Origin: Thermoanaerobaculia bacterium | GTDB taxonomy: Bacteria; Acidobacteriota; Thermoanaerobaculia; UBA5066 | NCBI GenBank assembly: GCA_963719225.1 | Contig: CAVRAY010000001.1 | Span: forward strand, 3,008,001 to 3,072,000 | Reading direction: 5' to 3' | Length of the DNA: 64,000 bases | Part shown: piece by piece, positions 1-64,000 of the stretch | Layout: each line of letters begins with the position of its first letter | Numbering within the stretch: position 1 is the first letter of the stretch | Notes under the pieces: generated by a model | The model's input: the letters and a program-made list of their open reading frames with translations, nothing else | The model's database searches: none | Told to the model about the DNA's origin: nothing | Program-made: the position numbers and the translations under genes

Positions 1-2
1 GC

Positions 3-278
3 GTCACGGAACGGCGCGTGCGCGCGAACGTGGACGTGGACGAGGCGCTGCTCCAGCGGATCGCGACCGCGACGGGGGGCCGCTTTTTCCGCGCGACGGA
101 CGCGCAAGGCCTCGCCGACACGTTCTCGACGATCGACAAGCTCGAAAAGAGCGAGATCAAGACGACGAAATACACGCGTTTTCGCGAGGTCTTTCCGATC
201 GCCGCCAAGCCCGCGGCCGCGTGTCTCGCGCTTGCCGGATTCGCCACCCTCTTCCTCTTCCCGGTGACGCCGCGATGA
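3..278 (+). CDS. batA: VWA-domain protein BatA, C-terminal fragment (truncated by window start)
   Basis: DEALLQRIATATGGRFFRATD..L..I..LEKS is the typical BatA C-terminus; it lies upstream of BatB/BatD-like genes and the frame is open to the window edge. Confidence 0.75.
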   Translation, partial: VTERRVRANVDVDEALLQRIATATGGRFFRATDAQGLADTFSTIDKLEKSEIKTTKYTRFREVFPIAAKPAAACLALAGFATLFLFPVTPR

Positions 279-2245
279 GCGACGTGGCGAAGGTCTTCGG
301 CGAGCCTGCGATGCTCCTTCCCGGGCTCCTCCTCGCGGCCCTGGCGGCCGGCGCGCTCGTCTTCTCCGTCCGGCGGCGCGCCGCACGGACCGCGACGCTC
401 GTCTCGCCCGCGCTCGCGGCGAAGGCGGGTCTCGCTCCCGCAGGCGGCTTTCCCGCCGTCGCCGCCGTGCTCACGCTCCTCGTCGTCCTCGGCGTCGGTG
501 CCGCGCTCGCGCGGCCGCGCTGGGGGAAGTCGGCCGAGACCGCGCAGAGGCGGGGAGCCGACGTCGTCTTCGTCCTCGACACGTCCGCCTCCATGCGCGC
601 GGCGGACGTCTCGCCGTCGCGCTTCGTACTCGCGCGGCAGGCCGCGCAGTCTCTCCTGTCCCGCCTCGGCAGCGACCGCGCCGCGTTGATCGCGTGCGAA
701 GGAGAGGCGCAGGCGCTCGTGCCGCTGACTCTCGATGCGGCGGCCGTCGGTCTCTTCCTCGACGCGATGGAGCCCGGCATGGGCGCCAAGCCCGGCACCT
801 CGCTTGCCTCGGGCCTCGCCGCGGCCGCTGAAATGTTCCCCGCCGGGTCGGCGGGCGGCCGGAACGCCGTCGTCTTCTCGGACGGCGAGGATCTCGAAGG
901 CGGCGTCGACGCCGCGATCGCACGCGCGAAAGCCGAAGGCATCACCGTACACGCCGTTTTCGTCGGGGCGCTCGGCGGAACGGGCGCTCCGGTGCCCGAG
1001 GTGGACGCTGCCGGGCGCACGAGCGGCTTCAAGAGCGACGCGAGCGGGCAGCCTGTGCTCTCGAAGGCCGATCCCGACCTCCTTCGCCGCCTCGCGGCCG
1101 AAACCGGAGGCTCGTTCACGGTCGTCTCGTCCGGCCGCACGGACCTCGAAGGTGTCGCCCGACAGATCGATCTCGGCGCGCGCCGCCCGCTCTCCGAGGT
1201 ACTCGTCACGTCTCTCGTAGAGCGCTTCCAGATTCCGCTCGGCGCCGCGGTCGGGGCGCTCGGACTTCTCTTGCTCGGAGTCGGACGGGGGCGAAGCGCT
1301 TCGAGACGAGCAGGGGCATCGGGTTTTCTTCGGAATCTGCTTAGAAGGGGGAAGAGGGGGGCCGCGGAGCTCGGGGTGGCGGCTCTGCTGTTCCTCGCAA
1401 TCGTCCTGGGCGCGCGCGCCGAGGGGCAGCAGCAGGCCCCGGCCGCACCCGCAGCGCAAACGAGCGCTCCGTCGGCGTCCTCGAACGGCGCCGCCGGGCC
1501 CGCTCCTTCCACGGCCTCTTCGAACCCCGCGACTGGCCCGACGCTTCGAGATGCCCAGCCGCTTCCCGACACTCCCTCTCAATTTCCCTTTCTAAGCAAA
1601 ATCTTCTCTTCCCCCCGTTCCGAAGCAAAAAAGGGCCGACAGGCGCTGGACGAGAAGAAGCCCGACGAAGCGATCGTGCATTTCCAGCGCGAGACCGAGA
1701 TGGCGCCGAAGGACCTGACCGGCAGCTACAACCTCGGCACGGCGCAATCGCGCGCGGGCAAGCCCTCCGCGGCGCTCTCGTCGCTCGAGAAGGCGCGGCG
1801 CCAAGGGCGCGGTGCCGTCGCGGCGGACGCGTCTTTCAACACGGGCCAGACTCTGTACCGCGAAAAGCAGTACGAGCCCGCCGCGGCGGCCTTTCGCGAG
1901 GCTTTGAAGCGCCGTCCGGGCGACGCGGACGCGGCCTGGAACTACGAGCTGTGCGTGCGCCGCGCCCAGGAGGAAAAGCAGAAGCAGAAAGAGCAGCAGA
2001 AGGACAAGAAGGATCCCAGGGACGACAAGGAAAAAGCCGGCGGAAAGGACGCGAAGGACAAGCAGCAGGCGGGAAGCGAGGCGCAGAAAAAGCAGCAGCA
2101 GGAGCAGGAGTTCGAGCAGAAGGCGAAGATGACGCGGGACAAGGCCGAGCAGCTTCTGTCCGCCATCGAGCGTTCCGATCTCGACGAGCAGAAGAAGAAG
2201 ATCGCCGAGCAGCGCAGCAAGCGGCGCGTCGCGAGGGACTGGTGA
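275..2245 (+). CDS. VWA + TPR protein (BatB/BatC-like fusion)
   Basis: ATGA overlap with upstream stop; RPRWG, VWA MIDAS-like DTSASM, SDGED, then TPRs (YNLGTA, FNTGQTLY, DAAWNYEL), Q/K-rich tail ending RDW. Confidence 0.85.
   Translation: MSDVAKVFGEPAMLLPGLLLAALAAGALVFSVRRRAARTATLVSPALAAKAGLAPAGGFPAVAAVLTLLVVLGVGAALARPRWGKSAETAQRRGADVVFVLDTSASMRAADVSPSRFVLARQAAQSLLSRLGSDRAALIACEGEAQALVPLTLDAAAVGLFLDAMEPGMGAKPGTSLASGLAAAAEMFPAGSAGGRNAVVFSDGEDLEGGVDAAIARAKAEGITVHAVFVGALGGTGAPVPEVDAAGRTSGFKSDASGQPVLSKADPDLLRRLAAETGGSFTVVSSGRTDLEGVARQIDLGARRPLSEVLVTSLVERFQIPLGAAVGALGLLLLGVGRGRSASRRAGASGFLRNLLRRGKRGAAELGVAALLFLAIVLGARAEGQQQAPAAPAAQTSAPSASSNGAAGPAPSTASSNPATGPTLRDAQPLPDTPSQFPFLSKIFSSPRSEAKKGRQALDEKKPDEAIVHFQRETEMAPKDLTGSYNLGTAQSRAGKPSAALSSLEKARRQGRGAVAADASFNTGQTLYREKQYEPAAAAFREALKRRPGDADAAWNYELCVRRAQEEKQKQKEQQKDKKDPRDDKEKAGGKDAKDKQQAGSEAQKKQQQEQEFEQKAKMTRDKAEQLLSAIERSDLDEQKKKIAEQRSKRRVARDW
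1333..1612. repeat. Dispersed TTCTWAGAA element, inverted pair inside batB/C
   Basis: TGCTTAGAA core 1338-1346 and TTCTAAGCA core 1590-1598. Confidence 0.7.
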
Positions 2246-4050
2246 AGAGAGCTGCCCGTCTCGCCGTGGTCGTTGCCGCGGCCGCGCTCGGCGCGCGCGT
2301 CGCCCGCTCCGCGGACGAGCTTTCCGTGCAGGTTCTCGTGGACAAGGCGCGGCCCGCCGCGGACGACGTCGTGCGGGTGACGTACACGTTCTCGGGATCG
2401 GGTCTCGGCGGCACGCTTCGGCTCCCCGCGAGCCTGCCTCTGAAGAACCTCGTGCTCGCGGGAGGTCCGTCGAAGTCGGATCAGGTTTCTTTCGTGAACG
2501 GCGTCTTCAGCCGCTCGCTTTCGCTGACCTACTTTCTGCGGCCCCAGGGTCCGGGTCCGGCCGAGATCGGCGAAGTTTCGTTCGGATTCGACGAGAAGAC
2601 CGTGAAAGCCTCGAGCTACCTGCTCGAGGTCGGGCCGGCGCGCGGCCGGAGCGGCGCCGCGCCGGAGCCCGAAGACGACGACCCGATTGCGCAGTTCTTC
2701 CGGCGGCGCGACGTTTCCGCGCGTCCCGCCGCCGCGGGCGCCCCCCACGCGCGGCCGTTCCTGGAGTTTCGCGTCACGCCGGACAAGACGACGGCGTACG
2801 TGGGCGAGGAGATCACGCTGCACTACGAGCTGCTCACCCAGGCGGACGTGCAGGGGCTCGAGTACCTCGAGCCGCCGCGCTTCCCCGGCTGCTGGGCCGA
2901 GGACCTCGAGAAGCCGGAGAAGCCCGTGGGTCACCGCGACGTCGTCGACGGCCGCACGGTGATGCGCTTCACGCTGCTCAAAAAGCTCGTGTCGGGCCTG
3001 AACCCCGGCACGGTGAACATCCCCGAGGCGAAGATCCGCACGAGCGTCCGCGGCTCCGCGGATCCCTTCGGCGACCCCTTCGGGTTCTTCCCGCGTTCGC
3101 AGGTCATGGACCTCGTCGCCCGGCCGGTCAGCCTCCGGATCCTTCCGATCCCGGGAGACCCCGCGTTCCATGGACCGGTCGGCCGCTTCGACCTGAGCGC
3201 GAAGCTGGATCGGACGAAGGTCGCTCCCGGCGAAGCCGCCACGCTGCGCATCCGGCTCGCGGGGACCGGCAACCTGCGCACCGCGACCGAGTCGCCCAAG
3301 CTCGAAGTCCCGAACGCCACGCTGTATCCGCCGAGCATGAAGTCCGACTCCTCGCGCGCCGGCCGTACGCAGGTCTCGACGGAATGGAGCTATGTCCTCG
3401 TGCCGAAGGAAAACGGCACCGTCACGATCCCGCCGGTTTCGCTCGCCGTCTTCGACCCCTCCGAGAAGCGCATCGTCACGAAGACGACACAGCCGCTCAC
3501 GCTCGTCGCCGAGGGCGGCGCCGCCCCGGGCGCGGCCGCCGGGCTCACCACCGCCGAAACGACGATGCCTCTCCTGCCGCCTCCCGGACCGTCTCCCGCT
3601 CCGCGAAACGCGAAGTCCGGTCTCGACGCGAGCGTCGACTTCTCCCGGAACACCGTCACGCTCCCGCTCTGGGCCCTGGCCGCGGTGCCGGGGGCGGCTC
3701 TCCTCGGGTTCGGCGCGGTCGTCGCCGTAAGACGGCGCCGGTCCCTCGGCGTCTGGCGCGAGGTCCTCGAGCCGGAGCCGGGAGAGACGAAAGAGCGCGC
3801 GGCCGCGCGCGTCGAGCGTGCGCTCCGCGAGCTTCTCGCGCGCCGGTACCTCGTGCCCGACGGCGCGTCCACGTCCAGCGTCCTCACCGCTCTCGCCCAG
3901 GGCGGCGTTTCCGCCAGGCGGATCGAGGACGTCCGGACGCTGCTCTCCGACGTGGAGTTCCTCCGCACGGCCCCCCAGCTCGGCGACTACGGCACGAAGA
4001 TCGCCACCCTGCGCGCGCACGCCGCCCGCATCCTGCCCCGCCTCGCCTGA
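2242..4050 (+). CDS. batD: BatD family protein
   Basis: GTGA overlap start; signal peptide; repeated Ig-like BatD domains (TAYVGEEI, GPVGRFDL, GTGNL); C-terminal TM segment. Confidence 0.8.
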   Translation: MKRAARLAVVVAAAALGARVARSADELSVQVLVDKARPAADDVVRVTYTFSGSGLGGTLRLPASLPLKNLVLAGGPSKSDQVSFVNGVFSRSLSLTYFLRPQGPGPAEIGEVSFGFDEKTVKASSYLLEVGPARGRSGAAPEPEDDDPIAQFFRRRDVSARPAAAGAPHARPFLEFRVTPDKTTAYVGEEITLHYELLTQADVQGLEYLEPPRFPGCWAEDLEKPEKPVGHRDVVDGRTVMRFTLLKKLVSGLNPGTVNIPEAKIRTSVRGSADPFGDPFGFFPRSQVMDLVARPVSLRILPIPGDPAFHGPVGRFDLSAKLDRTKVAPGEAATLRIRLAGTGNLRTATESPKLEVPNATLYPPSMKSDSSRAGRTQVSTEWSYVLVPKENGTVTIPPVSLAVFDPSEKRIVTKTTQPLTLVAEGGAAPGAAAGLTTAETTMPLLPPPGPSPAPRNAKSGLDASVDFSRNTVTLPLWALAAVPGAALLGFGAVVAVRRRRSLGVWREVLEPEPGETKERAAARVERALRELLARRYLVPDGASTSSVLTALAQGGVSARRIEDVRTLLSDVEFLRTAPQLGDYGTKIATLRAHAARILPRLA

Positions 4051-4099
4051 GGCGCGCTCCGGGGGTTTCCAACGCCGAAGCGTAAAATGGCGTCTCACC

Positions 4100-5257
4100 G
4101 TGAACACAAGAGTCGCCCGGGTCATCCCGGCCAAGCAGCTCATTCGCTACATGGAGCGGCACCGCCTGCTCGATGAGACGAGCGGGACGCCACCCGATCG
4201 TTTCCTCATCACGCTCGTGAACCGCGCGATGGAGTTCGTGCCCGCGCAGGCGGGGGCCCTCCTCCTCGACGATCCCGTGTCGAAAGAGGACGACCGCTCG
4301 CGAAACGAGCTCGCGATCATCGTGACGGCGGGCGACGTGAAGGAGAGCGCCGTCGGCCGCAAGGTGCGTCCCGTGGACGGCATCGCCGGCTTCGTGTACG
4401 CCCGAGGCGAGCGCACGTGCGTGAACGAGGTGGGAGGTGCTCACGCGTTCTCGCGCGAGATCGACGCGCTTCTCCAGATCCCCATCACGAACGTCCTCGC
4501 CGTGCCCGTCGTGATCGAGAACCACGTGTGCGGCTCGCTCATCCTCATCAACCGCCAGGGCGAACCTGCTTTCACGCCCCGCGACGAGCGCCTCATGGAG
4601 CTGTTCGGCGACACGCTTTCCCTCGCGCTCCAGAACCTCCTCGACGAGCGGCGCGCGCGCGAGGTCGCCCGGCGCGACTCGCTGACGTCCCTCTACAACG
4701 ACCGGTACTTCCACCGGAAGCTCCAGCGGGAGATCGACCGGCTCGGGGAGTCGAAGGACGGGGAGCTCGCGCTTCTCTTCCTCGACTGCGACCACCTCAA
4801 GAAAGTGAACGACGAGCACGGCCACCTCGCCGGAAGCCAGGTGCTCCGCGAGGTGTCCTTCATCCTCCAGAGGACGCTCGCCGACACGGTCTCCCTCGCG
4901 TGCCGCTACGGCGGCGACGAGTTCACGGTGATCCTGCTCGACGCGGACCTCAACGCCGCCGTCGCGATCGCCGAGAAAATCCGAAAGGCGATCGACGACT
5001 GGACGTTCCTTCCGATGTCCATCGGCCCCGGGGAGCCGGCCTTGAACCTCAAGAACGTCGTCACGATGTCCGTGGGCGTGGCCACGTATCGCGCCCACGT
5101 GGACACGTCGCTCCCCGTCGCCGAGCAGAAGAACGAGATCCTCAAGAAGGCGGATTCCGCCCTCTACGCCGCAAAGACCAAGGGAAAGAACTGCGTCGTG
5201 GCCGCCGAGGTCGCTTCCGCGCGGGGAGGCGGTTCGACGGTCATCCTGAAGAGCTGA
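4100..5257 (+). CDS. GAF-domain diguanylate cyclase
   Basis: GAF domain followed by DSLTSLYN, KVNDEHGHLAG and an intact RYGGDEF motif; start inferred at GTG 4100. Confidence 0.9.
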   Translation: MNTRVARVIPAKQLIRYMERHRLLDETSGTPPDRFLITLVNRAMEFVPAQAGALLLDDPVSKEDDRSRNELAIIVTAGDVKESAVGRKVRPVDGIAGFVYARGERTCVNEVGGAHAFSREIDALLQIPITNVLAVPVVIENHVCGSLILINRQGEPAFTPRDERLMELFGDTLSLALQNLLDERRAREVARRDSLTSLYNDRYFHRKLQREIDRLGESKDGELALLFLDCDHLKKVNDEHGHLAGSQVLREVSFILQRTLADTVSLACRYGGDEFTVILLDADLNAAVAIAEKIRKAIDDWTFLPMSIGPGEPALNLKNVVTMSVGVATYRAHVDTSLPVAEQKNEILKKADSALYAAKTKGKNCVVAAEVASARGGGSTVILKS

Positions 5258-5325
5258 CGCTTTCTCAAAGGTCCGTTCCTTTCAATGCTTTACGCCGCAT
5301 CTGCGGAAGAGTTATCATGCCTTCC

Positions 5326-6684
5326 ATGACCGTGCCTTCCTCGTCCTTGAGGCCCTCCGTGCCGGCGAAAAACGTCCTGGATTCGCTCTCGAAGCACATC
5401 CTCGTCGACGGCTATCACGTGGTCATGGACCTCAAGGCCTCGCGAGGCAACTTCCTCCGCGACTCCCTCCACGACGTCGAGATCCTGGACTTCTTCTCGC
5501 ATTTCGCGACCTGCCCGATCGGCTACGCACACCCCAAGCTGACGACGCCGGAATTCCTCGAGGAGCTCGCCTGGACCGCCGTCACGAAGCCGGCGAACAG
5601 CGACATCTACACTGAGCAGCTGGCGTCCTTCGTCGAGACGTTCGCGCGGCTCGGCGTCCCCGAGACTCACGGGAAGCACATGTTCTTCGTCGAGGGCGGA
5701 TCCCTCGCGATCGAGAACGCCCTGAAGGCCGCTTTCGACTGGAAGGTCCGCCGGAACTTCCGCAAGGGGCATCGGCGTGAGGTGGGAACGAAAATCCTGC
5801 ACCTCGAGCAGGCTTTCCACGGGCGCAGCGGCTACACGCTCTCCCTCACGAACACGAGCGATCCGCGGAAGACGATGTACTTCCCGAAATTCGACTGGCC
5901 GCGCGTCGTGAACCCGAAGCTCACGTTCCCCGTCACTCCCGAGAGCCTCACGTCGACGATCGCCCTCGAGGACCTTTCGATCGCCCAGACCGAACGGGCG
6001 ATTCACGAGAGCGGCGACGACATCGCCGCGTTCATCCTCGAGCCGATCCAGGGGGAAGGCGGAGACAACCATTTTCGTCCCGAGTTCCTCGCCCGCGTGC
6101 GTTCGGTCTGCGACGAGCACGACATGCTCCTCATCCTCGACGAGGTGCAGACCGGCATGGGTCTGACGGGAACGATGTGGGCGTTCCAGGGACTCGGCGT
6201 CATGCCGGATCTCTTCTCGTTCGGCAAGAAGACCCAGGTCTGCGGCTTCGCGTCGAACGATCGGATTCTCGAGGAGAAGGACAACGTCTTCACGGTGTCC
6301 TCGCGCATCAACTCCACGTGGGGCGGGAACCTCGTCGACATGGTGCGCTGCCGGAAGTTCCTCGAGATCATGACCGAGGAGAGGCTCGTCGAGAACGCGA
6401 GAACGACGGGCGAGTTCCTGCTCGGCAAGCTGTGCGAGCTTGCGTCGGAATTCCCGGGCAAGATGACGAACGTGAGAGGGCGCGGCCTCTTCATCGCCTT
6501 CGACCTTCCGGACCCGAATGCGCGGGCCGGAGTCCTCTCCTGCTGGCTCCAGAAGCACAACGTGATGGCGCTGGCCTCGGGCGAGCGCGCGATCCGGCTG
6601 CGTCCGCCTCTCACCCTCACGCGCGACGAAGCGGCGCTCGGCGTCCAGCGGCTCCGGGCGGCGCTGACCGAGATTCTCGGCTGA
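5326..6684 (+). CDS. lat: L-lysine 6-transaminase (class III PLP aminotransferase)
   Basis: KPANSDIY, ALKAAFDWK, AFHGRSGY, EPIQGEGGDNHF, DEVQTG, FGKKTQV, SRINSTWGG motifs. Confidence 0.85.
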   Translation: MTVPSSSLRPSVPAKNVLDSLSKHILVDGYHVVMDLKASRGNFLRDSLHDVEILDFFSHFATCPIGYAHPKLTTPEFLEELAWTAVTKPANSDIYTEQLASFVETFARLGVPETHGKHMFFVEGGSLAIENALKAAFDWKVRRNFRKGHRREVGTKILHLEQAFHGRSGYTLSLTNTSDPRKTMYFPKFDWPRVVNPKLTFPVTPESLTSTIALEDLSIAQTERAIHESGDDIAAFILEPIQGEGGDNHFRPEFLARVRSVCDEHDMLLILDEVQTGMGLTGTMWAFQGLGVMPDLFSFGKKTQVCGFASNDRILEEKDNVFTVSSRINSTWGGNLVDMVRCRKFLEIMTEERLVENARTTGEFLLGKLCELASEFPGKMTNVRGRGLFIAFDLPDPNARAGVLSCWLQKHNVMALASGERAIRLRPPLTLTRDEAALGVQRLRAALTEILG

Positions 6685-6728
6685 AGACCCGCCCGATGCC
6701 GGTCGCGCCTGTGCAGCGGCAAGGGCGC

Positions 6729-6880
6729 TTTTCTTAGAATGAAAGATGGGCTCACGGCGCAACGAGACGCCGAAGCATCGCCTGCGGACTCCGGCGCCCA
6801 TTCCGCGACGTCGCGCTTCTTTCGGCGCATCGGCCGCCCTAATCACCTTCTAAGAAATCTCTCTCTTCTTCTCTTTCTCT
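6729..6880. repeat. Dispersed element, inverted pair at the mtgA 5' end
   Basis: TTCTTAGAA 6731-6739; TTCTAAGAA 6848-6856 followed by ATCTCTCTCTTCTTCTCTTTCTCT. Confidence 0.8.
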
Positions 6881-7551
6881 TTGCTTTCCTCGTCTTCATC
6901 CCTCTTCCGCAAATCCTCCTCCTCCGCTGGCGTGACCCGTCGACGACCGCGTTCATCCGCGCGCGGCAGGAGCGCCTCCGCGCGCAGGGGAAGAGAGACG
7001 CGATCGACCGGCGCCCCGTGCGTCTCGGGCAGGTCGCGCCCGTCCTCGTGCAGGCCGTTCTCGCGGCGGAAGATTCACGTTTCTTCGACCATCACGGCAT
7101 CGATTGGGAGGCCGTCTCTTCGGCGCGCGAGTGGAACCGGACGCACGCCCGGAGCCGAAGACCGCGCCTTCGCGGCGCGTCGACGCTCACGCAGCAGCTC
7201 GCGAAGAACTTGTGGCTCACGGGCGAACGGAGCTGGTGGCGGAAAGGCCGGGAAGCGGTCCTCGCATCCGCCCTCGACCTCCTCGTGCCGAAGAGGCGGA
7301 TTCTCGAGATCTACCTGTCGGCGATCGAGTTCGGCGAGACGACCTATGGCTGCGAAGCCGCGTCACGCGCGCTCTTCGGCGTGAGCGCGAGCCGCCTGTC
7401 GGCCCCGCAGGCGGCTCGTCTCGCCGCCCTGATTCCGGGTCCGGTGTGGTATCGCGCGCACCCGGCGGCATGGGAGCGACGCGCCGAGCTGGTCGCGCGA
7501 CACATGGAGAGCCAGCCGCTGCCCGCCGGTCTGACGAGACGCGCGCGCTAG
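6739..7551 (+). CDS. mtgA: Monofunctional peptidoglycan transglycosylase
   Basis: AAEDSRFFDHHGID, GASTLTQQLAKNL, RKGRE, ILEIYL GT51 motifs; N-terminal TM; start uncertain. Confidence 0.85.
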   Translation: MKDGLTAQRDAEASPADSGAHSATSRFFRRIGRPNHLLRNLSLLLFLFAFLVFIPLPQILLLRWRDPSTTAFIRARQERLRAQGKRDAIDRRPVRLGQVAPVLVQAVLAAEDSRFFDHHGIDWEAVSSAREWNRTHARSRRPRLRGASTLTQQLAKNLWLTGERSWWRKGREAVLASALDLLVPKRRILEIYLSAIEFGETTYGCEAASRALFGVSASRLSAPQAARLAALIPGPVWYRAHPAAWERRAELVARHMESQPLPAGLTRRAR

Positions 7552-7563
7552 AATCCGGCCGCG

Positions 7564-8406
7564 ATGACAAAAAGCTCCACGCGCCTGGCCGGGAAAGCCC
7601 TCGCTCTCTCTTTGATCGTCCTGACCGCTGCGGCGTGCCGCCCCAAGCCCTCCAGACTCGTCATGACGCCCACCAAGGTGACCCTCTACGGACCCGGTCA
7701 CACCCAGTCGCTCAAGTACGAGATCACCGACAAGAAGGGCAATCCGCTGCCGGGTCTGATCGCGGTCTGGGCCGTCGACAAGCCCAAAGTCGCGTCGATC
7801 GACACGAACGGACTCGTCCGGTCTCTCGCGCCGGGGCGCGCGATCGTGACCGCGACGTTTCAAACGCTCACCGCGACCGCCGTCGTGGAGGTCATGGACG
7901 TCTCGACGCTCACCGTCACCCCGAACCGCATGACTCTCGTGGGGCCGGCAGGCACGAAGATGCAGCTTCTCGCCGAGATCAAGGACGGGAAGGGAAACGT
8001 CTCGCCTCTGAAGCCGAAATGGGTCTCGGGAGACCCGAAGATCGCGACCGTCGACGGAGAAGGCGTCGTGACGTCGGCGTCGGAGGGCCGCACGAACATC
8101 ATCGCGAGCCTCGGCAACGATGTGAGCTCCGCGTGCGACGTGAAGGTCCTCCATCGGGCGATCGCCACGTTCGAGTTGTCTCCGGTCACGTTGATCCTGA
8201 AAACGGGTGAGACGCAGAGGATCACGGCGACGATCCGGGACTCCACGGGCCTCCTCATCGAGGACGCCGCGCTGGCCTGGACGTCTTCCGACACGAGGAC
8301 CGCGACGGTCTCGAACGGCGCTGTCACGGGCGTGGGACGTGGAACGGCTCGCATTTCCGTCGCGACGTCCGCCCAGACGCTGGCGGCGGATGTCCTGGTG
8401 AACTGA
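7564..8406 (+). CDS. Lipoprotein with three Ig-like (Big_2) repeats
   Basis: Lipobox-like LTAAAC; three W.S.D..VA.V...G.V...A.G...I repeats. Confidence 0.75.
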   Translation: MTKSSTRLAGKALALSLIVLTAAACRPKPSRLVMTPTKVTLYGPGHTQSLKYEITDKKGNPLPGLIAVWAVDKPKVASIDTNGLVRSLAPGRAIVTATFQTLTATAVVEVMDVSTLTVTPNRMTLVGPAGTKMQLLAEIKDGKGNVSPLKPKWVSGDPKIATVDGEGVVTSASEGRTNIIASLGNDVSSACDVKVLHRAIATFELSPVTLILKTGETQRITATIRDSTGLLIEDAALAWTSSDTRTATVSNGAVTGVGRGTARISVATSAQTLAADVLVN

Positions 8407-8413
8407 GGCCGCC

Positions 8414-9895
8414 CTGCGTATCACGCACCTCGCGGCGGAATGCGTCCCCTTCGCGAAGACGGGGGGACTCGGAGACGTCGTCGGCTCGCTTCCGAAGGCG
8501 CTCGCGGCGCGCGGAAACGACGTGGACGTGTTCATGCCGTTCCACCTCGAGGCGGCGCGCTGGTACCGGCGCCGCAACACCTGGCCCGAGGCAGCTCTCC
8601 CTCCTTACGAGGTTTCGATCTTCGGGCGCCCGCACACGGTTGGCCTTCTCTGGGACCTCCTGCCCGGCAGCGTCGTTCCGATCTATTTCGTCGCGCACGA
8701 TCCCCTTTTCCATCGCCGCCAGATCTACGCGCCGAACGACCAGGGACGCGACGACGGGCTCTGGCGCTTCACGCTTTTCGTCCGCGCGGCGATCGAGGCC
8801 CTGAAAAGGCTCGACCGGCGGCCGCGGATCCTCCACGCGCACGACTGGCACCCCGCGCTCGCGCCGATGCTCGGCGCCTGGAGCAACTGGCGCGACCGCT
8901 GGTTCGACGATGTCGCGTCGGTCCTCACGATCCACAACCTCGGCTACCAGGGCGTGTACGGCCGGGAGGAGTTTCCGATCCTCGGATTGCCCGACTCCGC
9001 GTGGACGGGCGGCGCCGTCGCGCATCACGGCGATGTGAACCTCCTCAAGGGCGCCATCCTCGCCGCCGACATGATCACCGCCGTCTCCCCCACGTATGCG
9101 AACGAGATCAGAACGAGGGAGAAAGGAGTCGGCCTCGACGACGTGCTCAAGGCTCGCGGCGACCGCGTCGTCGGGATCCTGAACGGCGTCGACGCGTCCG
9201 TCTGGAGTCCCGCGCACGACCCCCATCTGCCCGCCCATTATGGACGCGAGGACCTGCGCGGAAAGGCCGAGTGCCGGGCCGAGCTGTGCCGGATCGCGGC
9301 TTTCGAGCCGGGCGATCCCGGAATGATCCTCGGCGCGATCGGACGCCTCACGGACCAGAAGGGTTTCGATCTCCTGCTCGAGGCCGCGCCCGAGCTCATC
9401 CGGCGCGGAATCCGTATCGCGATGCTGGGGTCCGGGGAGCCCGCGCTCGAAGGCGCGATGCGACTCCTCGAAGCGCATGCTCCCGGCCGCTTTCGCGCGT
9501 TCGTCGGCTACGACGAGCCGGTCGCGCACAAGATCGAGGCCGGGGCGGACGCGTTCGTCATGCCATCGCGGTTCGAGCCGTGCGGCCTCAGCCAGATGTA
9601 TTCGCTCGCCTACGGCACCCCGCCGATCGTACGCAGGACGGGAGGCCTGGCGGACTCGGTCACCGGCTTCGACGGCGGAAACCTCGCGCGGGCGACCGGC
9701 TTCTCGTTCGACGAGGCCACGCCGCACGCCCTCGCCGCGGCCGTCCTCTTCGCCCAGCGCGTGTTCTTCCATCGCGAGATGTGGCATCGCATCGTCATGA
9801 ACGGGATGACGCAGGACTTCTCCTGGGACCGCTCGGCCGGACAGTACGAAGCCGTCTACAGGCGCGCGTGCGAGGTCCGCGGCCTGCCCTGGTGA
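8414..9895 (+). CDS. glgA: Glycogen/starch synthase (probable CTG start)
   Basis: E..PFAKTGGLGDV, HAHDWH, TIHNLGYQG, GRLTDQKG, MPSRFEPCGLSQM; in-frame TGA at 8399-8401 and no ATG/GTG/TTG before KTGGL. Confidence 0.9.
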   Translation: MRITHLAAECVPFAKTGGLGDVVGSLPKALAARGNDVDVFMPFHLEAARWYRRRNTWPEAALPPYEVSIFGRPHTVGLLWDLLPGSVVPIYFVAHDPLFHRRQIYAPNDQGRDDGLWRFTLFVRAAIEALKRLDRRPRILHAHDWHPALAPMLGAWSNWRDRWFDDVASVLTIHNLGYQGVYGREEFPILGLPDSAWTGGAVAHHGDVNLLKGAILAADMITAVSPTYANEIRTREKGVGLDDVLKARGDRVVGILNGVDASVWSPAHDPHLPAHYGREDLRGKAECRAELCRIAAFEPGDPGMILGAIGRLTDQKGFDLLLEAAPELIRRGIRIAMLGSGEPALEGAMRLLEAHAPGRFRAFVGYDEPVAHKIEAGADAFVMPSRFEPCGLSQMYSLAYGTPPIVRRTGGLADSVTGFDGGNLARATGFSFDEATPHALAAAVLFAQRVFFHREMWHRIVMNGMTQDFSWDRSAGQYEAVYRRACEVRGLPW

Positions 9896-9899
9896 GGAA

Positions 9900-10565
9900 C
9901 TAGTCCTTCCCGAGCGCGGTGAGAGCGGCGGCCATCAGCTCGGGCGCCTCGGGCGCGTCTTCGGGAAGAGGCTCTTTTTTCCGGGGAGGAACGGACACCT
10001 GCGCCAAACGCTTTTCGCCTCCCAGTAGCGTGAGGACCGGGAATTCCTCGGGCGCGAGCCCGTCGTCCTCCAGCCCCTGGCGGATGTACTCGGCCGCAGC
10101 AGGCAGGAGGAAGTAGTCGGTCTCCTCGGCGAGGCGGGAGAGGTTGCACCGCACCGTCTTTCGCGAAACATCCTGGTCGAAATACCGGAACGTGGACGCC
10201 GGCGATGAGGCGGTGATCCGCCCTCCCGGGCCGCCGTGCATGAACCGCAGGGGCGGCCCGAGGTCCAGGCGAATCTCGTCCTGCATGACGTCCCGCCCGT
10301 CGACGCCCCGCACGACCTCGTGCCGGAGGATGAGGTCGCTTCGGACGAGACCGCGCACGAGCCAGGCGCTGCGCCGCGCGTTCTCGGCCTTCACGGACAC
10401 CTTCGCGAGGTCGCAGACGCGGTTCCCTCGGCCGTCCACGACGCGCTCGAGCGTGATTTTCGGAGGCTCTTCGGCATTCAAAATCCGCCCTGCGATCAAA
10501 ATAGAACAAGAGAAGAAAAGTGGATTTCTTAGAAAGGAAGAACGGCGAGAATGCTGGCGGTTCAG
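9900..10565 (-). CDS. Hypothetical exported protein (third gene of orphan trio)
   Basis: ORF with hydrophobic N-terminus ending A-EEP; AAGGAGG 6 nt before a CTG overlapping the upstream stop; start inferred. Confidence 0.55.
   Translation of the reverse strand: MNRQHSRRSSFLRNPLFFSCSILIAGRILNAEEPPKITLERVVDGRGNRVCDLAKVSVKAENARRSAWLVRGLVRSDLILRHEVVRGVDGRDVMQDEIRLDLGPPLRFMHGGPGGRITASSPASTFRYFDQDVSRKTVRCNLSRLAEETDYFLLPAAAEYIRQGLEDDGLAPEEFPVLTLLGGEKRLAQVSVPPRKKEPLPEDAPEAPELMAAALTALGKD
10508..10540 (+). repeat. Dispersed element, single copy
   Basis: AAGAGAAGAAAAGTGGATTTCTTAGAAAGGAAG, core 10526-10534. Confidence 0.75.
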
Positions 10566-11446
10566 TTGACGCCTCCTTTCGGCGGCGGGAACGCCGGGGG
10601 TGCTGGGAACGGCACGAGGTCCAGAGGAAGACGCGCGAGGGCGCGCCACGGCGAAAGGTCCGCGGGAGCGGCGGAGTCCGGCTCGAAGACGACCGTCCTC
10701 TTGTCAAGCGGCTGCAGCTGGTCGAGGAATGCAATGTTGACCGCCAGCAACGGATCCCGGAGGTGATACGCCGGGAAGTCCCCGAGCGAGCGGTTGCTTT
10801 CAACGGACATCTTCAGAAGCGCCGCGAGGTCGCGTCGCTCGTCCTCATCGAACGTTCCGCCCGCGATCTCGGTGAGGGAGGCACGGACGGTCCGGCTCCC
10901 GAAGTCGTCGATGAAGTACTCGAGGGTGCCGCCCGGCGCCCGCACGCGATTGCGCATCCCGTCGCAGAGCGCGGCGTCGGCCGCGTTCTCGGGAAGAGAA
11001 GATCGCCCCGACGACCAGACCTCGAAGGCAGTCCGAGCCGATGCGACGCGCGCAAAGGTTCGCTCTTCCTCGAGGTGGCGCTCGTCCACGTGGCCGCTCG
11101 ACGACTCGAGGACGTATTGCACCCCGGAGGGCATCGTCACGAGGAGGAGGTTGCGCGAGGGCCAGAAGCGCCGCCACTCCTCCGTGAGGGCCGCGTACCG
11201 CAGGACGACCCAGCGCGCCCGAAAGAGGGGCTGCGCGTCCGGCGGTGCCGCCTTCTCGCGGGCGACGAAGCTGGCATCGCCCTGCAGGAAGGCCCGGCCC
11301 CGGAATGAGTCGAACCAGTCCGGCTCTTCCGCCCGGAGCGCGGCCGATACCGCACAATGCAGGGCGGCCACGCTCAATGTCAGGGCGAAGAGATTCTTCG
11401 AAAGGGAGAGAAAGCGTCCGTCGAACCGGGCCCTCGCGGTCCTCAT
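10562..11446 (-). CDS. Hypothetical exported protein, paralog of 11443-12294
   Basis: ATGA coupling; signal peptide ending RA-EEP; aligns by eye along its length with the neighbour. Confidence 0.7.
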   Translation of the reverse strand: MRTARARFDGRFLSLSKNLFALTLSVAALHCAVSAALRAEEPDWFDSFRGRAFLQGDASFVAREKAAPPDAQPLFRARWVVLRYAALTEEWRRFWPSRNLLLVTMPSGVQYVLESSSGHVDERHLEEERTFARVASARTAFEVWSSGRSSLPENAADAALCDGMRNRVRAPGGTLEYFIDDFGSRTVRASLTEIAGGTFDEDERRDLAALLKMSVESNRSLGDFPAYHLRDPLLAVNIAFLDQLQPLDKRTVVFEPDSAAPADLSPWRALARLPLDLVPFPAPPAFPPPKGGVN

Positions 11447-12294
11447 TGCATCGGGCTCTCCGGCGGCAATGCCGGGAAGGGCGGAAGGTCCTGCGGCAGG
11501 TACGTCAGCGTGCGCCACGGCGCAAGGTCGCCTGGAGGGGCGTCCTCGGGTACCAGCGCGAGGTCCCGCCTATCGGGCGGAACATTCGATCTTTCCATGA
11601 AGAGATAGCTCCAGGCGATACGGATGCCGGATGAGAAGCCCGGCGCGGGACCGGAGCCGCCGCCGAGGCTGGGAATATCCAGCGAACGCAGGCGGTCGAG
11701 CTCCCTGACCTCGTCGCGCGAAAAGACCGCGTCGCGAATCTCGGCGAGCGCGACGGAGACGGTTCGCGAACGGATGTCCTGCAGGCGCACGCGACTGATT
11801 TCCTGGCCACCCCCGATGAACCGGTAACGTGTCCCCGCGCACGCCTGTTCGGGCAGTGTGCCGGGTTCATTCGCGTTCGACGCATCCGATTCGCGAGGAT
11901 CCACGGTCGCCCAGCTCTCGAAGGCGAGCCCGCGGCTCGCACTCGAGAGACGCGTCCATGCCCGAGGTGCATCGAGGTGCTCCAGATCGGCAACGTCCGA
12001 TGTGATCTCGGCGACAAACCGGTTTCCCGAATCCGCTTCGATCAGGAAGAGGCTGCGTGTCGGCCACCAGCGTCGCTCCGCATCCCCCGTCCATGCTTTC
12101 ACTCGAAGAAGAAGGTGCCGCACGCGGAAGAGAGCCGGCGACCCGGGGCGCACGGGCTTCTCCTTGACGACATAAGACCGGTCCACCTCGACGAAGGTCC
12201 TGTCCTTCAGGTTTGCGAAGTAGTCGTGAGGCTCCTCGGCACGCATCGCGGCCGAGATCGCGCAGAACGCGAGTAGCACTTTCCGGCCTTTCAT
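11443..12294 (-). CDS. Hypothetical exported protein, paralog of 10562-11446
   Basis: ATGA overlap with suhB stop; MKGRKVLLAFCAISAAMRA-EEP signal peptide. Confidence 0.7.
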   Translation of the reverse strand: MKGRKVLLAFCAISAAMRAEEPHDYFANLKDRTFVEVDRSYVVKEKPVRPGSPALFRVRHLLLRVKAWTGDAERRWWPTRSLFLIEADSGNRFVAEITSDVADLEHLDAPRAWTRLSSASRGLAFESWATVDPRESDASNANEPGTLPEQACAGTRYRFIGGGQEISRVRLQDIRSRTVSVALAEIRDAVFSRDEVRELDRLRSLDIPSLGGGSGPAPGFSSGIRIAWSYLFMERSNVPPDRRDLALVPEDAPPGDLAPWRTLTYLPQDLPPFPALPPESPMQ

Positions 12295-13109
12295 AGATCC
12301 TTCTCTTCGACTCCGGTCGCCCGCATGACCTCGAGAAGCGCCGCGTGGACGCCGGGCGTCGCGGCGAGGACGTTGCCGCGCGTCCGCCACGATGCGCCGC
12401 CGTCGAAGTCCGTGAGGACGCCGCCCGCCTCCTCGACGAGGAGCGCGCCGGCCGCCGTGTCCCACGGCGACAGGCCGAACTCGAAGAAGCCGTCGAAGAT
12501 GCCCCCTGCGACGTAGGCGAGGTCGAGCGCGGCGCTGCCGGCCCGGCGGAGCGAACGCGATTTCAAAAAGACCGCCCGGAAGATCGAGAGATAAAGGTCG
12601 ATCTTATGCTGCTGCCGGAACGGAAAGCCCGTCGCGAGCGCCGCGCCCCCGAGGCCTTCGCGCGGAGGCACGCGGAGCCGTTGTCCGTTGCGGAAGGCTC
12701 CCGCGCCCGCTTCGGCGGCGAAGAGGTCCTTCTTGACGGGGTCCCACACGACGCCGGCTTCGAGGGACCCGAGGAGGCCGCCCCGGGTGCGCGCGATCGA
12801 GACGGCCCAGTGCGGAAAGCCGCGCACGAAGTTCGCCGTGCCGTCGAGCGGATCGACGATCCACGACGGAGCCGTCTCGTCCGCCCCCGTGAGCCCGGTT
12901 TCCTCTCCGAGAAAGCGGTCGCTGGGAAACGCGCCGAGGAGCACGCGCCGTATGACGGCCTCGCTCTCACGGTCCGCGATCGAAACGACGTCGTTCTTCG
13001 ACTTCTCCTCGACGCGCGCCGGATCGAGCCGTCCAAAGTGAGCGAGAAGGACCTCTCCGGCCTCGCGCGCGGCATCGATCGCGGCGTCGACCGGGCGCGG
13101 GCCGCTCAA
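12291..13109 (-). CDS. suhB: Inositol monophosphatase family protein
   Basis: GEE, WIVDPLDGTANF, GSAALDL, WDTAAG..LVEEAGG motifs. Confidence 0.9.
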   Translation of the reverse strand: MSGPRPVDAAIDAAREAGEVLLAHFGRLDPARVEEKSKNDVVSIADRESEAVIRRVLLGAFPSDRFLGEETGLTGADETAPSWIVDPLDGTANFVRGFPHWAVSIARTRGGLLGSLEAGVVWDPVKKDLFAAEAGAGAFRNGQRLRVPPREGLGGAALATGFPFRQQHKIDLYLSIFRAVFLKSRSLRRAGSAALDLAYVAGGIFDGFFEFGLSPWDTAAGALLVEEAGGVLTDFDGGASWRTRGNVLAATPGVHAALLEVMRATGVEEKDL

Positions 13110-13936
13110 TGGAACACGGGCGGCTCGTCCTCCTCCGCCATCTTCTCGGACGCGGCCTGGGCCTGCACCGATTCCGGGAAGCGCTCGACGATCTCAGCCC
13201 ACACCGCGCGGGCAAGCCCGCGGACTCCCAGCTCTTCGGCGAGTTCGGCGCGCGACAGGAGGTTCTCGGGCTCGTCCGGGCGCAGCGCCGACAGGAACGT
13301 CACGGCCCGAAAACGTCCGGCCTCGTCGCCGGTTCTCCCGCGGCAGCCGGACAGGTTGCGAAGGACGCGCTCGAGAAGCGCCGGCAGCTCCAGCTGCCGG
13401 AGATACTCGGCGCGCCAGGGAACGCGCCCGCCCGCGAGAGACTTCACCTTGCGCCGGCAGTCGTCCACCGTGAGCGGGACACCTCCGGCGAAGGGGTCGG
13501 CGAGGGTTCCGGGCGGCGTCCCGACGCGCACGATGAAATGACCCGGAAGGCCGATTCCCGCGACCGGAATTCCCGCGCGGCGGCCGACCTCCATCCAGAG
13601 AATCGACAGCAGGATCGGCATTCCCTTGCGCCGCTCGAGAAGCGGCCCGAAGAGCACGTTGCGCGGGTCGTAATAGTCGTCCTCGTCGCCGGCGAATCCG
13701 AGCTCCTCGGAGAGAACACGTGCGAGGAGCCGCGCCTTCTGGAAGGACGAGCGCGTCCCGGCCGCGCGCGCGCGGACCGCGGACGCGGCCTCGTCGAGAA
13801 GCGCTTCGGCCGGCCGACGCGCCCCGGGACGCGTGCCCTCGATCGAGAACATCGCCCCGATGAGGTCGTCACGGCGCACGGCCTCGAGGAACTCGGCGAG
13901 ATCCCGCTCGTCCTCGCGCGCCCAGAGCTCTTTCAT
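13106..13936 (-). CDS. SirB1/transglutaminase-like core protein with TPR
   Basis: GFAGDEDDYYDPRN, G.PILLS, GIGLPGHF, DPF motifs. Confidence 0.85.
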   Translation of the reverse strand: MKELWAREDERDLAEFLEAVRRDDLIGAMFSIEGTRPGARRPAEALLDEAASAVRARAAGTRSSFQKARLLARVLSEELGFAGDEDDYYDPRNVLFGPLLERRKGMPILLSILWMEVGRRAGIPVAGIGLPGHFIVRVGTPPGTLADPFAGGVPLTVDDCRRKVKSLAGGRVPWRAEYLRQLELPALLERVLRNLSGCRGRTGDEAGRFRAVTFLSALRPDEPENLLSRAELAEELGVRGLARAVWAEIVERFPESVQAQAASEKMAEEDEPPVFH

Positions 13937-13944
13937 CGCACCAC

Positions 13945-13961
13945 CTAGAATCCCATTCTAG
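13945..13961. promoter_or_regulatory. Palindrome CTAGAAT-ccc-ATTCTAG carrying a TAGAAT -10 box on each strand (bidirectional promoter candidate)
   Basis: Perfect 7-bp arms in the 24-bp gap between divergent genes. Confidence 0.55.
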
Positions 13962-15262
13962 TGAACGCGGCCCGTCCGCGCGTCGTGATCGTGGGCGGGG
14001 GCTTCGGGGGCCTCCGCACGGCCCGTCGCCTTCGCCAGCTCCCCGTCGAGGTCACCGTCCTCGACCGAAGGAACTTCCATCTCTTCCAGCCCCTCCTCTA
14101 CCAGGTCGCGACGGGCGCGCTCTCGCCGGCGAACATCGCCGCGCCTCTTCGGGCGATCCTGAAGCGCAGCCGCAACACCCGCGTGCTGCTCGAGGACGTG
14201 ACCGGATTCGATGCCGCGGCCCGCCGCGTTCTGACGACGAACGGCGAATTCCCGTACGACATCCTCGTCGTCGCGGCCGGGGTGCGCCACCACTACTTCG
14301 GACACGACGATTGGGAGTCCGCGGCCCCCGGCTTGAAGACGCTCGAGGACGCGGTCGAGATCCGGCGCCGTATCCTGCTCGCCTTCGAACGGGCGGAGAC
14401 CGCAACGGATCCCGCGGAGCGACGCGCTCTCCTCACGTTCGTGATCGTGGGCGCCGGACCCACGGGAGTCGAGCTCGCGGGAGCGCTCGGCGAGATCGCG
14501 CGCCACACGCTGCGTCGCGAGTTTCGCGCGATCGACCCTTCGGAGGCTCGCATCCTCCTCGTCGAGGGAGGTCCGCGCGTCCTGCCCGCGTATCCGCCGG
14601 AGCTTTCCACGAAGGCGCAGAAAGCGCTCGCCACCCTCGGCGTCGACGTGTCGCTCGACACGAGCGTCACGGACGTGAAGGAAGCCGCAGTCACGGTCTC
14701 CCGGGCTGGAGTCCCCGAGACGATCGCGGCCCGGACGATTCTCTGGGCTGCCGGCGTGGCGGCGTCTCCGCTGGCGGCCTCGCTCGCCTCGGCGACGGGG
14801 GCGAAAACCGACCGCGCGGGCCGTCTCCCCGTGAATCCCGACCTGACGCTTCCCGGACGTCCGGAGATCTTCGTGATCGGCGACATGGCGGCGCTCACGG
14901 ACGAAGAGGGCCGCCCGCTGCCCGGAGTCGCGCCCGTCGCCATGCAGCAGGGCCGGTACGTCGCGCGCGTCCTCACGGCGCGCCTCGCGGGGCGTCCGGC
15001 CCCCGCGCCGTTCCGCTACCACGACAAGGGGAGCATGGCGACGATCGGCCGCGGCCGCGCGGTCGCGGATCTCGGGTTCCTTCGCATCGCGGGATATCCG
15101 GCGTGGCTCGCGTGGCTCTTCATCCACCTCATGTATCTCGTGCAGTTCGGGAACCGGATCCTGACCCTCGTCCAGTGGGCGTGGAATTACGTGACGTGGA
15201 ATCGGTCGGCGCGGCTCATCACGGGGCCTAGTGCCGCTTCACGATCGAGTCGAGGATCATGA
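13961..15262 (+). CDS. ndh: Type II NADH:quinone oxidoreductase
   Basis: GGGFGG, FQPLLYQVATG, GAGPTGVELAG, IFVIGD, LPGVAPVAMQQG motifs. Confidence 0.92.
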   Translation: MNAARPRVVIVGGGFGGLRTARRLRQLPVEVTVLDRRNFHLFQPLLYQVATGALSPANIAAPLRAILKRSRNTRVLLEDVTGFDAAARRVLTTNGEFPYDILVVAAGVRHHYFGHDDWESAAPGLKTLEDAVEIRRRILLAFERAETATDPAERRALLTFVIVGAGPTGVELAGALGEIARHTLRREFRAIDPSEARILLVEGGPRVLPAYPPELSTKAQKALATLGVDVSLDTSVTDVKEAAVTVSRAGVPETIAARTILWAAGVAASPLAASLASATGAKTDRAGRLPVNPDLTLPGRPEIFVIGDMAALTDEEGRPLPGVAPVAMQQGRYVARVLTARLAGRPAPAPFRYHDKGSMATIGRGRAVADLGFLRIAGYPAWLAWLFIHLMYLVQFGNRILTLVQWAWNYVTWNRSARLITGPSAASRSSRGS

Positions 15263-15662
15263 GGAACGCGTTCTCCTGGTTCGGCTCCGTCTTGTTGATG
15301 ACGGCGAGGCAGGAGCCCTCCGGAAAGAGCTGGTGGAGCTCCTCGGCGGGCCGGCTCGAGAGGATCACGATCCGCCGGCAGGCGACGCCGCGGCCCTTCG
15401 CGAGCTCGAACATCTTCCGCCCGCCGAAGAGCGGCAGCTCGAGGTCGATGAGAAGAAGGCTCACGTCGGCACCGAGCGCCGCGAGCGCCTCGATGGGATC
15501 GCGGTAGAACTCGAACGAGACGGCCGGCCCGTAGCGGCACGCGAGGACCGCGCGCCAGGCCTCCGCATAGAGCGGGGAATCGTCCACGAGGACGACCCGC
15601 TTCGGCTTCCCCGCCGCGACCGGGACCTCCGAGGACACGGGCTTCAGATAGGGCTCGCTCAA
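15228..15662 (-). CDS. Stand-alone response-regulator receiver protein
   Basis: VVLVDD, LLIDLELP..GG, ILSS, INK receiver motifs; TTG start overlapping pyrC stop. Confidence 0.75.
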   Translation of the reverse strand: MSEPYLKPVSSEVPVAAGKPKRVVLVDDSPLYAEAWRAVLACRYGPAVSFEFYRDPIEALAALGADVSLLLIDLELPLFGGRKMFELAKGRGVACRRIVILSSRPAEELHQLFPEGSCLAVINKTEPNQENAFLMILDSIVKRH

Positions 15663-16972
15663 CGGGCGGCTCCCGCCACGCCTGCGCCGCGCGCGTAGAT
15701 CTCGCGCCCCCCCACGAACGTGCGCTCGATGCGTCCGCGCAGAGTGCGCGCGGTCCATGGCGAGTTCTTCGATCGGCTCACGAAGCCGTCGGGCGTGACA
15801 TGCGTCGACTTCGTCGTCGAGAACACGACGACGTCGGCGGGCGCCCCTTCCCCGAGCGTGCCGCCCGGAAGGGAGAAGACGCGCGCGGGAGCGGTCGACA
15901 GCACGTCGACGAGCCGCATGAGCGTGATCGCCCGGGGCACGAGAAGCGCGTCGACGAGGACCGGCAGGGCGGTCTCCAGGCCGGTCACGCCGAAGGGAGC
16001 GTCCTCGAACTCGAGAGCTTTCTCGTCCTCGTGGTGGGGAGCGTGATCGGTCGCGACCGCATCGATCGTTCCCTCCACGAGCGCGGCGACCAAGGCCGCG
16101 CGGTCGATCTCGGACCTCAGCGGCGGGTTCATCTTGAAGCGCGTATCGTAGCCGGAGCGCACGACGTCCTCGTCGGTCAGCGTGAGGTGGTGCGGCGTCA
16201 CCTCGCACGTCACCGCGACTCCGGCCCGCCGCGCGGCGCGGATCGCGTCGAGGCTTTCGCGCGTCGAGACGTGAGCGACGTGAAGGCGCGCTTTCGTGAG
16301 CGCCGCAAGCTGAACGTCGCGCGCGACCATCGCGGACTCGCCGACGTTCGGCCAGCCCGGCAACCCGAGGCGGGTCGAGGCCCAGCCCTCGTTCATGACG
16401 CCGCCGCCCACGACCGCGGCGTCCTCCTCGTGGACGACGACGGGCAGGCCGAACATCCAGGCGTACTCGAGGGCCCGCCGCATCAGCATGCCGTTCGCGA
16501 TCGGCTTTCCGTCGTCGGAGACGGCGACGATGCCCTCGGCTTTCATCGAGCCGATCTCGGCGAGCGCGAGGCCTTGAAGCCCTTTCGTAACGGCGCCGAT
16601 CGGGTGGACGCGCACGACGGCGGTTTCCCGGATGCGCCGGACGAGGAAGGCAACCGAAGGCGCGTCGTCGAGAACGGGCATCGTGTTCGCCATCGCGCAG
16701 ACCGTCGTGAAGCCTCCCGCCGCCGCGGCGCGCGTGCCGGTCGCGACAGTCTCCTTGTATTCGAAGCCCGGCTCGCGAAGGTGCGCATGGAGATCCACGA
16801 ATCCCGGCGCGACGACGAGGCCCGCGGCGTCCACGACGTCGGCCCCTTTCGCCGCAATCTTCTCGTCCACTTTCGCGACGACGCCGTCGCGGAGAAGGAC
16901 GTCCAGAGTCTGGTCGAGGTTGCGGGAGGGGTCCACGACGCGTCCGCCCCTCAGGAGCACGGCTTCACTCAT
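15659..16972 (-). CDS. pyrC: Dihydroorotase
   Basis: [31 protein letters not shown]; in pyr operon. Confidence 0.95.
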
Positions 16973-17942
16973 CGCCGCTCGCTCCGATCAGGAGATAGAG
17001 GACGGCCATCCGGACCGCGACGCCGTTTTCGACCTGCTCGAGAATCACGGAGTCGGGCCCGTCCGCCACGGCGGAGTCGATCTCGACCCCGCGGTTCATC
17101 GGGCCGGGGTGCATCACGATCGCGTCTTTCTTCGCGAGGCGCCTCCGCTCGGGCGTCAGGCCGAAAAGATCGAAGTACTCCTTGTCGGAGGGGAACCCGA
17201 GGCCGCCGCCCCGTTCCTTCTGGACGCGCAGGATCATGACGACGTCCGCGCCTTCGACGGCCTCTTCCAGCCGCGTCACGACGCGCGCGCCCGTGCGCTC
17301 GATTTCGACGGGCAGCAGCGTCGCCGGGCCGAAGAGCGTGACGCCCGCGCCCATCTTCGTCAGAAGAGACAGGTTCGAGCGGGCGACCCGGCTGTGCGAG
17401 ATGTCGCCACAGATCGCGACCCTGAGTCCCGCGAGCGAGCCTTTCGCCCGGCGGATCGTGAAGGCATCCAGCAAGGCCTGCGTGGGATGCGCGTGCGCGC
17501 CGTCGCCCGCGTTCACGACCGCGCACGGGAGGTTCCGCGCCAGGAGGTGGGGGGCTCCCGCGCGCTGGTGGCGGATGACGATCGCGTCCGGCGCCATCGC
17601 CATGAGGTTCCGCCCCGTATCGAGCAGTGTTTCTCCCTTCGCGACCGACGTCCCCGTGGCGGAGAGGGCGATCGAGTCCGCGGAGAGCCGCCGCTCGGCG
17701 ATCTCGAACGAGAAACGCGTGCGCGTGGAGTTCTCGAAGAAGAGGTTCGCGACGAGCTTGCCGCGGAGGGTCGGGACTTTCTTGATGGAGCGCTGGTTGA
17801 TCTCGCGCATCGACTCGGCCGTGTCGAGGACGAGCCGGATGTCGTCCACCGTGATCGACTCGATGTCGAGAAGGTCCTTCCGCGAGAACGTGGGCAAGCG
17901 CGGGATGGCCGGCTCCGGGTTCTCGCTTCGCTTCGTGGTCAC
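16965..17942 (-). CDS. pyrB: Aspartate carbamoyltransferase catalytic subunit
   Basis: [39 protein letters not shown]. Confidence 0.96.
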
Positions 17943-17956
17943 GCCGTGCGCACCGC

Positions 17957-18586
17957 CTATTTCTTCGAACGCCGCTTCGGGCCCTTTTTCGCGGCCGGCG
18001 CGACGGCTCGCCGCGCGGCCTTCGCGGCGGCCTCGCGGTCCAGCAGCCAGACGTCATCGTCCCCGTCCGTTTCCCGGAACGTGACCGAGACGATCTCCGT
18101 CGCCGAGGTCGCGACCCTCTTGCCGACGAACTGCGCCTCGATGGGCAGCTCGCGGCGGCCCCGGTCGACGAGGACGGCGAGGAGGATCTTCCGCGGACGG
18201 CCGAAATCGAGGATGGCGTCCATCGCGGCACGCACCGTGCGGCCCGTGTAGATGACGTCGTCGCACAGGATGACCGTGCGGCGCTCGACGGGGAACGGAA
18301 TCTCGGTCTTCTTCAGGACGGGGGAGGCCGCGACCGTGGAGAGGTCGTCGCGATAGAGCGTGATGTCGAGGAGCCCGACGGGTATGCGCACGCGCTCGAT
18401 GCGCTCGATCTCGGCCGCGAGGCGCCGGGCGAGCGGGACTCCCCGCGTTCGGATTCCGATCAGAACGAAACCCTCGGTCCCGCCTTCGGCCTCGACGATC
18501 TCGCGGGCCATGCGGGCGACCGCCCGCCCCTGGCCGGCGCCATCGAGCAGCCGGAGCTTCCGGTAGGTCCCCGCGGCTTCGCCCAT
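17957..18586 (-). CDS. pyrR: Bifunctional pyr regulator / uracil phosphoribosyltransferase
   Basis: [35 protein letters not shown]. Confidence 0.95.
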
Positions 18587-18688
18587 GAGCGCGCGGACTA
18601 TACAACCGATTCGGCGGCGCCGAACGCACCCCTTAACATAGGTCGCTGTCCGCCCTTTCGTCCTGCGTCTCGCCGCCCTCCGCCTCGA

Positions 18689-20356
18689 TCAGCGTGACGC
18701 GGCCCTGAAAGGCCATGGAGTCGGCGGGAGAACCAGTTCGCGTTCGCGGCGGGCGAGGAGCCGCGGCTGCGGGGATCCCGTCCGCGCGATCTCCTCTTCG
18801 AGCGTGCCTCGCTGCTCGAAGTAGACGTCGGCGATGTACGCGCGCTGGAGGAGGAGAGAAGGAGAAGGAGAGAGAGAAGGAGAAAAAAAAGAAATCTGCT
18901 TAGAAAGGAGGAATCCGAGGGCCGCGTAGACCGCCGCGCCACAGAAAAATGCAAGCGCCACGCCCCCCCTTCCGCTCCCGTTCCTGTTCTCTTCCCTCTT
19001 CCCTTCTACGAAAATCTTCTCTTCTCTCTTCCCCACTAAGAAAAAATAAGCAGCGACACACACGATCGCCGGCAGAACGAAGCGCGCCGCGCCGGGCGCG
19101 ACGAGATGCAACGTATTCGGCGCGGTCAATCCCCTTTCGAAGAAGAACGCCGCGAAAGAGCCCCAGGGCAGCGCGAAACCGGGCGGAACGAACGGAAACG
19201 CGAACGTCGTCGCGCAGATGGCGAGCGTCGAGGCTCCGACCAGAGCACTCTCGAGAAGTCCTCCCTTTCCGAACGCGAACGGAAAGACGAGGAAGGGCAG
19301 CGCCGCGACGAGATAACGCGGCCCGACGGAGAAACCTCCGTGCCAGTTCGGGTAGCCCGCGTAGAGAAGGAGAAGCGAGAGGGGGACGAGCCCGAGCGCG
19401 AGACGACCCGCGGAAGACACGTTGCGGCGCGACGAAAGAACCACTCCCGGCCACAAAAGGAGAAACGGCGAGAAGACGAGGAGGCCCTTAGACGGATCCG
19501 CGAGGAGTCGAAGCAGGATTTCCGGGGACGGCAGAGAAATGCCGAAGAGGCCGGCAGACGCGAGCGACCGGAAGCCGGCCGCGCGCTCGTGAGCGGAGGA
19601 CAGCTCGAAGACCCCTCCGAAGCAGGCGAGGTCGTACGCGCCGAGAAGGGCGACAAAAGGGGCGCCTCCCGCGGCGAGGGCGAGAGCGCGCCGGGGAGCG
19701 GGAAGGACAGCGCAGAGGACGAGCACTCCCGCCGGCACCGCCGCGGGGTACTCCGAGATCACGGCAAGTCCAAGGAGCGCGCCGGCGGCGAGATCGCAAC
19801 GGAACGAGAGGCGGGGATCTCCGGGAGAAAAAAGCGCGACCCATGCGCCGAAGAGGCACGCCGCTACGAGGGCGTGGGAAAAAAGGAGCAACCCGTACGT
19901 GAAGAGGGGTGTCGCGAAAAGAAGGGCGAACGCCGTGTCTGCTGCGCGCGTGGGGGCGGCTCCGAAACGCAGGGCAACCGGGTAGAGGACGAGGGCGAGA
20001 AACACCGCGGGCAGCGTGGCGCCGAAAAGCCGCATCGCCCACAACACAGGGCGCATCGAGGAAGGCGAAGGCGCGCCCGCGAACACCCGCGCGAGAAGGT
20101 AGCCCGGCAGCGCCATGAGCGTCGCGCCGGGCGCCTTGTTCGAGTAGACGCGCCCGTCCTTCTCCGAGACGTCCTCGAATGCCGGCCCGAGGAGCGGAAG
20201 CACGGAGGAAATCTCCGGCGTGCCACGCTCGACGAGCGACGCGGCGAGCGCCCAGCGCGTGAATTCGTTCGGCGAGAGAAAGTGCGGGTAAACAGGCACG
20301 GCGAGCACCGCCAGAAGGGCGTAAAGCCCCACGACGGCTCCGAACCTCGACCGCAT
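18689..20356 (-). CDS. Polytopic membrane protein, GT-C-like glycosyltransferase (putative)
   Basis: More than 10 TM segments; SPNE..R, YSNKAPG, WHGG...GPRYL motifs reminiscent of GT-C-fold proteins. Confidence 0.6.
   Translation of the reverse strand: MRSRFGAVVGLYALLAVLAVPVYPHFLSPNEFTRWALAASLVERGTPEISSVLPLLGPAFEDVSEKDGRVYSNKAPGATLMALPGYLLARVFAGAPSPSSMRPVLWAMRLFGATLPAVFLALVLYPVALRFGAAPTRAADTAFALLFATPLFTYGLLLFSHALVAACLFGAWVALFSPGDPRLSFRCDLAAGALLGLAVISEYPAAVPAGVLVLCAVLPAPRRALALAAGGAPFVALLGAYDLACFGGVFELSSAHERAAGFRSLASAGLFGISLPSPEILLRLLADPSKGLLVFSPFLLLWPGVVLSSRRNVSSAGRLALGLVPLSLLLLYAGYPNWHGGFSVGPRYLVAALPFLVFPFAFGKGGLLESALVGASTLAICATTFAFPFVPPGFALPWGSFAAFFFERGLTAPNTLHLVAPGAARFVLPAIVCVAAYFFLVGKREEKIFVEGKREENRNGSGRGGVALAFFCGAAVYAALGFLLSKQISFFSPSLSPSPSLLLQRAYIADVYFEQRGTLEEEIARTGSPQPRLLARRERELVLPPTPWPFRAASR
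18850..19046. repeat. Dispersed element, inverted pair with about 45-nt purine tract and duplicated reverse arm
   Basis: Cores 18897-18905, 19004-19012, 19034-19042. Confidence 0.8.
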
Positions 20357-20395
20357 CGCGTCAGTCTCGCACAGCGCCCGTGCAAAATGCGCCGG

Positions 20396-21550
20396 ATGGA
20401 CGTCGCGGATTTCGACTTCGTGCTGCCGCACGGATCGATCGCGCAGCGGCCCGCACCGCGCGGAGCCGCCCGCCTCATGACGCTCGACCGAAAGACGGGA
20501 GCGTTCGCCCACCGCTTCGTCGCGGACCTCCCGTCCCTCCTCGGCCCGGGCGACATCCTCGTCCTTAACGACACGAAAGTCATTCCGGCGCGAATTTTCG
20601 GCACGGACGAGAGAGGGAGAAGGACGGAATTTCTGCTGGTTTCGAAGATCGAACAGGAACCGGGGAGTTCGGATTTTTCTTTGAAAGGGGAAGAAGATGA
20701 AGACGAGCTTTGGCGCTGCCTCGCGAAACCGGGGAGGCGGGTGAAGGCCGGGAGGAGGTTTTTCTTTGAAGGTGGATGGGCGGCCGAGGCGCTCGCGAGT
20801 GGCGCGACGGCGCAGCCCGAGCCCCATCCACCTTCTAAGAAAAGCGCCCTTACCCGTCGCACCGAAGCCGGCCTTTACGCCCTCCGCTTCACGAAGAGCG
20901 GGAGCAAAAAGTCTTCTCTTCTCGATGATCTTGACGTTCTCGGGTCCGCGCCGCTCCCCCCGTACATCCACCGACCACTCGGCGTCGCGGACGCGCGGGA
21001 TGCGATCGACTACCAGACGGTGTTCGGGGACCGGCCCGGCGCGATCGCGGCGCCGACCGCGGGCCTCCATTTCACTCGCGAGCTTCTCGCGGCCGTCGCC
21101 GCGCGGGGCGTCGAGGTCGTGCGCGTGACGCTGCACGTCGGCCTCGGCACGTTCAAGCCCGTGAAAGTTGATTACGTCGAGGAGCACCTCATGGAATTCG
21201 AGCGGGCGGAAGTTCCCGCGGCGACCGCCGAACGCGTCAACCAGGCGAAACGCGAGGGGCGGCGCATCGTCGCCGTCGGAACGACGTCCGTGCGCACGCT
21301 CGAAGCGTCTGCTCGTGCGCACGCGGGCCTCGTCGCAGCCGGCGCGTTCGAGACGGACCTCTTTCTCGTGCCGGGCGCGACGTTTAACGTCGTCGACGCG
21401 CTGCTGACGAACTTCCACCTGCCCCGCTCGACGCTGCTCATGCTCGTCTCGGCCTTCGCCGGGCGCGAGCACGTCCTCGCCGCATACGGCGAAGCCGTCC
21501 GCGAGGGCTATCGTTTCTTCAGCTACGGCGACGCGATGTTCATTTCGTGA
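20396..21550 (+). CDS. queA: S-adenosylmethionine:tRNA ribosyltransferase-isomerase
   Basis: DFDF.LP, NDTKVIPAR, PLPPYI, AAPTAGLHF, LHVGLGTF, GTTSVR, TNFHLP, FFSYGDAM. Confidence 0.97.
   Translation: MDVADFDFVLPHGSIAQRPAPRGAARLMTLDRKTGAFAHRFVADLPSLLGPGDILVLNDTKVIPARIFGTDERGRRTEFLLVSKIEQEPGSSDFSLKGEEDEDELWRCLAKPGRRVKAGRRFFFEGGWAAEALASGATAQPEPHPPSKKSALTRRTEAGLYALRFTKSGSKKSSLLDDLDVLGSAPLPPYIHRPLGVADARDAIDYQTVFGDRPGAIAAPTAGLHFTRELLAAVAARGVEVVRVTLHVGLGTFKPVKVDYVEEHLMEFERAEVPAATAERVNQAKREGRRIVAVGTTSVRTLEASARAHAGLVAAGAFETDLFLVPGATFNVVDALLTNFHLPRSTLLMLVSAFAGREHVLAAYGEAVREGYRFFSYGDAMFIS
20671..20843. repeat. Dispersed element copies inside queA, including a 21-bp inverted repeat
   Basis: Cores 20677, 20762, 20833; 20760-20780 and 20823-20843 are 20/21 complementary. 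Confidence 0.85.
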
Positions 21551-21572
21551 CGGCCGGCCCGCGTTCCGGGTT

Positions 21573-22589
21573 TTACGACTTTCCGTTCACCTCGGCGACC
21601 GCCACCTTGTTCAGCCCGCTGCACGCCAGGTAGAGCCGGCCGTCGGGCGTCGCGACCATGTTGCGCACGACGCCTCCGCCCGAAGGAATAGGCCAGCGCC
21701 GCGTCGCTCCGGTCTTCGGCTCGAGGACGACGAGCGTGTTCGGTTCGACTCCGGACTCGCTGTACCAAACTCTGCCGTCCCGAGTCGACGCGATGCCGTA
21801 CGGCTGCGAACCGGGACCGCCGGGTGATGCCCACTCTTCCACTTTCGCGGTCCGGGGGTCGAGCCGACCGACGAATCCACGCGCAAAGTCGCTGTAGTAA
21901 ATGAGGCCGTCCGGGTTGTTCGTCAGGCGGCGCGGGCGGGCGCCGGAGGGCAGCGGGAACTCCCGGATGTCGAGCGTTTTCGGATCGATCCTCCCGATCT
22001 TGTTGCTTCCGAACTCGCAGAAGTAGGCGGCCCCGTCCGGCCCGACGATGATTCCGTACGGCAGCGCGCCGGCCGTTGGAACCTCTTTCAACGCGACCTT
22101 GCCCAGAACGGGATCCAGCCTACCGACGAAGTTGCTTTGCTGCGCCGTGAAGTAAATGAGCCCGGCGCGATTGAACGCGAGGCTGTGGGGGTCGCGGGCG
22201 CGCCCCTCGGGCATCTTGTACTCGGTCACGTCGCCGGTCCTGGGATCGAGCTTCCCGATGTACCCCTTGTAGTTCGCCGTGAACCAGATGTTGCCGTCCT
22301 TGTCGGCGGCCAGGCCGTGCGGCCCGGATTCGGGCGTTTTCAGCGTGAACTCCTTGATGGCGCCGGTTTTGGGATCGAGGCGACCGAGCTTGTTCGCGAG
22401 CTGCTCCGTGACCCAGAGCGAGCCGTCCGGAGCGGCCTCCGGGTCGTGCGGCCGCGCGTTCGGCGTCGGGACGTCCCATTCCCGGATGGAGACCTTCAGG
22501 TCGTCCGCCGAGAGTCCGGTCAGACCGAGGGTGAGAGCAACGAGGAGGAGAGCCAGAAGCGCCGGAAGGAACCGAGCGACCTTTTTCAT
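21573..22589 (-). CDS. Exported Vgb-family beta-propeller (virginiamycin B lyase-like)
   Basis: Signal peptide; repeated P.G..W.....N.IG.LDP.TG...E blades. Confidence 0.8.
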   Translation of the reverse strand: MKKVARFLPALLALLLVALTLGLTGLSADDLKVSIREWDVPTPNARPHDPEAAPDGSLWVTEQLANKLGRLDPKTGAIKEFTLKTPESGPHGLAADKDGNIWFTANYKGYIGKLDPRTGDVTEYKMPEGRARDPHSLAFNRAGLIYFTAQQSNFVGRLDPVLGKVALKEVPTAGALPYGIIVGPDGAAYFCEFGSNKIGRIDPKTLDIREFPLPSGARPRRLTNNPDGLIYYSDFARGFVGRLDPRTAKVEEWASPGGPGSQPYGIASTRDGRVWYSESGVEPNTLVVLEPKTGATRRWPIPSGGGVVRNMVATPDGRLYLACSGLNKVAVAEVNGKS

Positions 22590-22731
22590 CGTGGAGATCC
22601 CCTCGACGCCGAAGCACGTTCCGGGCCGACCGCTCACGCCCCGACTCCCGGCCGATGGCGCGACGGTTGCAGCCCGAGGGACGGCGGGAAGGGCTCGTCC
22701 AGAACTTGCACGCTTCATTCGGAGGTCGACG

Positions 22732-23121
22732 ATGACGATCCTCGGAAAGCACGCCGAACGCGTTTACGCTCTCATGCGCTTCATCGCGGGTGTCCTGTTC
22801 GCGTGTCACGGCGCGCAGAAGCTCTTCGGCTCTCTCGGGGGGCAGAAGGTGATCGGCAACACGCTGATGACGCTCGCGGGGGTGATCGAGCTCGTCGGCG
22901 GCGGGTTGATCGCGCTCGGCCTGTTCGCCGCCCCGGCCGCGTTCGTCGCCAGCGGGGAGATGGCGGTCGGGTACTTCAAGCAGCATGCCCCGAACTCGTT
23001 CTGGCCGATCCAGAACAAGGGCGAGCTCGCCGTGCTCTTTTGCTTCGTGTTCCTCTACATCTCCGCCCACGGCTCGGGGGCGCTCAGCCTGGATGCGACC
23101 GTCGGGCGACGGCGGGCTTGA
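22732..23121 (+). CDS. DoxX family membrane protein
   Basis: GGAGG RBS; HGAQKLFG, GVIELVGG, SGEMAV, NKGELA, G..SLD. Confidence 0.88.
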   Translation: MTILGKHAERVYALMRFIAGVLFACHGAQKLFGSLGGQKVIGNTLMTLAGVIELVGGGLIALGLFAAPAAFVASGEMAVGYFKQHAPNSFWPIQNKGELAVLFCFVFLYISAHGSGALSLDATVGRRRA

Positions 23122-23135
23122 CCGCCCGCGACAAT

Positions 23136-23165
23136 GGCGGCGCGGGCCCGAGGGCCGGCGCCGCC
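23136..23165. terminator. GC-rich hairpin between convergent doxX-like gene and glnA
   Basis: GGCGGCGC-g-GGCC cgag GGCC-g-GCGCCGCC inverted repeat; no clear U-tract. Confidence 0.45.
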
Positions 23166-23183
23166 TTCCGGGGCGAATGCCAG

Positions 23184-24524
23184 TCAATACGACTGGAGGT
23201 AGCGTTCCACCTCCCAGGGGTGAACGCACGCGATGTACGTCTGCCACTCGGAGCGCTTGGCCTCGATGAATTTTTCGACGACGTGCTCGCCGAGCGCGTT
23301 CTTGAGGAGGTCGTCCTTCTCGAGACAGTCGAGCGCCTCGGAGAGGTTTCCGGGGAGAACGTCGATCTTCAGTCGCTTCTTCTCGCGCGCCGACATCTCG
23401 AAGACGTTCTGGTTCACGGGTTCACCCGCGTCGAGCTTGTTCTTGATCCCGTCGAGGCCCGCCGCGAGCATGACGGTGAACGCGAGGTACGGATTGCACG
23501 ACGGGTCCGGCATCCGAACTTCGCAACGCGTCCCCATGCCGCGCCGCGCCGGGATGCGCACCATCGGCGAGCGATTGCGCTCGGACCACGCGACGTTCAC
23601 GGGCGCTTCGTAGCCGGGCACGAGCCGTTTGTACGAATTCACGAGCGGGTTCGTGACCGCGGCGATCGCGCGCGCGTGCTTCAAGACGCCGCCGATGTAG
23701 TTCATCGCGAGGCTGGAGAGCTGGTACTTCGCCTTCGCATCGAAGAACGCGTTCTTCATGGACGCGCCGGACCCCGTGATGAGCGACTGGTGCACGTGCA
23801 TGCCGGAACCGTTCACGCCGAAAATCGGCTTCGGCATGAACGTCGCGTGGAGGCCGTGGTCGAGCGCGACCTTCTTCACGATGAGCTTGAACGTCGTGAC
23901 CTGGTCCGCCGTCGTGACCGCGTCGCCGTACTTGAAATCGATTTCGTGCTGGCCGGGAGCGACTTCGTGATGCGCCGCTTCGACCTCGAAGCCCATCGCC
24001 TCGAGCGCGACGACGATGTCGCGCCGCGCTTCCTCGCCGCGGTCCACGGGCGTGAGGTCGAAGTAGCCGCCCTGGTCGTGCGTGTCGACGATCGGGTCGC
24101 CGTTCGCGTCGCGGCGGAAGAGGAAGAACTCCGCCTCGGGTCCGGTCATGAGCGTGTAGCCGAGAGCCTTCGCCTTGTCCATCTGACGCTTCAGCGTCTG
24201 GCGCGGGCAGCCGGCGAACGCTTTGCCGTCCGGCTCGATGATGTCGCAGACGAGGCGGGCGACTTTTCCGTTCGGGTGCGACCACGGGAAGACGCGGAAC
24301 GTGTCGAGGTCGGGCACGAGGCCCATGTCGGATTCCTCGATCCGCGTGAAGCCCTCGATGGAAGAGCCGTCGAACTGGATCTCGCCGTCGAGCGCTTTCT
24401 CGAACTGCGAACGGGGGACCTCGACATTCTTGATGATGCCGAGGATGTCCGTGAATTGGAGACGCAGGAACCGGACGCCTTGCTTGTCGCACTCCTTGAG
24501 GATCTCCGCCGCCTTCATGCCCAT
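23184..24524 (-). CDS. glnA: Glutamine synthetase type I
   Basis: FDGSSIEGF, HHEVAPGQHEI, FMPKP..GVNGSGMH, NSYKRLVPGYEAP. Confidence 0.97.
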   Translation of the reverse strand: MGMKAAEILKECDKQGVRFLRLQFTDILGIIKNVEVPRSQFEKALDGEIQFDGSSIEGFTRIEESDMGLVPDLDTFRVFPWSHPNGKVARLVCDIIEPDGKAFAGCPRQTLKRQMDKAKALGYTLMTGPEAEFFLFRRDANGDPIVDTHDQGGYFDLTPVDRGEEARRDIVVALEAMGFEVEAAHHEVAPGQHEIDFKYGDAVTTADQVTTFKLIVKKVALDHGLHATFMPKPIFGVNGSGMHVHQSLITGSGASMKNAFFDAKAKYQLSSLAMNYIGGVLKHARAIAAVTNPLVNSYKRLVPGYEAPVNVAWSERNRSPMVRIPARRGMGTRCEVRMPDPSCNPYLAFTVMLAAGLDGIKNKLDAGEPVNQNVFEMSAREKKRLKIDVLPGNLSEALDCLEKDDLLKNALGEHVVEKFIEAKRSEWQTYIACVHPWEVERYLQSY

Positions 24525-24595
24525 TCTTTCCCTTTCTTCCCTTCAGAAATTGCTCGTGCGGCTGGGATTCTGGGGTAAGGCAGCGAAGTTTTCCA

Positions 24596-24629
24596 TGAAT
24601 ATTCAGCAAAATGCACATGGAACTGTGCA
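24596..24629. promoter_or_regulatory. Two palindromes in the AT-rich glnA upstream region
   Basis: TGAATATTCA at 24596-24605 and TGCACA-N6-TGTGCA at 24612-24629. Confidence 0.4.
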
Positions 24630-24706
24630 GAAATCGTATTAACGATAAAACAGTCCTGTTTTCGGGCGCCTTTTCTCGCGAAGCCGCGAGATGCGAGGAT
24701 CGCATC

Positions 24707-25339
24707 ATGACGATCCCTTCGCGCGAGGCCGCCTGGGCGCTCCTGACGGAATTCACGCACTCGCAGCCGCTCAGACGCCATGCGCTCGCAGTGGAAGCGA
24801 CGATGCGCCACCTCGCGCGCGTTTCGGGCGTGACGGACGCGGCGGAGATTGAAACGTGGGGCCTCGTCGGGATGCTCCACGACTTCGATTACGAGAAGTA
24901 TCCGACGCAACAGGACCACGTGTGGCGCGGCATGGAGATCCTGAAGGAGCGCGGATGGCCGGAGGAGGTCATCCGCGCGATCGGCGGACATGCTTTCTAC
25001 ACGAACATCGAGCGAAAGACGCGAATGGAGAAAGCGATCCTCGCGGCAGACGAGCTGACGGGCTTCGCGGGGGCGTGCGCGCTCATTCGACCGACGAAGA
25101 AAATCGCGGACGTCCCCGTCGAATCCGTCGTCAAGCGGCTCAAGGAGAAATCCTTCGCGCGTTCCGTCGACCGGACGTACGTGACGCGCGGCGCGGAAGA
25201 ATGGGGCGTTCCCGTTCCCGAGCTCGTCGCGCTCGTTCTCGCCTCTCAAGTCCCGATCGCGGACCGAATCGGCCTCGGCGGCGCGCCCGCCGCCGACCTG
25301 CTGGATTCGCCCGTCCCGCCCGAACCTCCAGCTCCCTGA
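24707..25339 (+). CDS. HD/HDIG-domain hydrolase
   Basis: RHALAVEA.M, GMLHDFDYE, ADELTG, KRLKEKSFA. Confidence 0.85.
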   Translation: MTIPSREAAWALLTEFTHSQPLRRHALAVEATMRHLARVSGVTDAAEIETWGLVGMLHDFDYEKYPTQQDHVWRGMEILKERGWPEEVIRAIGGHAFYTNIERKTRMEKAILAADELTGFAGACALIRPTKKIADVPVESVVKRLKEKSFARSVDRTYVTRGAEEWGVPVPELVALVLASQVPIADRIGLGGAPAADLLDSPVPPEPPAP

Positions 25340-25399
25340 CCCGGACAGCCATGTCCGAAAACGGCTAGTTTTTCGCCCGCGGGGGAGTAGATTCCCGGC

Positions 25400-26887
25400 G
25401 TGGACATCGAGAACGCCGCCCGCACCAAGGCGATCCTGAGCCGCGACACCCGCTTTTCGGGCCGATTCTTCGTCGGCGTCGTGACGACGCGCGTCTATTG
25501 CCGGCCCGGCTGCCCCGCGCCTCTTCCGAAACCGAAGAACATGCGCTTTTACACGTATGCCGCGGCCGCCGAAGACGCCGGGTTCCGCCCGTGCCGGCGG
25601 TGCCGGCCGGAAACCGCCCCGGGCTCGCCCGTATGGGACGGGACGTCCGCGACCGTTTCGCGCGCATTGAAGAGGATCTTCGACGGCGACGGCCATGAGT
25701 CCGTTGAAGCGCTGTCCGAACGTCTCGGGCTCGGCTCCCGGCACCTCAGGCGCCTTTTTGCGGAGCACGTCGGCGCATCGCCGGCGTCGCTCCAGCGCAC
25801 GCATCGTGTCCATTTCGCACGCCGGCTACTGGACGAGACGTCGCTCCCCGTCTCGGAAGTTGCGTTCGCGGCCGGCTTCGAGAGCGTCCGGCGTTTCAAC
25901 GACGCGATCCGCGCAACGTTCCATCGGGCCCCTCGAGAGCTGCGAAGAGCTTCGAAGGGAAAAGAGCGAGCGCCAGCGACGGGAATGCCGGAGAAGACGC
26001 TGACTCTCAAGCTGCCGGTCCGGCCGCCGTTCGATGCGACCGCCCTTTTCTCCTTTCTCAGAGATCGTGCTCTTCCGGGCATCGAAGCGGTTCGCGGTCA
26101 CGCTTATTCTCGAACGATCGAAAGCCGCGGACGAGCGGGAATCGTGACGGTCTCACACGAAGCCGGACGGGAATTCCTGAGTCTTTCGCTGAATTTCTCG
26201 CCGGGCCCCGATCTCCTCGACTTCGTGCGCCGCACAGGACGTATCTTCGACGTCGACGCGGACCCGCTCGCGATCGGGACCGTGCTGAGCCGCGATCCGC
26301 TCCTCGCGCCGCTCGTCGCGGCCCGGCCGGGACTTCGCGTGCCCGGCGCCTGGGACCCGTTCGAGATCGCCGTCCGCGCGATTCTCGGCCAGCAGGTGTC
26401 CGTGCGCGGTGCGCGGACGCTCGCGGGACGGCTCGTCGCGGCGTTCGGACGGCCGCTCGAGGACGGAAGCGTGGAAGGCCTGACGCACGTCTTCCCGGGG
26501 CCGGCCGCTCTCGCCGTCTCGGACCTCTCCAAGATCGGCGTTCCCCGCGCGCGCGCGAACGCGATCCGGGCGCTCGCTTCCGCCGTTCACACGAAGAAGG
26601 TCGAGCTCGCCGCGACACGCGGCCTCGACGATCTCGAGCAGCGCCTCTGCGCGCTTCCGGGCATCGGGCCGTGGACGGCTCAATACGTGGCGCTCCGCGC
26701 GTTCGGCGAGCCGGACGCGTTCCCTGCGGGGGATCTCGGGCTCCGCCGGGCGCTCGAGACGGCGGGTGTTTCGGCGGATGCCACGGCGCTTCGCGCGCGT
26801 GCGGCGTCCTGGAGCCCGTTCCGCGCGTACGCGACGTTGCATCTCTGGAATTCACTTCCCTCCCGGGAGAAAAGGAGATCGGAATGA
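25400..26887 (+). CDS. alkA: Ada Zn-binding/AraC-HTH + AlkA DNA-3-methyladenine glycosylase fusion
   Basis: YCRPGC and FRPCRRC Zn site, AraC HTH, AILGQQVS, HhH LPGIGPWTA, FPAGD. Confidence 0.92.
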   Translation: MDIENAARTKAILSRDTRFSGRFFVGVVTTRVYCRPGCPAPLPKPKNMRFYTYAAAAEDAGFRPCRRCRPETAPGSPVWDGTSATVSRALKRIFDGDGHESVEALSERLGLGSRHLRRLFAEHVGASPASLQRTHRVHFARRLLDETSLPVSEVAFAAGFESVRRFNDAIRATFHRAPRELRRASKGKERAPATGMPEKTLTLKLPVRPPFDATALFSFLRDRALPGIEAVRGHAYSRTIESRGRAGIVTVSHEAGREFLSLSLNFSPGPDLLDFVRRTGRIFDVDADPLAIGTVLSRDPLLAPLVAARPGLRVPGAWDPFEIAVRAILGQQVSVRGARTLAGRLVAAFGRPLEDGSVEGLTHVFPGPAALAVSDLSKIGVPRARANAIRALASAVHTKKVELAATRGLDDLEQRLCALPGIGPWTAQYVALRAFGEPDAFPAGDLGLRRALETAGVSADATALRARAASWSPFRAYATLHLWNSLPSREKRRSE

Positions 26888-27396
26888 ACCCCGTTCGGCT
26901 GAGAAAAACGGAAATCGAGACGCCCGCCGGCACGCTCGTCCTCGTGAGCCGGGGCCCGGCCCTCGTCGGACTCGTCTACAAAGATCGCTGGAAAGGGATG
27001 GAAGCGGACCTCCGAAGGAGATTCGGAGAGATCTTCTTAGAAAGGGAAGAGGGAAGCGGAGCCTCGGCGCGCGCCTTGCGCGACTATTTGGAAGGCGATC
27101 TCGGCGCTTTGGATTCGGTCGCCGTCGACACGGCTGGAACACCCTTTCAGGAAGGCGTTTGGAAGGCGCTTCGCCGCATTCCGGTCGGCGCGACGTGGTC
27201 GTACGCCCGCCTCGCGAAGGAGATCGGCCGCCCGTCCGCCGTCCGCGCCGTCGCCGCCGCGAACGGCGCGAACCCGGTTTCGATCGTGATCCCGTGCCAC
27301 CGCGTCATCGCGTCGGACGGAAAGCTCGCCGGCTACGGCGGCGGGATCTCTCGAAAGCGCTGGCTGCTCGCGCACGAAGGGGCCATCCTCGCCTAA
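26884..27396 (+). CDS. ogt: Methylated-DNA-protein-cysteine methyltransferase
   Basis: ATGA overlap; GTPFQ..VW, AVRAVA, IPCHRV active site. Confidence 0.93.
   Translation: MNPVRLRKTEIETPAGTLVLVSRGPALVGLVYKDRWKGMEADLRRRFGEIFLEREEGSGASARALRDYLEGDLGALDSVAVDTAGTPFQEGVWKALRRIPVGATWSYARLAKEIGRPSAVRAVAAANGANPVSIVIPCHRVIASDGKLAGYGGGISRKRWLLAHEGAILA
27026..27056 (+). repeat. Dispersed element, single copy inside ogt
   Basis: GAGAGATCTTCTTAGAAAGGGAAGAGGGAAG, core 27034-27042. Confidence 0.75.
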
Positions 27397-27415
27397 GGAG
27401 GCAGATAATCCGCCG

Positions 27416-28774
27416 GTGACTCCCCTTTTCGTCGAGAACGCGCTCGTCATCGGCATGACCTCGCCCTCGGACGTGACGCCCGGCGGGCACGTGCTCGTCG
27501 AGGACGGCGTGATCACGGCTCTCCATGGCGACGCGGAGCGCCGTGGGCGAGAGATGATTTCCGCGGGACGGCCCCTCGAGCGCGTGGATGCACGAGGCCT
27601 CTGGCTCCTGCCGGGATTCGTCCAGACGCACGTCCACCTTTGCCAGACGCTCCTCCGGAACGGTCCCGACGACCTGCCTCTCCTCCCGTGGCTGAGGACG
27701 CACGTGTGGCCGGGCGAGGCGGCGCACGACGAGGCGTCTCTCGAGGTCTCGGCGAGGCTCGGCCTCGCGGAGCTCGCCGCGGGCGGCACGACGTCGGTCC
27801 TCGACATGGGCACGGTGCGGCACACGGACGCCGTATTCCGCGCCGCGGAAGTCTCGGGTCTCCGCGTCACGAGCGGGAACGTGCTCATGGACGACCCGGC
27901 GACGAACCCCGAGGACCTGCGCGCCGGCACGGAAGAATCTCTCGAGGAGACGGAGCGCCTCGCGAAGAGGTGGCACGGCGCCGCCGACGGGCGGCTGCGC
28001 GTCGCGTATTGCCCCCGCTTCGCCGTCTCGTGCACGGACCGGCTCCTCAGGGCCGTCGCCGCGCGCGCGCGGGCGCACGGCTTCCTCGTGCACACGCACG
28101 CTTCAGAGAACCTCGAGGAGATCGCGCTGGTCCTCGAGAGGACCGGGAAGCGCAACGTGACGTATCTCGACGAAGTCGGGATCTCCGGAGCCCACGTCGT
28201 CCTCGCGCACGTCATCCACGCGGACCGCGAAGAACGTGCGCTCCTCGCCGCGCGCGGCACGGCGGTCGCGCATTGTCCGTCCTCGAACCTGAAGCTCGCC
28301 TCCGGCATCTGTGAAGTGCCGGAGTACCTCTCGCTCGGCATCAAGGTGACGATCGGGGCGGACGGCGCTCCGTGCAACGACCGGCTCGACGCGTTCACGG
28401 AGATGCGCCTCGCCGCGCTGCTCCCGAAGATCCGTGTCGGGCCCGCCGCGCTGTCGGCCTGGGACGTCGTCCGGATGGCCACGGCCGAAGGGGCTTCGGC
28501 TCTCGGCCTCGCCGCGGGCACGCTCGAGGCCGGCCGGCGGGCCGATCTGCTGCTCCTGGACCCGGGCTCGGGCTTCGCGGAGCCCACGACCTGGCGCGGC
28601 GACCCGTACGGGCCTATCGTCTACAGCATGGACCGGTCGCACGTCGTCGCGACGTTCGTGGACGGGATTTCACGTTACCGGCGCGGGGCGCCGTTTCCCT
28701 TGAAGCCTTCATCCGCGGAAATCGAGGCCGCCGTCGCGGCCCTGAAGCGGCGCCGGGTCGAACACGAGAGGTGA
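27416..28774 (+). CDS. Metal-dependent amidohydrolase (5'-deoxyadenosine/MTA-SAH deaminase-like)
   Basis: PGFVQTHVH, HTHASE, HCPSSNLKLASG, GADGAPCN. Confidence 0.85.
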   Translation: MTPLFVENALVIGMTSPSDVTPGGHVLVEDGVITALHGDAERRGREMISAGRPLERVDARGLWLLPGFVQTHVHLCQTLLRNGPDDLPLLPWLRTHVWPGEAAHDEASLEVSARLGLAELAAGGTTSVLDMGTVRHTDAVFRAAEVSGLRVTSGNVLMDDPATNPEDLRAGTEESLEETERLAKRWHGAADGRLRVAYCPRFAVSCTDRLLRAVAARARAHGFLVHTHASENLEEIALVLERTGKRNVTYLDEVGISGAHVVLAHVIHADREERALLAARGTAVAHCPSSNLKLASGICEVPEYLSLGIKVTIGADGAPCNDRLDAFTEMRLAALLPKIRVGPAALSAWDVVRMATAEGASALGLAAGTLEAGRRADLLLLDPGSGFAEPTTWRGDPYGPIVYSMDRSHVVATFVDGISRYRRGAPFPLKPSSAEIEAAVAALKRRRVEHER

Positions 28775-28778
28775 GCGC

Positions 28779-29243
28779 ATGCCGAAGAAAACCGCTCCGT
28801 TCCTCAAGAACATCCTCGTCGGGACGGATTTCTCCGTTTGCGCCGCGCGAGCTTTTTCGTTCGCGGTGTCCCTCGCCGCTTCGCAAGGCGCGAAGATTCA
28901 CCTCGTGCACGTGCTCGTCGAGCCCGTGCAGGCTTTCGACGTCGCGGGCGCGCTTCCCTATCTCGACGTCACGACGCAGAAGGAATGGGAAGACGCCACG
29001 AAAAAACGTCTCGCGGCAGCCGTGGCCTCCGCCGTCAAGCGCGGCGTCGACGCCACGTCGGAGTTCCTGTGGGGCCGTCCCTCGGACGCGATCGTCGACT
29101 CGGCCGTCAAGTCGAAGGCGTCACTCGTCGTCCTCGGCACGCACGGCCGCAACGCCTTCGAGAAGCTCCTCATCGGCTCCACGGCCGAGCGCGTCGTGCG
29201 CCTTTGCCCCGTGCCCGTCCTGACGGTCCGCGAGAAGCGCTGA
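28779..29243 (+). CDS. Universal stress protein
   Basis: ILVGTDFS, GTHGR, GSTAERVVR..PVPVLTV. Confidence 0.92.
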   Translation: MPKKTAPFLKNILVGTDFSVCAARAFSFAVSLAASQGAKIHLVHVLVEPVQAFDVAGALPYLDVTTQKEWEDATKKRLAAAVASAVKRGVDATSEFLWGRPSDAIVDSAVKSKASLVVLGTHGRNAFEKLLIGSTAERVVRLCPVPVLTVREKR

Positions 29244-29261
29244 ACCCCGGATTCGCGGCGT

Positions 29262-29840
29262 TCACCCGTTCGGGACGTGCCAGAGGTCCTTCACGGCGGG
29301 ATGGTCCCAGGGGATGCGCCACTCGTCGGGGTCCTTTGCGTCGAACGTGCGCGTCACGATGTAGAACAGCGCGCACGGATTCGTGAGCGGCCTGTAACCG
29401 TGCGCGACACCTTCCGGGATGCGCACGAGGACGTCGTGTCCGTCGCCGGCCACGACGACCTGCGTCCTGCCGGCGGTCGGAGAATCCTTGCGAACGTCGA
29501 ACAGGACGAACTTCGCCTTCGACGGATGAGGGCAGAACCATACGTCCTGCTGCCTGAGGTGATAGTGAAGGCCCTTGACGTGGTTCTCGGCGTTCACGAT
29601 CGTGAAGTTGATCTGGCCGACGGGTAGATCCCGAAAGAACTCGGCGAGGATTTCGCTGCCCGGATGGTCCGCCTGAGCGCGATAGACCTCCTGGAAGAAG
29701 CCGCGGTCGTCCACGTGTCGCGCAAGGCGATGGATCTTCACGCCCGCGAGGGGCGTCGGGGCGCCATACGTCTTGGCGGAAGACCGGAACTCGTCCGCGA
29801 TGTCGCCCGGCGCGAGGGCCGGCTTGTGAGAAACCGTCAT
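29262..29840 (-). CDS. dTDP-4-dehydrorhamnose 3,5-epimerase family (cupin)
   Basis: DDRGFF.E, KGLHYH, DVRKDSPT, IPEGVAHG, IPWD. Confidence 0.8.
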   Translation of the reverse strand: MTVSHKPALAPGDIADEFRSSAKTYGAPTPLAGVKIHRLARHVDDRGFFQEVYRAQADHPGSEILAEFFRDLPVGQINFTIVNAENHVKGLHYHLRQQDVWFCPHPSKAKFVLFDVRKDSPTAGRTQVVVAGDGHDVLVRIPEGVAHGYRPLTNPCALFYIVTRTFDAKDPDEWRIPWDHPAVKDLWHVPNG

Positions 29841-29929
29841 GCGTGCTCCCCGTAGCGACATTCTAAGCGGCCTCTGGTGTATCTTCCGCGAAACATTCCG
29901 GCGCCGCGCTGCGGACAGGAGGGCGAATC

Positions 29930-31384
29930 GTGCCTCAGAACCCGCTCTTTGCGACGAAGTCCATGGAACGCCTGATGGAAGAGATGAAGGGAGAGAACCG
30001 GCTCCGCCGGGTGCTCGGTCCCGTCGCTCTCACGGCCCTCGGCGTCGGTGCCATCATCGGGACCGGAATCTTCGTCTTGACCGGTGTCGCCGCGCACGAC
30101 AAGGCGGGACCCGGGCTCATCCTCTCGTTCGTCCTCGCCGGATTTGCCTGCGCCTGCGCGGGGCTCTGCTACGCGGAGTTTGCGTCGATGATTCCCGTCG
30201 CCGGCTCCGCTTACACGTACGCGTACGCCACGCTCGGCGAGTTTCTCGCCTGGATCATCGGGTGGGACCTCGTCCTCGAGTACGCGATGGGCTCGGCCAC
30301 CGTCGCAAACGGCTGGTCGTCGCATTTCATCGAGCTCCTCGATCTCTTTGGCATCGCCGTGCCGCACGACTGGATCACGCCGCCGTTCTTCGCGGGAAAG
30401 GGAATCACGCCCGGCATCTTCAACCTGCCTGCCGCCCTCATCGCGGTTCTCGTCACGATCATCCTCGTGATCGGTATCCGCGAGTCCGCCCGCTTCAATG
30501 CGACGATGGTGTTCATCAAGCTCGCCGTCGTCCTCTTCGTGATCTTCGCCGGCATCCGGTACATCAAGCCCGAGAACTGGCACCCGTTCTTGCCGTTCGG
30601 CTGGGGAGGGGTCGCCGCGGGCGCCGCCACGATTTTCTTCGCCTACATCGGCTTCGATTCCATCTCGACGCACGCCGAAGAGGCGAAGAATCCGAAGCGC
30701 GACGTGCCGATCGGCATCCTCACGTCGCTCGGTGTCTGCACGCTCCTCTACATCGCGGTTGCCGCCGTCCTCACGGGAATGGTTCCTCTCGACCAGATCG
30801 CGATCAACGCGCCCGTCGCGGAGGCGTTCCGGAGCCAGGGGCTGAAGATCGCGGTCTTCTTCATCTCGACCGGCGCCGTCGCCGGCATCACGTCCGTGCT
30901 CCTCGTCATGATGTTGTCGCAGCCGCGCGTCCTCATGGCCATGGCCCGGGACGGCATGCTTCCGCCCGGTTTCTTCGGCGCCGTCCACCCGAAGTTCCGA
31001 ACTCCCTGGAAGTCCACGATCGCAACGGGTATGTTCGTCCTGGTCATGGCCGGTCTGTTCGGCATCGGCGCGCTCTCCGACATGGTCAACATCGGGACCC
31101 TCTTCGCCTTCGTCATCGTCTGCGCGGCGGTCATGATCATGCGCAGGACCCGTCCCGACGTGCCGCGGTCCTTCAAGACGCCGATTCTTCCGATCGTCGG
31201 GACTTGCGGAATCCTCGCGAACTTCGGCCTCATGCTGTCGCTCGGTTGGATCAATTGGGTGCGCCTCTTCATCTGGATGGCGATCGGCGTGTGCATCTAT
31301 TTCGGGTACAGCCGGACGCGGACCGTCCTCCACCTGGCGCGCCTCGAAGCGGCGAAAGGCGGAATCACGAACCCGCCGATGTAA
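29930..31384 (+). CDS. APC-family amino acid permease
   Basis: GAIIGTGIF, CYAEFAS, GSAYTY, FFAYIGFD, EEAKNP; about 12 TM segments. Confidence 0.93.
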   Translation: MPQNPLFATKSMERLMEEMKGENRLRRVLGPVALTALGVGAIIGTGIFVLTGVAAHDKAGPGLILSFVLAGFACACAGLCYAEFASMIPVAGSAYTYAYATLGEFLAWIIGWDLVLEYAMGSATVANGWSSHFIELLDLFGIAVPHDWITPPFFAGKGITPGIFNLPAALIAVLVTIILVIGIRESARFNATMVFIKLAVVLFVIFAGIRYIKPENWHPFLPFGWGGVAAGAATIFFAYIGFDSISTHAEEAKNPKRDVPIGILTSLGVCTLLYIAVAAVLTGMVPLDQIAINAPVAEAFRSQGLKIAVFFISTGAVAGITSVLLVMMLSQPRVLMAMARDGMLPPGFFGAVHPKFRTPWKSTIATGMFVLVMAGLFGIGALSDMVNIGTLFAFVIVCAAVMIMRRTRPDVPRSFKTPILPIVGTCGILANFGLMLSLGWINWVRLFIWMAIGVCIYFGYSRTRTVLHLARLEAAKGGITNPPM

Positions 31385-31389
31385 TCCGG

Positions 31390-33066
31390 ATGCCTTTCTT
31401 CCAGGATCCGCCCCGACTCGCGAACCAGTACGACGACGACCGGGTCCTGAGAGGGTTCCTCGCCCGGAAGCTTCCGAAGGAGACTCTTCGGGCCGTCGAA
31501 CCCTCGCTCCGCGAGATGGGCGCTCTCGCAGCCGGACCGCTTTACGACCTCCTCCTCGCCGAGCCGGACGCAATCCCGACGCTCACGGGGTGGGACGCGT
31601 GGGGCCGGCGGATCGACCGCATCGAGCCGACACGCCTCTGGAAGGAAGCGGCTCCGCTCGCGGCGCGGATGGGGCTCATCGCGCTCGCGTACGAGAGGCC
31701 GTGGGGTTCCCTCTCGCGCTTCCCGCAAATGGCGCTGGCGTACCTGCTCGAACCCTCCTCCGGCGTCTACAGCTGCCCGCTCGCAATGACGGACGGCGCC
31801 GCGCGGACGCTCGAGGTCTCCGGAAACCGCGTTCTCGAGGAGCGCGCCCTGCCGCGTCTGACGAGCCGCGATCCGGCACGCGCGTGGACCTCGGGTCAGT
31901 GGATGACGGAACGAACCGGCGGCTCGGACGTGGGCATTTCGGAGACGGTCGCGAAGAAGACGCCCGAGGGATGGCGGCTCTTCGGTACGAAGTGGTTCAC
32001 CTCGGCCACGAGCTCCGAGATGGCGCTCACGCTCGGACGTCCGGAAGGAAACCCGCCGGGCGGGAGCGGCCTCGCACTCTTCTACGTCGAAGCGCGCGAC
32101 GCCTACGGTGCTCCGAACGGAATCGAGATCCTGCGGCTGAAGGACAAGCTCGGGACGCGAATGGTCCCGACGGCAGAGCTCCTCCTGGACGGCGCGGTCG
32201 CGGTGCCGGTGAAGGGACTCTCCGACGGAGTGAAGAACATCGCGCCCATGCTCACGATCACGCGGATGTGGAACGCCGTGGGGGCCGTCGCCGGCATGCG
32301 ACGCGCGCTCGCGCTGGCGCGCGATTACGCGGGCCGCCGCGTGGCTTTCGGTGCTCCTCTCGCGGAGAAGGCGCTCCATCTCGACACGCTCGCCGACCTC
32401 CAGGCCGTGTTCGAAGGAGCGTTTCACCTCGCCTTTCGCGCCGTCGAGCTCGTCGGGCGGGACGAGGACCTTGGCACGGACGAGGCCGACCTCCTGCGCC
32501 TCCTGACGCCGATCGCGAAGCTGACGACGGGAAAGCAGGTCGTGTCCGTCGCGAGCGAGACCCTGGAATGCTTCGGCGGAGCCGGCTACGTCGAGAACAC
32601 CGGCCTGCCCCGCCTGCTTCGCGACGCCCAGGTGCTGCCGATCTGGGAAGGAACGACGAACGTGCTCTCTCTGGACCTCCTGCGGGCGGCGGCGAAGACG
32701 GGCGGGCTCGCTCCCCTGTCGGCGGAAGTCGATCGGGCGCTTCGCGGCGTCACGCACCCGGAACTCGTCGCGGCGGGAGGGCGCGCCCGCGCGGCGGTGC
32801 GCCGCGCGGAAAGCTGGCTCGCGGGCACGAAGGATCAGGAGAACCTCGAAGCCGGAGCGCGGCGACTCGCGCTCACGCTCGGCCTCGCGCTCGAGACGGC
32901 GCTCCTCGTCGAGCACGCGAGCTGGGCGCTCGAGCACGAGGGCGACGCCCGCCCGGCGTACGCGGCACGGCGCCTCTCGCGCCGTCGCCTCGACCTCATC
33001 GACGACTCGTCGCCCCTCATAGAAGCCCGCACCCTCGGCCGCGACGAACCGGCTCCTTTCGAATAG
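31390..33066 (+). CDS. Acyl-CoA dehydrogenase (AidB/ACDH-11-like)
   Basis: CPLAMTDGA, GQWMTERTGGSDV, KWFTS, RLKDKLGT, IWEGTTNV. Confidence 0.88.
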   Translation: MPFFQDPPRLANQYDDDRVLRGFLARKLPKETLRAVEPSLREMGALAAGPLYDLLLAEPDAIPTLTGWDAWGRRIDRIEPTRLWKEAAPLAARMGLIALAYERPWGSLSRFPQMALAYLLEPSSGVYSCPLAMTDGAARTLEVSGNRVLEERALPRLTSRDPARAWTSGQWMTERTGGSDVGISETVAKKTPEGWRLFGTKWFTSATSSEMALTLGRPEGNPPGGSGLALFYVEARDAYGAPNGIEILRLKDKLGTRMVPTAELLLDGAVAVPVKGLSDGVKNIAPMLTITRMWNAVGAVAGMRRALALARDYAGRRVAFGAPLAEKALHLDTLADLQAVFEGAFHLAFRAVELVGRDEDLGTDEADLLRLLTPIAKLTTGKQVVSVASETLECFGGAGYVENTGLPRLLRDAQVLPIWEGTTNVLSLDLLRAAAKTGGLAPLSAEVDRALRGVTHPELVAAGGRARAAVRRAESWLAGTKDQENLEAGARRLALTLGLALETALLVEHASWALEHEGDARPAYAARRLSRRRLDLIDDSSPLIEARTLGRDEPAPFE

Positions 33067-33093
33067 CCCCGGCATGTCGCTAACATCCTCTTC

Positions 33094-33408
33094 GTGAAAC
33101 GCGCGGCCCTGCTGATGCTCGTCGTCGGGGCGCCGCTCGTCCTGCTCTTCTTCCCCGAGCTCCGCCGCCGCATCGCACACAAACTGCGGTTCCTGCTACT
33201 CGTGTGGTCGGGGGCGGTGCTCTTCTTCGGGCTGGCCGGCGCGCCGGGGAGAGAGAAGAAGAGTTTCTTAGAAGGTGAATCGGGCGCGTCCATCGCCTGG
33301 TCTCTCTTGGGAGTGGCCCTGTTCGCCGCGGCGTTCGTCTCGGTCCTGCGTGATTTCCGGCTCTCTTCACCTTCTAGGGAATCTTCCGGCGGCGCGAAGC
33401 GCCGCTGA
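33094..33408 (+). CDS. Small hypothetical membrane protein (about 3 TM segments)
   Basis: Fills intergenic gap; hydrophobic segments; TAACAT 7 nt upstream of GTG. Confidence 0.55.
   Translation: MKRAALLMLVVGAPLVLLFFPELRRRIAHKLRFLLLVWSGAVLFFGLAGAPGREKKSFLEGESGASIAWSLLGVALFAAAFVSVLRDFRLSSPSRESSGGAKRR
33249..33386. repeat. Dispersed element, inverted pair inside the small membrane ORF
   Basis: Cores 33265-33273 (then GGTGAA) and 33372-33380 (preceded by TTCACC). Confidence 0.8.
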
Positions 33409-33418
33409 TCGGCCTTCG

Positions 33419-35737
33419 CTATTCCAGCGAGACCCAGTCGACGCCGATCCCGAGCGCGCGCGTGTCGTCTCCCTTGCCGGCGTCCTTCGGGACCGTCGTC
33501 GGAGCGTGGAGCCACAGCCGGACCGGTTCGGGACCCGCGAGCGCGCTCAGGACCTCTGCCGTCAGAGGGAGGGACACCTCCGCGAAACCGACGTTCACGC
33601 GAATCGAGCCGGCCGGCACATCCCCGACCGATATCTCGACGTCGACCGGCGCCGCCACCGCGCGGGCCCGCAGGACGAGGCGCGAGGGAGTGAAGCCCGG
33701 CACGGGAGAGAACACGATCGACGCGGTGTCCGTCGTCCAGCGCATCTCGAGCCCCGCGTCCGCGATCTTCTCGCGTGAGAAGAAGCCCTCCGGGTCGAAG
33801 CGGCCGTCGTCGGCCGCGCCCAGCTCCGCCACGAGCCGGGGTCCCTGGTTCGGCCAAAGCGCTTCTGGCGCGTAGGAATACGTCGCTTCGCGAATCGTGA
33901 AACATCCCTTCGCCGGCCGCTTCGCTCCCTCGATCGGGGGCAGGTCCTTCGGGCGGTCGCAGGAGAGGATGTATTCCGTCGGCCCCGGCATCGGCCCGAA
34001 GATCGCGCGGGGCACGATCGCGATGTCGAAGGGCCCCGGCGTTATCCGGCGCTCGAGAAGCAGCCGCCCCGATGCCGCCTCGGTCACGCGCAGCGTCGTC
34101 TCGCCGACGTCTCCGGGCCTTTCACCGGAGAGAACGGCACAGAGCGGGCCCTGATCGGCGGGCACGTACAGGCGCGCGACGGGCCCCGCCCAGCGAAACG
34201 ACGGTGCTCCGGCCACGGTCTCCCGGGCGCCGAAGCCCACGCCGAAGAGCGGCGGCGCGGGGTCGCGCACGGCGACGGACAGAAGCCGCCCGTTTCCGAG
34301 CGCCTCGGCCACGCGTCCGCTCCTCGTGTACGAGCGCCAGCGAGGATCGACCAAAGTTGGAGAGCCCCCTTCGCCCGTGAAGTCCGCGAGACGCACGAGC
34401 CGCTTGTTCATCTGGCGCGGCGCCTTTACGAGCTCTTCGTCCAGATAGCCCCATACGATCAGGCGGTGCTCCCAGCGCTCGGTCCTGAGGAAGGCACTGA
34501 AATCCCCGTCGGCCACGATCGTTTCGCGGCCGGCGTGCACCCAACGCTCGAGATCGCGCAGCGCGGCGATCGGAGGCGTCTCCTCGCGCGCGCTCGCGCG
34601 CACCGCGGGCCACGCTTCCCGCGCGAAGATGAGCCCGGCGAGGCCGGCCGCGCAGAAAGCCACGACACCGCGCCGGAAGAGCGCCTCGAGCCCCGCTCCG
34701 ACCGCGAGGCCGAGAACGAGGACGAACGGCACCGAGTAGCGCGACATCGCGCGGCTGTGGAGGAACCACAGCGAGAGGAATGCGGGAGCGAGAACGAGGA
34801 CGAGATCGAAGGAGCCGCGCCGCTTGCGCATCCCGAGCGCGAAGAGACCCACGGCCGCGACCGCGAGCACGACGAGCGCGCGCCGCCACGTCAGAAAGTC
34901 CCGTACGAGGAAGGAGTCGAGGAGCGAGCCGACGGTGCCCGTCGCGAAGGCGCGCGCCCGGAACCCCGTGCGCTCGGCCAGCGACGCGAAGAGCCCGGGC
35001 GTCCCGCCCGCCTGGGCGAGCAGCCAGACGAACCACGCCGCCGTGCCGGCGAGCGCCGACAACCCGAACGTCCAGGCGGCGTCCGCGCGATCGCGGCGAA
35101 GCATGAGCCGCCCCATGGAGAGAAGGAGGATCGGGAAGAAGACGAGGATGAGATGCGGCCGGACGCCGATCGCCGCGGCCGCGAGAAGCCCGGCGAAGAG
35201 ACCGAGCAGGCGAACCCGCCGCGCGGCGACCAGGTCGCGCCAGCGCGTCTGATTCGGCGAGCGCCTCTCCTCCGCGGTTGCGAGGCACGCGAGAGCGCCG
35301 AGAAAGAGAGCCGTAGAGGGCGTGTCGGAGAACGCGCGGCCCCCGTTCACCCAGACGACCGGCAGCGCAAACGCGAAGACGACGCCGGCGAGAGCGGCCC
35401 AGCCCCCCACGACGCGCCGTCCCCAGACGTACAGCGCGGGAACGCTGCATGCCGCCAGCAGGGTGGACGCCGTCGCGAGCGCGTTGAACGGTGTGACGCA
35501 GAGTGGCAGCAGGGCCCGGCCGATCAGGATCCACACGGGAAAGCCGGGTGCCTGCGGCGAGAGATCGAACAGGTCGAAGCGCGTCACGGCGCCCGCGAAG
35601 ATCGCTTCGTCGATCTCGCCCGGCGAATGCGCGAGCGCGAAGAACCGGGAAGCGGCGACGGCTCCTACGACGAGCGCCGCGAAAGCGAGCGGCGGCTCGC
35701 GGCGCCGGTCGCCTTCCCGCCGGAAGCGCGTCAACAC
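33419..35737 (-). CDS. Membrane protein, GT-C/PMT-like N-terminal domain plus extracytoplasmic C-terminal domains
   Basis: Multi-TM N-half (E.DE..F, PGFP, GVRP, RYSVP) and beta-rich C-half with two RW-containing repeats. Confidence 0.6.
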   Translation of the reverse strand: MLTRFRREGDRRREPPLAFAALVVGAVAASRFFALAHSPGEIDEAIFAGAVTRFDLFDLSPQAPGFPVWILIGRALLPLCVTPFNALATASTLLAACSVPALYVWGRRVVGGWAALAGVVFAFALPVVWVNGGRAFSDTPSTALFLGALACLATAEERRSPNQTRWRDLVAARRVRLLGLFAGLLAAAAIGVRPHLILVFFPILLLSMGRLMLRRDRADAAWTFGLSALAGTAAWFVWLLAQAGGTPGLFASLAERTGFRARAFATGTVGSLLDSFLVRDFLTWRRALVVLAVAAVGLFALGMRKRRGSFDLVLVLAPAFLSLWFLHSRAMSRYSVPFVLVLGLAVGAGLEALFRRGVVAFCAAGLAGLIFAREAWPAVRASAREETPPIAALRDLERWVHAGRETIVADGDFSAFLRTERWEHRLIVWGYLDEELVKAPRQMNKRLVRLADFTGEGGSPTLVDPRWRSYTRSGRVAEALGNGRLLSVAVRDPAPPLFGVGFGARETVAGAPSFRWAGPVARLYVPADQGPLCAVLSGERPGDVGETTLRVTEAASGRLLLERRITPGPFDIAIVPRAIFGPMPGPTEYILSCDRPKDLPPIEGAKRPAKGCFTIREATYSYAPEALWPNQGPRLVAELGAADDGRFDPEGFFSREKIADAGLEMRWTTDTASIVFSPVPGFTPSRLVLRARAVAAPVDVEISVGDVPAGSIRVNVGFAEVSLPLTAEVLSALAGPEPVRLWLHAPTTVPKDAGKGDDTRALGIGVDWVSLE

Positions 35738-35813
35738 CGTCCGAGTGTTTCATTTTTCGGGCTGCGCCGAAACAGTTACAATGAAGCTCGATGTCGATTC
35801 GACATCCCGCGGG

Positions 35814-37160
35814 ATGAGCATTCCCCGCATCCTGCCTCGCGCCGAGCATCCGATTTCGCGCGGCTACATCGATCCCGACGCCTTGCGCGTCCTGTACCGG
35901 CTGCATCGCGCGGGCTTCAAGGCGTATCTCGTCGGAGGGTCGGTGCGCGATCTCATGACGGGTCGCACGCCGAAGGACTTCGACGTCGGAACCGACGCGC
36001 GCCCCCAGGAGGTCCGCCGCCTGTTCCGCAACTCGCGCATCATCGGGAGGCGTTTCCGGCTCGCGCACATCCTCTTCGAGGCCGGAAAGGTCGTCGAGGT
36101 CTCGACGTTCCGCAAAACTCCCGACTCCGTCCAGGGTGAACAGGGCCAGGAAGGGGACGATGATCTCCTCATCCGCTCGGACAACACGTTCGGATCGCCC
36201 GAGGAAGACGCCCTCCGCCGCGACTTCACGATCAATGGGCTCTTCTACGACATCGCGACGTACGCCGTTCTCGATTTCGTAGGCGGCGTCGAGGACCTCG
36301 AGCGGCGCGTCGTGAGGACGATCGGAGATCCCCTCATCCGCTTCCGCGAGGATCCGGTCCGGATGCTCCGCGCCTGGGAGTTCGCGGCACGCCTCTCCTT
36401 CCAGATGTCCGAGGACGCGCGCGCGGCCATCGCGGAGCTCAACCGCGAGGTCACGAAGAGCGCCGCCCCCCGCGTCACGGAGGAGCTGCTGGACCCGCTT
36501 CGGCGCGGCTGGGGGCACGATACGTATCGCCTCTGGTCCGAAGCGGGACTTCTCGACGCGCTCCTGCCCGAGCTCGGCGGAGCCGGAGCGGCGCGCGCGG
36601 CCGAGGAGTCGCCCGAGGGGCTTCTCTTCGCGCTTCTGCGGGAGATCGACGCGAAGCGGGCCCTGGGAGAGAGGCTCGAGGATGCAACGCTCCTCTCCGC
36701 CATGTTCCTGCCCGTCGTGTTCGAGGCCGTGCGGCGCCACGGGCACCTGACCGGCCCCGGCCAGATTCTTCTCGTGCTCGAGGACACCGTGAATCCGCTC
36801 GCGATCCGCATGGCCCTTCCGAACCACCTCACGCAGACCGTCAAGCACGTTCTCGAAACGCTCGGACGCCTCACCAGCACGCGCCCGGACGATCCCGGCG
36901 CGCGGCGTCTCGCCGGCAGACCCTATTTGAAAGCCGCCGTCGCCCTTCTCTCTCTTTATGCGCGTGCCTCGGGACGCTACCGGGAGCCGGCCTCGGCCTG
37001 GGAAGACGCCGTCGAGCACGGCGTTTCGTCGCATGCGCTCGCCGCCCCCATTCCCGATGCGCCCGTTCCGCCGGATGCCATCGGCGGGCTGGCGCCGGCC
37101 CGGAGGCGCCGACGCGGCGGCCGCCGACGCCGCCCCCAGGTCTCGGCAGCGCCCGTCTAA
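35814..37160 (+). CDS. pcnB: Poly(A) polymerase I
   Basis: GGSVRD, KDFDV, PAP-specific IIGRRFRLAH, RRDFTIN, EDPVRMLR, Arg-rich tail; alternative start 35781. Confidence 0.92.
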   Translation: MSIPRILPRAEHPISRGYIDPDALRVLYRLHRAGFKAYLVGGSVRDLMTGRTPKDFDVGTDARPQEVRRLFRNSRIIGRRFRLAHILFEAGKVVEVSTFRKTPDSVQGEQGQEGDDDLLIRSDNTFGSPEEDALRRDFTINGLFYDIATYAVLDFVGGVEDLERRVVRTIGDPLIRFREDPVRMLRAWEFAARLSFQMSEDARAAIAELNREVTKSAAPRVTEELLDPLRRGWGHDTYRLWSEAGLLDALLPELGGAGAARAAEESPEGLLFALLREIDAKRALGERLEDATLLSAMFLPVVFEAVRRHGHLTGPGQILLVLEDTVNPLAIRMALPNHLTQTVKHVLETLGRLTSTRPDDPGARRLAGRPYLKAAVALLSLYARASGRYREPASAWEDAVEHGVSSHALAAPIPDAPVPPDAIGGLAPARRRRRGGRRRRPQVSAAPV

Positions 37161-37942
37161 CGCGCCCGGGTCTTCAGCCAGTCCGCGAGGTCGGCCTCGA
37201 GCCGCGCGTAATCCGCGCGCAGCGTCTCCCGCATCGCGTCCTCGACGAGAGAGCCTTCGCCCAGGCGGTCGAGAAAGTGCGCCAACGCCCCGTAGCCACG
37301 CGTGTCCTTCAGCATCTCGGCCGCGGCGAGAGAGATCGCGTAACCGCCGCGCGCCTGCGACGCGGAAAAACCGGTGAAGCCGCCTTCTAGGCCCTGGAGC
37401 GAGAACGTGCCGCGCGAGGCGTAGGAACCCCCGAGCGCGGACGCGAAGGGAGCGGACGTCTTGCCCTCCTCAACCTGCGCGAGCCCTTCCTGCAGCCAGG
37501 TCGGAGCGCGTCCTTTCGCCCGGAAGTGGACGAAGCTGTGCGTCATCTCGTGCTTGAGAACGGAGAGCAGTTGCGGCGTGACGCCCGTGATCCCGCGCGC
37601 CGGCACGCGCACTCGCCCGTCGAACAGGCCGTCGGCCCAGGCGGGAGCCTGCGTGGAAACCTGGAAGTCGCGCTCGGCATAGACCACGACCACGACTTTC
37701 TCGACGGGACCCGAGCCGAAGTCCTGGACGAGGTCGGCGTAGGCCCGTTCGAGCGCCGAGAGGAGAACGCCCTCGAGCCCCGGATCCACGCGCTTCCCGT
37801 CGTAGACGAGGAGGATGCTCGAGCTCGCACGCTCGGTATAACGCTCCTCGACGCCCGAGGCGCTGCGGCGGCCCGAGGCGTCCTGCTGCGCGGCCGCGGA
37901 CGCGGCCGCGAGAAGAAGAATACACAGAATCGCCGGCTTCAT
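37157..37942 (-). CDS. Exported peptidase MA-like (gluzincin) protein
   Basis: Signal peptide; HEMTH (HExxH) and WLQEGLA; alternative GTG start 37954. Confidence 0.8.
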   Translation of the reverse strand: MKPAILCILLLAAASAAAQQDASGRRSASGVEERYTERASSSILLVYDGKRVDPGLEGVLLSALERAYADLVQDFGSGPVEKVVVVVYAERDFQVSTQAPAWADGLFDGRVRVPARGITGVTPQLLSVLKHEMTHSFVHFRAKGRAPTWLQEGLAQVEEGKTSAPFASALGGSYASRGTFSLQGLEGGFTGFSASQARGGYAISLAAAEMLKDTRGYGALAHFLDRLGEGSLVEDAMRETLRADYARLEADLADWLKTRAR

Positions 37943-37990
37943 ACGGGAAAGCACATGGCATTCTAGGCGTTCGATCCGGAGCAGCGCGCC

Positions 37991-39064
37991 TCAGGGCTGC
38001 TTTGGCGCCGAAAGCAGCTTCAGCTCGATGGACACGACGTCGTGCACGGCCCGGCCCGGGCTGCGCGCCGAGATCAGCGAGGGAAAGTCCTTCAGGTCGA
38101 GCTCCGGGCCGTCGGCTGCCAGCACCTCGTCGACCGAGAACGCCGCGGAGTACCCATCGCGTCCCGTGACGACGAGAACGGCGGAGGAAAGAGCGCGGCG
38201 CGCCGCCGCGCCTTCCGTGGGCGTGCCGAGAAAATCGAATACTCTGCGAAGAGGGACGCGCGTCGAGTCGCCACCTCGAATCTCGGCAATGGTGATTTTC
38301 TTAGAAGGGGAAAAGGGGCCGAGCAGATCGATCGCCGGCTGCTTCGATGCCGCGGCGGCGCCCGTGCCCTCTCTACCATTCGCAGAAGATCTCTCTTTCT
38401 CCGCGCGCCTCCCCACGGGGCGCTCGACGAGCCTGTCGTCCGCGGGCGCGTTCATCGATCTCTTCAGGAATCGCATGCCGGCTTCCGCCGTCTTCCAGGT
38501 CTGGCGGCCCTTTTCGTCGAATCCGCGGTCCCATTGCGTGAAGCCGTCCTGCGCCAGGATCAGCACCGTTCTCATCGTCGCCGCGGATTTCACCGTCGAG
38601 GGGCAGTCCGTTCCCGGCATCTCCCCTTCCCAGAGGTCGCCCTTCTTCCGGAGCAGCACGGCGCAACCGGGTCGCTCACGCAGGTCGCTTGCGCCGTAGA
38701 GCGCGAGGGCGGAGGGATCGCGCCACTTCCCGCGCACGAGGATGGGGTCCTTGGGGTCGAAGGCGCGCATGCGCACCGCATCCCCGTCCTCTTCGAGGCG
38801 GTAGAAGCGCTGCTGGGTCGGCTCGTCGAGCCTCGGAGCGGCGGCCAGCTCGCGATAGACGACGAGAGCGCCGTTCGCGATCCGGCTCTTCGGCACCGCC
38901 ACGACGACGACCCGGACGGCTTCCGGCGTGCCTTCGGAACCCTGGTCCTTCAGCTCGAAAGTTCCCGTGAGCCGGGCGGCGACCTCCGCGGCCCGGCCCC
39001 CGTCGGCGACGAGGGGCGCCGCGAGGAGCAGGCCGACGACGGCAGCCGCTCCCGGCGCTTTCAC
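37991..39064 (-). CDS. Exported CpcT/CpeT-family lyase-like protein with extra C-terminal domain
   Basis: GTGA overlap with typA; P..QRFYR, ERPGC, C.S, WDRGFD..G.Q.W motifs of the CpcT/CpeT family. Confidence 0.7.
38294..38400. repeat. Dispersed element, inverted pair inside the CpcT-like gene linker
   Basis: Cores TTCTTAGAA 38298-38306 and TTCGCAGAA 38379-38387 + GATCTCTCTTTCT. Confidence 0.7.
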
Positions 39065-40899
39065 GCCTCTTCCTCCTCCAGGACCGTGCTCCTTTTCTCG
39101 GAGACCCGGCGCATGGAATGGTCGAGGATTCTCTTCCTGAGCCTCACGGACTTCGGCGTCACCTCCACGAGCTCGTCGTCTTCGATCCACTCGATGGCGA
39201 GCTCGAGAGGCATCGGGCGCGGCGGCGTGAGGCGGATCGCGAAATCCGAGCCGGACGAGCGCATGTTCGTGAGGTGCTTCTTGACGCAGGGGTTCACGAC
39301 GAGGTCGTTGGGCCGCGCGCTCTCGCCGCAGATCATGCCGCCGTAGACCTCGATCCCGGGGGGCAGGAACAGCGTCGACCGCTCCTCGAGCCGCTCGAGC
39401 GAATGCGCCGTCGTCTCTCCCGCTTCCTTGCACACGAGCGCGCCGCGACCGCGGCCCGTCACCTCGCCGCGGAAAGGCTCGTAATCGTGGAAGACGTGAT
39501 AGAGCAGACCCTCGCCCTTCGTGTCCGTCAGGAACTCGTTGCGGTACCCGAACAGCCCTCGCGTCGGGATCTTGAACTCGATCTTCACGCGTCCCGAGCC
39601 GTGGTTCGTCATGTTCGTCATCTCGGCCTTGCGCTGGCCCAGCTTCTCGATGACGGTGCCCATCGCGACTTCCGGAACGTCGACGACGAGCTCCTCGATC
39701 GGCTCGCAGGTCTGCCCGTCTATTTCCTTCAGGATGACCTGCGGGCGTGACAGCGCGAACTCGAAGCCTTCGCGCCGCATCATCTCGACGGTGATCGCGA
39801 GGTGCAGCTCGCCGCGCCCCGAGACCCGGAAGGCGTCCGGGCTGTCGGTCTCCTCCACCCGCATCGCGACGTTCGTGCGCAGCTCCTTCTGGAGGCGCTC
39901 GCCGAGGTTGCGGCTCGTGACGTACTTGCCCTCGCGGCCGGCGAACGGCGAGTCGTTCACGCGGAACATCATCGAGACCGTCGGCTCGTCGACCGCGATG
40001 GGAGCGAGTGCGACGGGATTCTCGAGATCGGCCAGCGTTTCGCCGATAGTGACTTCCTCGATGCCGGAGATCACGACGAGGTCGCCGGCGCTCGCCTCTT
40101 CGACCTCGACGCGCCGGAGCCCTTCGAACGCCATGAGCTTCACGATCTTCGCCTTCGCCATGGTGCCGTCCAGCTTGCAGACCGAGACCTGCTGGCCTGG
40201 CACGACGGTTCCGTTCACGATGCGACCGATGAGGAGCCGGCCGAGGTAGTTGTCGTAATCGAGAGAGGCCACGAGGATCTGCAACGGCGCCGAGGCGTCG
40301 CCGCCCGGCTCCGGAACCTCCACGAGAATCGCGTCCAGGAGCGGCCGGACGTCCGTCTCCGTGTGATCCACCTCGCGGCGGGCGAAGCCGTGCTTGGCGG
40401 ACGTGTACACGATCGGGAAGTCGAGCTGCTCGTCGGTGGCGCCGAGATCGACCATGAGATCGAACACCTCGTCGATGACCTGGTGAGGCCGCGCGTCCGG
40501 GCGGTCGATCTTGTTCACGACGACGAGGGGCTTGAGCCCGAGCTCGAAAGCCTTGCGCAGGACGAAGCGCGTCTGGGGCATGGTGCCTTCGGCCGCGTCC
40601 ACGACGAGAAGCACCGCGTCCACCATCTTGAGGACGCGCTCGACCTCCCCCCCGAAGTCGCTGTGGCCCGGCGTGTCCACGATGTTGATCTTCGTGCCGT
40701 GGTAGTGGATGGAGGTGTTCTTCGCGAGGATCGTGATGCCGCGCTCCCGCTCCAGGTCGTTGCTGTCCATGATCCGCTCGGTGCCCGACATCGCCTCGTT
40801 CGCGCGGAACGTCCCCGACTGCTTCAGGAGGCAGTCCACGAGCGTGGTCTTGCCATGATCGACGTGCGCGATGATCGCGATGTTGCGGAGTCCGGACAT
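39061..40899 (-). CDS. typA: Translational GTPase TypA/BipA
   Basis: [44 protein letters not shown]. Confidence 0.97.
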
Positions 40900-40981
40900 G
40901 GAGCCTGCTTTCGGGACGCGGGGCCAGAAAGCTGGCCGCCTCGCGAGCCCTGCAGTTTACCAGAAGATGCCGGTCCTCCCG

Positions 40982-41614
40982 TTACTTCTTGTGCAGGCTG
41001 CTCGTCAGGAAGGCCACGAATTCCTTTCCTCCGGGCGCGAGATCCATCGTGAGGACCAGCTCGCCGTCACTCTTCCGGGAAAAGAGCATCCGCGCCCTCG
41101 TGCCGGCTTCGGCGTTCAGGAGCTCGCGCGACACGAGGCGCACGCTCTCGGGTCCGAATTCGACGTCGAACGTCCCGCTGATGCCCGTCGAGAAGAAATA
41201 CGTGGCGACGTACCGCCGCTTCTCCCGGTCGTATGTGAAGTAGCCGACCTCCTCGATCGTCTCCTCCTTGCCGTCCTCGGCCGTCAGGATCGTGCTTCCG
41301 CGGTGGACGAGGTAATTCCCGGTGAATTCCGGCGTGAAGCGCGCGACGCGCCCTCCGACGCGCGCGCCGGATTCGGCGCTCCCCGACCACGATCCGATGA
41401 GGAAAGTGAATTCCTGAAATGGCCGCCAGGCTGCCACCGCGGCCGCCGTGGCCGGCGCGGGAGCCGCCGTGACGGGCGAGGGGGCCGCCGTGGCGGAGTC
41501 TGGGGCCGCCGCGGACGGAGTCGGAACGGGCGTGGGCGAGGGCAGAGTCTGGGCCGCGGCCGGAGCCGACGCCAGCAGGACGAGAAGCGAGAAACGGGCG
41601 GATCGGCTCCGCAT
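40982..41614 (-). CDS. Exported hypothetical beta-barrel protein with Pro/Ala-rich linker
   Basis: Signal peptide, PA-rich linker, F.FLIGSW.G start of a lipocalin-like/DUF1579-like domain. Confidence 0.6.
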   Translation of the reverse strand: MRSRSARFSLLVLLASAPAAAQTLPSPTPVPTPSAAAPDSATAAPSPVTAAPAPATAAAVAAWRPFQEFTFLIGSWSGSAESGARVGGRVARFTPEFTGNYLVHRGSTILTAEDGKEETIEEVGYFTYDREKRRYVATYFFSTGISGTFDVEFGPESVRLVSRELLNAEAGTRARMLFSRKSDGELVLTMDLAPGGKEFVAFLTSSLHKK

Positions 41615-41711
41615 CGACTTTCTGCCCTCCTCCGGAACTCTTGACGATTATAGACTTAGCAGCGCCCGAACCGCTGCGGCCGCTTTTTCGTTACGTCGAC
41701 TCAGAGGACCC

Positions 41712-42353
41712 ATGACCGCAGAGCCCCACCCCGACGCCGAGCTCGTGACCCGCTGTCAGAAGGGGGACGAGGGCGCCTGGGCGGACCTCGTCGCGTCGTA
41801 CGGGAAGAAAGTCTACGGGATCGCCTGGCACATGACGTACGACCGCGCCGAAGCGGAGGAGCTGACGCAGGACTGCTTCCTCAAGATCTGGCAGAACCTC
41901 GATCGATACGAGCCCACGGAAGCCTCGCTTCTCGCCTGGATCGCGGCGCTCTCGCGCAACCTGTGCATCGATCACTACAGAAGGAGAAAGCGGGAGAAGG
42001 GCTTCTCGTTCCTCTCTGACGACGCGGTGTCGACGCTTCTTCCGGCTACGGACGATCCGCAGGCGGACGCCGTGCGCCGCGAACGCGTGCGGATGCTGCT
42101 CGACGCGATCTCCGAGCTGCCCGATGAGCTCGCCGAGGTCGTGATCCTGCGCGACCTCGACGGTCTCGACTACCGCGAGATCGGCGATCTCCTGCAGCTC
42201 GCCGACGGCACCGTGAAGTCGCGCCTGAACCGCGCACGAATCGAGCTCGCCCGCGTCGTTCGGGGGCGTGTCGGCGCTTCGATGGGAGACGGACGGTCGC
42301 TCTATTCTCCATTCGGCCCCCGCCCCACGACCGCCACCGGAGGCGCCCGATGA
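41712..42353 (+). CDS. ECF RNA polymerase sigma factor
   Basis: AEELTQDCFLK, WI...SRNLCID, YREI..L....GTVKSRLNRAR; GAGG RBS. Confidence 0.93.
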   Translation: MTAEPHPDAELVTRCQKGDEGAWADLVASYGKKVYGIAWHMTYDRAEAEELTQDCFLKIWQNLDRYEPTEASLLAWIAALSRNLCIDHYRRRKREKGFSFLSDDAVSTLLPATDDPQADAVRRERVRMLLDAISELPDELAEVVILRDLDGLDYREIGDLLQLADGTVKSRLNRARIELARVVRGRVGASMGDGRSLYSPFGPRPTTATGGAR

Positions 42354-43132
42354 GCGCCGCCTGCCGCGCCTTCGAGCAGCGACTCGCCGAAGCCCTGGAT
42401 CGCGCCGCGGAGGGCACCACGGCTGCGGCCGCACGCGCCCTCGCGGCCTCCGACCCGCACGCGGTGGAATGTTCCGACTGCGCCCGCCTCGCGACTCTCG
42501 TCGCCGGCCACGCGGGCGTCTTCGCGTTCCTCTCGCATCCCGAGCCGTCGACCGAGTTTCTCTCCCGGCTCTCGGAGACTCCGGCGGACGTCCGCGCGCG
42601 CCAGGAGGCTTCGGAAGTCCTCTCGTTCCTCACGCCGGGAGCGCTCGCGAGGCCGGAGCCCTCCCGCGCGCTCGTGAAACGTCTCCTCGCCGTACCCGCG
42701 CCCGCGCCCTCCGGCGCCCTGTCGAACGTCTCGCGCGGCATCTTCGGCAGGCTGAAGCCCCTCGTGACGGACTGGCGGTTCGCCGTCGCTGCCGCCTACG
42801 CGGCGACGTTCCTGATCGTCGCGCTCCTGCGCCTCGATCCGATGTCGGCGGCTCGCGGCGCGGCGGACGATCTGACGTCGGCGGGCGAGCGCGCGCTCTC
42901 CGAAGCGCGCGTCGCGGCGGTGCATCGCTTCGACGAGAGCGCTCTCGGCCGGGCCGCGGCGCCGATCACGAAGCGCCTCGACTATCGCGTCTATCGCGCC
43001 TTCGCTGCGGGCCGCGCCCGGGCGATCGCGTATTCGCAGCTCGTCTTCGAAAAGATCTTCGGCGGAACGGTCGACGCCCTGCAAGCCTCGCACGAGACGC
43101 CGGAACCTTCCGAGCCCTTTCGACGTTCTTGA
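42350..43132 (+). CDS. Putative membrane anti-sigma factor (ZAS-type)
   Basis: ATGA coupling to ECF sigma; H...C..C motif (HAVECSDC); one TM segment. Confidence 0.7.
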   Translation: MSAACRAFEQRLAEALDRAAEGTTAAAARALAASDPHAVECSDCARLATLVAGHAGVFAFLSHPEPSTEFLSRLSETPADVRARQEASEVLSFLTPGALARPEPSRALVKRLLAVPAPAPSGALSNVSRGIFGRLKPLVTDWRFAVAAAYAATFLIVALLRLDPMSAARGAADDLTSAGERALSEARVAAVHRFDESALGRAAAPITKRLDYRVYRAFAAGRARAIAYSQLVFEKIFGGTVDALQASHETPEPSEPFRRS

Positions 43133-43147
43133 CGACAGGTGGAAACG

Positions 43148-43723
43148 ATGAACGACACAAGCTCGAACCCTCAACCCCCGAACCCGCCTTCCCTCTCCCA
43201 GGCGCCGCCGCCTCCGCCGATCGCTTTCGGACCTGCGGCCGCGTCGCCGGTTCCGCCGCTGCCGAAGAACCCCGGCGCCGCGGGCGTGCTCGGGATCATT
43301 CCGGGAATGGGGCACCTCTACCTCGGCCTCTACCAGCGCGCCGCGATTCTGTTCGGAGTCTGGGTCCTCTTCATCTCGCTGGCCGGGCGCACCCATGGCC
43401 CGTTCCCGGGAATCGCCATTCCGTTCTGGATGGTGTTCTCCATCATCGACGCGGTGCGGCAGGCGAAGGCGATCAACATGACGGGAAAGCCGGAAGCGAA
43501 CGTGCTCGGCTCAGACGAGCCCGTGCGCGTGAGCGGCAGCCTCACCGCGGGCCTTCTCCTCATCCTGATCGGCGGATTCCTGCTCCTCGACCGGTTCGCG
43601 ACGATCGACCTGTCGTTCCTGAACGACTGGTGGCCGATCCTCCTCGTCGCCTTCGGGGCCTGGCAGGTGTTCCGCCACTACCAGTCGAAACGCGCCGAAA
43701 GCGGCCAATCGCCCGCGGCCTGA
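43148..43723 (+). CDS. Membrane protein with TM2-like and DUF5668/LiaF-like segments
   Basis: PGMGHLYLG and GLLLILIG...WWPILL motifs; third gene of ECF operon. Confidence 0.7.
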   Translation: MNDTSSNPQPPNPPSLSQAPPPPPIAFGPAAASPVPPLPKNPGAAGVLGIIPGMGHLYLGLYQRAAILFGVWVLFISLAGRTHGPFPGIAIPFWMVFSIIDAVRQAKAINMTGKPEANVLGSDEPVRVSGSLTAGLLLILIGGFLLLDRFATIDLSFLNDWWPILLVAFGAWQVFRHYQSKRAESGQSPAA

Positions 43724-43754
43724 GCGCCCTCGTCGCACGGCCGATTGCGGGAGC

Positions 43755-44285
43755 TCAGTCCCCGAGCGAGGTGACGAGGACGATGGTCTTGGCGAGGATC
43801 GCGCCCGTGCGGGGATCGATGAAGTGGTCCTCGATGTCGATCTCCAGAGCGCCGTCCGCGCGGTTCCAGCGCGCGGATCGCCCTCTCTGGCCCGCGGCTT
43901 TCGCGACCGCGGCCGCGTCCGCCTGGATCGCGCCGCTCTTCATGCCGTCCTGAAGGTCGGCCTCGAGATTGCGCTCGGCGAAGATGAAGCGCGATTGCGG
44001 GATCTGCCTCTCGTAAGAGGCGACGCTCTCGTCCAGCGACTTCGGAGTCGTGAAGACCGCGATCTTGAGCTTGGAGAGGCGTTTTTTCAGCTCGGCCTTT
44101 TCCGCGGCACTTCGCGTCGTGTCGGCGTCGAGGCTGGCGAGGACCTGTTTCGTCTCGGCGGCCGCGCGGTCGGTCAACACCTGCGTGAGAACGGGATCGA
44201 TCTCCCCTCCCGGAGGGAACGGCACGCCGGGAATCGGCGAGGCGGGCGCCGCGAGGGCCAGCAGGAGGGCGAGAGCGAAAGGCAC
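43755..44285 (-). CDS. Exported hypothetical protein
   Basis: Signal peptide; TAGAAT 6 nt upstream of GTG. Confidence 0.6.
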   Translation of the reverse strand: MPFALALLLALAAPASPIPGVPFPPGGEIDPVLTQVLTDRAAAETKQVLASLDADTTRSAAEKAELKKRLSKLKIAVFTTPKSLDESVASYERQIPQSRFIFAERNLEADLQDGMKSGAIQADAAAVAKAAGQRGRSARWNRADGALEIDIEDHFIDPRTGAILAKTIVLVTSLGD

Positions 44286-44325
44286 GAGAGGATTCTAGCG
44301 GCCTTCGAAGGCCGCCCGCTCGCGA

Positions 44326-45894
44326 TCAGCCCTTCTTTGCGCCCTTCGTCTCTTCCTCCGCCTTGATCCCGAGCTTGCCCAGAAGGACGCTCATGTCGAG
44401 GCCCAGGGCCTGCGCCGCCTGCATCACCTGGAACATCGTCGTGGGAACGGTGCTCGCGAGGCGGTTGACCGTGCCGTTGCCGTCTCCCGACCCACCCGAG
44501 TCGATCATGACGAGCTTGTCGATGTTTCCCAGAGGGGCGGCGACGGCGCTCGCGACAGGGGCGAAGGCCTTGATGATCTCCGGGTATCGCTCGAGGACGA
44601 GGAGAGCCCGGGCGGAGTCGTCCAGCTTCGCGAAAGCCTCGGCCTTTCGAAGCGCGCCCTCCGCCTCGGCGAGCAGCTTCGCCTTGATTCCCTCCGCTTC
44701 CGCGAGGAGCTTGGCCTTGTTGCCTTCGGCCTCGGCGAGGAGCTTCGCCTTGGTTCCCTCGGCTTCGGCGAGGAGCTTCGACCGCAGCGCGTCGGCCTGC
44801 CCGAGCCCCTCCATCGCGAGCCTCTGCTTCTCGCCGTCGGCGATCGCGATGATCGCGGACTTCTTGCCCTCGGCCTCGAGGATCTCCCGCTGCCTCGAGG
44901 CTTCCGCCTGCAGGATGATCTGCATCTTCTGGGCCTCGGAAGGCTTGACGACCTCCGACAGGAGCTGCTTCTCGCGCTTCAAGGCGTCGGCCTCGGCGAC
45001 TTCCGTCTGCTTGCGCGTCCGGACCAGCTCGACCATCACCTCCTGCTCGATGACCTGCTGCCGGGCCCGTGCGTCCGCGAGCGGCCCCGACTGCTTCGCC
45101 GTGGCCTGCTGGGAGAGGACGTCCGCCTCGTACGTCGCCTTGCGGACGTCCCGCTCCTTTTCGGCCAGCGCGACGAGCGCGAGGTTCTCGTTCTCCTTCT
45201 CCTTGCCTTCCCGAAGGGAGGTCGTGGACTGGATCGTGGCTTCGCGTGCCGCGTTCGCCTCGCCGATCTGCGCGTCGCGCTTCACCTCGGCGGTTCGCTT
45301 CTTCCCGAGCGCCTCGATGTAGCCCTCGGAATCGTTGACCTTCTGGATCGTGAGGACGTCGACGCCGAGGCCGATCTTCGCGAGGTCCGACGTCGCTTCC
45401 GTCAGGACTTCCTGGTTGAACTTGGAGCGGTCGCGGACGATTTCCTCGACGGTCAGGCGGCCGACGATCGAGCGCAGGTGGCCTTCCAGGTTCTTGTACG
45501 CGATCTGCTTGATCTCGGCGGGCGTCGACCCGAGGAAGCGCTCGGCGGCGGCCGTGAGCGACTGCTCGTCGCTGCGGACCTTCACGTTCGCGACCGCCTG
45601 GACGCTCACGAGAACGCCGTCGATGTTCGGCACGTCCCGCACGTCGAGGTCGATCGGGAAAACGCTCAGGTCGAGGTACGTGACGTTCTCGAGGACGGGC
45701 CACTTCCAGCCCGCGCCGCCCGTCACCAGGCGAAACCCGACGAGCTTTCCGTCGGGCGTCTTGTGCTTTCGCCCGTAGAAGACGGCCACCTTGTTCGGCG
45801 GGACCTTGATGTAGTTGCGGACGGCCGTCATCAGGACGACGAGGAGCACGACCGCGACGAGGACGAGAAGGACGGGAAGGATGAAGGTGGACAT
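44326..45894 (-). CDS. Flotillin (SPFH domain + coiled coil)
   Basis: N-terminal TM, AAERFL, EGHLRSI, AEAE repeats. Confidence 0.92.
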   Translation of the reverse strand: MSTFILPVLLVLVAVVLLVVLMTAVRNYIKVPPNKVAVFYGRKHKTPDGKLVGFRLVTGGAGWKWPVLENVTYLDLSVFPIDLDVRDVPNIDGVLVSVQAVANVKVRSDEQSLTAAAERFLGSTPAEIKQIAYKNLEGHLRSIVGRLTVEEIVRDRSKFNQEVLTEATSDLAKIGLGVDVLTIQKVNDSEGYIEALGKKRTAEVKRDAQIGEANAAREATIQSTTSLREGKEKENENLALVALAEKERDVRKATYEADVLSQQATAKQSGPLADARARQQVIEQEVMVELVRTRKQTEVAEADALKREKQLLSEVVKPSEAQKMQIILQAEASRQREILEAEGKKSAIIAIADGEKQRLAMEGLGQADALRSKLLAEAEGTKAKLLAEAEGNKAKLLAEAEGIKAKLLAEAEGALRKAEAFAKLDDSARALLVLERYPEIIKAFAPVASAVAAPLGNIDKLVMIDSGGSGDGNGTVNRLASTVPTTMFQVMQAAQALGLDMSVLLGKLGIKAEEETKGAKKG

Positions 45895-45915
45895 GAAGAG
45901 AGGCTCCTTCGAGGG

Positions 45916-46416
45916 CTAACTCACGGGCTCGACGAGCAGCATCGCTCCGTGCAGCTCGGTGACCTTCACGAGAGCCCCTTCGCCGATCGGCTGCGGGCGA
46001 GCCGCCCTGGCCATCCGGCGCGTGGTCTGGGACTTCAGCCGGCACGTCACCTCTCCGACACCGTCGGCGGGAATGGCGACCGTGACCATGGCGGTCAGGC
46101 CCACGAGCTCGCGGTCCTCGATGAGGGAGCTCGCCTGCTGGGACCTGATGAGCTGCATGGCCGCGACGTAGATGGCGTACGTCGCGACGCCGGCGAGAAG
46201 CCCCCAGAGGGAGCTCGTGATGGGGGGCTTCTCGAGGTACCGCCCGAGGGCCCCCACCGTCCCGAACGTCAGGAGGAAGATCGCCATCGCGCGCAGGCTG
46301 AAGAACCCGACGCCGCCGACCTCGAGCTCGGGATGAGCTTCGAAATCGTGTCCCAGCAACGCCGAAGCGGCGGTCAGGAGGAGACCGATCGCCGCGAGAC
46401 TGACGAAAACGAGCAT
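45916..46416 (-). CDS. NfeD-family short membrane protein
   Basis: TM region + OB-fold (G..A.V...IP..G.GEV); canonical partner upstream of flotillin. Confidence 0.85.
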   Translation of the reverse strand: MLVFVSLAAIGLLLTAASALLGHDFEAHPELEVGGVGFFSLRAMAIFLLTFGTVGALGRYLEKPPITSSLWGLLAGVATYAIYVAAMQLIRSQQASSLIEDRELVGLTAMVTVAIPADGVGEVTCRLKSQTTRRMARAARPQPIGEGALVKVTELHGAMLLVEPVS

Positions 46417-46447
46417 CTGGCGCCTTTGGAACGGATTCTATCCCGTC

Positions 46448-47368
46448 TCAATCCCGGGTCTTCACGACGATCTCGGTCGGCTGCCCGGCGACGTAACGAA
46501 GCGAACATTCGGCGAAGCCTTCACATTTCACGCAGATTCCGTCACGGTCACCCTTGAAATCGATGGGCTTGCAGATGTTCACGCCGGGGACGACGAGCTT
46601 TCCGAGCTCGGCCGCGAACTCGCGCTGGCGCGGCGGCGGGTCGCCGCCTCCCTGAGTCGCCCGACGGAGGTCCTCGACCTTCGAGAACAGCTCGCGGTTG
46701 CGCCGCTCGAGCACCGCGTCCTCGCGCAGCGAGCCGGCCGATTTCACGGCGACGACCGCGGACTGCGCCGCCTTCTTCACCCGATACCGGCCATGGTGAC
46801 GGATCCAGAAAAAGAGGAAGCCCGCGCCGGCGCCGGCGACGGTGACGAAACCTGAGCCCGGCCGCCCCGCGAGCGTCGCCTTCAGAAGCTCCCATCCCAG
46901 GAAGGCCACGGCCAGCCACGCGAGCCACTTCACCTTCACGGGGATCACGAACATGATCAGGAACTGCATGTCGGGGAAGAGGTACGCGTAGGCGAAGAGC
47001 ATCGAGGCGCCCGCCACGACGCCCCCCGAGGTGAGGACGTTCCCCGTGGCGAGCGCGGCGAGAGACGCTCCGAAGGTCGAGATGAGCCAGAAGACCGTGA
47101 ACTCGCCGGTTCCCCACTCGCCCTCCAGCGCGGATCCCAGGATGTAGAGGATGAGCGCGCCGAAGAAGAGGCCGAAAGGCTCGCCGTGGAGGAACTGGTA
47201 CGTCACGAACGTCCACGGCCTCGCGAGAGCGGCCCTCGGATCGAACGCGAAGAGCCCGTACGTCTGCTCGGGGTTCATCTTCAGGAGGAAGAAGAAGATG
47301 AAGTGAAAGCTGCACAGCGGCAGCGTGAGGCCGAGCCTCGGCGCGAAGAGGTCGTTGCGATCGCTCAT
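46448..47368 (-). CDS. Rhomboid-like membrane protein with Cys-rich C-terminal domain
   Basis: PWT.VTYQFLH, G.ALE..WG, IPVKVKWL; C-terminal four-Cys cluster. Confidence 0.7.
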   Translation of the reverse strand: MSDRNDLFAPRLGLTLPLCSFHFIFFFLLKMNPEQTYGLFAFDPRAALARPWTFVTYQFLHGEPFGLFFGALILYILGSALEGEWGTGEFTVFWLISTFGASLAALATGNVLTSGGVVAGASMLFAYAYLFPDMQFLIMFVIPVKVKWLAWLAVAFLGWELLKATLAGRPGSGFVTVAGAGAGFLFFWIRHHGRYRVKKAAQSAVVAVKSAGSLREDAVLERRNRELFSKVEDLRRATQGGGDPPPRQREFAAELGKLVVPGVNICKPIDFKGDRDGICVKCEGFAECSLRYVAGQPTEIVVKTRD

Positions 47369-49257
47369 CCCCGCCGCCCGAAACGTCTCTCGAGCTCCTC
47401 GTGCGCGAAAGCGAGGAGGATGGGCCGGCCGTGCGGGCACGTCCACGGGTCGCGGCAAACGGCGAGGTCCGCGAGGAGCCGTGCGGCCTCGGCCGGCGCG
47501 AGCCGGTGGTTCACCGTGATCGCGCCGCGGCAGGCGAGGGACGCGGCGAGGACTTCGCGCCGCAGCGCGGGCGACGATACTGCGCCCTCGGGCAGCGCCG
47601 CGAGGCGCGCAAGGGTGTCGCGGAGGGCGGGAACGACCGAGGACGCCGGCGTCTCGGGAGGCGTCGCCGAGACGAGGAACGTGCGGTTCGAGAGCTCGGA
47701 GACGACGAAGCCGGCTTCCGCGAGGAAATCGTCCGAGCTCGACAGGAGCGTCGCCTCGTGCGGCGTCGCCTCGAACGTCATCGGCGTCAGGAGATTCTGG
47801 GAATGGACGTCCGAGGTCTCCAGTCTCTCGAGGAATCTCTCGTATCGCACGCGCTCGTGCGCGACGTGCTGGTCGATGAGCACCAGACCTTCCTCTCCTT
47901 CGGCCACGAGGAACGAGTCGCGGTACTGGCCGAGGAGGCGGATGAGGCCGAGCGGGGAGGGAGAAAGAGGAGAAGAGATTTCTTGTGAATATGGGGAAAG
48001 AGAAGAAAGAGAAGAGGAGATTTCTTCTGAATAGGAAGAGGGGGAAGGGCCGGGCGCGATCGCGTCGAGCAGCGCCTGCGTGTCGGCACGGTCCCGCCCC
48101 GCGCCCCAGCCGCCCGCGCCGTAGCGAGCCGTCCCCTCGCCGACCTCAGACGCGCCCCGCCAGCCTATTCCCCCTTCTAAGAAGTCTCTCTCTCCTCTTT
48201 CTCTATCGCCTTCTCTTCTTCCTCCGATGCCCTCGAACGCCTCCCCCTCCACCGACACCGCGCGTTTCCCGCCCGTCAGCGCCTGAACGAGGCCGCGGTG
48301 GACGAGCGCGTGCACGGTGCCCGAGTCGCGGAACCGGACCTCGAGCTTCTGCGGGTGAACGTTCACGTCGCAGAGCTCCGGGGCGCAGGCGAGAAACAGC
48401 GCGAAGCCCGCATGGCGATCCGAGCGCAGCACCTCGCGCGTCGCGAGGCCGACCGCGTGCGCCACGGTCGCGTCCCGTATGGCGCGGCCGTTCACGAAGA
48501 ACCATTGGTGCGCCCGCGACGGGAACGTCGTGTCCGGCCGCGTGACGGCGCCCGTGAGCGTCATCCCGTTGAAGGCGAAGTCCACCTCGCGCGGGGGCGC
48601 GGGCGAGGCGAGGCCGAGGACTTCGCGAAACCGCGACGCGATTCCGGCCGCGGGAGGCAGATCGAGGAGGAGCCGGCTTCCCGCGCCGAGCGCGAAGGAC
48701 ACGTCCGGCCGCGACAGCGCGAGCGTCGTGACGGCCTTCACGACCGCCCGGAGCTCGGCGTCGGCGCTCTTCAGGAACTTGCGCCGCGCCGGGACGTTGC
48801 CGAAGAGGTCCTCGACGACGACGCGCGTACCTCTCGGGTGCCGTGCGGGCGAGACTTGCACGGGCGCGCCCCGTTCGGCGACGACCTCGGTCCCGAGGCC
48901 GGAGTCGTCCGGCGACGTCGTGAGGACGAGGCGCGAGACGGAAGCGATCGAGGGAAGGGCCTCTCCTCGAAAGCCCATGGTGCCGATCGAGGTCAGATCC
49001 TGGAACGTGCGGATCTTCGAAGTCGCATGCCGCTCGAGGGCGAGCCGCGCGTCCCCGGCGGACATGCCGGAGCCGTCGTCCAGGACCTCGATCCGCGTGA
49101 TCCCCCCGCCTTCGACGTCCACGCGGACGCGCCGCGCTCCGGCATCGAGCGCGTTCTCCACGAGCTCCTTGACAGCGGACGCCGGACGCTCCACGACCTC
49201 GCCCGCGGCGATCTGGTCGACGAGCGTGTCGGGAAGAACGCGAACGGGTCCGCCCAC
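47365..49257 (-). CDS. mutL: DNA mismatch repair endonuclease MutL
   Basis: IAAGEVVERP, KELVEN, HATSK, GFRGEAL, DQHVAHER, CPHGRP. Confidence 0.96.
   Translation of the reverse strand: MGGPVRVLPDTLVDQIAAGEVVERPASAVKELVENALDAGARRVRVDVEGGGITRIEVLDDGSGMSAGDARLALERHATSKIRTFQDLTSIGTMGFRGEALPSIASVSRLVLTTSPDDSGLGTEVVAERGAPVQVSPARHPRGTRVVVEDLFGNVPARRKFLKSADAELRAVVKAVTTLALSRPDVSFALGAGSRLLLDLPPAAGIASRFREVLGLASPAPPREVDFAFNGMTLTGAVTRPDTTFPSRAHQWFFVNGRAIRDATVAHAVGLATREVLRSDRHAGFALFLACAPELCDVNVHPQKLEVRFRDSGTVHALVHRGLVQALTGGKRAVSVEGEAFEGIGGRREGDRERGERDFLEGGIGWRGASEVGEGTARYGAGGWGAGRDRADTQALLDAIAPGPSPSSYSEEISSSLSSLSPYSQEISSPLSPSPLGLIRLLGQYRDSFLVAEGEEGLVLIDQHVAHERVRYERFLERLETSDVHSQNLLTPMTFEATPHEATLLSSSDDFLAEAGFVVSELSNRTFLVSATPPETPASSVVPALRDTLARLAALPEGAVSSPALRREVLAASLACRGAITVNHRLAPAEAARLLADLAVCRDPWTCPHGRPILLAFAHEELERRFGRRG
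47955..48225. repeat. Dispersed element copies inside the mutL linker
   Basis: Two degenerate forward copies (47980, 48022; 42-bp period) and reverse TTCTAAGAA 48175-48183 + long TC tract. Confidence 0.8.
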
Positions 49258-49292
49258 GCCGGGGATGTTATCGGCTTCGGGGCAGGTCGCGT

Positions 49293-50687
49293 TCAGCGCT
49301 CCGCCATCGCCTTCTCCACGTCCGCGATCTCCCGCGGAGCCGAGCACGAGAGGCACTCCGGCCCTGTTTCGGTGACGAGGATGTCGTCTTCGATCCGAAC
49401 GCCGATGTTCCACCACTTCGGGTCGACGCCCTCGCTCTTCTCGCGGACGTAGATGCCAGGCTCCACGGTGAGGACCATTCCGGGACGTAGCGTCGCGTTC
49501 GCCGAGAAGTAGCGCGTCCAGCGGTCCGTCGGATCCCCACTCTCGTAGCTCCCCGCGTCGTGGACGTCGAGGCCGAGCCAGTGCGACGTGCCGTGCGGAA
49601 AGAACGCGATGAACGAACGTGACCGTTTCACCTCTTCAAGCGTGCCCTTGAGGAGACCGAGCTTCACGAGCCCGTCCACGATGACCTCGTACGAGGCGTC
49701 GTGGACGTCGTGGTACTTCGCTCCGGGCACCGCCTTCGCGATACCTGCCTTCTGCGCCGCGAGGACGATCGCGTAGAGAGAGCGCTGCTCGGGAGAGAAC
49801 GTGCCGTTCACGGGATAACTGCGGGTCACGTCCGCGGCGTAGAGCCCGTACTCGCACGCCGTGTCGTTGACGATCATCTCGCCGGCGAGCATCGTGCGGC
49901 TCGCGTCGGCGTAATGGAGGACGACCGAGTTCGCGCCCGACCCCACGATCGGCGCGTAGGCCATGCGCGCGGAGCCTCCCGCGAGGCAGCGCTCGACCAT
50001 GGCGGCCTTGAGGGCGCCCTCGTTCACGCCGGGGCGCGTGCGCGCCATCGCGGCGAGGTGCGCCTCGCCCGAGAGCCTTGCCGCTTCGCGCATGATCGCG
50101 ATCTCCGTCGCGTCCTTCACGAGGCGCATCTGCCCGAGGAGCGGCGTGACGTCGAGCGCCGGAAGCGGCTCGGTGCCGGTCTCCACGAGCGTCTGCCAGG
50201 TGGAGACGATCTTCTCGCGGAACTCCCTGTCGTGCGCATCGGCGTAATAGAGAGCCTTCGCCCCCGCGAGAAGCGCCCGGGATTCCTTCTGGAAGTCGGC
50301 GACCGGGCGGGCAGCGTCCGCCCGAAACTCCTTCGCGCCTTCGACGCCCGCGCGGCGTCCCGTCCACTGCTCCTCCGCCCAGTTCTTCGGCATGAGGAAG
50401 AGCGTGTAGCGTTTTCCCTCAGCCGCGCCCGGCCGGAAGACCGCGACCGCATCCGGCTCGGAAAAGCCCGTGAGATACCAGAAATTCGAATCCGGCCGGT
50501 AGGCATCGAGGTGATTGCCGGCGTGCTCCGCCGGGGCACGCAGCACCACGACCGCGTCCTTCGGAAGCTTTGCTGCGAGGGCCGTGCGGTGCGCGGCGAA
50601 CCAGTCCGGACCGGGCGCGGGCGGCCCGGCCACGGCGAGCGCGGACGAGCAAACGGCAAGAACGACGAGAAACGTCGGGACGCGCAT
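49293..50687 (-). CDS. pepP: Xaa-Pro aminopeptidase with signal peptide
   Basis: FWYLTGFSEPD, LHY, D.TR, HWLGLDVHD, TVEPGIY, GVRIEDD. Confidence 0.9.
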   Translation of the reverse strand: MRVPTFLVVLAVCSSALAVAGPPAPGPDWFAAHRTALAAKLPKDAVVVLRAPAEHAGNHLDAYRPDSNFWYLTGFSEPDAVAVFRPGAAEGKRYTLFLMPKNWAEEQWTGRRAGVEGAKEFRADAARPVADFQKESRALLAGAKALYYADAHDREFREKIVSTWQTLVETGTEPLPALDVTPLLGQMRLVKDATEIAIMREAARLSGEAHLAAMARTRPGVNEGALKAAMVERCLAGGSARMAYAPIVGSGANSVVLHYADASRTMLAGEMIVNDTACEYGLYAADVTRSYPVNGTFSPEQRSLYAIVLAAQKAGIAKAVPGAKYHDVHDASYEVIVDGLVKLGLLKGTLEEVKRSRSFIAFFPHGTSHWLGLDVHDAGSYESGDPTDRWTRYFSANATLRPGMVLTVEPGIYVREKSEGVDPKWWNIGVRIEDDILVTETGPECLSCSAPREIADVEKAMAER

Positions 50688-50737
50688 GAGACCTCCGAGG
50701 AGGGCAGTGTAAGGGCGGAGGACACTCCGTGGAGCCC

Positions 50738-50780
50738 TTGACGGCCGCCGCGTCGATATGTACCGTATTCCTGTACAGGA
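50738..50780 (+). promoter_or_regulatory. yefM-yoeB promoter/operator
   Basis: TTGACG(50738)-17 bp-TACCGT(50761); perfect palindrome TCCTGTACAGGA (50769-50780) and TGTACC half-site at 50759. Confidence 0.65.
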
Positions 50781-50789
50781 GGACCGAGC

Positions 50790-51080
50790 GTGCCGACCAG
50801 CGAAACGACCTACACCTACGCGCGAGCGAACTTCGCCGCAATCTGCGACGCCGTCGCTTCGTCCCGGGAAGCGGTCGTCATCCGGCGCCGCGGTGCCCAC
50901 GACGTTGCGCTCGTCGCCGCCGACGAGCTGCGGAGCCTCATGGAAACGGCACATCTCCTGAGGTCCCCGAAGAACGCCGAGCGACTTCTGCGCGCACTGG
51001 GTCGCGCTCGGCGTCGAAGAGGCTCGCCGCGATCGGTCGTACACCTCCGCCGGGAACTGGGACTTGGCGGCGCCCGCTGA
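50790..51080 (+). CDS. yefM: Phd/YefM antitoxin
   Basis: YTYARANF, V.I.RR, SLMETAHLLRSPKNAERL. Confidence 0.9.
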   Translation: MPTSETTYTYARANFAAICDAVASSREAVVIRRRGAHDVALVAADELRSLMETAHLLRSPKNAERLLRALGRARRRRGSPRSVVHLRRELGLGGAR

Positions 51081-51360
51081 CGCGGGCTTACTCCCGAAGG
51101 GACGCCGCGAAGCTGTCTCCCAGAAGGAGTTCCTGGAAGACCTCAGGTTCTGGGTCGACACGAACCGACGCGTTGCACTCCGGGCGCTCGATCTCGTCGA
51201 GGCGATCTTGCGCGAGCCCTTTCAAGGCCTCGGGAAGCCCGAGCCGCTGAAGTACCTCGGCCCCGGAATCTGGTCGCGCCGACTCACGGAGGAGCACCGC
51301 GTCGTCTACCTGGTCCGCCACGGCCGAGTCGATTTCCTCCAGGCGCGTTATCACTACTGA
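51064..51360 (+). CDS. yoeB: Txe/YoeB mRNA interferase toxin
   Basis: PFQGLGKPEPLK, WSRRLTEEHRVVY, ARYHY. Confidence 0.93.
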   Translation: MAAPADAGLLPKGRREAVSQKEFLEDLRFWVDTNRRVALRALDLVEAILREPFQGLGKPEPLKYLGPGIWSRRLTEEHRVVYLVRHGRVDFLQARYHY

Positions 51361-51376
51361 TCGGATAATCTGCGGC

Positions 51377-52420
51377 ATGAAAAGAGCTCTACGCTTCCTC
51401 CTCCTCGGCGCGTTCGCCTTCGCCGGCGCGGCGCGGGGCGAGACGCCCCTCACCGTCGGCACCATCGCCGCGAAGCCAGGAGAGAAAGTCTCCGGATGGC
51501 TCGACGTGCCGGCCGGCGTCGACGCGGGCACGAAGATCCCCGTGAGCGTGGTGAACGGGTCGAAGCCGGGCCCGGTCCTCGCGCTCGTGGCGGGCACGCA
51601 CGGGTCCGAGTACACCTCGATCCTGGCCCTGCAGCGCGTCCTCGCCCGTCTCGACCCCGCCGCGATGTCCGGCGCGGTGATCCTCGTCCACATGGCCTGT
51701 CCGCCCACGTTCTACGGCCGGCGCATCTATTACGGCCCCGACGGCAAGAACCTGAATCGGATGTACCCGGGGAATCCGAACGGCACCGTCAGCGAGCGCA
51801 TCGCCCATGTCCTCACGCGCGACGTCATCGATAAGTGCACGCATCTCGTCGATCTGCACTGCGGGGACGGCAACGAGTCTCTCCGCCCTTACAGCTACTG
51901 GATGACGTCGGGAAACGACGCGGTCGACAGGGTTTCACGCGAGATGAACCTGGCTTTCGGGCTGGACCACGTCGTGATCGACAACCAGCGCTCGCTCGAC
52001 GCGAAGAAGAGCGTCTACACGGCGATGACGGCCATCCTCCGCGGGAAGCCGGCCATCACGACGGAGTCGGGAGGGATGGGGCAGACGGACGAAGCCTCGG
52101 TGCGGGCGCAGGAGGCCGGCGCCATGGGCGTCATCGGCTTCCTGAAGATCCTCGCGCGGCCGGTCCCTCTCGCGAAGCCGGTCTGGATCGATCGGTCGGA
52201 AGTCGTGCGGACGCCGGTGACCGGAATCTTTTTCCCGGCCGTCGAGAAGATGCAGAACGTCGCGTCCGGCGCCCTCCTCGGCCGGGTGACCGATCCCTTC
52301 GGGAAGGTCCTGCACGAAGCGCGGGCGCCCTTCGCCGGAGAGATTCTCTACGTGCTCGGAACGCCGCCCGTCAACGAGGGCGAGCCCCTCCTCTTCGTCG
52401 GGCACGTCGCGAGCGAATAG
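51377..52420 (+). CDS. Exported M14-like succinylglutamate desuccinylase/aspartoacylase family protein
   Basis: GTHGSE, NLNR.YPG, DLHCG, C-terminal lipoyl-like domain. Confidence 0.85.
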   Translation: MKRALRFLLLGAFAFAGAARGETPLTVGTIAAKPGEKVSGWLDVPAGVDAGTKIPVSVVNGSKPGPVLALVAGTHGSEYTSILALQRVLARLDPAAMSGAVILVHMACPPTFYGRRIYYGPDGKNLNRMYPGNPNGTVSERIAHVLTRDVIDKCTHLVDLHCGDGNESLRPYSYWMTSGNDAVDRVSREMNLAFGLDHVVIDNQRSLDAKKSVYTAMTAILRGKPAITTESGGMGQTDEASVRAQEAGAMGVIGFLKILARPVPLAKPVWIDRSEVVRTPVTGIFFPAVEKMQNVASGALLGRVTDPFGKVLHEARAPFAGEILYVLGTPPVNEGEPLLFVGHVASE

Positions 52421-52433
52421 CCCCTTTCTTCCT

Positions 52434-53789
52434 TCAGAGGCTGCGATGCCGGAACGGACGGGCGTCTTTCCCGCTGTACGTCTCCACGACCTGGCCGCTG
52501 CCCCTCAGGAGGTACTTGTACGTCACGAGCCCGTCGAGGCCCACGGGGCCGCGGGCATGAATCCGGCTCGTCGAGATGCCGACTTCCGCTCCGAAGCCGT
52601 AGCGGAAGCCGTCGGCGAAACGCGTGGAGGCGTTGTGGAAGACGCCGGCCGCGTCGACACGAGAGAGAAACGCCTCGGCGGCGGCCGCGTCGGCCGTGAC
52701 GATGGCCTCCGTGTGGTGCGAGCCGTATCCGTTCACGTGCTCCACGGCCTCGTCTAGCGACTCCACGAGCTTGACGGACAGGGTCGGCCCGCCGTACTCC
52801 GAGCGCCAGTCGTCCTCGGAGGCTGAAGCGAGATCGAGAGCGGAGGCGAGAGCCCGCGTCTTCGCGCACGCGCGGATCTCGATCCCTGCCTGAACGAGCC
52901 GAGTCAGCAAGGGGACGAGGAAACGCTCCGCCGCGTCCCGGTGGACGAGGAGAGTTTCGGCCGCATTGCACGCCGCCGGGTACTGGAGCTTGCTGTCGAG
53001 GACGATCGCCTGCGCCATCGCTTCGTCCGCCGCGCGATCCACGTAGACGTGGCAGACCCCTTCCGCATGGCCGAGAACCGGGATGCGCGTATGCGCCTGG
53101 ACGTGCCGGACGAGATCGTATCCGCCGCGCGGGATGACGAGGTCGATGTGCTCGTCGAGCGCGAGGAGCGCGTCGACCTCGGCGCGCCCGGCCACGGACG
53201 TGAGCGCGCCGTCCGGGATGTCGGGGAAGGACGCGAGGGCCATCGTGAAGACGTCGAGGATTGCCGCCGTGGACCGAACGGACTCGCGTCCGCCCTTGAG
53301 GATCGCCGCGTTGCCCGACTTGAGCGCCAGCGACCCGATCTGCGCCACCGCGTCGGGACGCGACTCGAAGATCACCAGGAGGACGCCCAGCGGACACGTC
53401 ACCTTCTCCAGGACGAGGCCGTCGTCGAGGAGCGTTCTGGAAAGGACGCGCCCGGAGGGGTCCGAGAGCGCGGCGACGGCACGGACGCCGGCGGCCATTC
53501 CGTACACCTTGGTCTCGTCGAGCTTCAGGCGTTCGAGGGCCGAGGGCGCGAGAGGATTTTCTTTGAAGGTGGTGCGGGCGGCGTCCATGTCCTCGGCGTT
53601 TGCGCTCAGGATGGCTCCGCTGAATCGCTCCAACCCGTCCGCCACCTTTCGAAGAAAATCATTCTTTTCGTCCGCCGGCACGGCAGCCAGCTTTCTCGCC
53701 GCCTCTCGGGCTCGCGTCGCGATTCCGACCGGTCCCATATTCCCTTCTAAGAAATCTCTCTCTTCCTCTTTCTCTCCCTCTTTCGTCAT
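52434..53789 (-). CDS. proA: Glutamate-5-semialdehyde dehydrogenase
   Basis: IFESRP, LKGG.E, PRGG, ACNA.ET, GSHHTE, NASTRFADG, HARGPVG; alternative ATG at 53738. Confidence 0.96.
   Translation of the reverse strand: MTKEGEKEEERDFLEGNMGPVGIATRAREAARKLAAVPADEKNDFLRKVADGLERFSGAILSANAEDMDAARTTFKENPLAPSALERLKLDETKVYGMAAGVRAVAALSDPSGRVLSRTLLDDGLVLEKVTCPLGVLLVIFESRPDAVAQIGSLALKSGNAAILKGGRESVRSTAAILDVFTMALASFPDIPDGALTSVAGRAEVDALLALDEHIDLVIPRGGYDLVRHVQAHTRIPVLGHAEGVCHVYVDRAADEAMAQAIVLDSKLQYPAACNAAETLLVHRDAAERFLVPLLTRLVQAGIEIRACAKTRALASALDLASASEDDWRSEYGGPTLSVKLVESLDEAVEHVNGYGSHHTEAIVTADAAAAEAFLSRVDAAGVFHNASTRFADGFRYGFGAEVGISTSRIHARGPVGLDGLVTYKYLLRGSGQVVETYSGKDARPFRHRSL
53551..53783. repeat. Dispersed element copies in the proA 5' region
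   Basis: Cores 53559 (forward), 53648 and 53745 (reverse). Confidence 0.8.
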
Positions 53790-54634
53790 CGATCTCTCGT
53801 CCCGGCCTTCGGACCGAAGACGGTGCCGACCGCCTCTCCCGCGAAGAGACGATCGAGGACGCCGGGCGTCCTGCCGTTCGCGATGACCGCGACGCCGCCG
53901 GAGCCCGTCGCGATCCGCGCCGCGTCCAGCTTCGAGGTCATGCCGCCGCGGCCCCGGCCGCTTCCGCCGTCGGCATGCCGGACGATCTCCTCCGTGATCT
54001 CCTTCACGAACGGGATGAGCATGGCCGATCGGTCGTGCGCCGGGTTGCCCGTGAAGAGGCCGTCCACGTCGGAGAGGATGACGAGGACGTCCGCCCGGAC
54101 CTTGCTCATGACGAGCGCCGAAAGCCGGTCGTTGTCTCCGAACAGGCCGCGCGCACCCTTGCCGTCGGGCGACTCCAGTTCCAGCGTCGAGACCGTGTCG
54201 TTCTCGTTCAGGATCGGGACGGCATCCAGCTCGAAGAGCTTCTCGAGCGTCGCCGAGAGGTTCTGGAAGCGCGTCCGGTCGGTGAAGTCGTCCTCGGTGA
54301 GGAGGACCTGAGCGGTGAGAAGGCCCATCTTCTCGAACCCCTCTTCGTACACGGACATCAGCCGGCTCTGCCCGATGGCGGCGCACGCCTGCTTGAGCGT
54401 GAGAGAGCCCGGCTTCTTCTCCAGGCGCAGGCGCTGTGCCCCGAGTCCCACCGCGCCCGAAGAGACGATCAGGACGTGCCGCCCCTGCTTCTTCAGGCTC
54501 CCGACGGACTCGATGAGCCCGTAGAGGCGTCCCAGCGCCACCGCGCCGTCGTCGCGCATGATCACGTTCGTCCCGGCCTTGACCACGATCCGCCTCGCGG
54601 CGGCCACGCGCTGCCGGATCCGCGCCTCGTCCAT
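53786..54634 (-). CDS. proB: Glutamate 5-kinase (no PUA domain)
   Basis: VVK.G, VSSGAV, GQ..LM, NENDTV, GDNDRLSA, GGM.SK. Confidence 0.94.
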   Translation of the reverse strand: MDEARIRQRVAAARRIVVKAGTNVIMRDDGAVALGRLYGLIESVGSLKKQGRHVLIVSSGAVGLGAQRLRLEKKPGSLTLKQACAAIGQSRLMSVYEEGFEKMGLLTAQVLLTEDDFTDRTRFQNLSATLEKLFELDAVPILNENDTVSTLELESPDGKGARGLFGDNDRLSALVMSKVRADVLVILSDVDGLFTGNPAHDRSAMLIPFVKEITEEIVRHADGGSGRGRGGMTSKLDAARIATGSGGVAVIANGRTPGVLDRLFAGEAVGTVFGPKAGTRDR

Positions 54635-54738
54635 CCGGGGATTGTAGGGGCCGGGAGGGGGGCCAAAGCCCGGATCCGGACCGGGGAATCAGCGAACTTT
54701 TGCGGCTCGCATCCGTATATGCGGACGAGAGGTCCTGC

Positions 54739-55959
54739 ATGTCCAAGAAACTCAAATGGATCCTGACGTCCGCCGGGGTCGTCCTGCTCGCGGGCGGGGG
54801 GGTCGTCTTCGCCTCGCGCGGCAAGGACAAGGCCAAAGGGCCCGACCAGCCGCCGTTCCGGATCGGGAAAGTCCAGGCCGAAGACCTCCAGGTGAGCGTG
54901 CGCGAAGTCGGGGTCGTCGATCCGGAGACGAAGGTCGACGTCAAGTCCGCCGTTTCGGGGCGGGTCGTCTCCCTGAAGGTCCGCGACGGCGCCGTCGTGA
55001 AGTCCGGCGACATCCTGGCCGAGGTCGAGCCCGACGTCACCCAGGCACAGTCGCTTTCCGACGTGAGAGCCGGAGTCACCCAGGCCGAGGTCGGCCTCAA
55101 GGACACGGAGCGCCAGCTGCGCTCGCAGGAGCGGCTCTTCAAGGACGGCCTCATCGGAGGCGAGACGCTGAAGGACTACGTCACGAAACGCGATCTCGCG
55201 GCCGAGAACCTCAAGGCCGCGCGCCAGCGCTACGAGATCGTCGAGGGCCACGGCATCCCGATCGGGGGCGACGCCGTCACGCAGCGCGCGCGCGTCACCG
55301 CCCCGATGTCCGGCGTCGTCATCACGAAAGGCGTCGAGCTCGGGGAGACCGTGACCTCGGGCGTGTCGTCCTTCAACGCGGGCACCGTCCTCTTCACGGT
55401 CGCGGACCTCAAGACGCTCCTCATCAAGGTGAATCTCAACGAGGTCGACATCGCGAAGGTGAAGGTCGGCCAGCCCGTCCGCATCACGCTCGACGCGTAT
55501 CCCCAGAAGACGTTCACCGGCAAGGTCCGGTTCGTCGCGCCCGCCGCGAAGCTCCTCGACAAGATCAAGGTCTTCCCCGTCGAGATCGCGCTCGACGAGC
55601 TCGGCGACGCCTACCGCACGGGCATGAGCGCGAACGTCGAGATCCTCGGCGAGAAAAAGGACAAGGCCGTCTCGATCCCGCTCGAGGCGCTCCAGCGCCG
55701 CGAAGGCAAGACCGTCGTCTACCGCCTCAAGGAAGGCCTCGCCCCGAAGCAGATCGCCGCCGCCAAGGAAGGCCTCGGCGGCCGCGGCAAGTACATCTGG
55801 CTCTCCGACCACTGGAAGGACTATTACGAGGTCGTTCCCGTGACGGCCGGCATCGCGACGCTCGAGCGCGTCGAGATCGTCTCCGGCCTCAAGGGCACCG
55901 AGCAGGTCGCCCTCGAGGACCCGACGAAGAAAAAGGTCGAGAAGGACGATGACAACTGA
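54739..55959 (+). CDS. Efflux periplasmic adaptor (MacA-like)
   Basis: N-terminal TM, lipoyl halves (VSGRV..L.V..G..VK.G; APMSGVV), EVDIAKVKVGQ. Confidence 0.88.
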   Translation: MSKKLKWILTSAGVVLLAGGGVVFASRGKDKAKGPDQPPFRIGKVQAEDLQVSVREVGVVDPETKVDVKSAVSGRVVSLKVRDGAVVKSGDILAEVEPDVTQAQSLSDVRAGVTQAEVGLKDTERQLRSQERLFKDGLIGGETLKDYVTKRDLAAENLKAARQRYEIVEGHGIPIGGDAVTQRARVTAPMSGVVITKGVELGETVTSGVSSFNAGTVLFTVADLKTLLIKVNLNEVDIAKVKVGQPVRITLDAYPQKTFTGKVRFVAPAAKLLDKIKVFPVEIALDELGDAYRTGMSANVEILGEKKDKAVSIPLEALQRREGKTVVYRLKEGLAPKQIAAAKEGLGGRGKYIWLSDHWKDYYEVVPVTAGIATLERVEIVSGLKGTEQVALEDPTKKKVEKDDDN

Positions 55960-56647
55960 GCGCTCGATCATCGAGACCGTCGGCCTGACGAAGGTCTTCG
56001 GAGCGAACGGCATGGCCGTCCACGCGCTCCGCGGGATCGACCTCACGGTCGCGCGCGGCGAGTTCGTGGCCCTGGTCGGACCGTCGGGCTCGGGCAAGTC
56101 GACGCTCATGGCGATCATCGGCTGTCTCGACTCGCCGACCGCAGGCTCGTATGCCCTCGACGGCGTGCCCGTCCAGGGCCTTTCGGGCACGGCCCTCGCA
56201 CGCATCCGGAACCAGAAGATCGGCTTCGTCTTCCAGAGCTATAACCTCCTCCCCAAGGCCACGGCCCTCCGCAACGTCGAGCTGCCGCTCCTCTACGCGG
56301 GCGTCTCGCGCAAGGAGCGCCGCCGCCGCGCGCTGGAGATGCTCGAGCGGGTCGGGATCCCCGAGAAGGCGGGAGTTCTGCCGGCGCAGCTCTCGGGCGG
56401 CCAGCGGCAACGCGTCGCGATCGCGCGGGCCCTCGCGAACAACCCCGCGCTCCTCCTCGCGGACGAGCCGACGGGCGCCCTCGACTCCAAGACGGGCGGG
56501 GAGGTCCTCGACCTCTTCAAGGAGCTGCACCGGCAGGGAAACTCCGTGATGCTCGTGACGCACGACCCGCACATCGCGTCCCTCGCCGAGCGGCGGGTCG
56601 AGCTGTGCGACGGGCTCATCGTCGCCCCAGAGCAGAAGGCGGCCTGA
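55949..56647 (+). CDS. ABC transporter ATP-binding protein (MacB/LolD-like)
   Basis: GPSGSGKST, LSGGQRQR, LLADEPTGALD, VTHD. Confidence 0.95.
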   Translation: MTTERSIIETVGLTKVFGANGMAVHALRGIDLTVARGEFVALVGPSGSGKSTLMAIIGCLDSPTAGSYALDGVPVQGLSGTALARIRNQKIGFVFQSYNLLPKATALRNVELPLLYAGVSRKERRRRALEMLERVGIPEKAGVLPAQLSGGQRQRVAIARALANNPALLLADEPTGALDSKTGGEVLDLFKELHRQGNSVMLVTHDPHIASLAERRVELCDGLIVAPEQKAA

Positions 56648-57894
56648 TGTTCTCCGGGGCCTTCCGCGAGCGCCTCTTCGGCGCCTGGGTCGAAATCCGC
56701 GAGAACCTCGGCCGTTCGACGCTCCAGACGCTCGGCGTCGTCCTCGGCGTCGCGTCGGTCCTCGGCGGGTTCTCGATCTCGGACAGCCAGCGGAAGCGCT
56801 CCGACGAGCGCTGGGTGAAGCTGGGCGGGATGGACCGCCTGAACGTTCAGCCGTCCCAGGCGGTCAAGGACGGCCAGCCGAGCGCGCTCCAGACCGCCAA
56901 CCTCGGCCTCCGCAACGAGGACGCCGTCGAGGGCGACGCTCTGGACTCGAAGGCCACGACGGGGGTCGCGCAGCAGAAGAACGCCCGCGCCCGCGTCCGC
57001 TCGCAGTACGCCGACCAGGATCGCCAGATCACCGGGATCGGCGGCGACTACCTCGCCCTGAACGGGTACACGGTCGACAAAGGCCGCGGATTCACCGCGG
57101 ACGACCACGAGAAGGGTCAGGCCGTCGCGATCCTCGGCGCGGAGGCCGCGTCCACGTTCTTCCCGACGGGCGAGGCCGTCGGTCAGACGATCCGCGTCGG
57201 TGACATCCCCGTCGTCGTCGTCGGGACCTTCGCCGAGAAGGTCTTCCGCTGGCGCAACAACCAAGGCAACCAGTTCGCGTGGAGGAACCGGATTGTCGCC
57301 GTGCCCTCCACGCTGGTTTCCACGCGCATGAACGGGGATCGCTGGCAGCGGGTGGACCGCGTCGTCTTCCGGATGCGCGACCTCAACGTCGGCGAGAAGC
57401 TCACGGAGAGTCTCACGGGCCTCCTCCTCGGAAACCACCGCCAGCAGGAGGACTTCCGGATCGACGACATCGCGGCGCGCATCCGCAAGCGCCGGAGCCA
57501 GGGCGACGTCTACAACGTCATCTTCATGCTGTCTGGAATCCTGTCGCTCATCGGCGGCGGGATGGTCAACGTCAACATCCAGATGGCGACGCTCAAGGAG
57601 CGCGTGCGCGAGGTCGGCGTCAAGATGGCGATCGGCGCCTCGGGCCGCGAGATTTTCAAGGGCTTCATGATCGAGGCGCTCGTCCTGACGGTCTTCGGCG
57701 CCTTCGCGGGCCTCCTCGGCGGCATCGCCTTCTCCAAGACGATCACGTCCTTCCTCAATATCCCGCTCTACATGCAGCCCGCGAGCTTCCTCTGGGCCTT
57801 CGCGCTCGCGGCAGGCTTCGGCTTCCTCTTCGCGCTCTACCCCGCGTGGAAGGCGAGCCGCCTCTCCCCGATGGAGGCGCTGCGGTATGAATGA
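56647..57894 (+). CDS. MacB/FtsX-type ABC permease
   Basis: RS.LQTLG, ERVREVG.KMAIGA, YPAWKASRLSPMEALRYE. Confidence 0.92.
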   Translation: MFSGAFRERLFGAWVEIRENLGRSTLQTLGVVLGVASVLGGFSISDSQRKRSDERWVKLGGMDRLNVQPSQAVKDGQPSALQTANLGLRNEDAVEGDALDSKATTGVAQQKNARARVRSQYADQDRQITGIGGDYLALNGYTVDKGRGFTADDHEKGQAVAILGAEAASTFFPTGEAVGQTIRVGDIPVVVVGTFAEKVFRWRNNQGNQFAWRNRIVAVPSTLVSTRMNGDRWQRVDRVVFRMRDLNVGEKLTESLTGLLLGNHRQQEDFRIDDIAARIRKRRSQGDVYNVIFMLSGILSLIGGGMVNVNIQMATLKERVREVGVKMAIGASGREIFKGFMIEALVLTVFGAFAGLLGGIAFSKTITSFLNIPLYMQPASFLWAFALAAGFGFLFALYPAWKASRLSPMEALRYE

Positions 57895-57999
57895 AGAGAA
57901 GAAGATTTTCTTAGAAGGTGAATGCGGGCCGTGGCTCGTGCGCGCGGAGACCACCCGATGAACGGCGCCTTCGACACCATCGAAGAAATCCCTCTCTCC
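57894..57999. repeat. Dispersed element, inverted pair at the permease-permease junction
   Basis: AAGAGAAGAAGATTTTCTTAGAAGGTGAA (core 57908) and CACCATCGAAGAAATCCCTCTCTCC (core 57979). Confidence 0.75.
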
Positions 58000-59277
58000 G
58001 TCCCCTCTGCCCCTGCCGAGCCGATGGCGCCGAAACGGCTCCCCTGGGGCGCCCGGCTCGGCATCGTCTGGGAGGTCGTCGTCGGAGGATTCGTCGAGCT
58101 CTGGGCCCACAAGCTGCGCTCGCTCCTCACGCTCACGCTCCTCATGCTCGGCGTCTTCGCCCTCGTCGTCATGACGTCCGTGCTGGACGGCGTCATGGAC
58201 AAGGTCGCGATCGGGTTCTCGGGGATGAGCTGGGACGGCACCGTTGTCATTCAGCCCAAGCCGCCCGAGACGACCGAGGAGCAAAAGCGCTTCGCGATGA
58301 GTCCCGGTCTGCGCTACGAAGATCTCGTTCGCGTCACGGCGCCGCACGAGCGCGTCGTCGCGTTCCTTCCTCGCGCGACGAAGTCGACCCGGGTCCGCAC
58401 GGCCGGGGGCCCCGAGCGCATCTGGGTCACGGGACTCACGCCCGACTACGCCCTCCTCATGAACCGGCCGATCGCGTCGGGCCGGGGCCTCACGGACGAC
58501 GACCGCAAGAGACGCAGCACGGTCGCGGTCGTCGGCTCGACGCTCGGCGTGAAGCTCTTCGGTGGCGCCGATCCCGTCGGGCGCGACGTCCTCGTGGACG
58601 GGATCCCGTTCCGGATCGTCGGGCTGCAGGCGCCGCTCCAAATCTTCAACGAAGAGCTCTGGCTCGACTCGAACGGGCTCATGATCCCCCTCGAGACGTA
58701 CATGGACCGCATGGACGCGGACCACAAGCTCACGAGCGTCGCCGTGAAGCTCCGCAAGCGCTCGGACCTCGACGAGGTCTCGGCGCTCGTCCTCGGCCGC
58801 GCGAAACAGGCGCACCACGGGATTCAGGACGTCGAGATCAAGGACCTCGAGTCGGAGGCCGCGCGCTCGTGGTCGGGGTTCCTCGACCAGATGTTCGGCT
58901 GGCGCGTCGTCCTCTCGAGCCTCGCGGCGACCGTCCTTCTCGTGGGCGGCGTGGGCGTCCTCTCCGTGATGCTCATCTCGTTCTCGGACCGCCGGTACGA
59001 GATCGGCCTGCGCAAGTCGCTCGGTGCCTCGGATCACGAAATCTTCGTTCAGTTCCTCCTCGAGGCGTGCGTCCTCGCGGCCCTCGGCGCGCTTGCCGGG
59101 ACCGTCAGCGGCGCGGTCCTCTGCCAGGCGCTCTCTTCGAAATTCCCGTACGGCCTCGTCGTCAACCCGATGGGCCTCGCCCTGGCATGGGCCGTGGCGC
59201 TCGGTCTCGCGCTCGTCTTCGGCCTCTATCCCGCCATCCGCGCCTCGCGCCTTTCGCCGATGGAGGCGATGCGGTAG
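57958..59277 (+). CDS. MacB/FtsX-type ABC permease (second)
   Basis: HKLRSLLT, DRRYEIGLRKSLGA, YPAIRASRLSPMEAMR. Confidence 0.92.
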   Translation: MNGAFDTIEEIPLSVPSAPAEPMAPKRLPWGARLGIVWEVVVGGFVELWAHKLRSLLTLTLLMLGVFALVVMTSVLDGVMDKVAIGFSGMSWDGTVVIQPKPPETTEEQKRFAMSPGLRYEDLVRVTAPHERVVAFLPRATKSTRVRTAGGPERIWVTGLTPDYALLMNRPIASGRGLTDDDRKRRSTVAVVGSTLGVKLFGGADPVGRDVLVDGIPFRIVGLQAPLQIFNEELWLDSNGLMIPLETYMDRMDADHKLTSVAVKLRKRSDLDEVSALVLGRAKQAHHGIQDVEIKDLESEAARSWSGFLDQMFGWRVVLSSLAATVLLVGGVGVLSVMLISFSDRRYEIGLRKSLGASDHEIFVQFLLEACVLAALGALAGTVSGAVLCQALSSKFPYGLVVNPMGLALAWAVALGLALVFGLYPAIRASRLSPMEAMR

Positions 59278-59293
59278 GTCCTAAGATCCGCGA

Positions 59294-60262
59294 ATGGCGG
59301 CGCGCCGGAGAAGCAACGTCCATCCGCTGAACGGGCGTTCTCTGCGAGCCGCCGCGGCGCGGCTCAAGCGCGGGGAGCTCGTCGCGTTCCCGACGGAGAC
59401 CGTCTACGGCCTTGGAGCGAACGCGCTGGACGAGCAGGCGGTCGCGAAGATCTTCGCCAAGAAGGGACGGCCGCGCGACAACCCGATGATCGTGCATGTC
59501 AGCGACAGAAAGATGCTTAGAAAGGTAATTCGGCGACTGCCGCCGCTCGCCGTGCGACTGGCGGCTCGCTTTTGGCCGGGGCCTCTCACCCTCGTCCTTT
59601 CCAAGAAATCTTCAATCTCTTCTCTTGTGACCGCCGGACGGGACACGGTCGCCGTCCGGATGCCGCAAGGCGTCGCGCGCGACCTCGTCCGCCTCGCGGG
59701 CGTCCCGATCGCCGCGCCCAGCGCGAACCTGTCCGGCCGCCCGAGCCCCACGACGGCACGGCACGTCGCCGAGGACTTTCCGGACATCTATGTCCTCGAC
59801 GGCGGACCGACGGAGCACGGCCTCGAATCGACGGTCCTCGCGCTCGAGCCGCGACCTGCCGTGTTGAGGCAAGGCGCGCTGAGTGAAGAATTTCTTAGAA
59901 AGATGATCCCTGGGCTTCGCCGCAGCCACGCCGGCAACCATGGCGCGAGCCCCGGCACGAAGTACACACATTACGCGCCGTCGCGTCCCCTCATTCTCTT
60001 TCTAAGAAAATCTTCTCTTCTCTCTTACTCTCGAAGGCATCCCAACGCGCTCGTCCTCGGCCCTGCGCTTCTCTCTCCTCTCTTTCCGAAGCAAAGATTT
60101 CTTTCCCTCGGCTCTTCATCCGAAGAGATTGCGCGCGGGCTTTTCGCCGCGCTGCGCACGCGCCGCAAGGGGACGGAGCTCCTTGCGCTCGCCATCCCCC
60201 GCCGCGGCGTCGGCCGCGCGGTCATGGACCGTTTGACACGCGCCGCGACGCGCGTGGTGTGA
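59294..60262 (+). CDS. tsaC: L-threonylcarbamoyladenylate synthase (Sua5)
   Basis: PTETVYGL, KGRP.DNP.IVH, FWPGPLT, APSAN.SG, SPG.KY.HYAP. Confidence 0.94.
   Translation: MAARRRSNVHPLNGRSLRAAAARLKRGELVAFPTETVYGLGANALDEQAVAKIFAKKGRPRDNPMIVHVSDRKMLRKVIRRLPPLAVRLAARFWPGPLTLVLSKKSSISSLVTAGRDTVAVRMPQGVARDLVRLAGVPIAAPSANLSGRPSPTTARHVAEDFPDIYVLDGGPTEHGLESTVLALEPRPAVLRQGALSEEFLRKMIPGLRRSHAGNHGASPGTKYTHYAPSRPLILFLRKSSLLSYSRRHPNALVLGPALLSPLFPKQRFLSLGSSSEEIARGLFAALRTRRKGTELLALAIPRRGVGRAVMDRLTRAATRVV
59507..60030. repeat. Dispersed element, two consecutive inverted pairs inside tsaC
   Basis: Cores 59514/59599 and 59892/60000. Confidence 0.8.
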
Positions 60263-60265
60263 CGC

Positions 60266-61477
60266 GTGAATCCCTGGCGCGGCCTCGGAGGCCTCCCGCG
60301 TGCGGTCTGGGTGCTCTCGTTCGCCACGCTCGTGAACCGCTCCGGCACGATGTTCGTGCCGTTCCTCGTCCTCTACCTCACGCGCGCGCGCGGCTACACG
60401 CCGACGGCGGCCGGCGCGATCCTCTCGCTCTTCGGAGCGGGTGCACTTCTCGCGGCGCCGGTCGCCGGCCGGCTCGCGGACCGTTTCGGGCCGATGCGCA
60501 TCATGCCGGGCTCCCTCGCCGTCTCGGGCGCGCTCCTCCTCCTCTTTCCGCTCGCGAGCGGCCCGGTCACGATCGCCATCCTCACGATTCTCCTCGCGTT
60601 CGTCTCCGAGGCCTTTCGGCCCGCCAGCCTGAGCGTCATCGCGCACACGGTGGTCGCGGACCGCCGCAGGTCCGCGTTCGCGCTCCAGCGCCTCGCGACG
60701 AACCTCGGGATGAGCATCGGTCCCGCCGTGGGCGGCTTTCTCGCGGAGATCTCGTGGCCCGCGCTCTTCATCGCCGACGGCGTGACGTCTCTCGCGGCCG
60801 CAGGCGTCCTTCTCGCGTTGTTCCCGAAAGAAGCGGGGGCGCCGGCGGCCTCCACGCCGGAAACGTCCGACGAGCCGCGCCGCGCCGGCCTGAGGGATCC
60901 GGCGTTCGTCCTTTTTCTCGCGGCCCTCGTGCCGGTTGCGATCGTGTTCTTTCAGCACGAGTCGTCGATGGCCCTTTACCTCGTGCGCGATCTCGGCATC
61001 GCGGTCTGGGTCTTCGGGCTCCTCCACACCGTGAACACGCTGCTCATCGTGTTCCTGGAGGTGCCGCTGAACCTCGCGACCGCGCACTGGCCCCACCGGC
61101 GCACGCTCGTCCTCGGATCAGTCCTGGTCGCGGCGGGGTTCGGCGCCCTCGCGTTCGCGCGCACGCTGCCGGCCGTGGTCGCGACGGTCGTGATCTGGAC
61201 GTTCGGGGAGATGATGCTGCTTCCCGGCATGGCGTCCTACGTCGCCGACGTCTCACCCGCGAACAGACGCGGCGCCTACATGGGCCTCTACACGATGGCG
61301 TTCAGCCTCGCCTTCGTCATCGGCCAGCCGCTGGGGACGGCGCTCCTCGACAAGGCCGGCGGCCGCGCGCTGTGGTTCGTCATGCTCGCTCTCGGGCTCC
61401 TCTCGGCGTTCCTCTTCTCGCGCGTCCCGGAGCCGGAACGTCCCGCCGGGGAGGGCGTACGTCTCCCTACGCCCTGA
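60266..61477 (+). CDS. MFS transporter
   Basis: GRLADRFG motif A; about 12 TM segments. Confidence 0.92.
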   Translation: MNPWRGLGGLPRAVWVLSFATLVNRSGTMFVPFLVLYLTRARGYTPTAAGAILSLFGAGALLAAPVAGRLADRFGPMRIMPGSLAVSGALLLLFPLASGPVTIAILTILLAFVSEAFRPASLSVIAHTVVADRRRSAFALQRLATNLGMSIGPAVGGFLAEISWPALFIADGVTSLAAAGVLLALFPKEAGAPAASTPETSDEPRRAGLRDPAFVLFLAALVPVAIVFFQHESSMALYLVRDLGIAVWVFGLLHTVNTLLIVFLEVPLNLATAHWPHRRTLVLGSVLVAAGFGALAFARTLPAVVATVVIWTFGEMMLLPGMASYVADVSPANRRGAYMGLYTMAFSLAFVIGQPLGTALLDKAGGRALWFVMLALGLLSAFLFSRVPEPERPAGEGVRLPTP

Positions 61478-62936
61478 CGAAGTCGATGTAGCCACGCTCG
61501 ACGTCCGTCGAGACGAGCTTGACGCGCACCTTCTCGCCGACCTCGAGGCCTTCGAAGCCGCGCACGATCTTGCCTTCCACCGGCGGCCGGAAGATGCGCG
61601 CCCACGTGCCTTTCTCCGAGGCCCCGGTCACGACCCCGTCGAAGCGCTCGCCGATGCGCGTCTCGAGGAGCAGCGCGCCCGCGGACTTGCGCAGGAGGCG
61701 CTCGACCTTGTTCGCGGCGTCCTCCTGCTCGGTGCAATGGACGGCGAGGGCGTTCAGCTCCGGGACAGAATACGGCGACGGGCGGCGTGCGAGCGCGGCT
61801 TTCAGGAGACGCTGCGTGATGACGTCGGGGTACCGGCGATTCGGTGCGGTGGAGTGCGTGTAGTCGCGCACCGCGAGCCCGAAATGGCCGACCGGCTCCC
61901 TGCCGGGCAGCTCGACGACGTATTCGCCCGCGCCCATGAGCTTCACGATGACGAGGGAGAGGTCCGGGAAGCGCAGCGGATCCGCCTTCCGGCGCGCCAC
62001 GAGGAACTTCTCCAGGGCCTTCGAGTCCGGCTCCTCGGGCAGGGAGAAACCGTACTCCGCGGCGACGGAGACGATCCGCTGCCACCTCTCGGGCGAGCGC
62101 ACGATGCGGCGCAGCGCGGCGAAGCCGGCCTCCTGGAGATAGCGGGCCGTGACGCCGTTCGCCGCGATCATGAAGTCCTCGATGAGCTGCTTCGGCTCGT
62201 TTTGCTCGTCGACCGTCAGATCGCGGATCTCCTCGCCGTCGAATACGGCCCGCGCCTCGATCGTCTGGAGGTCGAGCGCGCCCTGGGCGTAACGGAGGCG
62301 CCGGAGGCGTTGCGAGACGTCTTCCTGCAGGGTGATCTGCGCGTCGATCCCGGGGACCTTCGCCATCGCCTCCGGCATCTCCGCGCGCCCGTCGCGCCAG
62401 GCGTCCACGGAGTTGTAGGCGAGCTTCGCCTTGTTGCGCACGAGGGCGCGCGAGACGTTCGAGTCGCCGAGCGTGCCGTCCGCGTTCACGACGTACTCGA
62501 CGACGACGGCGAGCCGGTCCTCGTCCTGGTTCAGCGAGGTGAGGTTTGTCGAGAGCTTCTCCGGCAGCATCGGAAAGATCCCGCCAGCCGTGTACACCGA
62601 GGTCGTGTTCCGGGCCGCGCGCGCGTCGAGCGGCGTCCCTTTCTTCACGATCGCGTCCACGTCCGCGACGGCGACGAACACTCTCGCCGCGCCGCCTTCC
62701 AGGACCTCGGCGACGGTCAGCTGGTCGAGGTCGCGGCTGTCGTCGTTGTCGATGGACGCCCAGAGCCGGTCGCGCAGGTCGCGAATGCCCGGCTCCTTCT
62801 CGCGGGCGGGCTCCTCGATGCGCTCGAGCTGTTGAACGGCGTCCTTCGGAAAATCCGGGTCGAGCCCCTTCTCGCGCATCGCGCGCCGCGCGATGTCGGC
62901 GAGGTCGGAGCGATGGTGCCGGCCTCTTCTCGTCAT
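61467..62936 (-). CDS. RNB-domain exoribonuclease (RNase II/R family)
   Basis: SIDNDDSRDLDQ, IEDFMIAAN, HFGL...Y.H.TAPNRRYPD, C-terminal S1. Confidence 0.92.
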   Translation of the reverse strand: MTRRGRHHRSDLADIARRAMREKGLDPDFPKDAVQQLERIEEPAREKEPGIRDLRDRLWASIDNDDSRDLDQLTVAEVLEGGAARVFVAVADVDAIVKKGTPLDARAARNTTSVYTAGGIFPMLPEKLSTNLTSLNQDEDRLAVVVEYVVNADGTLGDSNVSRALVRNKAKLAYNSVDAWRDGRAEMPEAMAKVPGIDAQITLQEDVSQRLRRLRYAQGALDLQTIEARAVFDGEEIRDLTVDEQNEPKQLIEDFMIAANGVTARYLQEAGFAALRRIVRSPERWQRIVSVAAEYGFSLPEEPDSKALEKFLVARRKADPLRFPDLSLVIVKLMGAGEYVVELPGREPVGHFGLAVRDYTHSTAPNRRYPDVITQRLLKAALARRPSPYSVPELNALAVHCTEQEDAANKVERLLRKSAGALLLETRIGERFDGVVTGASEKGTWARIFRPPVEGKIVRGFEGLEVGEKVRVKLVSTDVERGYIDFVRA

Positions 62937-62949
62937 GCGGTGAATCTTG

Positions 62950-63876
62950 TCATGGGCGGACGAGGCTGACGGCCGCCGCGACGGCCTTCCTCCCCGCCGG
63001 CGACTTCGGATCGATGATCTCGAAATGCCCGCCTGGGACGCGCACGAGCCGCGCGTCGTCACCTCCGGCTTTCGCGCGGCCCACATAGGCGTAGCTGAGG
63101 TCGAACGGCACGATGTCGTCGCGCTCCCCGTGGACGAGGATCTGCGGGACGCCGAGCGGAAGGAGCTCGGCCGGCGAAGAGGAGAGATAGCGACCGGCCA
63201 TGTCGCCCGGCGAGCCGCCCATGAGCGCGCCCACCGCTCCGCTCCCCACGCCGTCGCGGTAGGCGCGCGCGAGATCCGGGACGCCCGCGAGGGAGACGGC
63301 GCCTCCCACGCGAAGCGGATCAACCTCGAAGAGCGGATCCGTCTTCCAGATTCGCGGGCGCGCGGCGAGCCAGAGTGCGAGGTGGCCGCCCGCCGAATGT
63401 CCGATCGTGACGACGCGCCCGAGATCGAGCGGATGCGTCTTCGAGAGCGCACGCAGGTGATTCGTCGCCCGGGACGCGTCGCGGAACGTGCCCGGCCAGC
63501 CGCCGCCGTCTTCGCCGACGCGCCGGTACTCGATGTTCCACGTGGCGACCCCGGCCGCCGTGATCGCCGACGAGAGCCTGTCCATGAGATCGAGGCCGTA
63601 AGCGGCCTTCCAGAAGCCGCCGTGCACCACGACCGCGACGGGATGCGGCCCCGCGCCGCGGGGAAGGCGCAGCTCCCCGAACTGCGACTTTCCGGTTCCG
63701 TAGGAGATTCTGATTAGGGAAGAAGAAGAGGAAGAGGAAGAGGAGAAAAGAGAGGAAGAGAAGATTTCTTTGAAGGGAAGAGGGGCTCGGGCAAGCGCCC
63801 GGTTCGCGAGCGCCGCCGAAGCCGCGGCTCCGGCGCTCATGATCATTCTAAGAAAAACCCTCTTCGAACAATCCAT
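62950..63876 (-). CDS. Alpha/beta hydrolase with Tat-like signal and poly-Ser linker
   Basis: HGGFW, NIEYRR, GHSAGG, HGERDDIVP, GHF; N-terminus MDCSKRVFLR; start inferred. Confidence 0.85.
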   Translation of the reverse strand: MDCSKRVFLRMIMSAGAAASAALANRALARAPLPFKEIFSSSLFSSSSSSSSSLIRISYGTGKSQFGELRLPRGAGPHPVAVVVHGGFWKAAYGLDLMDRLSSAITAAGVATWNIEYRRVGEDGGGWPGTFRDASRATNHLRALSKTHPLDLGRVVTIGHSAGGHLALWLAARPRIWKTDPLFEVDPLRVGGAVSLAGVPDLARAYRDGVGSGAVGALMGGSPGDMAGRYLSSSPAELLPLGVPQILVHGERDDIVPFDLSYAYVGRAKAGGDDARLVRVPGGHFEIIDPKSPAGRKAVAAAVSLVRP

Positions 63877-63958
63877 TACGTCGACAGCAGTGCTGCTACG
63901 AACCGAGCTTCCTCCAGCCCTATTCACCTTCTAAGAAATACTCTCTTCGAACGATCCA
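63718..63958. repeat. Dispersed element cluster with long purine tract and 30-bp direct repeat
   Basis: Cores 63766 (forward), 63846 and 63929 (reverse); 63846-63875 and 63929-63958 are 27/30 identical. Confidence 0.85.
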
Positions 63959-64000
63959 CTGAGCGAGAAGCTTACTTCCGCAGCGCCGCCTGCGCCGCCG

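Follow-up and report, generated by a model that had tools for sequence, protein, structure and literature searches.

The window, that is, the whole 64-kb stretch of Thermoanaerobaculia DNA that was analysed, contains 14 exact TTCT(A/T)AGAA cores, seven on each strand, all where the original prediction had located them; they represent one word read on two strands. The word is polar, TTCTT-N-GAA, and belongs to a degenerate, one-directional site of about 35 bp with purine-rich flanks. The core is pseudo-palindromic while the flanks are polar, and the motif is nearly mirror-symmetric. A matrix trained on the genome upheld the proposed polarity of the flanks but placed the purines on both sides of the core, on the same strand, rather than on one. 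Twelve near-variants that had been listed with the exact cores all score as sites with this matrix, although 1338, 1590, 18897 and 59514 have TGC instead of the supposed TTC.

Facing pairs, with a site on the plus strand followed by one on the minus strand, are located at 1338 and 1590 (1338..1598, 252 bp) inside a gene for a VWA/TPR protein (275-2245, plus strand), at 6731 and 6848 (6731..6856, 117 bp) spanning the called start of a gene for a monofunctional transglycosylase (6739-7551, plus strand), at 18897 and 19004 (18897..19012, 107 bp) in an unannotated gene of 580 aa (18689-20431, minus strand), at 33265 and 33372 (33265..33380, 107 bp) in either a weakly supported 104-aa ORF or an intergenic gap, at 38298 and 38379 (38298..38387, 81 bp) in the C-terminal coding portion of a gene of the CpeT family (37991-39064, minus strand), and at 57908 and 57979 (57908..57987, 71 bp) across the boundary between two genes for MacB-like permeases. 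Clusters in the order plus, plus, minus occur inside queA (20677, 20762 and 20833; 20677..20841, 85 and 71 bp apart) and in the mutL linker (47981, 48022 and 48175; 47981..48183). The order plus, minus, minus is found over the start of an aldehyde-dehydrogenase-family (proA-like) gene and the gap to an amino-acid-kinase gene (53559, 53648 and 53745; 53559..53753) and in a region that is intergenic in this gene calling (63766, 63846 and 63929; 63766..63937, 80 and 83 bp apart). Five sites in the order plus, minus, plus, minus, minus (59514, 59599, 59892, 60000 and 60085; 59514..60093) lie inside sua5/tsaC (59294-60262, plus strand). Single sites comprise a strong intergenic one at 10526..10534 (plus strand), one at 11394..11402 (plus strand) inside an unannotated gene (10562-11446, minus strand), a weaker intergenic one at 26055..26063 (minus strand) and one at 27034..27042 (plus strand) inside an O6-methylguanine methyltransferase gene (26884-27396, plus strand). 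What had been described as a dispersed element is thus not independently dispersed, most copies being members of facing pairs.

The genome contains about 800-900 sites in total, with an overall density of one cluster per ~10 kb. In 4.75 Mb, 795 matrix matches reach at least 20 bits, compared with 0-2 per Mb when the genome was simulated twice by an order-5 Markov model, and 161 exact cores fall within called genes, compared with 0-2 in five synonymous-codon shuffles. These nulls were used instead of the reversed genome, which is unsuitable as a control because the motif is nearly mirror-symmetric. As the Markov simulations were trained on the motif-bearing genome, they yield 16-18 exact cores per Mb; the earlier hand estimate of 0.03 chance cores is therefore too low as a null, while its conclusion of an enrichment far above chance stands. 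The statement that nearly all copies lie in genes did not hold, since 273 of the 795 sites, about a third, are intergenic although the genome is 90% coding, and 9 of the 33 sites in the window lie between genes or at the edge of one. Intergenic sites and pairs cluster after stop codons. Among 18 Sua5 orthologues the frequency of A or T in third codon positions is 0.60 in the core columns and 0.13 elsewhere, which bears out the forced use of rare codons. The presence of sites on both strands and in several frames, the rare codons and the conservation of sites in otherwise variable protein stretches support the original view that selection acts on the DNA and not on the protein.

The word is present in 29 of 29 genomes of one Thermoanaerobaculia genus and weakly in the sister genus, where genome G101 has only seven exact words. 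Its abundance in all 28 genomes of the genus besides that of the window (G000), and its presence at orthologous positions, rule out an assembly artefact. In the related genome G019, 54 of 67 aligned sites are matched by a strong site in the orthologous position, the nucleotide identity being 76%, and in a 400-kb sample of this genome 74 of 75 sites are in DNA shared with G000, one being in the ~81 kb of unshared DNA. Sites are conserved between species, housekeeping genes included. Sites 59599 and 60000 of sua5/tsaC are kept in 18 of 18 orthologues, and in the six that have an expanded linker a new partner appears 80-83 bp from a conserved site. In queA the middle site overwrites an aligned stretch with no gap, whereas the outer two are in genus-specific, in-frame loop expansions; the doubled site in mutL derives from a local tandem duplication, and several lineage-specific site differences are scattered substitutions without gaps. 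Sites arise via substitution, loop insertion or local duplication. They favour permissive protein stretches on both strands, queA, mutL and sua5 being among the genes aligned. Invertons or shufflons, for which both orientations of the spacer are expected, were rejected, as neither the orientation nor the frame of the spacer varies among the aligned orthologues of queA, mutL and sua5.

The facing arrangement holds for the whole genome. Neighbouring sites less than 300 bp apart are in facing order in 308 of 342 cases and in the opposite order in 13, and 653 of 904 sites (72%) belong to facing clusters with partners 68-250 bp apart. The spacing has a sharp minimum near 68 bp and modes near 76 and 137 bp. 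Among 127 apparent singles, 28% have a weak facing partner, against 1.6% in an outward control. Helical phasing of the spacings was not detected at 8-14 bp; a 25-26 bp rhythm in spacings above 120 bp reached only p=0.03 and was a post hoc observation. Pair arms are no more alike (alignment z 0.3-0.7) and no more complementary (duplex-energy z -1.7) than shuffled partners (n=239 for both), and the spacers fold no better than shuffles. A hairpin or copying between arms was rejected, as the arms do not covary. Covariation within sites as mirror repeats (triplex) is weak (5.48 vs 5.42 +/- 0.04). There is no bias with respect to transcription (genic singles 37 vs 40; arm scores p=0.08), nor a clear replichore bias (singles 62/53 and 41/55 on the two chromosome arms, with strands balanced per 200 kb).

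An element acting in RNA, with arms that pair in transcripts to form a processing stem, a terminator or an RNA-protein site, would be consistent with the fact that any transcript across a pair contains an arm and then its approximate complement, and with the position of intergenic sites 3' of stop codons. However, partners do not covary, singles are strand-neutral, convergent gene gaps are not preferred (31/482 vs 32/608 for divergent ones) and Rfam gives no match within the window; we consider this explanation most improbable.

The spacers consist of host sequence, and most of those in genes align as host coding sequence. In 3,828 comparisons of 88 short spacers only two score above 40, and a whole spacer of 73-75 bp is common to one pair of unrelated loci, C1:947477 and C1:1963209. 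A shared spacer family was rejected, the spacers being unrelated except among paralogues and in one or two short cases, and the suggested copying of a discrete element is not borne out. According to the available text of PMC3733652, REP, BIME and REPIN sequences and Rickettsia palindromic elements likewise form opposed doublets, often after stop codons, and some are in-frame in genes. The sites could accordingly descend from the ends of a mobile element with inverted repeats (REPIN, Rickettsia palindromic element, MITE or heptamer array), left behind or domesticated and since kept by selection, and the facing arms, the REP-like tendency of intergenic pairs to come after stop codons, the in-frame loop expansions that accompanied some sites in queA, the spacer in common at two unrelated loci and the facing arrays of 7-base repeats in related families all fit such an origin. 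Unlike in REP elements and Rickettsia palindromic elements, however, the arms do not covary, the spacer is host sequence, and many sites overwrite rather than insert, some through the gapless substitutions described above. Rickettsia palindromic elements and MITEs were rejected because host coding sequence aligns through the pairs with no homologous insert. REP/REPIN sequences with a RAYT were rejected as well: the matrix contains no GTAG/CGTC tag, the consensus has no stem-loop or excess folding, and the Y1 transposase, which is common in motif-free relatives, is missing both in G000 and in 24 of the 28 other genomes of the genus, the four copies found having no flanking motif pairs. Heptamer arrays, which accompany PF05635 genes and in genome G104 occur in place of the facing AT-rich word, were rejected since the site flanks have no period-7 signal or tandem 7-base units (0.299 vs 0.307 shuffled), and the single decayed PF05635 four-helix-bundle gene of the genus has no arrays or sites adjoining it. 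A mobile origin is thus judged improbable.

The sites are spread over the whole chromosome, with 23.9 sites per 100 kb within 1.15 Mb of dif and 10.0 beyond (2.4-fold), and intergenic occupancy rises from 6-12% at the origin to 25-36% at the terminus. Within the genus, 21 of 26 genomes have a site in the dif-containing gap, at several non-homologous offsets, and G000 has one pair on either side of dif. When gene age is controlled for, the terminus bias weakens (46/201 vs 22/151, p=0.057, for all shared genes) and vanishes in ancient core genes (12/61 vs 8/39, p=1.0, for single-copy genes whose orthologues occur in other genera). The G019 assembly places a block rich in sites, orthologous to the terminus region of G000, 290-810 kb from dnaA. 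Contig C2, on which the origin lies, is duplicated in part (76% identity) and could be a chimera.

Dispersed DNA-level sites that are tolerated in genes and unevenly distributed along the origin-terminus axis are known from the matS/MatP, NBS/Noc, SBS/SlmA and parS/ParB systems. The sites of these systems are single palindromes present in tens of copies, whereas the motif described here is polar, has ~900 copies and needs a facing partner. matS/MatP was rejected because MatP (PF06303) had no match in five of five genomes, with a positive E. coli control, and because the sites are not confined to a Ter macrodomain. HIP1 of cyanobacteria is also highly iterated, found in coding DNA and lineage-restricted; in contrast to the present motif, which is long (~35 bp), polar and paired, HIP1 is short, truly palindromic and associated with methyltransferases. 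AIMS and KOPS are polar and commoner toward the terminus, but the available text of PMC5993296 describes AIMS as strand-biased octamers, and AIMS, KOPS and Chi were rejected since the sites here occur in opposed pairs and the singles have no replichore strand bias.

A ParB paralogue might be the protein that reads the sites, as a clamp of the Noc type that serves the terminus half. The parA2-parB2 genes directly adjoin dif and its flanking pairs, and the ParB2 residue aligned to position 179, a specificity position of ParB/Noc in the part of PMC7383237 that was available, is Ala in 27 of 27 sequences of the genus and in both from the sister genus, and Ser or Thr in six of six others. Nevertheless, this change is a single clade event with the recognition helix nearly unchanged, and G101 has Ala in spite of its few exact words. 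The gene is present in nearly all relatives without the word, order-wide, a profile that does not match the word, and a different 15-bp palindrome, invariably 32 bp from dif in the family, is predicted to be the likelier ParB2 site. Established ParB/Noc sites, moreover, are not polar pairs, and we regard ParB2 as a very unlikely reader.

Other candidates for the reader were rejected because their distributions differ from that of the word, namely the decayed four-helix-bundle gene, a GspH-like pilin, a basic 164-aa protein (25/28 in the genus but also 6/8 other genera of the family) and a double-HhH ComEA-like protein (23/28 in the genus but also in G030, with weak matches elsewhere). A histone fold is absent from five of five genomes.

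The presence of competence genes (ComEC, two ComEA-like genes and the GspH-like pilin) is relevant to another possibility, that of an uptake or recombination signal which spreads by molecular drive and is read as a facing pair, sites piling up in long-resident core DNA. The DUS of Neisseria and USS of Pasteurellaceae are similarly lineage-specific, conserved, biased to the core genome, present in hundreds of copies on both strands and written over permissive protein stretches, as far as the available text of PMC2397512 and PMC2817400 describes them. The near-absence of sites from unshared DNA, the fading of the position gradient in ancient genes and the sites at both ComEA-like loci in many relatives (12/12 and 13/25 loci) agree with drive. 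On the other hand, a single DUS suffices, and inverted DUS pairs are terminators at most 21 nt apart in the available text of PMC2397512, while most sites here are paired over 68-250 bp with a minimum spacing. The motif is also a longer degenerate site, of lower density and with a raw bias to the terminus half, and the competence genes are present in genera without the word, order-wide. The ComP-type pilin PF16732 was unmatched in five genomes, although its control also matched nowhere. On balance drive appears rather unlikely.

Outside the genus and its sister, no facing AT-rich word was found in small samples from other families, with G040 and G049 each covered over 200 kb and G029, G032 and G085 over 40-60 kb. 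Virus sequences gave one pair match, in a contig of 39% GC, and 56 single matches, all of them at or below 50% GC. In a comparison of sequencing runs by shared words, DNA runs had at most 0.14 of the words, and no RNA run was listed. The word and the facing arrangement are not described in the literature searched (the main text of mostly freely accessible papers). The site had its origin within one genus, and in the sister genus it is fading in or out. As originally proposed, the word matches none of the known analogues tested, and no known family of repeats or signals among those tested has this arrangement; features beyond that prediction are the facing pairs with their minimum spacing, the taxonomic range of one genus plus its sister, the limitation to core DNA, and the higher density in the terminus half and at dif.

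We tentatively incline to the view that the facing pairs are docking or looping sites for a candidate chromosome-binding protein that requires two opposed sites, which may well be correct given the observed polarity, pairing, minimum spacing and modes, arm independence, strand neutrality, conservation and lineage restriction. The reader would be a lineage-specific protein acting on double-stranded DNA, since the arms do not covary and there is no strand bias. It would read two oppositely oriented polar sites and bridge or load between them, thereby organising the chromosome, with the highest demand in the terminus half and a possible role in chromosome architecture or late segregation. The minimum spacing may reflect a steric footprint, and the lack of a helical phase points to a flexible bridge or a sliding or translocating step. 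A fuller version of this docking model is possible but more doubtful: a recently evolved, chromosome-wide code of orientation-dependent pairs ~76 or 137 bp apart, on which the protein wraps or loops short segments and sets boundaries or anchors around the terminus and dif, with a benefit sufficient for essential proteins to be rewritten and lengthened.

To our knowledge, bacterial sites abundant enough to reshape proteins, such as uptake sequences, HIP1, KOPS and Chi, act singly. A polar site that needs a facing partner at a preferred distance points to a new DNA-handling mechanism, and two-site docking, if true, would give bacteria a counterpart to architectural sites coded by orientation, in contrast to the single-palindrome systems. 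The set of 29 genomes with the word, two with little of it and more than 260 relatives without it provides a sharp comparative handle, and an identified reader would reveal either a new principle by which bacterial chromosomes are organised or a third type of DNA-uptake drive, one based on pairs.

All 14 exact cores listed in the original prediction were recovered in the window, position for position, and represent a single word, TTCTTAGAA, with 7 copies on either strand. The genome carrying the window, G000, is assembled into two contigs, C1 and C2 (4.75 Mb, 68% GC), and contains 273 exact cores; an iterated, converged matrix placed the number of sites at about 900 (904 with a 16-bit threshold, 795 with a 20-bit one). 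In the matrix, a purine tract is followed by A/T-T and by the core TTCTT-N-GAA, after which comes a second purine stretch, approximately GG(T/G)GAAGAGG, at a variable offset. Enrichment over a codon-preserving null was borne out: genes called with a hexamer model (47 window proteins were checked against Pfam) contain 161 exact cores, compared with 0-2 in five synonymous shuffles, and 20-bit matches occur at about 167 per Mb in G000 versus 0-2 per Mb in Markov simulations. The claim that nearly all copies lie in genes did not hold, as the intergenic share is 273 of 795 sites in a genome that is 90% coding. The first 120 bases of genes are depleted in sites, which accumulate directly past stop codons.

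Pairing is the main feature that the original prediction missed. Among 342 neighbours in facing order, a plus-strand site followed by a minus-strand site, 308 are less than 300 bp apart, compared with 13 among 342 in the opposite order; facing clusters hold 653 of the 904 sites. Among 127 strong sites lacking a partner, 28% have a weak facing partner, compared with 1.6% in the outward direction. Pair spacing has an abrupt onset near 68 bp, a peak near 76 bp and a tail to about 250-300 bp. Another mode lies near 137 bp (of three windows, the middle one accounts for 37 of 75; post hoc p=0.003); no helical phasing at 10-11 bp was detected. Short spacers have a GC content of 0.73-0.76 against a background of 0.64-0.68. 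In a tandem array of Ser/Thr kinase paralogues (C1:2293328-2319611), each kinase N-lobe carries a facing pair with 93 bp spacing, and serine-rich loop expansions follow the second arm.

The two arms of a pair are independent sites. In 239 pairs, partner similarity showed no excess over shuffled partners (z 0.3-0.7), nor did duplex energy distinguish partners from shuffled ones (z -1.7), and spacers folded no better than shuffles. Sites lacking a partner showed no transcribed-strand bias (37 vs 40), and arm strength did not differ within pairs (p=0.08). Even with the accumulation past stop codons in its favour, a role at the RNA level is very unlikely. Matches elsewhere in the genome were found for 67 of 275 spacers; nearly all of those with sites at the target involve gene paralogues or the stretch of C2 that is duplicated. 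Comparison of the 275 spacers yielded one clear case of sharing between unrelated loci.

Origin as a domesticated mobile-element remnant is improbable. REPs form opposed doublets past stop codons, as the motif does, but differ from it as tagged stem-loops linked to RAYTs (PMC3733652). Y1/RAYT transposases are absent from G000, rare in the genus and common among motif-free relatives, and the motif does not bracket the in-genus copies. The sporadic in-genus Y1-family genes (loci L463, L464 and L466) end in their own short terminal repeats, unrelated to the motif, and resemble the TIRYT type of PMC3733652. Other Thermoanaerobaculia possess facing arrays of tandem 7-base repeats (L131 and L136 of the relative G104; L150-L159), alone or flanking four-helix-bundle (PF05635) genes on both sides; the unit differs from locus to locus, and one of ten such loci comes from an unpublished genome. 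The motif-bearing genus has PF05635 only as a single decayed gene, with no arrays there.

The 28 further genomes of the genus carry 68-357 copies apiece of the 12-base word TTTCTTMGAARG, and 32 genomes from other genera carry 0-7. Among 251 genomes drawn from across the class, nothing stood out beyond the genus itself and, from its sister genus, G183 (57 copies); all others had at most 12, including 7 in G101 of the sister genus. Three unpublished genomes (G037, G202 and G205) are low-count rows in these tallies, and the conclusions are independent of them. Facing bias is weak in G183 (10 vs 2, at a low threshold) and was not found in the other genera examined. A metagenome scan for a pair gave, among 80 loci listed, 61 whose GC content is 61% or more and whose proteins are 57% or more identical to those of G000.

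Sites are retained at orthologous positions. Of 23 full-length queA orthologues from the genus, counted after a frameshifted locus and a partial one were set aside, 22 have the middle site, which replaces the aligned stretch with no gap; the outer sites (15/23 and 14/23) lie within expanded loops, and five outgroups have none. One mutL arm was found in all 10 sequences from the genus and its partner in 8 of them, compared with none in 10 outgroups; doubled mutL sites arose by local tandem duplication. Orthologues of bipA, pcnB and pepP lack sites. Two sites in sua5 are kept in 18 of 18 orthologues, where the A/T fraction at third positions is 0.60 within cores and 0.13 outside them; six orthologues with an expanded linker gain a partner 80-83 bp from a conserved site, which may be one event. 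Of the congeneric G019 sites, 67 were aligned to G000, with 54 strong counterparts, 3 weak and 10 absent, and 8 further sites were unaligned; DNA shared with G000 contains 74 of 75 G019 sites.

Uptake sequences likewise show core bias and overwrite permissive protein stretches (PMC2397512, PMC2817400), but work singly, whereas the motif forms facing pairs. Competence genes are present, but are common to motif-free genera too. A pair-based DNA-uptake or recombination drive is regarded as rather unlikely. A double helix-hairpin-helix ComEA-like protein (C1:1007283-1007921; L204:4283-4921) is mostly confined to the genus; at 12 of 12 loci, motif sites lie within its gene or next to it. A basic protein of 164 aa that matches no Pfam family (C1:3836045-3836539, minus strand; L200:6045-6539) is conserved family-wide, with a site right past its stop codon in 6 of 6 loci; it has an AT-hook-like RGRP stretch and is possibly a nucleoid protein. 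Four tiny lysine-rich ORFs (45-59 aa) sharing a core sequence cluster at C2:201373-204173. Neither MatP nor a histone fold was found in any of five genomes searched. The polar, paired motif also differs from matS, NBS and SBS, which are single palindromes, and from HIP1, a short true palindrome.

A dif-like site at C1 ~2.0376 Mb, with one motif pair on either side, lies directly downstream of a second parA-parB operon (C1:2037571-2039524; L179:7571-9524). Its ParB paralogue, ParB2, occurs order-wide, and parB2 is still linked to dif in 7 of the 8 genomes that were checked from beyond the genus. One recognition-helix position of ParB2 separates motif-bearing from motif-free clades and aligns with a ParB/Noc specificity residue (PMC7383237); however, this difference is one clade event, and ParB2 as the reader of the motif is very improbable. 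A 15-bp imperfect palindrome, which lies at a constant distance of 32 bp from dif both in this genus and in several others, is the likelier ParB2 site.

The origin was placed at C2 ~0.33 Mb by dnaA and a parS-like palindrome. Site density per 100 kb is 23.9 up to 1.15 Mb from dif and 10.0 farther away, and intergenic occupancy climbs from 6-12% at the origin to 25-36% at the terminus; among 26 genomes of the genus, 21 have a site in the dif-holding gap, at differing offsets. The terminus excess persists in genes common to G019 (28/107 vs 11/86, p=0.03), is borderline for the union of both gene sets (p=0.057) and is gone among single-copy genes that have orthologues outside the genus (12/61 vs 8/39, p=1.0). 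The G019 assembly has a site-rich, terminus-equivalent block close to dnaA, and the ends of C2 (1-250000 and 600000-872000) are homologous to each other, sharing about 76% identity and carrying housekeeping genes in duplicate; C2 is probably a chimera in which two related genomes were joined. Because the gradient vanishes in ancient genes, the G019 block lies near dnaA and C2 is self-duplicated, the link between motif and terminus is suggestive only. The single assembled 16S gene (C1:903987-905542) and the main ribosomal-protein cluster (C1:2.68-2.73 Mb) are unusually distant from the origin, at ~1.4-1.5 Mb. AIMS also climb in abundance toward the terminus but are strand-biased (PMC5993296), whereas no clear replichore strand bias of the motif was found in G000.

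A full-text literature search, with most subscription journals outside its scope, returned no description of the word or arrangement, and the system is apparently new to the literature. The site is polar, conserved, lineage-specific and selected as facing pairs with a minimum and a preferred spacing, without base-pairing covariation. This cis-element system is real and under strong selection, with the facing pair as its defining unit, and its function is putative. A role in chromosome architecture is proposed tentatively, at somewhat less than an even chance. Each arm would be read by a protein on double-stranded DNA, the 68-bp minimum spacing would represent a footprint, and spacing without phasing would imply a flexible bridge or a sliding step between the arms.

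What the first reader, a model, noticed from the sequence alone, without database searches (positions are those of the whole stretch)
1338..63854. The element is arranged as inward-facing inverted pairs about 70-120 bp apart that bracket unrelated DNA
Seen: a forward copy (GA tract outside) is followed by a reverse copy (TC tract outside). Core-to-core distances are 252 (1338/1590), 117 (6731/6848), 107 (18897/19004), 71 (20762/20833), 107 (33265/33372), 81 (38298/38379), 153 (48022/48175), 89 (53559/53648), 71 (57908/57979), 85 (59514/59599), 108 (59892/60000) and 80 (63766/63846). A weak degenerate pair in alkA (25948/26055) is also 107 apart. I saw no comparably close pair in the opposite, outward-facing order. 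Partners often share private variants: both arms read GCTTAGAA in batB, GGTGGATGGG in queA and GGTGAA at 33265/33372. The enclosed DNA is ordinary gene sequence, not a conserved element body. Inference: this is either a two-site protein-DNA architecture that wraps or loops about 70-110 bp, or a long-range hairpin/cruciform whose arms co-evolve or are homogenised by template switching. It is the best candidate in this window for an undescribed system.
Basis: partly seen in the sequence, partly recalled or inferred. Interest (0 to 1): 0.88.

Follow-up and report, generated by a model that had tools for sequence, protein, structure and literature searches.

The report
Paired DNA signals rewriting bacterial genes
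One genus of Acidobacteria carries about 900 copies of a short DNA signal per genome, two-thirds of them facing each other in pairs roughly 70-250 bases apart, even inside core genes whose proteins are altered to hold them; a protein likely reads the pairs, perhaps to pick out the species' own DNA for uptake.

Summary
All 13 pairs are present. Genome-wide there are 957 sites; among neighbours within 300 bp, 305 face inward and 15 outward (strand shuffle 104±8). Spacing starts at ~65-70 bp, peaks at 75-79 bp and shows no 10.5-bp phasing. Same-direction sites outside a pair also sit ~80 bp apart.

The hairpin reading fails: partner arms are no more alike than random arms (z=0.4) and the enclosed DNA has no excess structure. 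Sites arise by substitution at fixed codons of core genes; 26 of 52 intragenic pairs coincide with insertions, against 7% of controls. Paired sites persist in orthologues (274 of 289).

The motif is in 24 of 24 genomes of the genus, weaker in a sister genus and at background elsewhere. Density falls 3-4-fold from dif towards the origin, with no strand skew.

Best reading: a two-site, protein-read signal spread like DNA uptake sequences (0.40). Main rival: a terminus-domain chromosome organiser (0.30). The reader protein was not identified.

The parts
1338..1598 (.). Inward pair, 252 bp centre to centre, in the Ala/Pro/Ser linker of a VWA-TPR (batB-like) gene
   Evidence: 25/29 bits
6731..6856 (.). 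Inward pair, 117 bp, at the 5' end of a transglycosylase gene
   Evidence: 24/33 bits
10526..10534 (+). Unpaired site
   Evidence: 31 bits
11394..11402 (+). Unpaired site in a CDS
   Evidence: 28 bits
18897..19144 (.). Nested cluster + - - - (pair 107 bp; extra - sites centred at 19038, weak, and 19140)
20677..20841 (.). Nested cluster + + - in queA (85 bp, then 71 bp); the inner + site arose by substitution, the - site lies in a loop insertion absent from outgroups
25948..26063 (.). Weak inward pair, 107 bp, 5' of the called alkA ORF
   Evidence: 12/17 bits
27034..27042 (+). Unpaired site in an O6-methylguanine methyltransferase-family gene
   Evidence: 32 bits
33265..33380 (.). Inward pair, 107 bp
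   Evidence: 31/25 bits
38298..38387 (.). Inward pair, 81 bp, in a CpeT/CpcT-family gene
   Evidence: 34/22 bits
48022..48183 (.). Inward pair, 153 bp, in the mutL linker
   Evidence: 12/28 bits
53559..53753 (.). Nested cluster + - - (89 bp, then 97 bp) at the 5' end of an aldehyde-dehydrogenase-family (proA-like) gene
57908..57987 (.). Inward pair, 71 bp, between two MacB/FtsX genes
   Evidence: 36/18 bits
59514..59607 (.). Inward pair, 85 bp, in tsaC/sua5; made by substitution only, enclosed protein segment homologous to motif-less outgroups
59892..60008 (.). Inward pair, 108 bp, in tsaC/sua5; 132-189 bp in orthologues through insertions, with a new + site 80-83 bp from the - site in 3 genomes
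63766..63937 (.). Nested cluster + - - (80 bp, then 83 bp), intergenic
   Evidence: 31/26/35 bits

Best explanation
The motif is a conserved, directional ~25-bp signal that occurs in inward-facing pairs at least ~65-70 bp apart; it is likely bound as double-stranded DNA by two copies of a flexible or sliding protein complex, and likely acts as a self-DNA tag for uptake and recombination, so that alleles carrying a pair would spread by DUS-like drive. SHOWN: consensus purine tract-WTTTCTT(A/C)GAA(G/A)G-purine tail; paired and nested (+ + - -) geometry with a ~75-90 bp pitch; gain by point substitution in all six frames and by in-frame insertions that supply a partner; retention across the genus; none in three mobile-looking blocks; a 3-4-fold gradient from dif to the origin. 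INFERRED: protein binding (arms match a consensus, not each other); a footprint of ~35 bp on the inner side of each site (from the spacing floor); no rigid loop (no phasing); the role in competence. A local advantage per locus is inferred because ~900 long sites are kept at the cost of changed residues and insertions of up to 39 aa in core enzymes, which a small diffuse benefit per site would not easily pay for. The gradient would need a higher per-copy conversion rate at late-replicating loci (untested). Candidate readers, none shown: a secreted two-domain ComEA with a long linker, or the FimT/GspH-like pilin beside comEA.
For: DUS/USS-like hallmarks: lineage-restricted consensus (24 of 24 genus genomes; 116-375 exact matches in 17 genus genomes vs 0-2 in 9 genomes of other genera of the family, with 71 and 9 in the two sister-genus genomes). 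680 of 957 sites are in called CDS, in all frames, 349 sense and 331 antisense. Core bases are 0.84-0.96 identical across orthologues inside flanks of 0.65-0.73, as described for DUS in permissive core regions (PMC2397512, passages). Density falls with protein conservation (48.8 to 4.6 per 100 kb). No replichore skew (482 of 957). Zero sites in three blocks of 50-120 kb chosen by eye for low density. Clusters are clumped, not evenly spaced (CV 1.24 vs 0.95±0.05). The upstream tract differs in sister genome G174 (by eye). ComEC is found in 33 of 34 genomes. Tandem ComEA is in 17 of 20 genus and 2 of 2 sister-genus genomes and 0 of 5 g13 genomes, with a long genus-specific branch on domain 1 (0.67 substitutions/site on a 64-aa domain). 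An 81-bp pair lies upstream of comEA in 3 of 6 genus genomes examined.
Against: Known DUS work singly, and their inverted pairs lie within ~21 nt in terminators (PMC2397512; bioRxiv 2025.10.24.684340, passages). Uptake drive does not by itself predict a terminus gradient, and the gradient persists among orthologues and within identity classes (28.2 vs 9.0 per 100 kb). No ComP-family hit among 8 pilin-like proteins of G000. ComEC, comEA and the FimT-like pilin also occur in motif-less genera. Tandem HhH proteins occur in motif-less G275 and in 5 of 7 f2/f3 genomes. ComEA domains are known as non-specific binders (recalled). The comEC coding sequence carries no site in G000, and 3 of 6 genus genomes lack the pair upstream of comEA. 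No uptake, binding or recombination was measured.
Confidence: 0.4

Rival explanations
1. Terminus-domain chromosome organiser: a cytoplasmic nucleoid protein, clamp or condensin-unloading factor binds the sites and forms ~80-bp-pitched particles or bridges the two arms of a DNA U-turn (plectoneme tip), compacting or anchoring the late-replicating half of the chromosome.
For: Density declines from 77-98 per 250 kb at dif to 18-26 near the origin on both arms. It is independent of gene conservation, and a similar trend appears in G174 (contig order inferred) and G314 (partial list). Two pairs flank dif. The ~80-bp pitch occurs in both ++ and +- neighbours. The spacing floor is near the 73-bp plectoneme tip estimate (PMC6301789, passages). 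The core TTTC-N3-GAA resembles parS/NBS TTTC-N4-GAAA (PMC7383237, passages), and a second parAB lies beside dif.
Against: No helical phasing. No excess intrinsic bend across pairs (17.8 vs 18.6 degrees; recalled wedge parameters). Clumped rather than regular spacing. No DUF1931 histone in 5 of 5 genomes. HU/IHF and SMC counts do not differ from motif-less genera. The ParB2 recognition helix is the same in motif-less genera. Known long organiser sites number in tens (recalled), and insertions in core enzymes are a high price for a small benefit per site. In G019 sites stay dense up to the origin on one side, which fits gene history as well as position.
Confidence: 0.3
2. Domesticated ends of a REPIN/Y1-transposase element: the motif descends from the inward-facing subterminal segment of GGGGACA/GGGGTCAG-type elements, and a transposase-derived host protein now keeps the pairs.
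For: The only exact pair among 397 non-genus genomes of the phylum lies in a perfect 56-bp-arm palindrome of a Y1-transposase-associated repeat family; both arms score 23 bits, and it sits upstream of comEA. Y1-element ends in this family read GGGGTCAG...ATTTTCT... pointing inward. In 4 of 52 intragenic pairs both arms lie in an insertion.
Against: In 39 of 52 pairs neither arm is in an insertion, and tsaC pair 1 encloses ancestral protein sequence. No young family with a shared interior. No arm complementarity. No GGGACA repeats near sites. Y1_Tnp is absent from G000 and from 17 of 20 genus genomes. Most arms of the outside family score under 14 bits, so the match may be chance.
Confidence: 0.08
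3. Chi-like or KOPS-like polar signal: a translocating helicase-nuclease or translocase is stopped or loaded at each site, so inward pairs protect or delimit the enclosed segment.
For: Directional sites, nested order, a spacing floor without phasing; AddAB-like genes are present.
Against: No leading-strand skew in all, unpaired or strong sites. The motif is far longer than Chi or KOPS (recalled). AddAB-like genes are also in motif-less genera.
Confidence: 0.07
4. Long-range hairpin or cruciform whose arms co-evolve or are homogenised by template switching.
For: Arms are ~60% complementary because both match the consensus; DNA duplex energy is slightly lower than for permuted partners (z about 1.8); a few tsaC insertions are palindromic.
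Against: No positional co-variation; no RNA duplex gain; no folding excess in 231 enclosed segments vs 462 matched controls; the spacing floor of ~65 bp is far above what a hairpin needs; no Rfam match in the window.
Confidence: 0.03

Closest known systems
Neisseriaceae DUS / Pasteurellaceae USS
   Same: Lineage-specific motif in high copy, about half or more in CDS, conserved within permissive parts of core genes, dialects between lineages, no strand bias (PMC2397512, PMC3630211, bioRxiv 2025.10.24.684340; passages).
   Different: DUS act singly, with pairs within ~21 nt in terminators. Here two-thirds are in pairs at 65 bp or more, nested at ~80 bp, tied to protein insertions and graded towards dif. 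No ComP-family hit.
REPINs / REP doublets with RAYT
   Same: Inverted doublets at characteristic distances (71 and 110 bp in P. fluorescens); doublets better conserved than singlets (PMC3116915, PMC3733652; passages).
   Different: REPINs are extragenic hairpins that move as units. Here 71% of sites are in CDS, arise in place, do not co-vary, enclose unrelated and often ancestral sequence, and most genomes of the genus lack a Y1 transposase.
matS/MatP, NBS/Noc, parS/ParB
   Same: Position-biased protein-binding sites, often intragenic; the core resembles parS/NBS with one base less in the spacer (PMC7383237, passages; matS recalled).
   Different: Those are symmetric palindromes in tens of copies without paired spacing. 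This motif is asymmetric, has ~900 copies and shows a gradient. The dif-linked ParB paralogue has the same recognition helix in motif-less genera.
Chi and KOPS (recalled)
   Same: Directional motifs in hundreds of copies inside genes.
   Different: They are 5-8 bp and skewed by replichore; this motif is ~25 bp, unskewed and paired.
Rickettsia palindromic elements and intragenic REP dimers (PMC3733652, passages)
   Same: In-frame peptide insertions of 20-40 aa in housekeeping proteins.
   Different: Those are inserted conserved palindromes; here insertions differ even between orthologues and half the pairs need none.

Membership tests
DNA uptake sequences (DUS/USS) | Strong lineage-specific over-representation of one motif | tested here: met
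DNA uptake sequences (DUS/USS) | Conserved motif in permissive sites of core genes, several reading frames | tested here: met
DNA uptake sequences (DUS/USS) | Inverted pairs closely spaced in terminators | tested here: not met
   19 of 305 pairs under 65 bp; no excess between convergent genes (65 vs 69 per 100 kb for tandem)
DNA uptake sequences (DUS/USS) | Competence machinery present | tested here: met
   ComEC, ComEA and pilins, but also in motif-less genera
DNA uptake sequences (DUS/USS) | Sequence-specific receptor (ComP-type pilin) | tested here: inconclusive
   No ComP hit among 8 pilin-like proteins found by an N-terminal pattern; no genome-wide ComP search was run
DNA uptake sequences (DUS/USS) | Motif raises DNA uptake or transformation | not testable with these tools
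   needs a cultured strain or purified receptor
REPIN/RAYT | Extragenic location | tested here: not met
   680 of 957 sites in called CDS
REPIN/RAYT | Arms and spacer form a hairpin; spacer shared within a family | tested here: not met
REPIN/RAYT | Associated Y1 transposase flanked by the repeat | tested here: not met
   0 in G000, 3 of 20 genus genomes; those loci have other ends
matS/NBS/parS-type organiser sites | Confined to or excluded from a chromosomal domain | tested here: inconclusive
   Gradient of 30 vs 13 per 100 kb, not confinement
matS/NBS/parS-type organiser sites | Symmetric palindrome acting singly | tested here: not met
   Asymmetric flanks, paired geometry
matS/NBS/parS-type organiser sites | Cognate protein co-distributed with the site | tested here: inconclusive
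   ParB2, HU/IHF, SMC and DUF1931 do not track the motif; no whole-proteome comparison was run
Chi/KOPS | Replichore strand skew | tested here: not met
   482 of 957 on the leading strand
GTA/phage pac sites | Conserved packaging module in the host lineage | tested here: not met
   HK97-type capsid family in 1 of 30 genomes; other capsid folds not searched
Invertons / DNA inversion sites | Enclosed segment found in both orientations | tested here: inconclusive
   No read data were obtained; all tsaC and queA orthologues aligned keep the coding orientation

The most novel reading that the evidence does not exclude
A genome-wide two-site DNA grammar of a kind not described in bacteria: directional sites seat a protein particle with a ~80-bp pitch in convergent arrays over the terminus half of the chromosome, and the advantage of completing a pair is strong enough to rewrite codons and add peptide loops to hundreds of core proteins, so that DNA-level architecture drives protein evolution across a whole genus.
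Probability: 0.25. Interest if true: 0.95.

Novelty: new variant of a known kind. Interest (0 to 1): 0.85.

Why it matters
If it is an uptake tag, it would be a self-recognition system for transformation outside the two proteobacterial families where such tags are established, and the first read as a spaced pair; it would also supply a tag for delivering DNA into these bacteria. If it is a chromosome organiser, it is a paired, phased site architecture with no described counterpart. Either way it is a measurable case of a DNA signal changing proteins: recurrent peptides (FLEG, SPSKKSS, FLRK) and 10-39 aa loops in tRNA synthetases, QueA, TsaC and others. Sister genomes with 9, 71 and 116-375 exact copies give an evolutionary series in which drive against selection, a long-standing question for DUS/USS, can be tested.

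Tried and rejected
Arm co-evolution, hairpins and cruciforms: rejected. 10.5-bp phasing: none; a period of 8 bp gave p=0.024 as 1 of 13 periods tested and was not pursued. The 93-bp spike is 15 kinase paralogues and was collapsed before the arm and phasing tests. Intrinsic curvature across pairs: none, using recalled parameters. Promoter, start or stop association: only small spikes where the motif supplies TAG or precedes ATG.

Reader candidates that did not track the motif: DUF1931 histone, HU/IHF, AddAB-like, SMC, dif-linked ParB2, Y1 transposase, HK97 capsid. The top-scoring site lies in the tandem ComEA linker, but a poly-Ser run explains that score. The 4-site cluster near comEC lies in the neighbouring gene, so it was not counted as evidence. 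A de novo search for another paired motif in 300 kb of G082 found none.

Viral contigs: 0 exact pairs; uninformative, since phages of this genus may be missing from the collection. Four non-Acidobacteria hits among the 80 listed loci are AT-rich (GC 0.40-0.46) and were treated as chance and left out of the pooled counts, together with four overlapping loci. No RNA holder was listed and all 15 runs held at most 0.14 of the words; no read-level test of inversion or deletion was obtained. The Atlas look-up gave no result. Rfam: 0 matches. Earlier scan findings: none. Literature searches found no description of this motif; subscription journals and supplements were not seen.
Full report
1. Observation. 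All 13 pairs are in the window as described. The window has 34 sites over 12 bits, including extra same-direction sites outside four pairs. A weight matrix trained on the genome gives purine tract-(A/T)TTTCTT(A/C)GAA(G/A)G(G/T)GAA-purine tail and 957 sites over 14 bits, against 64 in a Markov simulation and 255 in the reversed genome. Among 416 adjacent sites within 300 bp, 305 face inward, 96 share a direction and 15 face outward. Strand shuffles give 104±8 inward, and random placement gives 59±7 close neighbours in total, so outward pairs are at chance level. Spacing rises at 65-70 bp, peaks at 75-79 bp and tails to ~300 bp. Excluding the pairs selected by the search, 1.22 Mb from relatives shows 105 inward against 14 outward.

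2. What it is not. Partner arms are no more alike than permuted partners over 275 non-redundant pairs (0.594 vs 0.592). Their duplex energies do not differ meaningfully, and 231 enclosed segments fold no better than 462 matched controls. There is no helical phasing and no leading-strand or sense bias. The enclosed sequences are unrelated except among paralogues. None of 186 genus-like pairs from genome and metagenome scans has near-perfect arms (238 loci examined, 52 classed as other). Rfam gives no match.

3. Anatomy. Clusters are nested: 223 +-, 35 ++-, 30 +--, 4 ++--, against 7 -+. Same-direction neighbours peak at 70-100 bp, with a minor group at 20-45 bp. The inside is GpC-rich relative to GC-matched controls (0.145 vs 0.127 coding, 0.156 vs 0.136 non-coding), Ala-rich and weakly codon-biased. 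The outside stays purine/AT-rich to about -100. Gene calls come from my own simple hexamer gene finder and are approximate: 680 of 957 sites fall in CDS, in all six frames, and 277 fall in the 10% that is intergenic.

4. How sites arise. In tsaC the 85-bp pair is made by substitution in conserved sequence (LPKRRS to LSKKSS), with no indel against five motif-less g13 orthologues. The second pair spans 108 bp here and 132-189 bp in relatives through unrelated Ala/Gly/Arg insertions; in G003, G016 and G017 a new + site stands inside the insertion, 80-83 bp from the - site. In queA the inner + site arose by substitution. The - partner lies in a loop insertion that sets 71-98 bp; genomes without that insertion (G016, G020, G024, G082) lack the partner. 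Against sister genome G082 (1.54 of 4.2 Mb fetched; 824 orthologues), 26 of 52 intragenic pairs coincide with an insertion of 3 aa or more (up to 39), against 7% of 520 control windows. In 39 of 52 neither arm is itself inserted, in 9 one is and in 4 both are. Across genus relatives, paired sites are kept in 274 of 289 alignments and unpaired ones in 65 of 91, with core bases far more conserved than flanks. Alignable loci are a biased subset, and kin are not independent.

5. Distribution. The motif is in 24 of 24 genomes of the genus, with one match in 16 genomes of other families of the order. Exact 12-mers number 116-375 in 17 genus genomes, 71 and 9 in the two genomes of sister genus g11, 0-2 in nine genomes of other genera of the family, and at most 17 elsewhere in the class. 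In a phylum sample, 4 of 4 genus genomes and 1 of 397 others match.

6. Chromosome position. dnaA and a single parS lie on C2. The GC-skew maximum is at C1:2.10 Mb, and a dif-like site, found with a recalled motif, is at C1:2.0376 Mb between two pairs. Density falls from 77-98 per 250 kb at dif to 18-26 towards the origin on both arms: 30 per 100 kb within 1 Mb of dif, 13 beyond. It holds among orthologues (28.2 vs 9.0) and in three of four identity classes; the top class has almost no sites. G174 shows the same trend if its contigs are ordered as inferred. G019 is dense up to the origin on one side, probably after a rearrangement. G000 has 6.2% contamination and two contigs, so the outer bins are less certain.

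7. Not found. No DUF1931 histone was detected in 5 of 5 genomes. HU/IHF, AddAB-like genes, SMC and ComEC are shared with motif-less genera. A second parAB beside dif looked promising, but ParB2 is in 24 of 24 genomes and its recognition helix is unchanged. A capsid family occurs in 1 of 30 genomes and Y1 transposases in 3 of 20 genus genomes. A secreted two-domain ComEA is in 17 of 20 genus and 2 of 2 sister genomes and in none of 5 g13 genomes, but relatives of it occur in motif-less G275 and in f2/f3; its first domain has a long genus-specific branch (short alignment). A pair lies upstream of the comEA-pilin operon in 3 of 6 genus genomes. The one outside match (G465) also lies upstream of comEA, inside a perfect REPIN-like palindrome of a family with about 75 arms in that genome. 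That may be chance or a trace of common origin.

8. Mechanism. A consensus matched independently by both arms, a spacing floor, a repeated ~80-bp pitch and no phasing together point to two protein complexes facing each other on duplex DNA through a flexible or sliding link (inference). The number of long sites, their gain wherever a protein tolerates change, their cost to core enzymes, their clumping and their lack of strand bias match the drive described for DUS/USS (PMC2397512, PMC3630211, bioRxiv 10.1101/2025.10.24.684340; passages read). I put this at 0.40. The terminus gradient and the pairs around dif favour a chromosome organiser (0.30; PMC6301789 and PMC7383237, passages). Domesticated REPIN/Y1 ends (0.08; PMC3116915 and PMC3733652, passages), a Chi/KOPS-like stop (0.07) and hairpins (0.03) fit less well; about 0.12 is left for something not considered.

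9. Novelty. It fails a defining test for REPINs, Chi/KOPS and single-palindrome organiser sites. It meets several DUS features but not the terminator-pair geometry, and uptake is untested, so it is not filed as a DUS. Searches of the held library (listings only) found no description of the motif; subscription papers and supplements were not seen. Earlier scan notes returned nothing. No read-level data were obtained, so inversion or excision between partners remains open.

Noticed in passing
L325:7868-9524 (G000 C1:2037868-2039524): A second parAB operon lies directly beside the dif-like site; ParB2 is present in all 24 genomes of the order tested, with a conserved N-terminal extension and a recognition helix unlike ParB1's. 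A terminus-located partition-like system of unknown role.
   Followed up: partly
L200:8000-8425 and orthologous loci L201-L204, L220-L233: The comEA-pilin promoter region carries one or two GACAG-N6/7-CTGTC-like inverted boxes about 75-80 bp apart in most genomes of the order, by eye; a candidate competence-regulator site.
   Followed up: partly
L352:3190-3327; L479-L508; L523-L537: Genus g208 (family f22) has a REPIN-like family with GGGACATTCTGCTTTT ends, perfect arms of variable sequence (36-136 bp) and flanking Y1 transposases; one copy upstream of comEA contains the motif in both arms.
   Followed up: yes
L509-L519, L528-L541: Y1 (PF01797) transposase genes of ~320 aa bounded by inward GGGGTCAG terminal repeats occur in most motif-poor genera but in only 3 of 21 genomes of the motif-rich genus.
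   Followed up: partly
G000 C1:2295000-2320000: Tandem array of about 9 Ser/Thr kinase paralogues, each keeping a 93-bp pair in the kinase N-lobe plus a downstream poly-Ser insertion.
   Followed up: partly
L198, L199, L205-L210: A Tex-like protein (name recalled; ~780 aa, HHH_3 hit) is present in g12-g15 genomes but was not seen in any g1 or g11 genome searched.
   Followed up: no
G000 C1:3645716-3664290 and C1:1426451: Repeated dif-like (pdif/Xer-type) sites in a motif-free block, suggesting Xer-mobilised modules.
   Followed up: no
G019 C2:106761 and C2:838423-847673: The terminus-linked parB2 and the dnaA/parB1 region lie only ~0.74 Mb apart, implying a large inversion or a misassembly.
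   Followed up: no
G000 C1:1112636, 2199112-2209610: Several copies of an IS110-like element (family name recalled from the N-terminal sequence) with identical ends.
   Followed up: no
L093, L094 (around position 10000 or the match): Exact pairs inside lower-GC (59%) loci, showing that some GC-poor regions do carry pairs.
   Followed up: no
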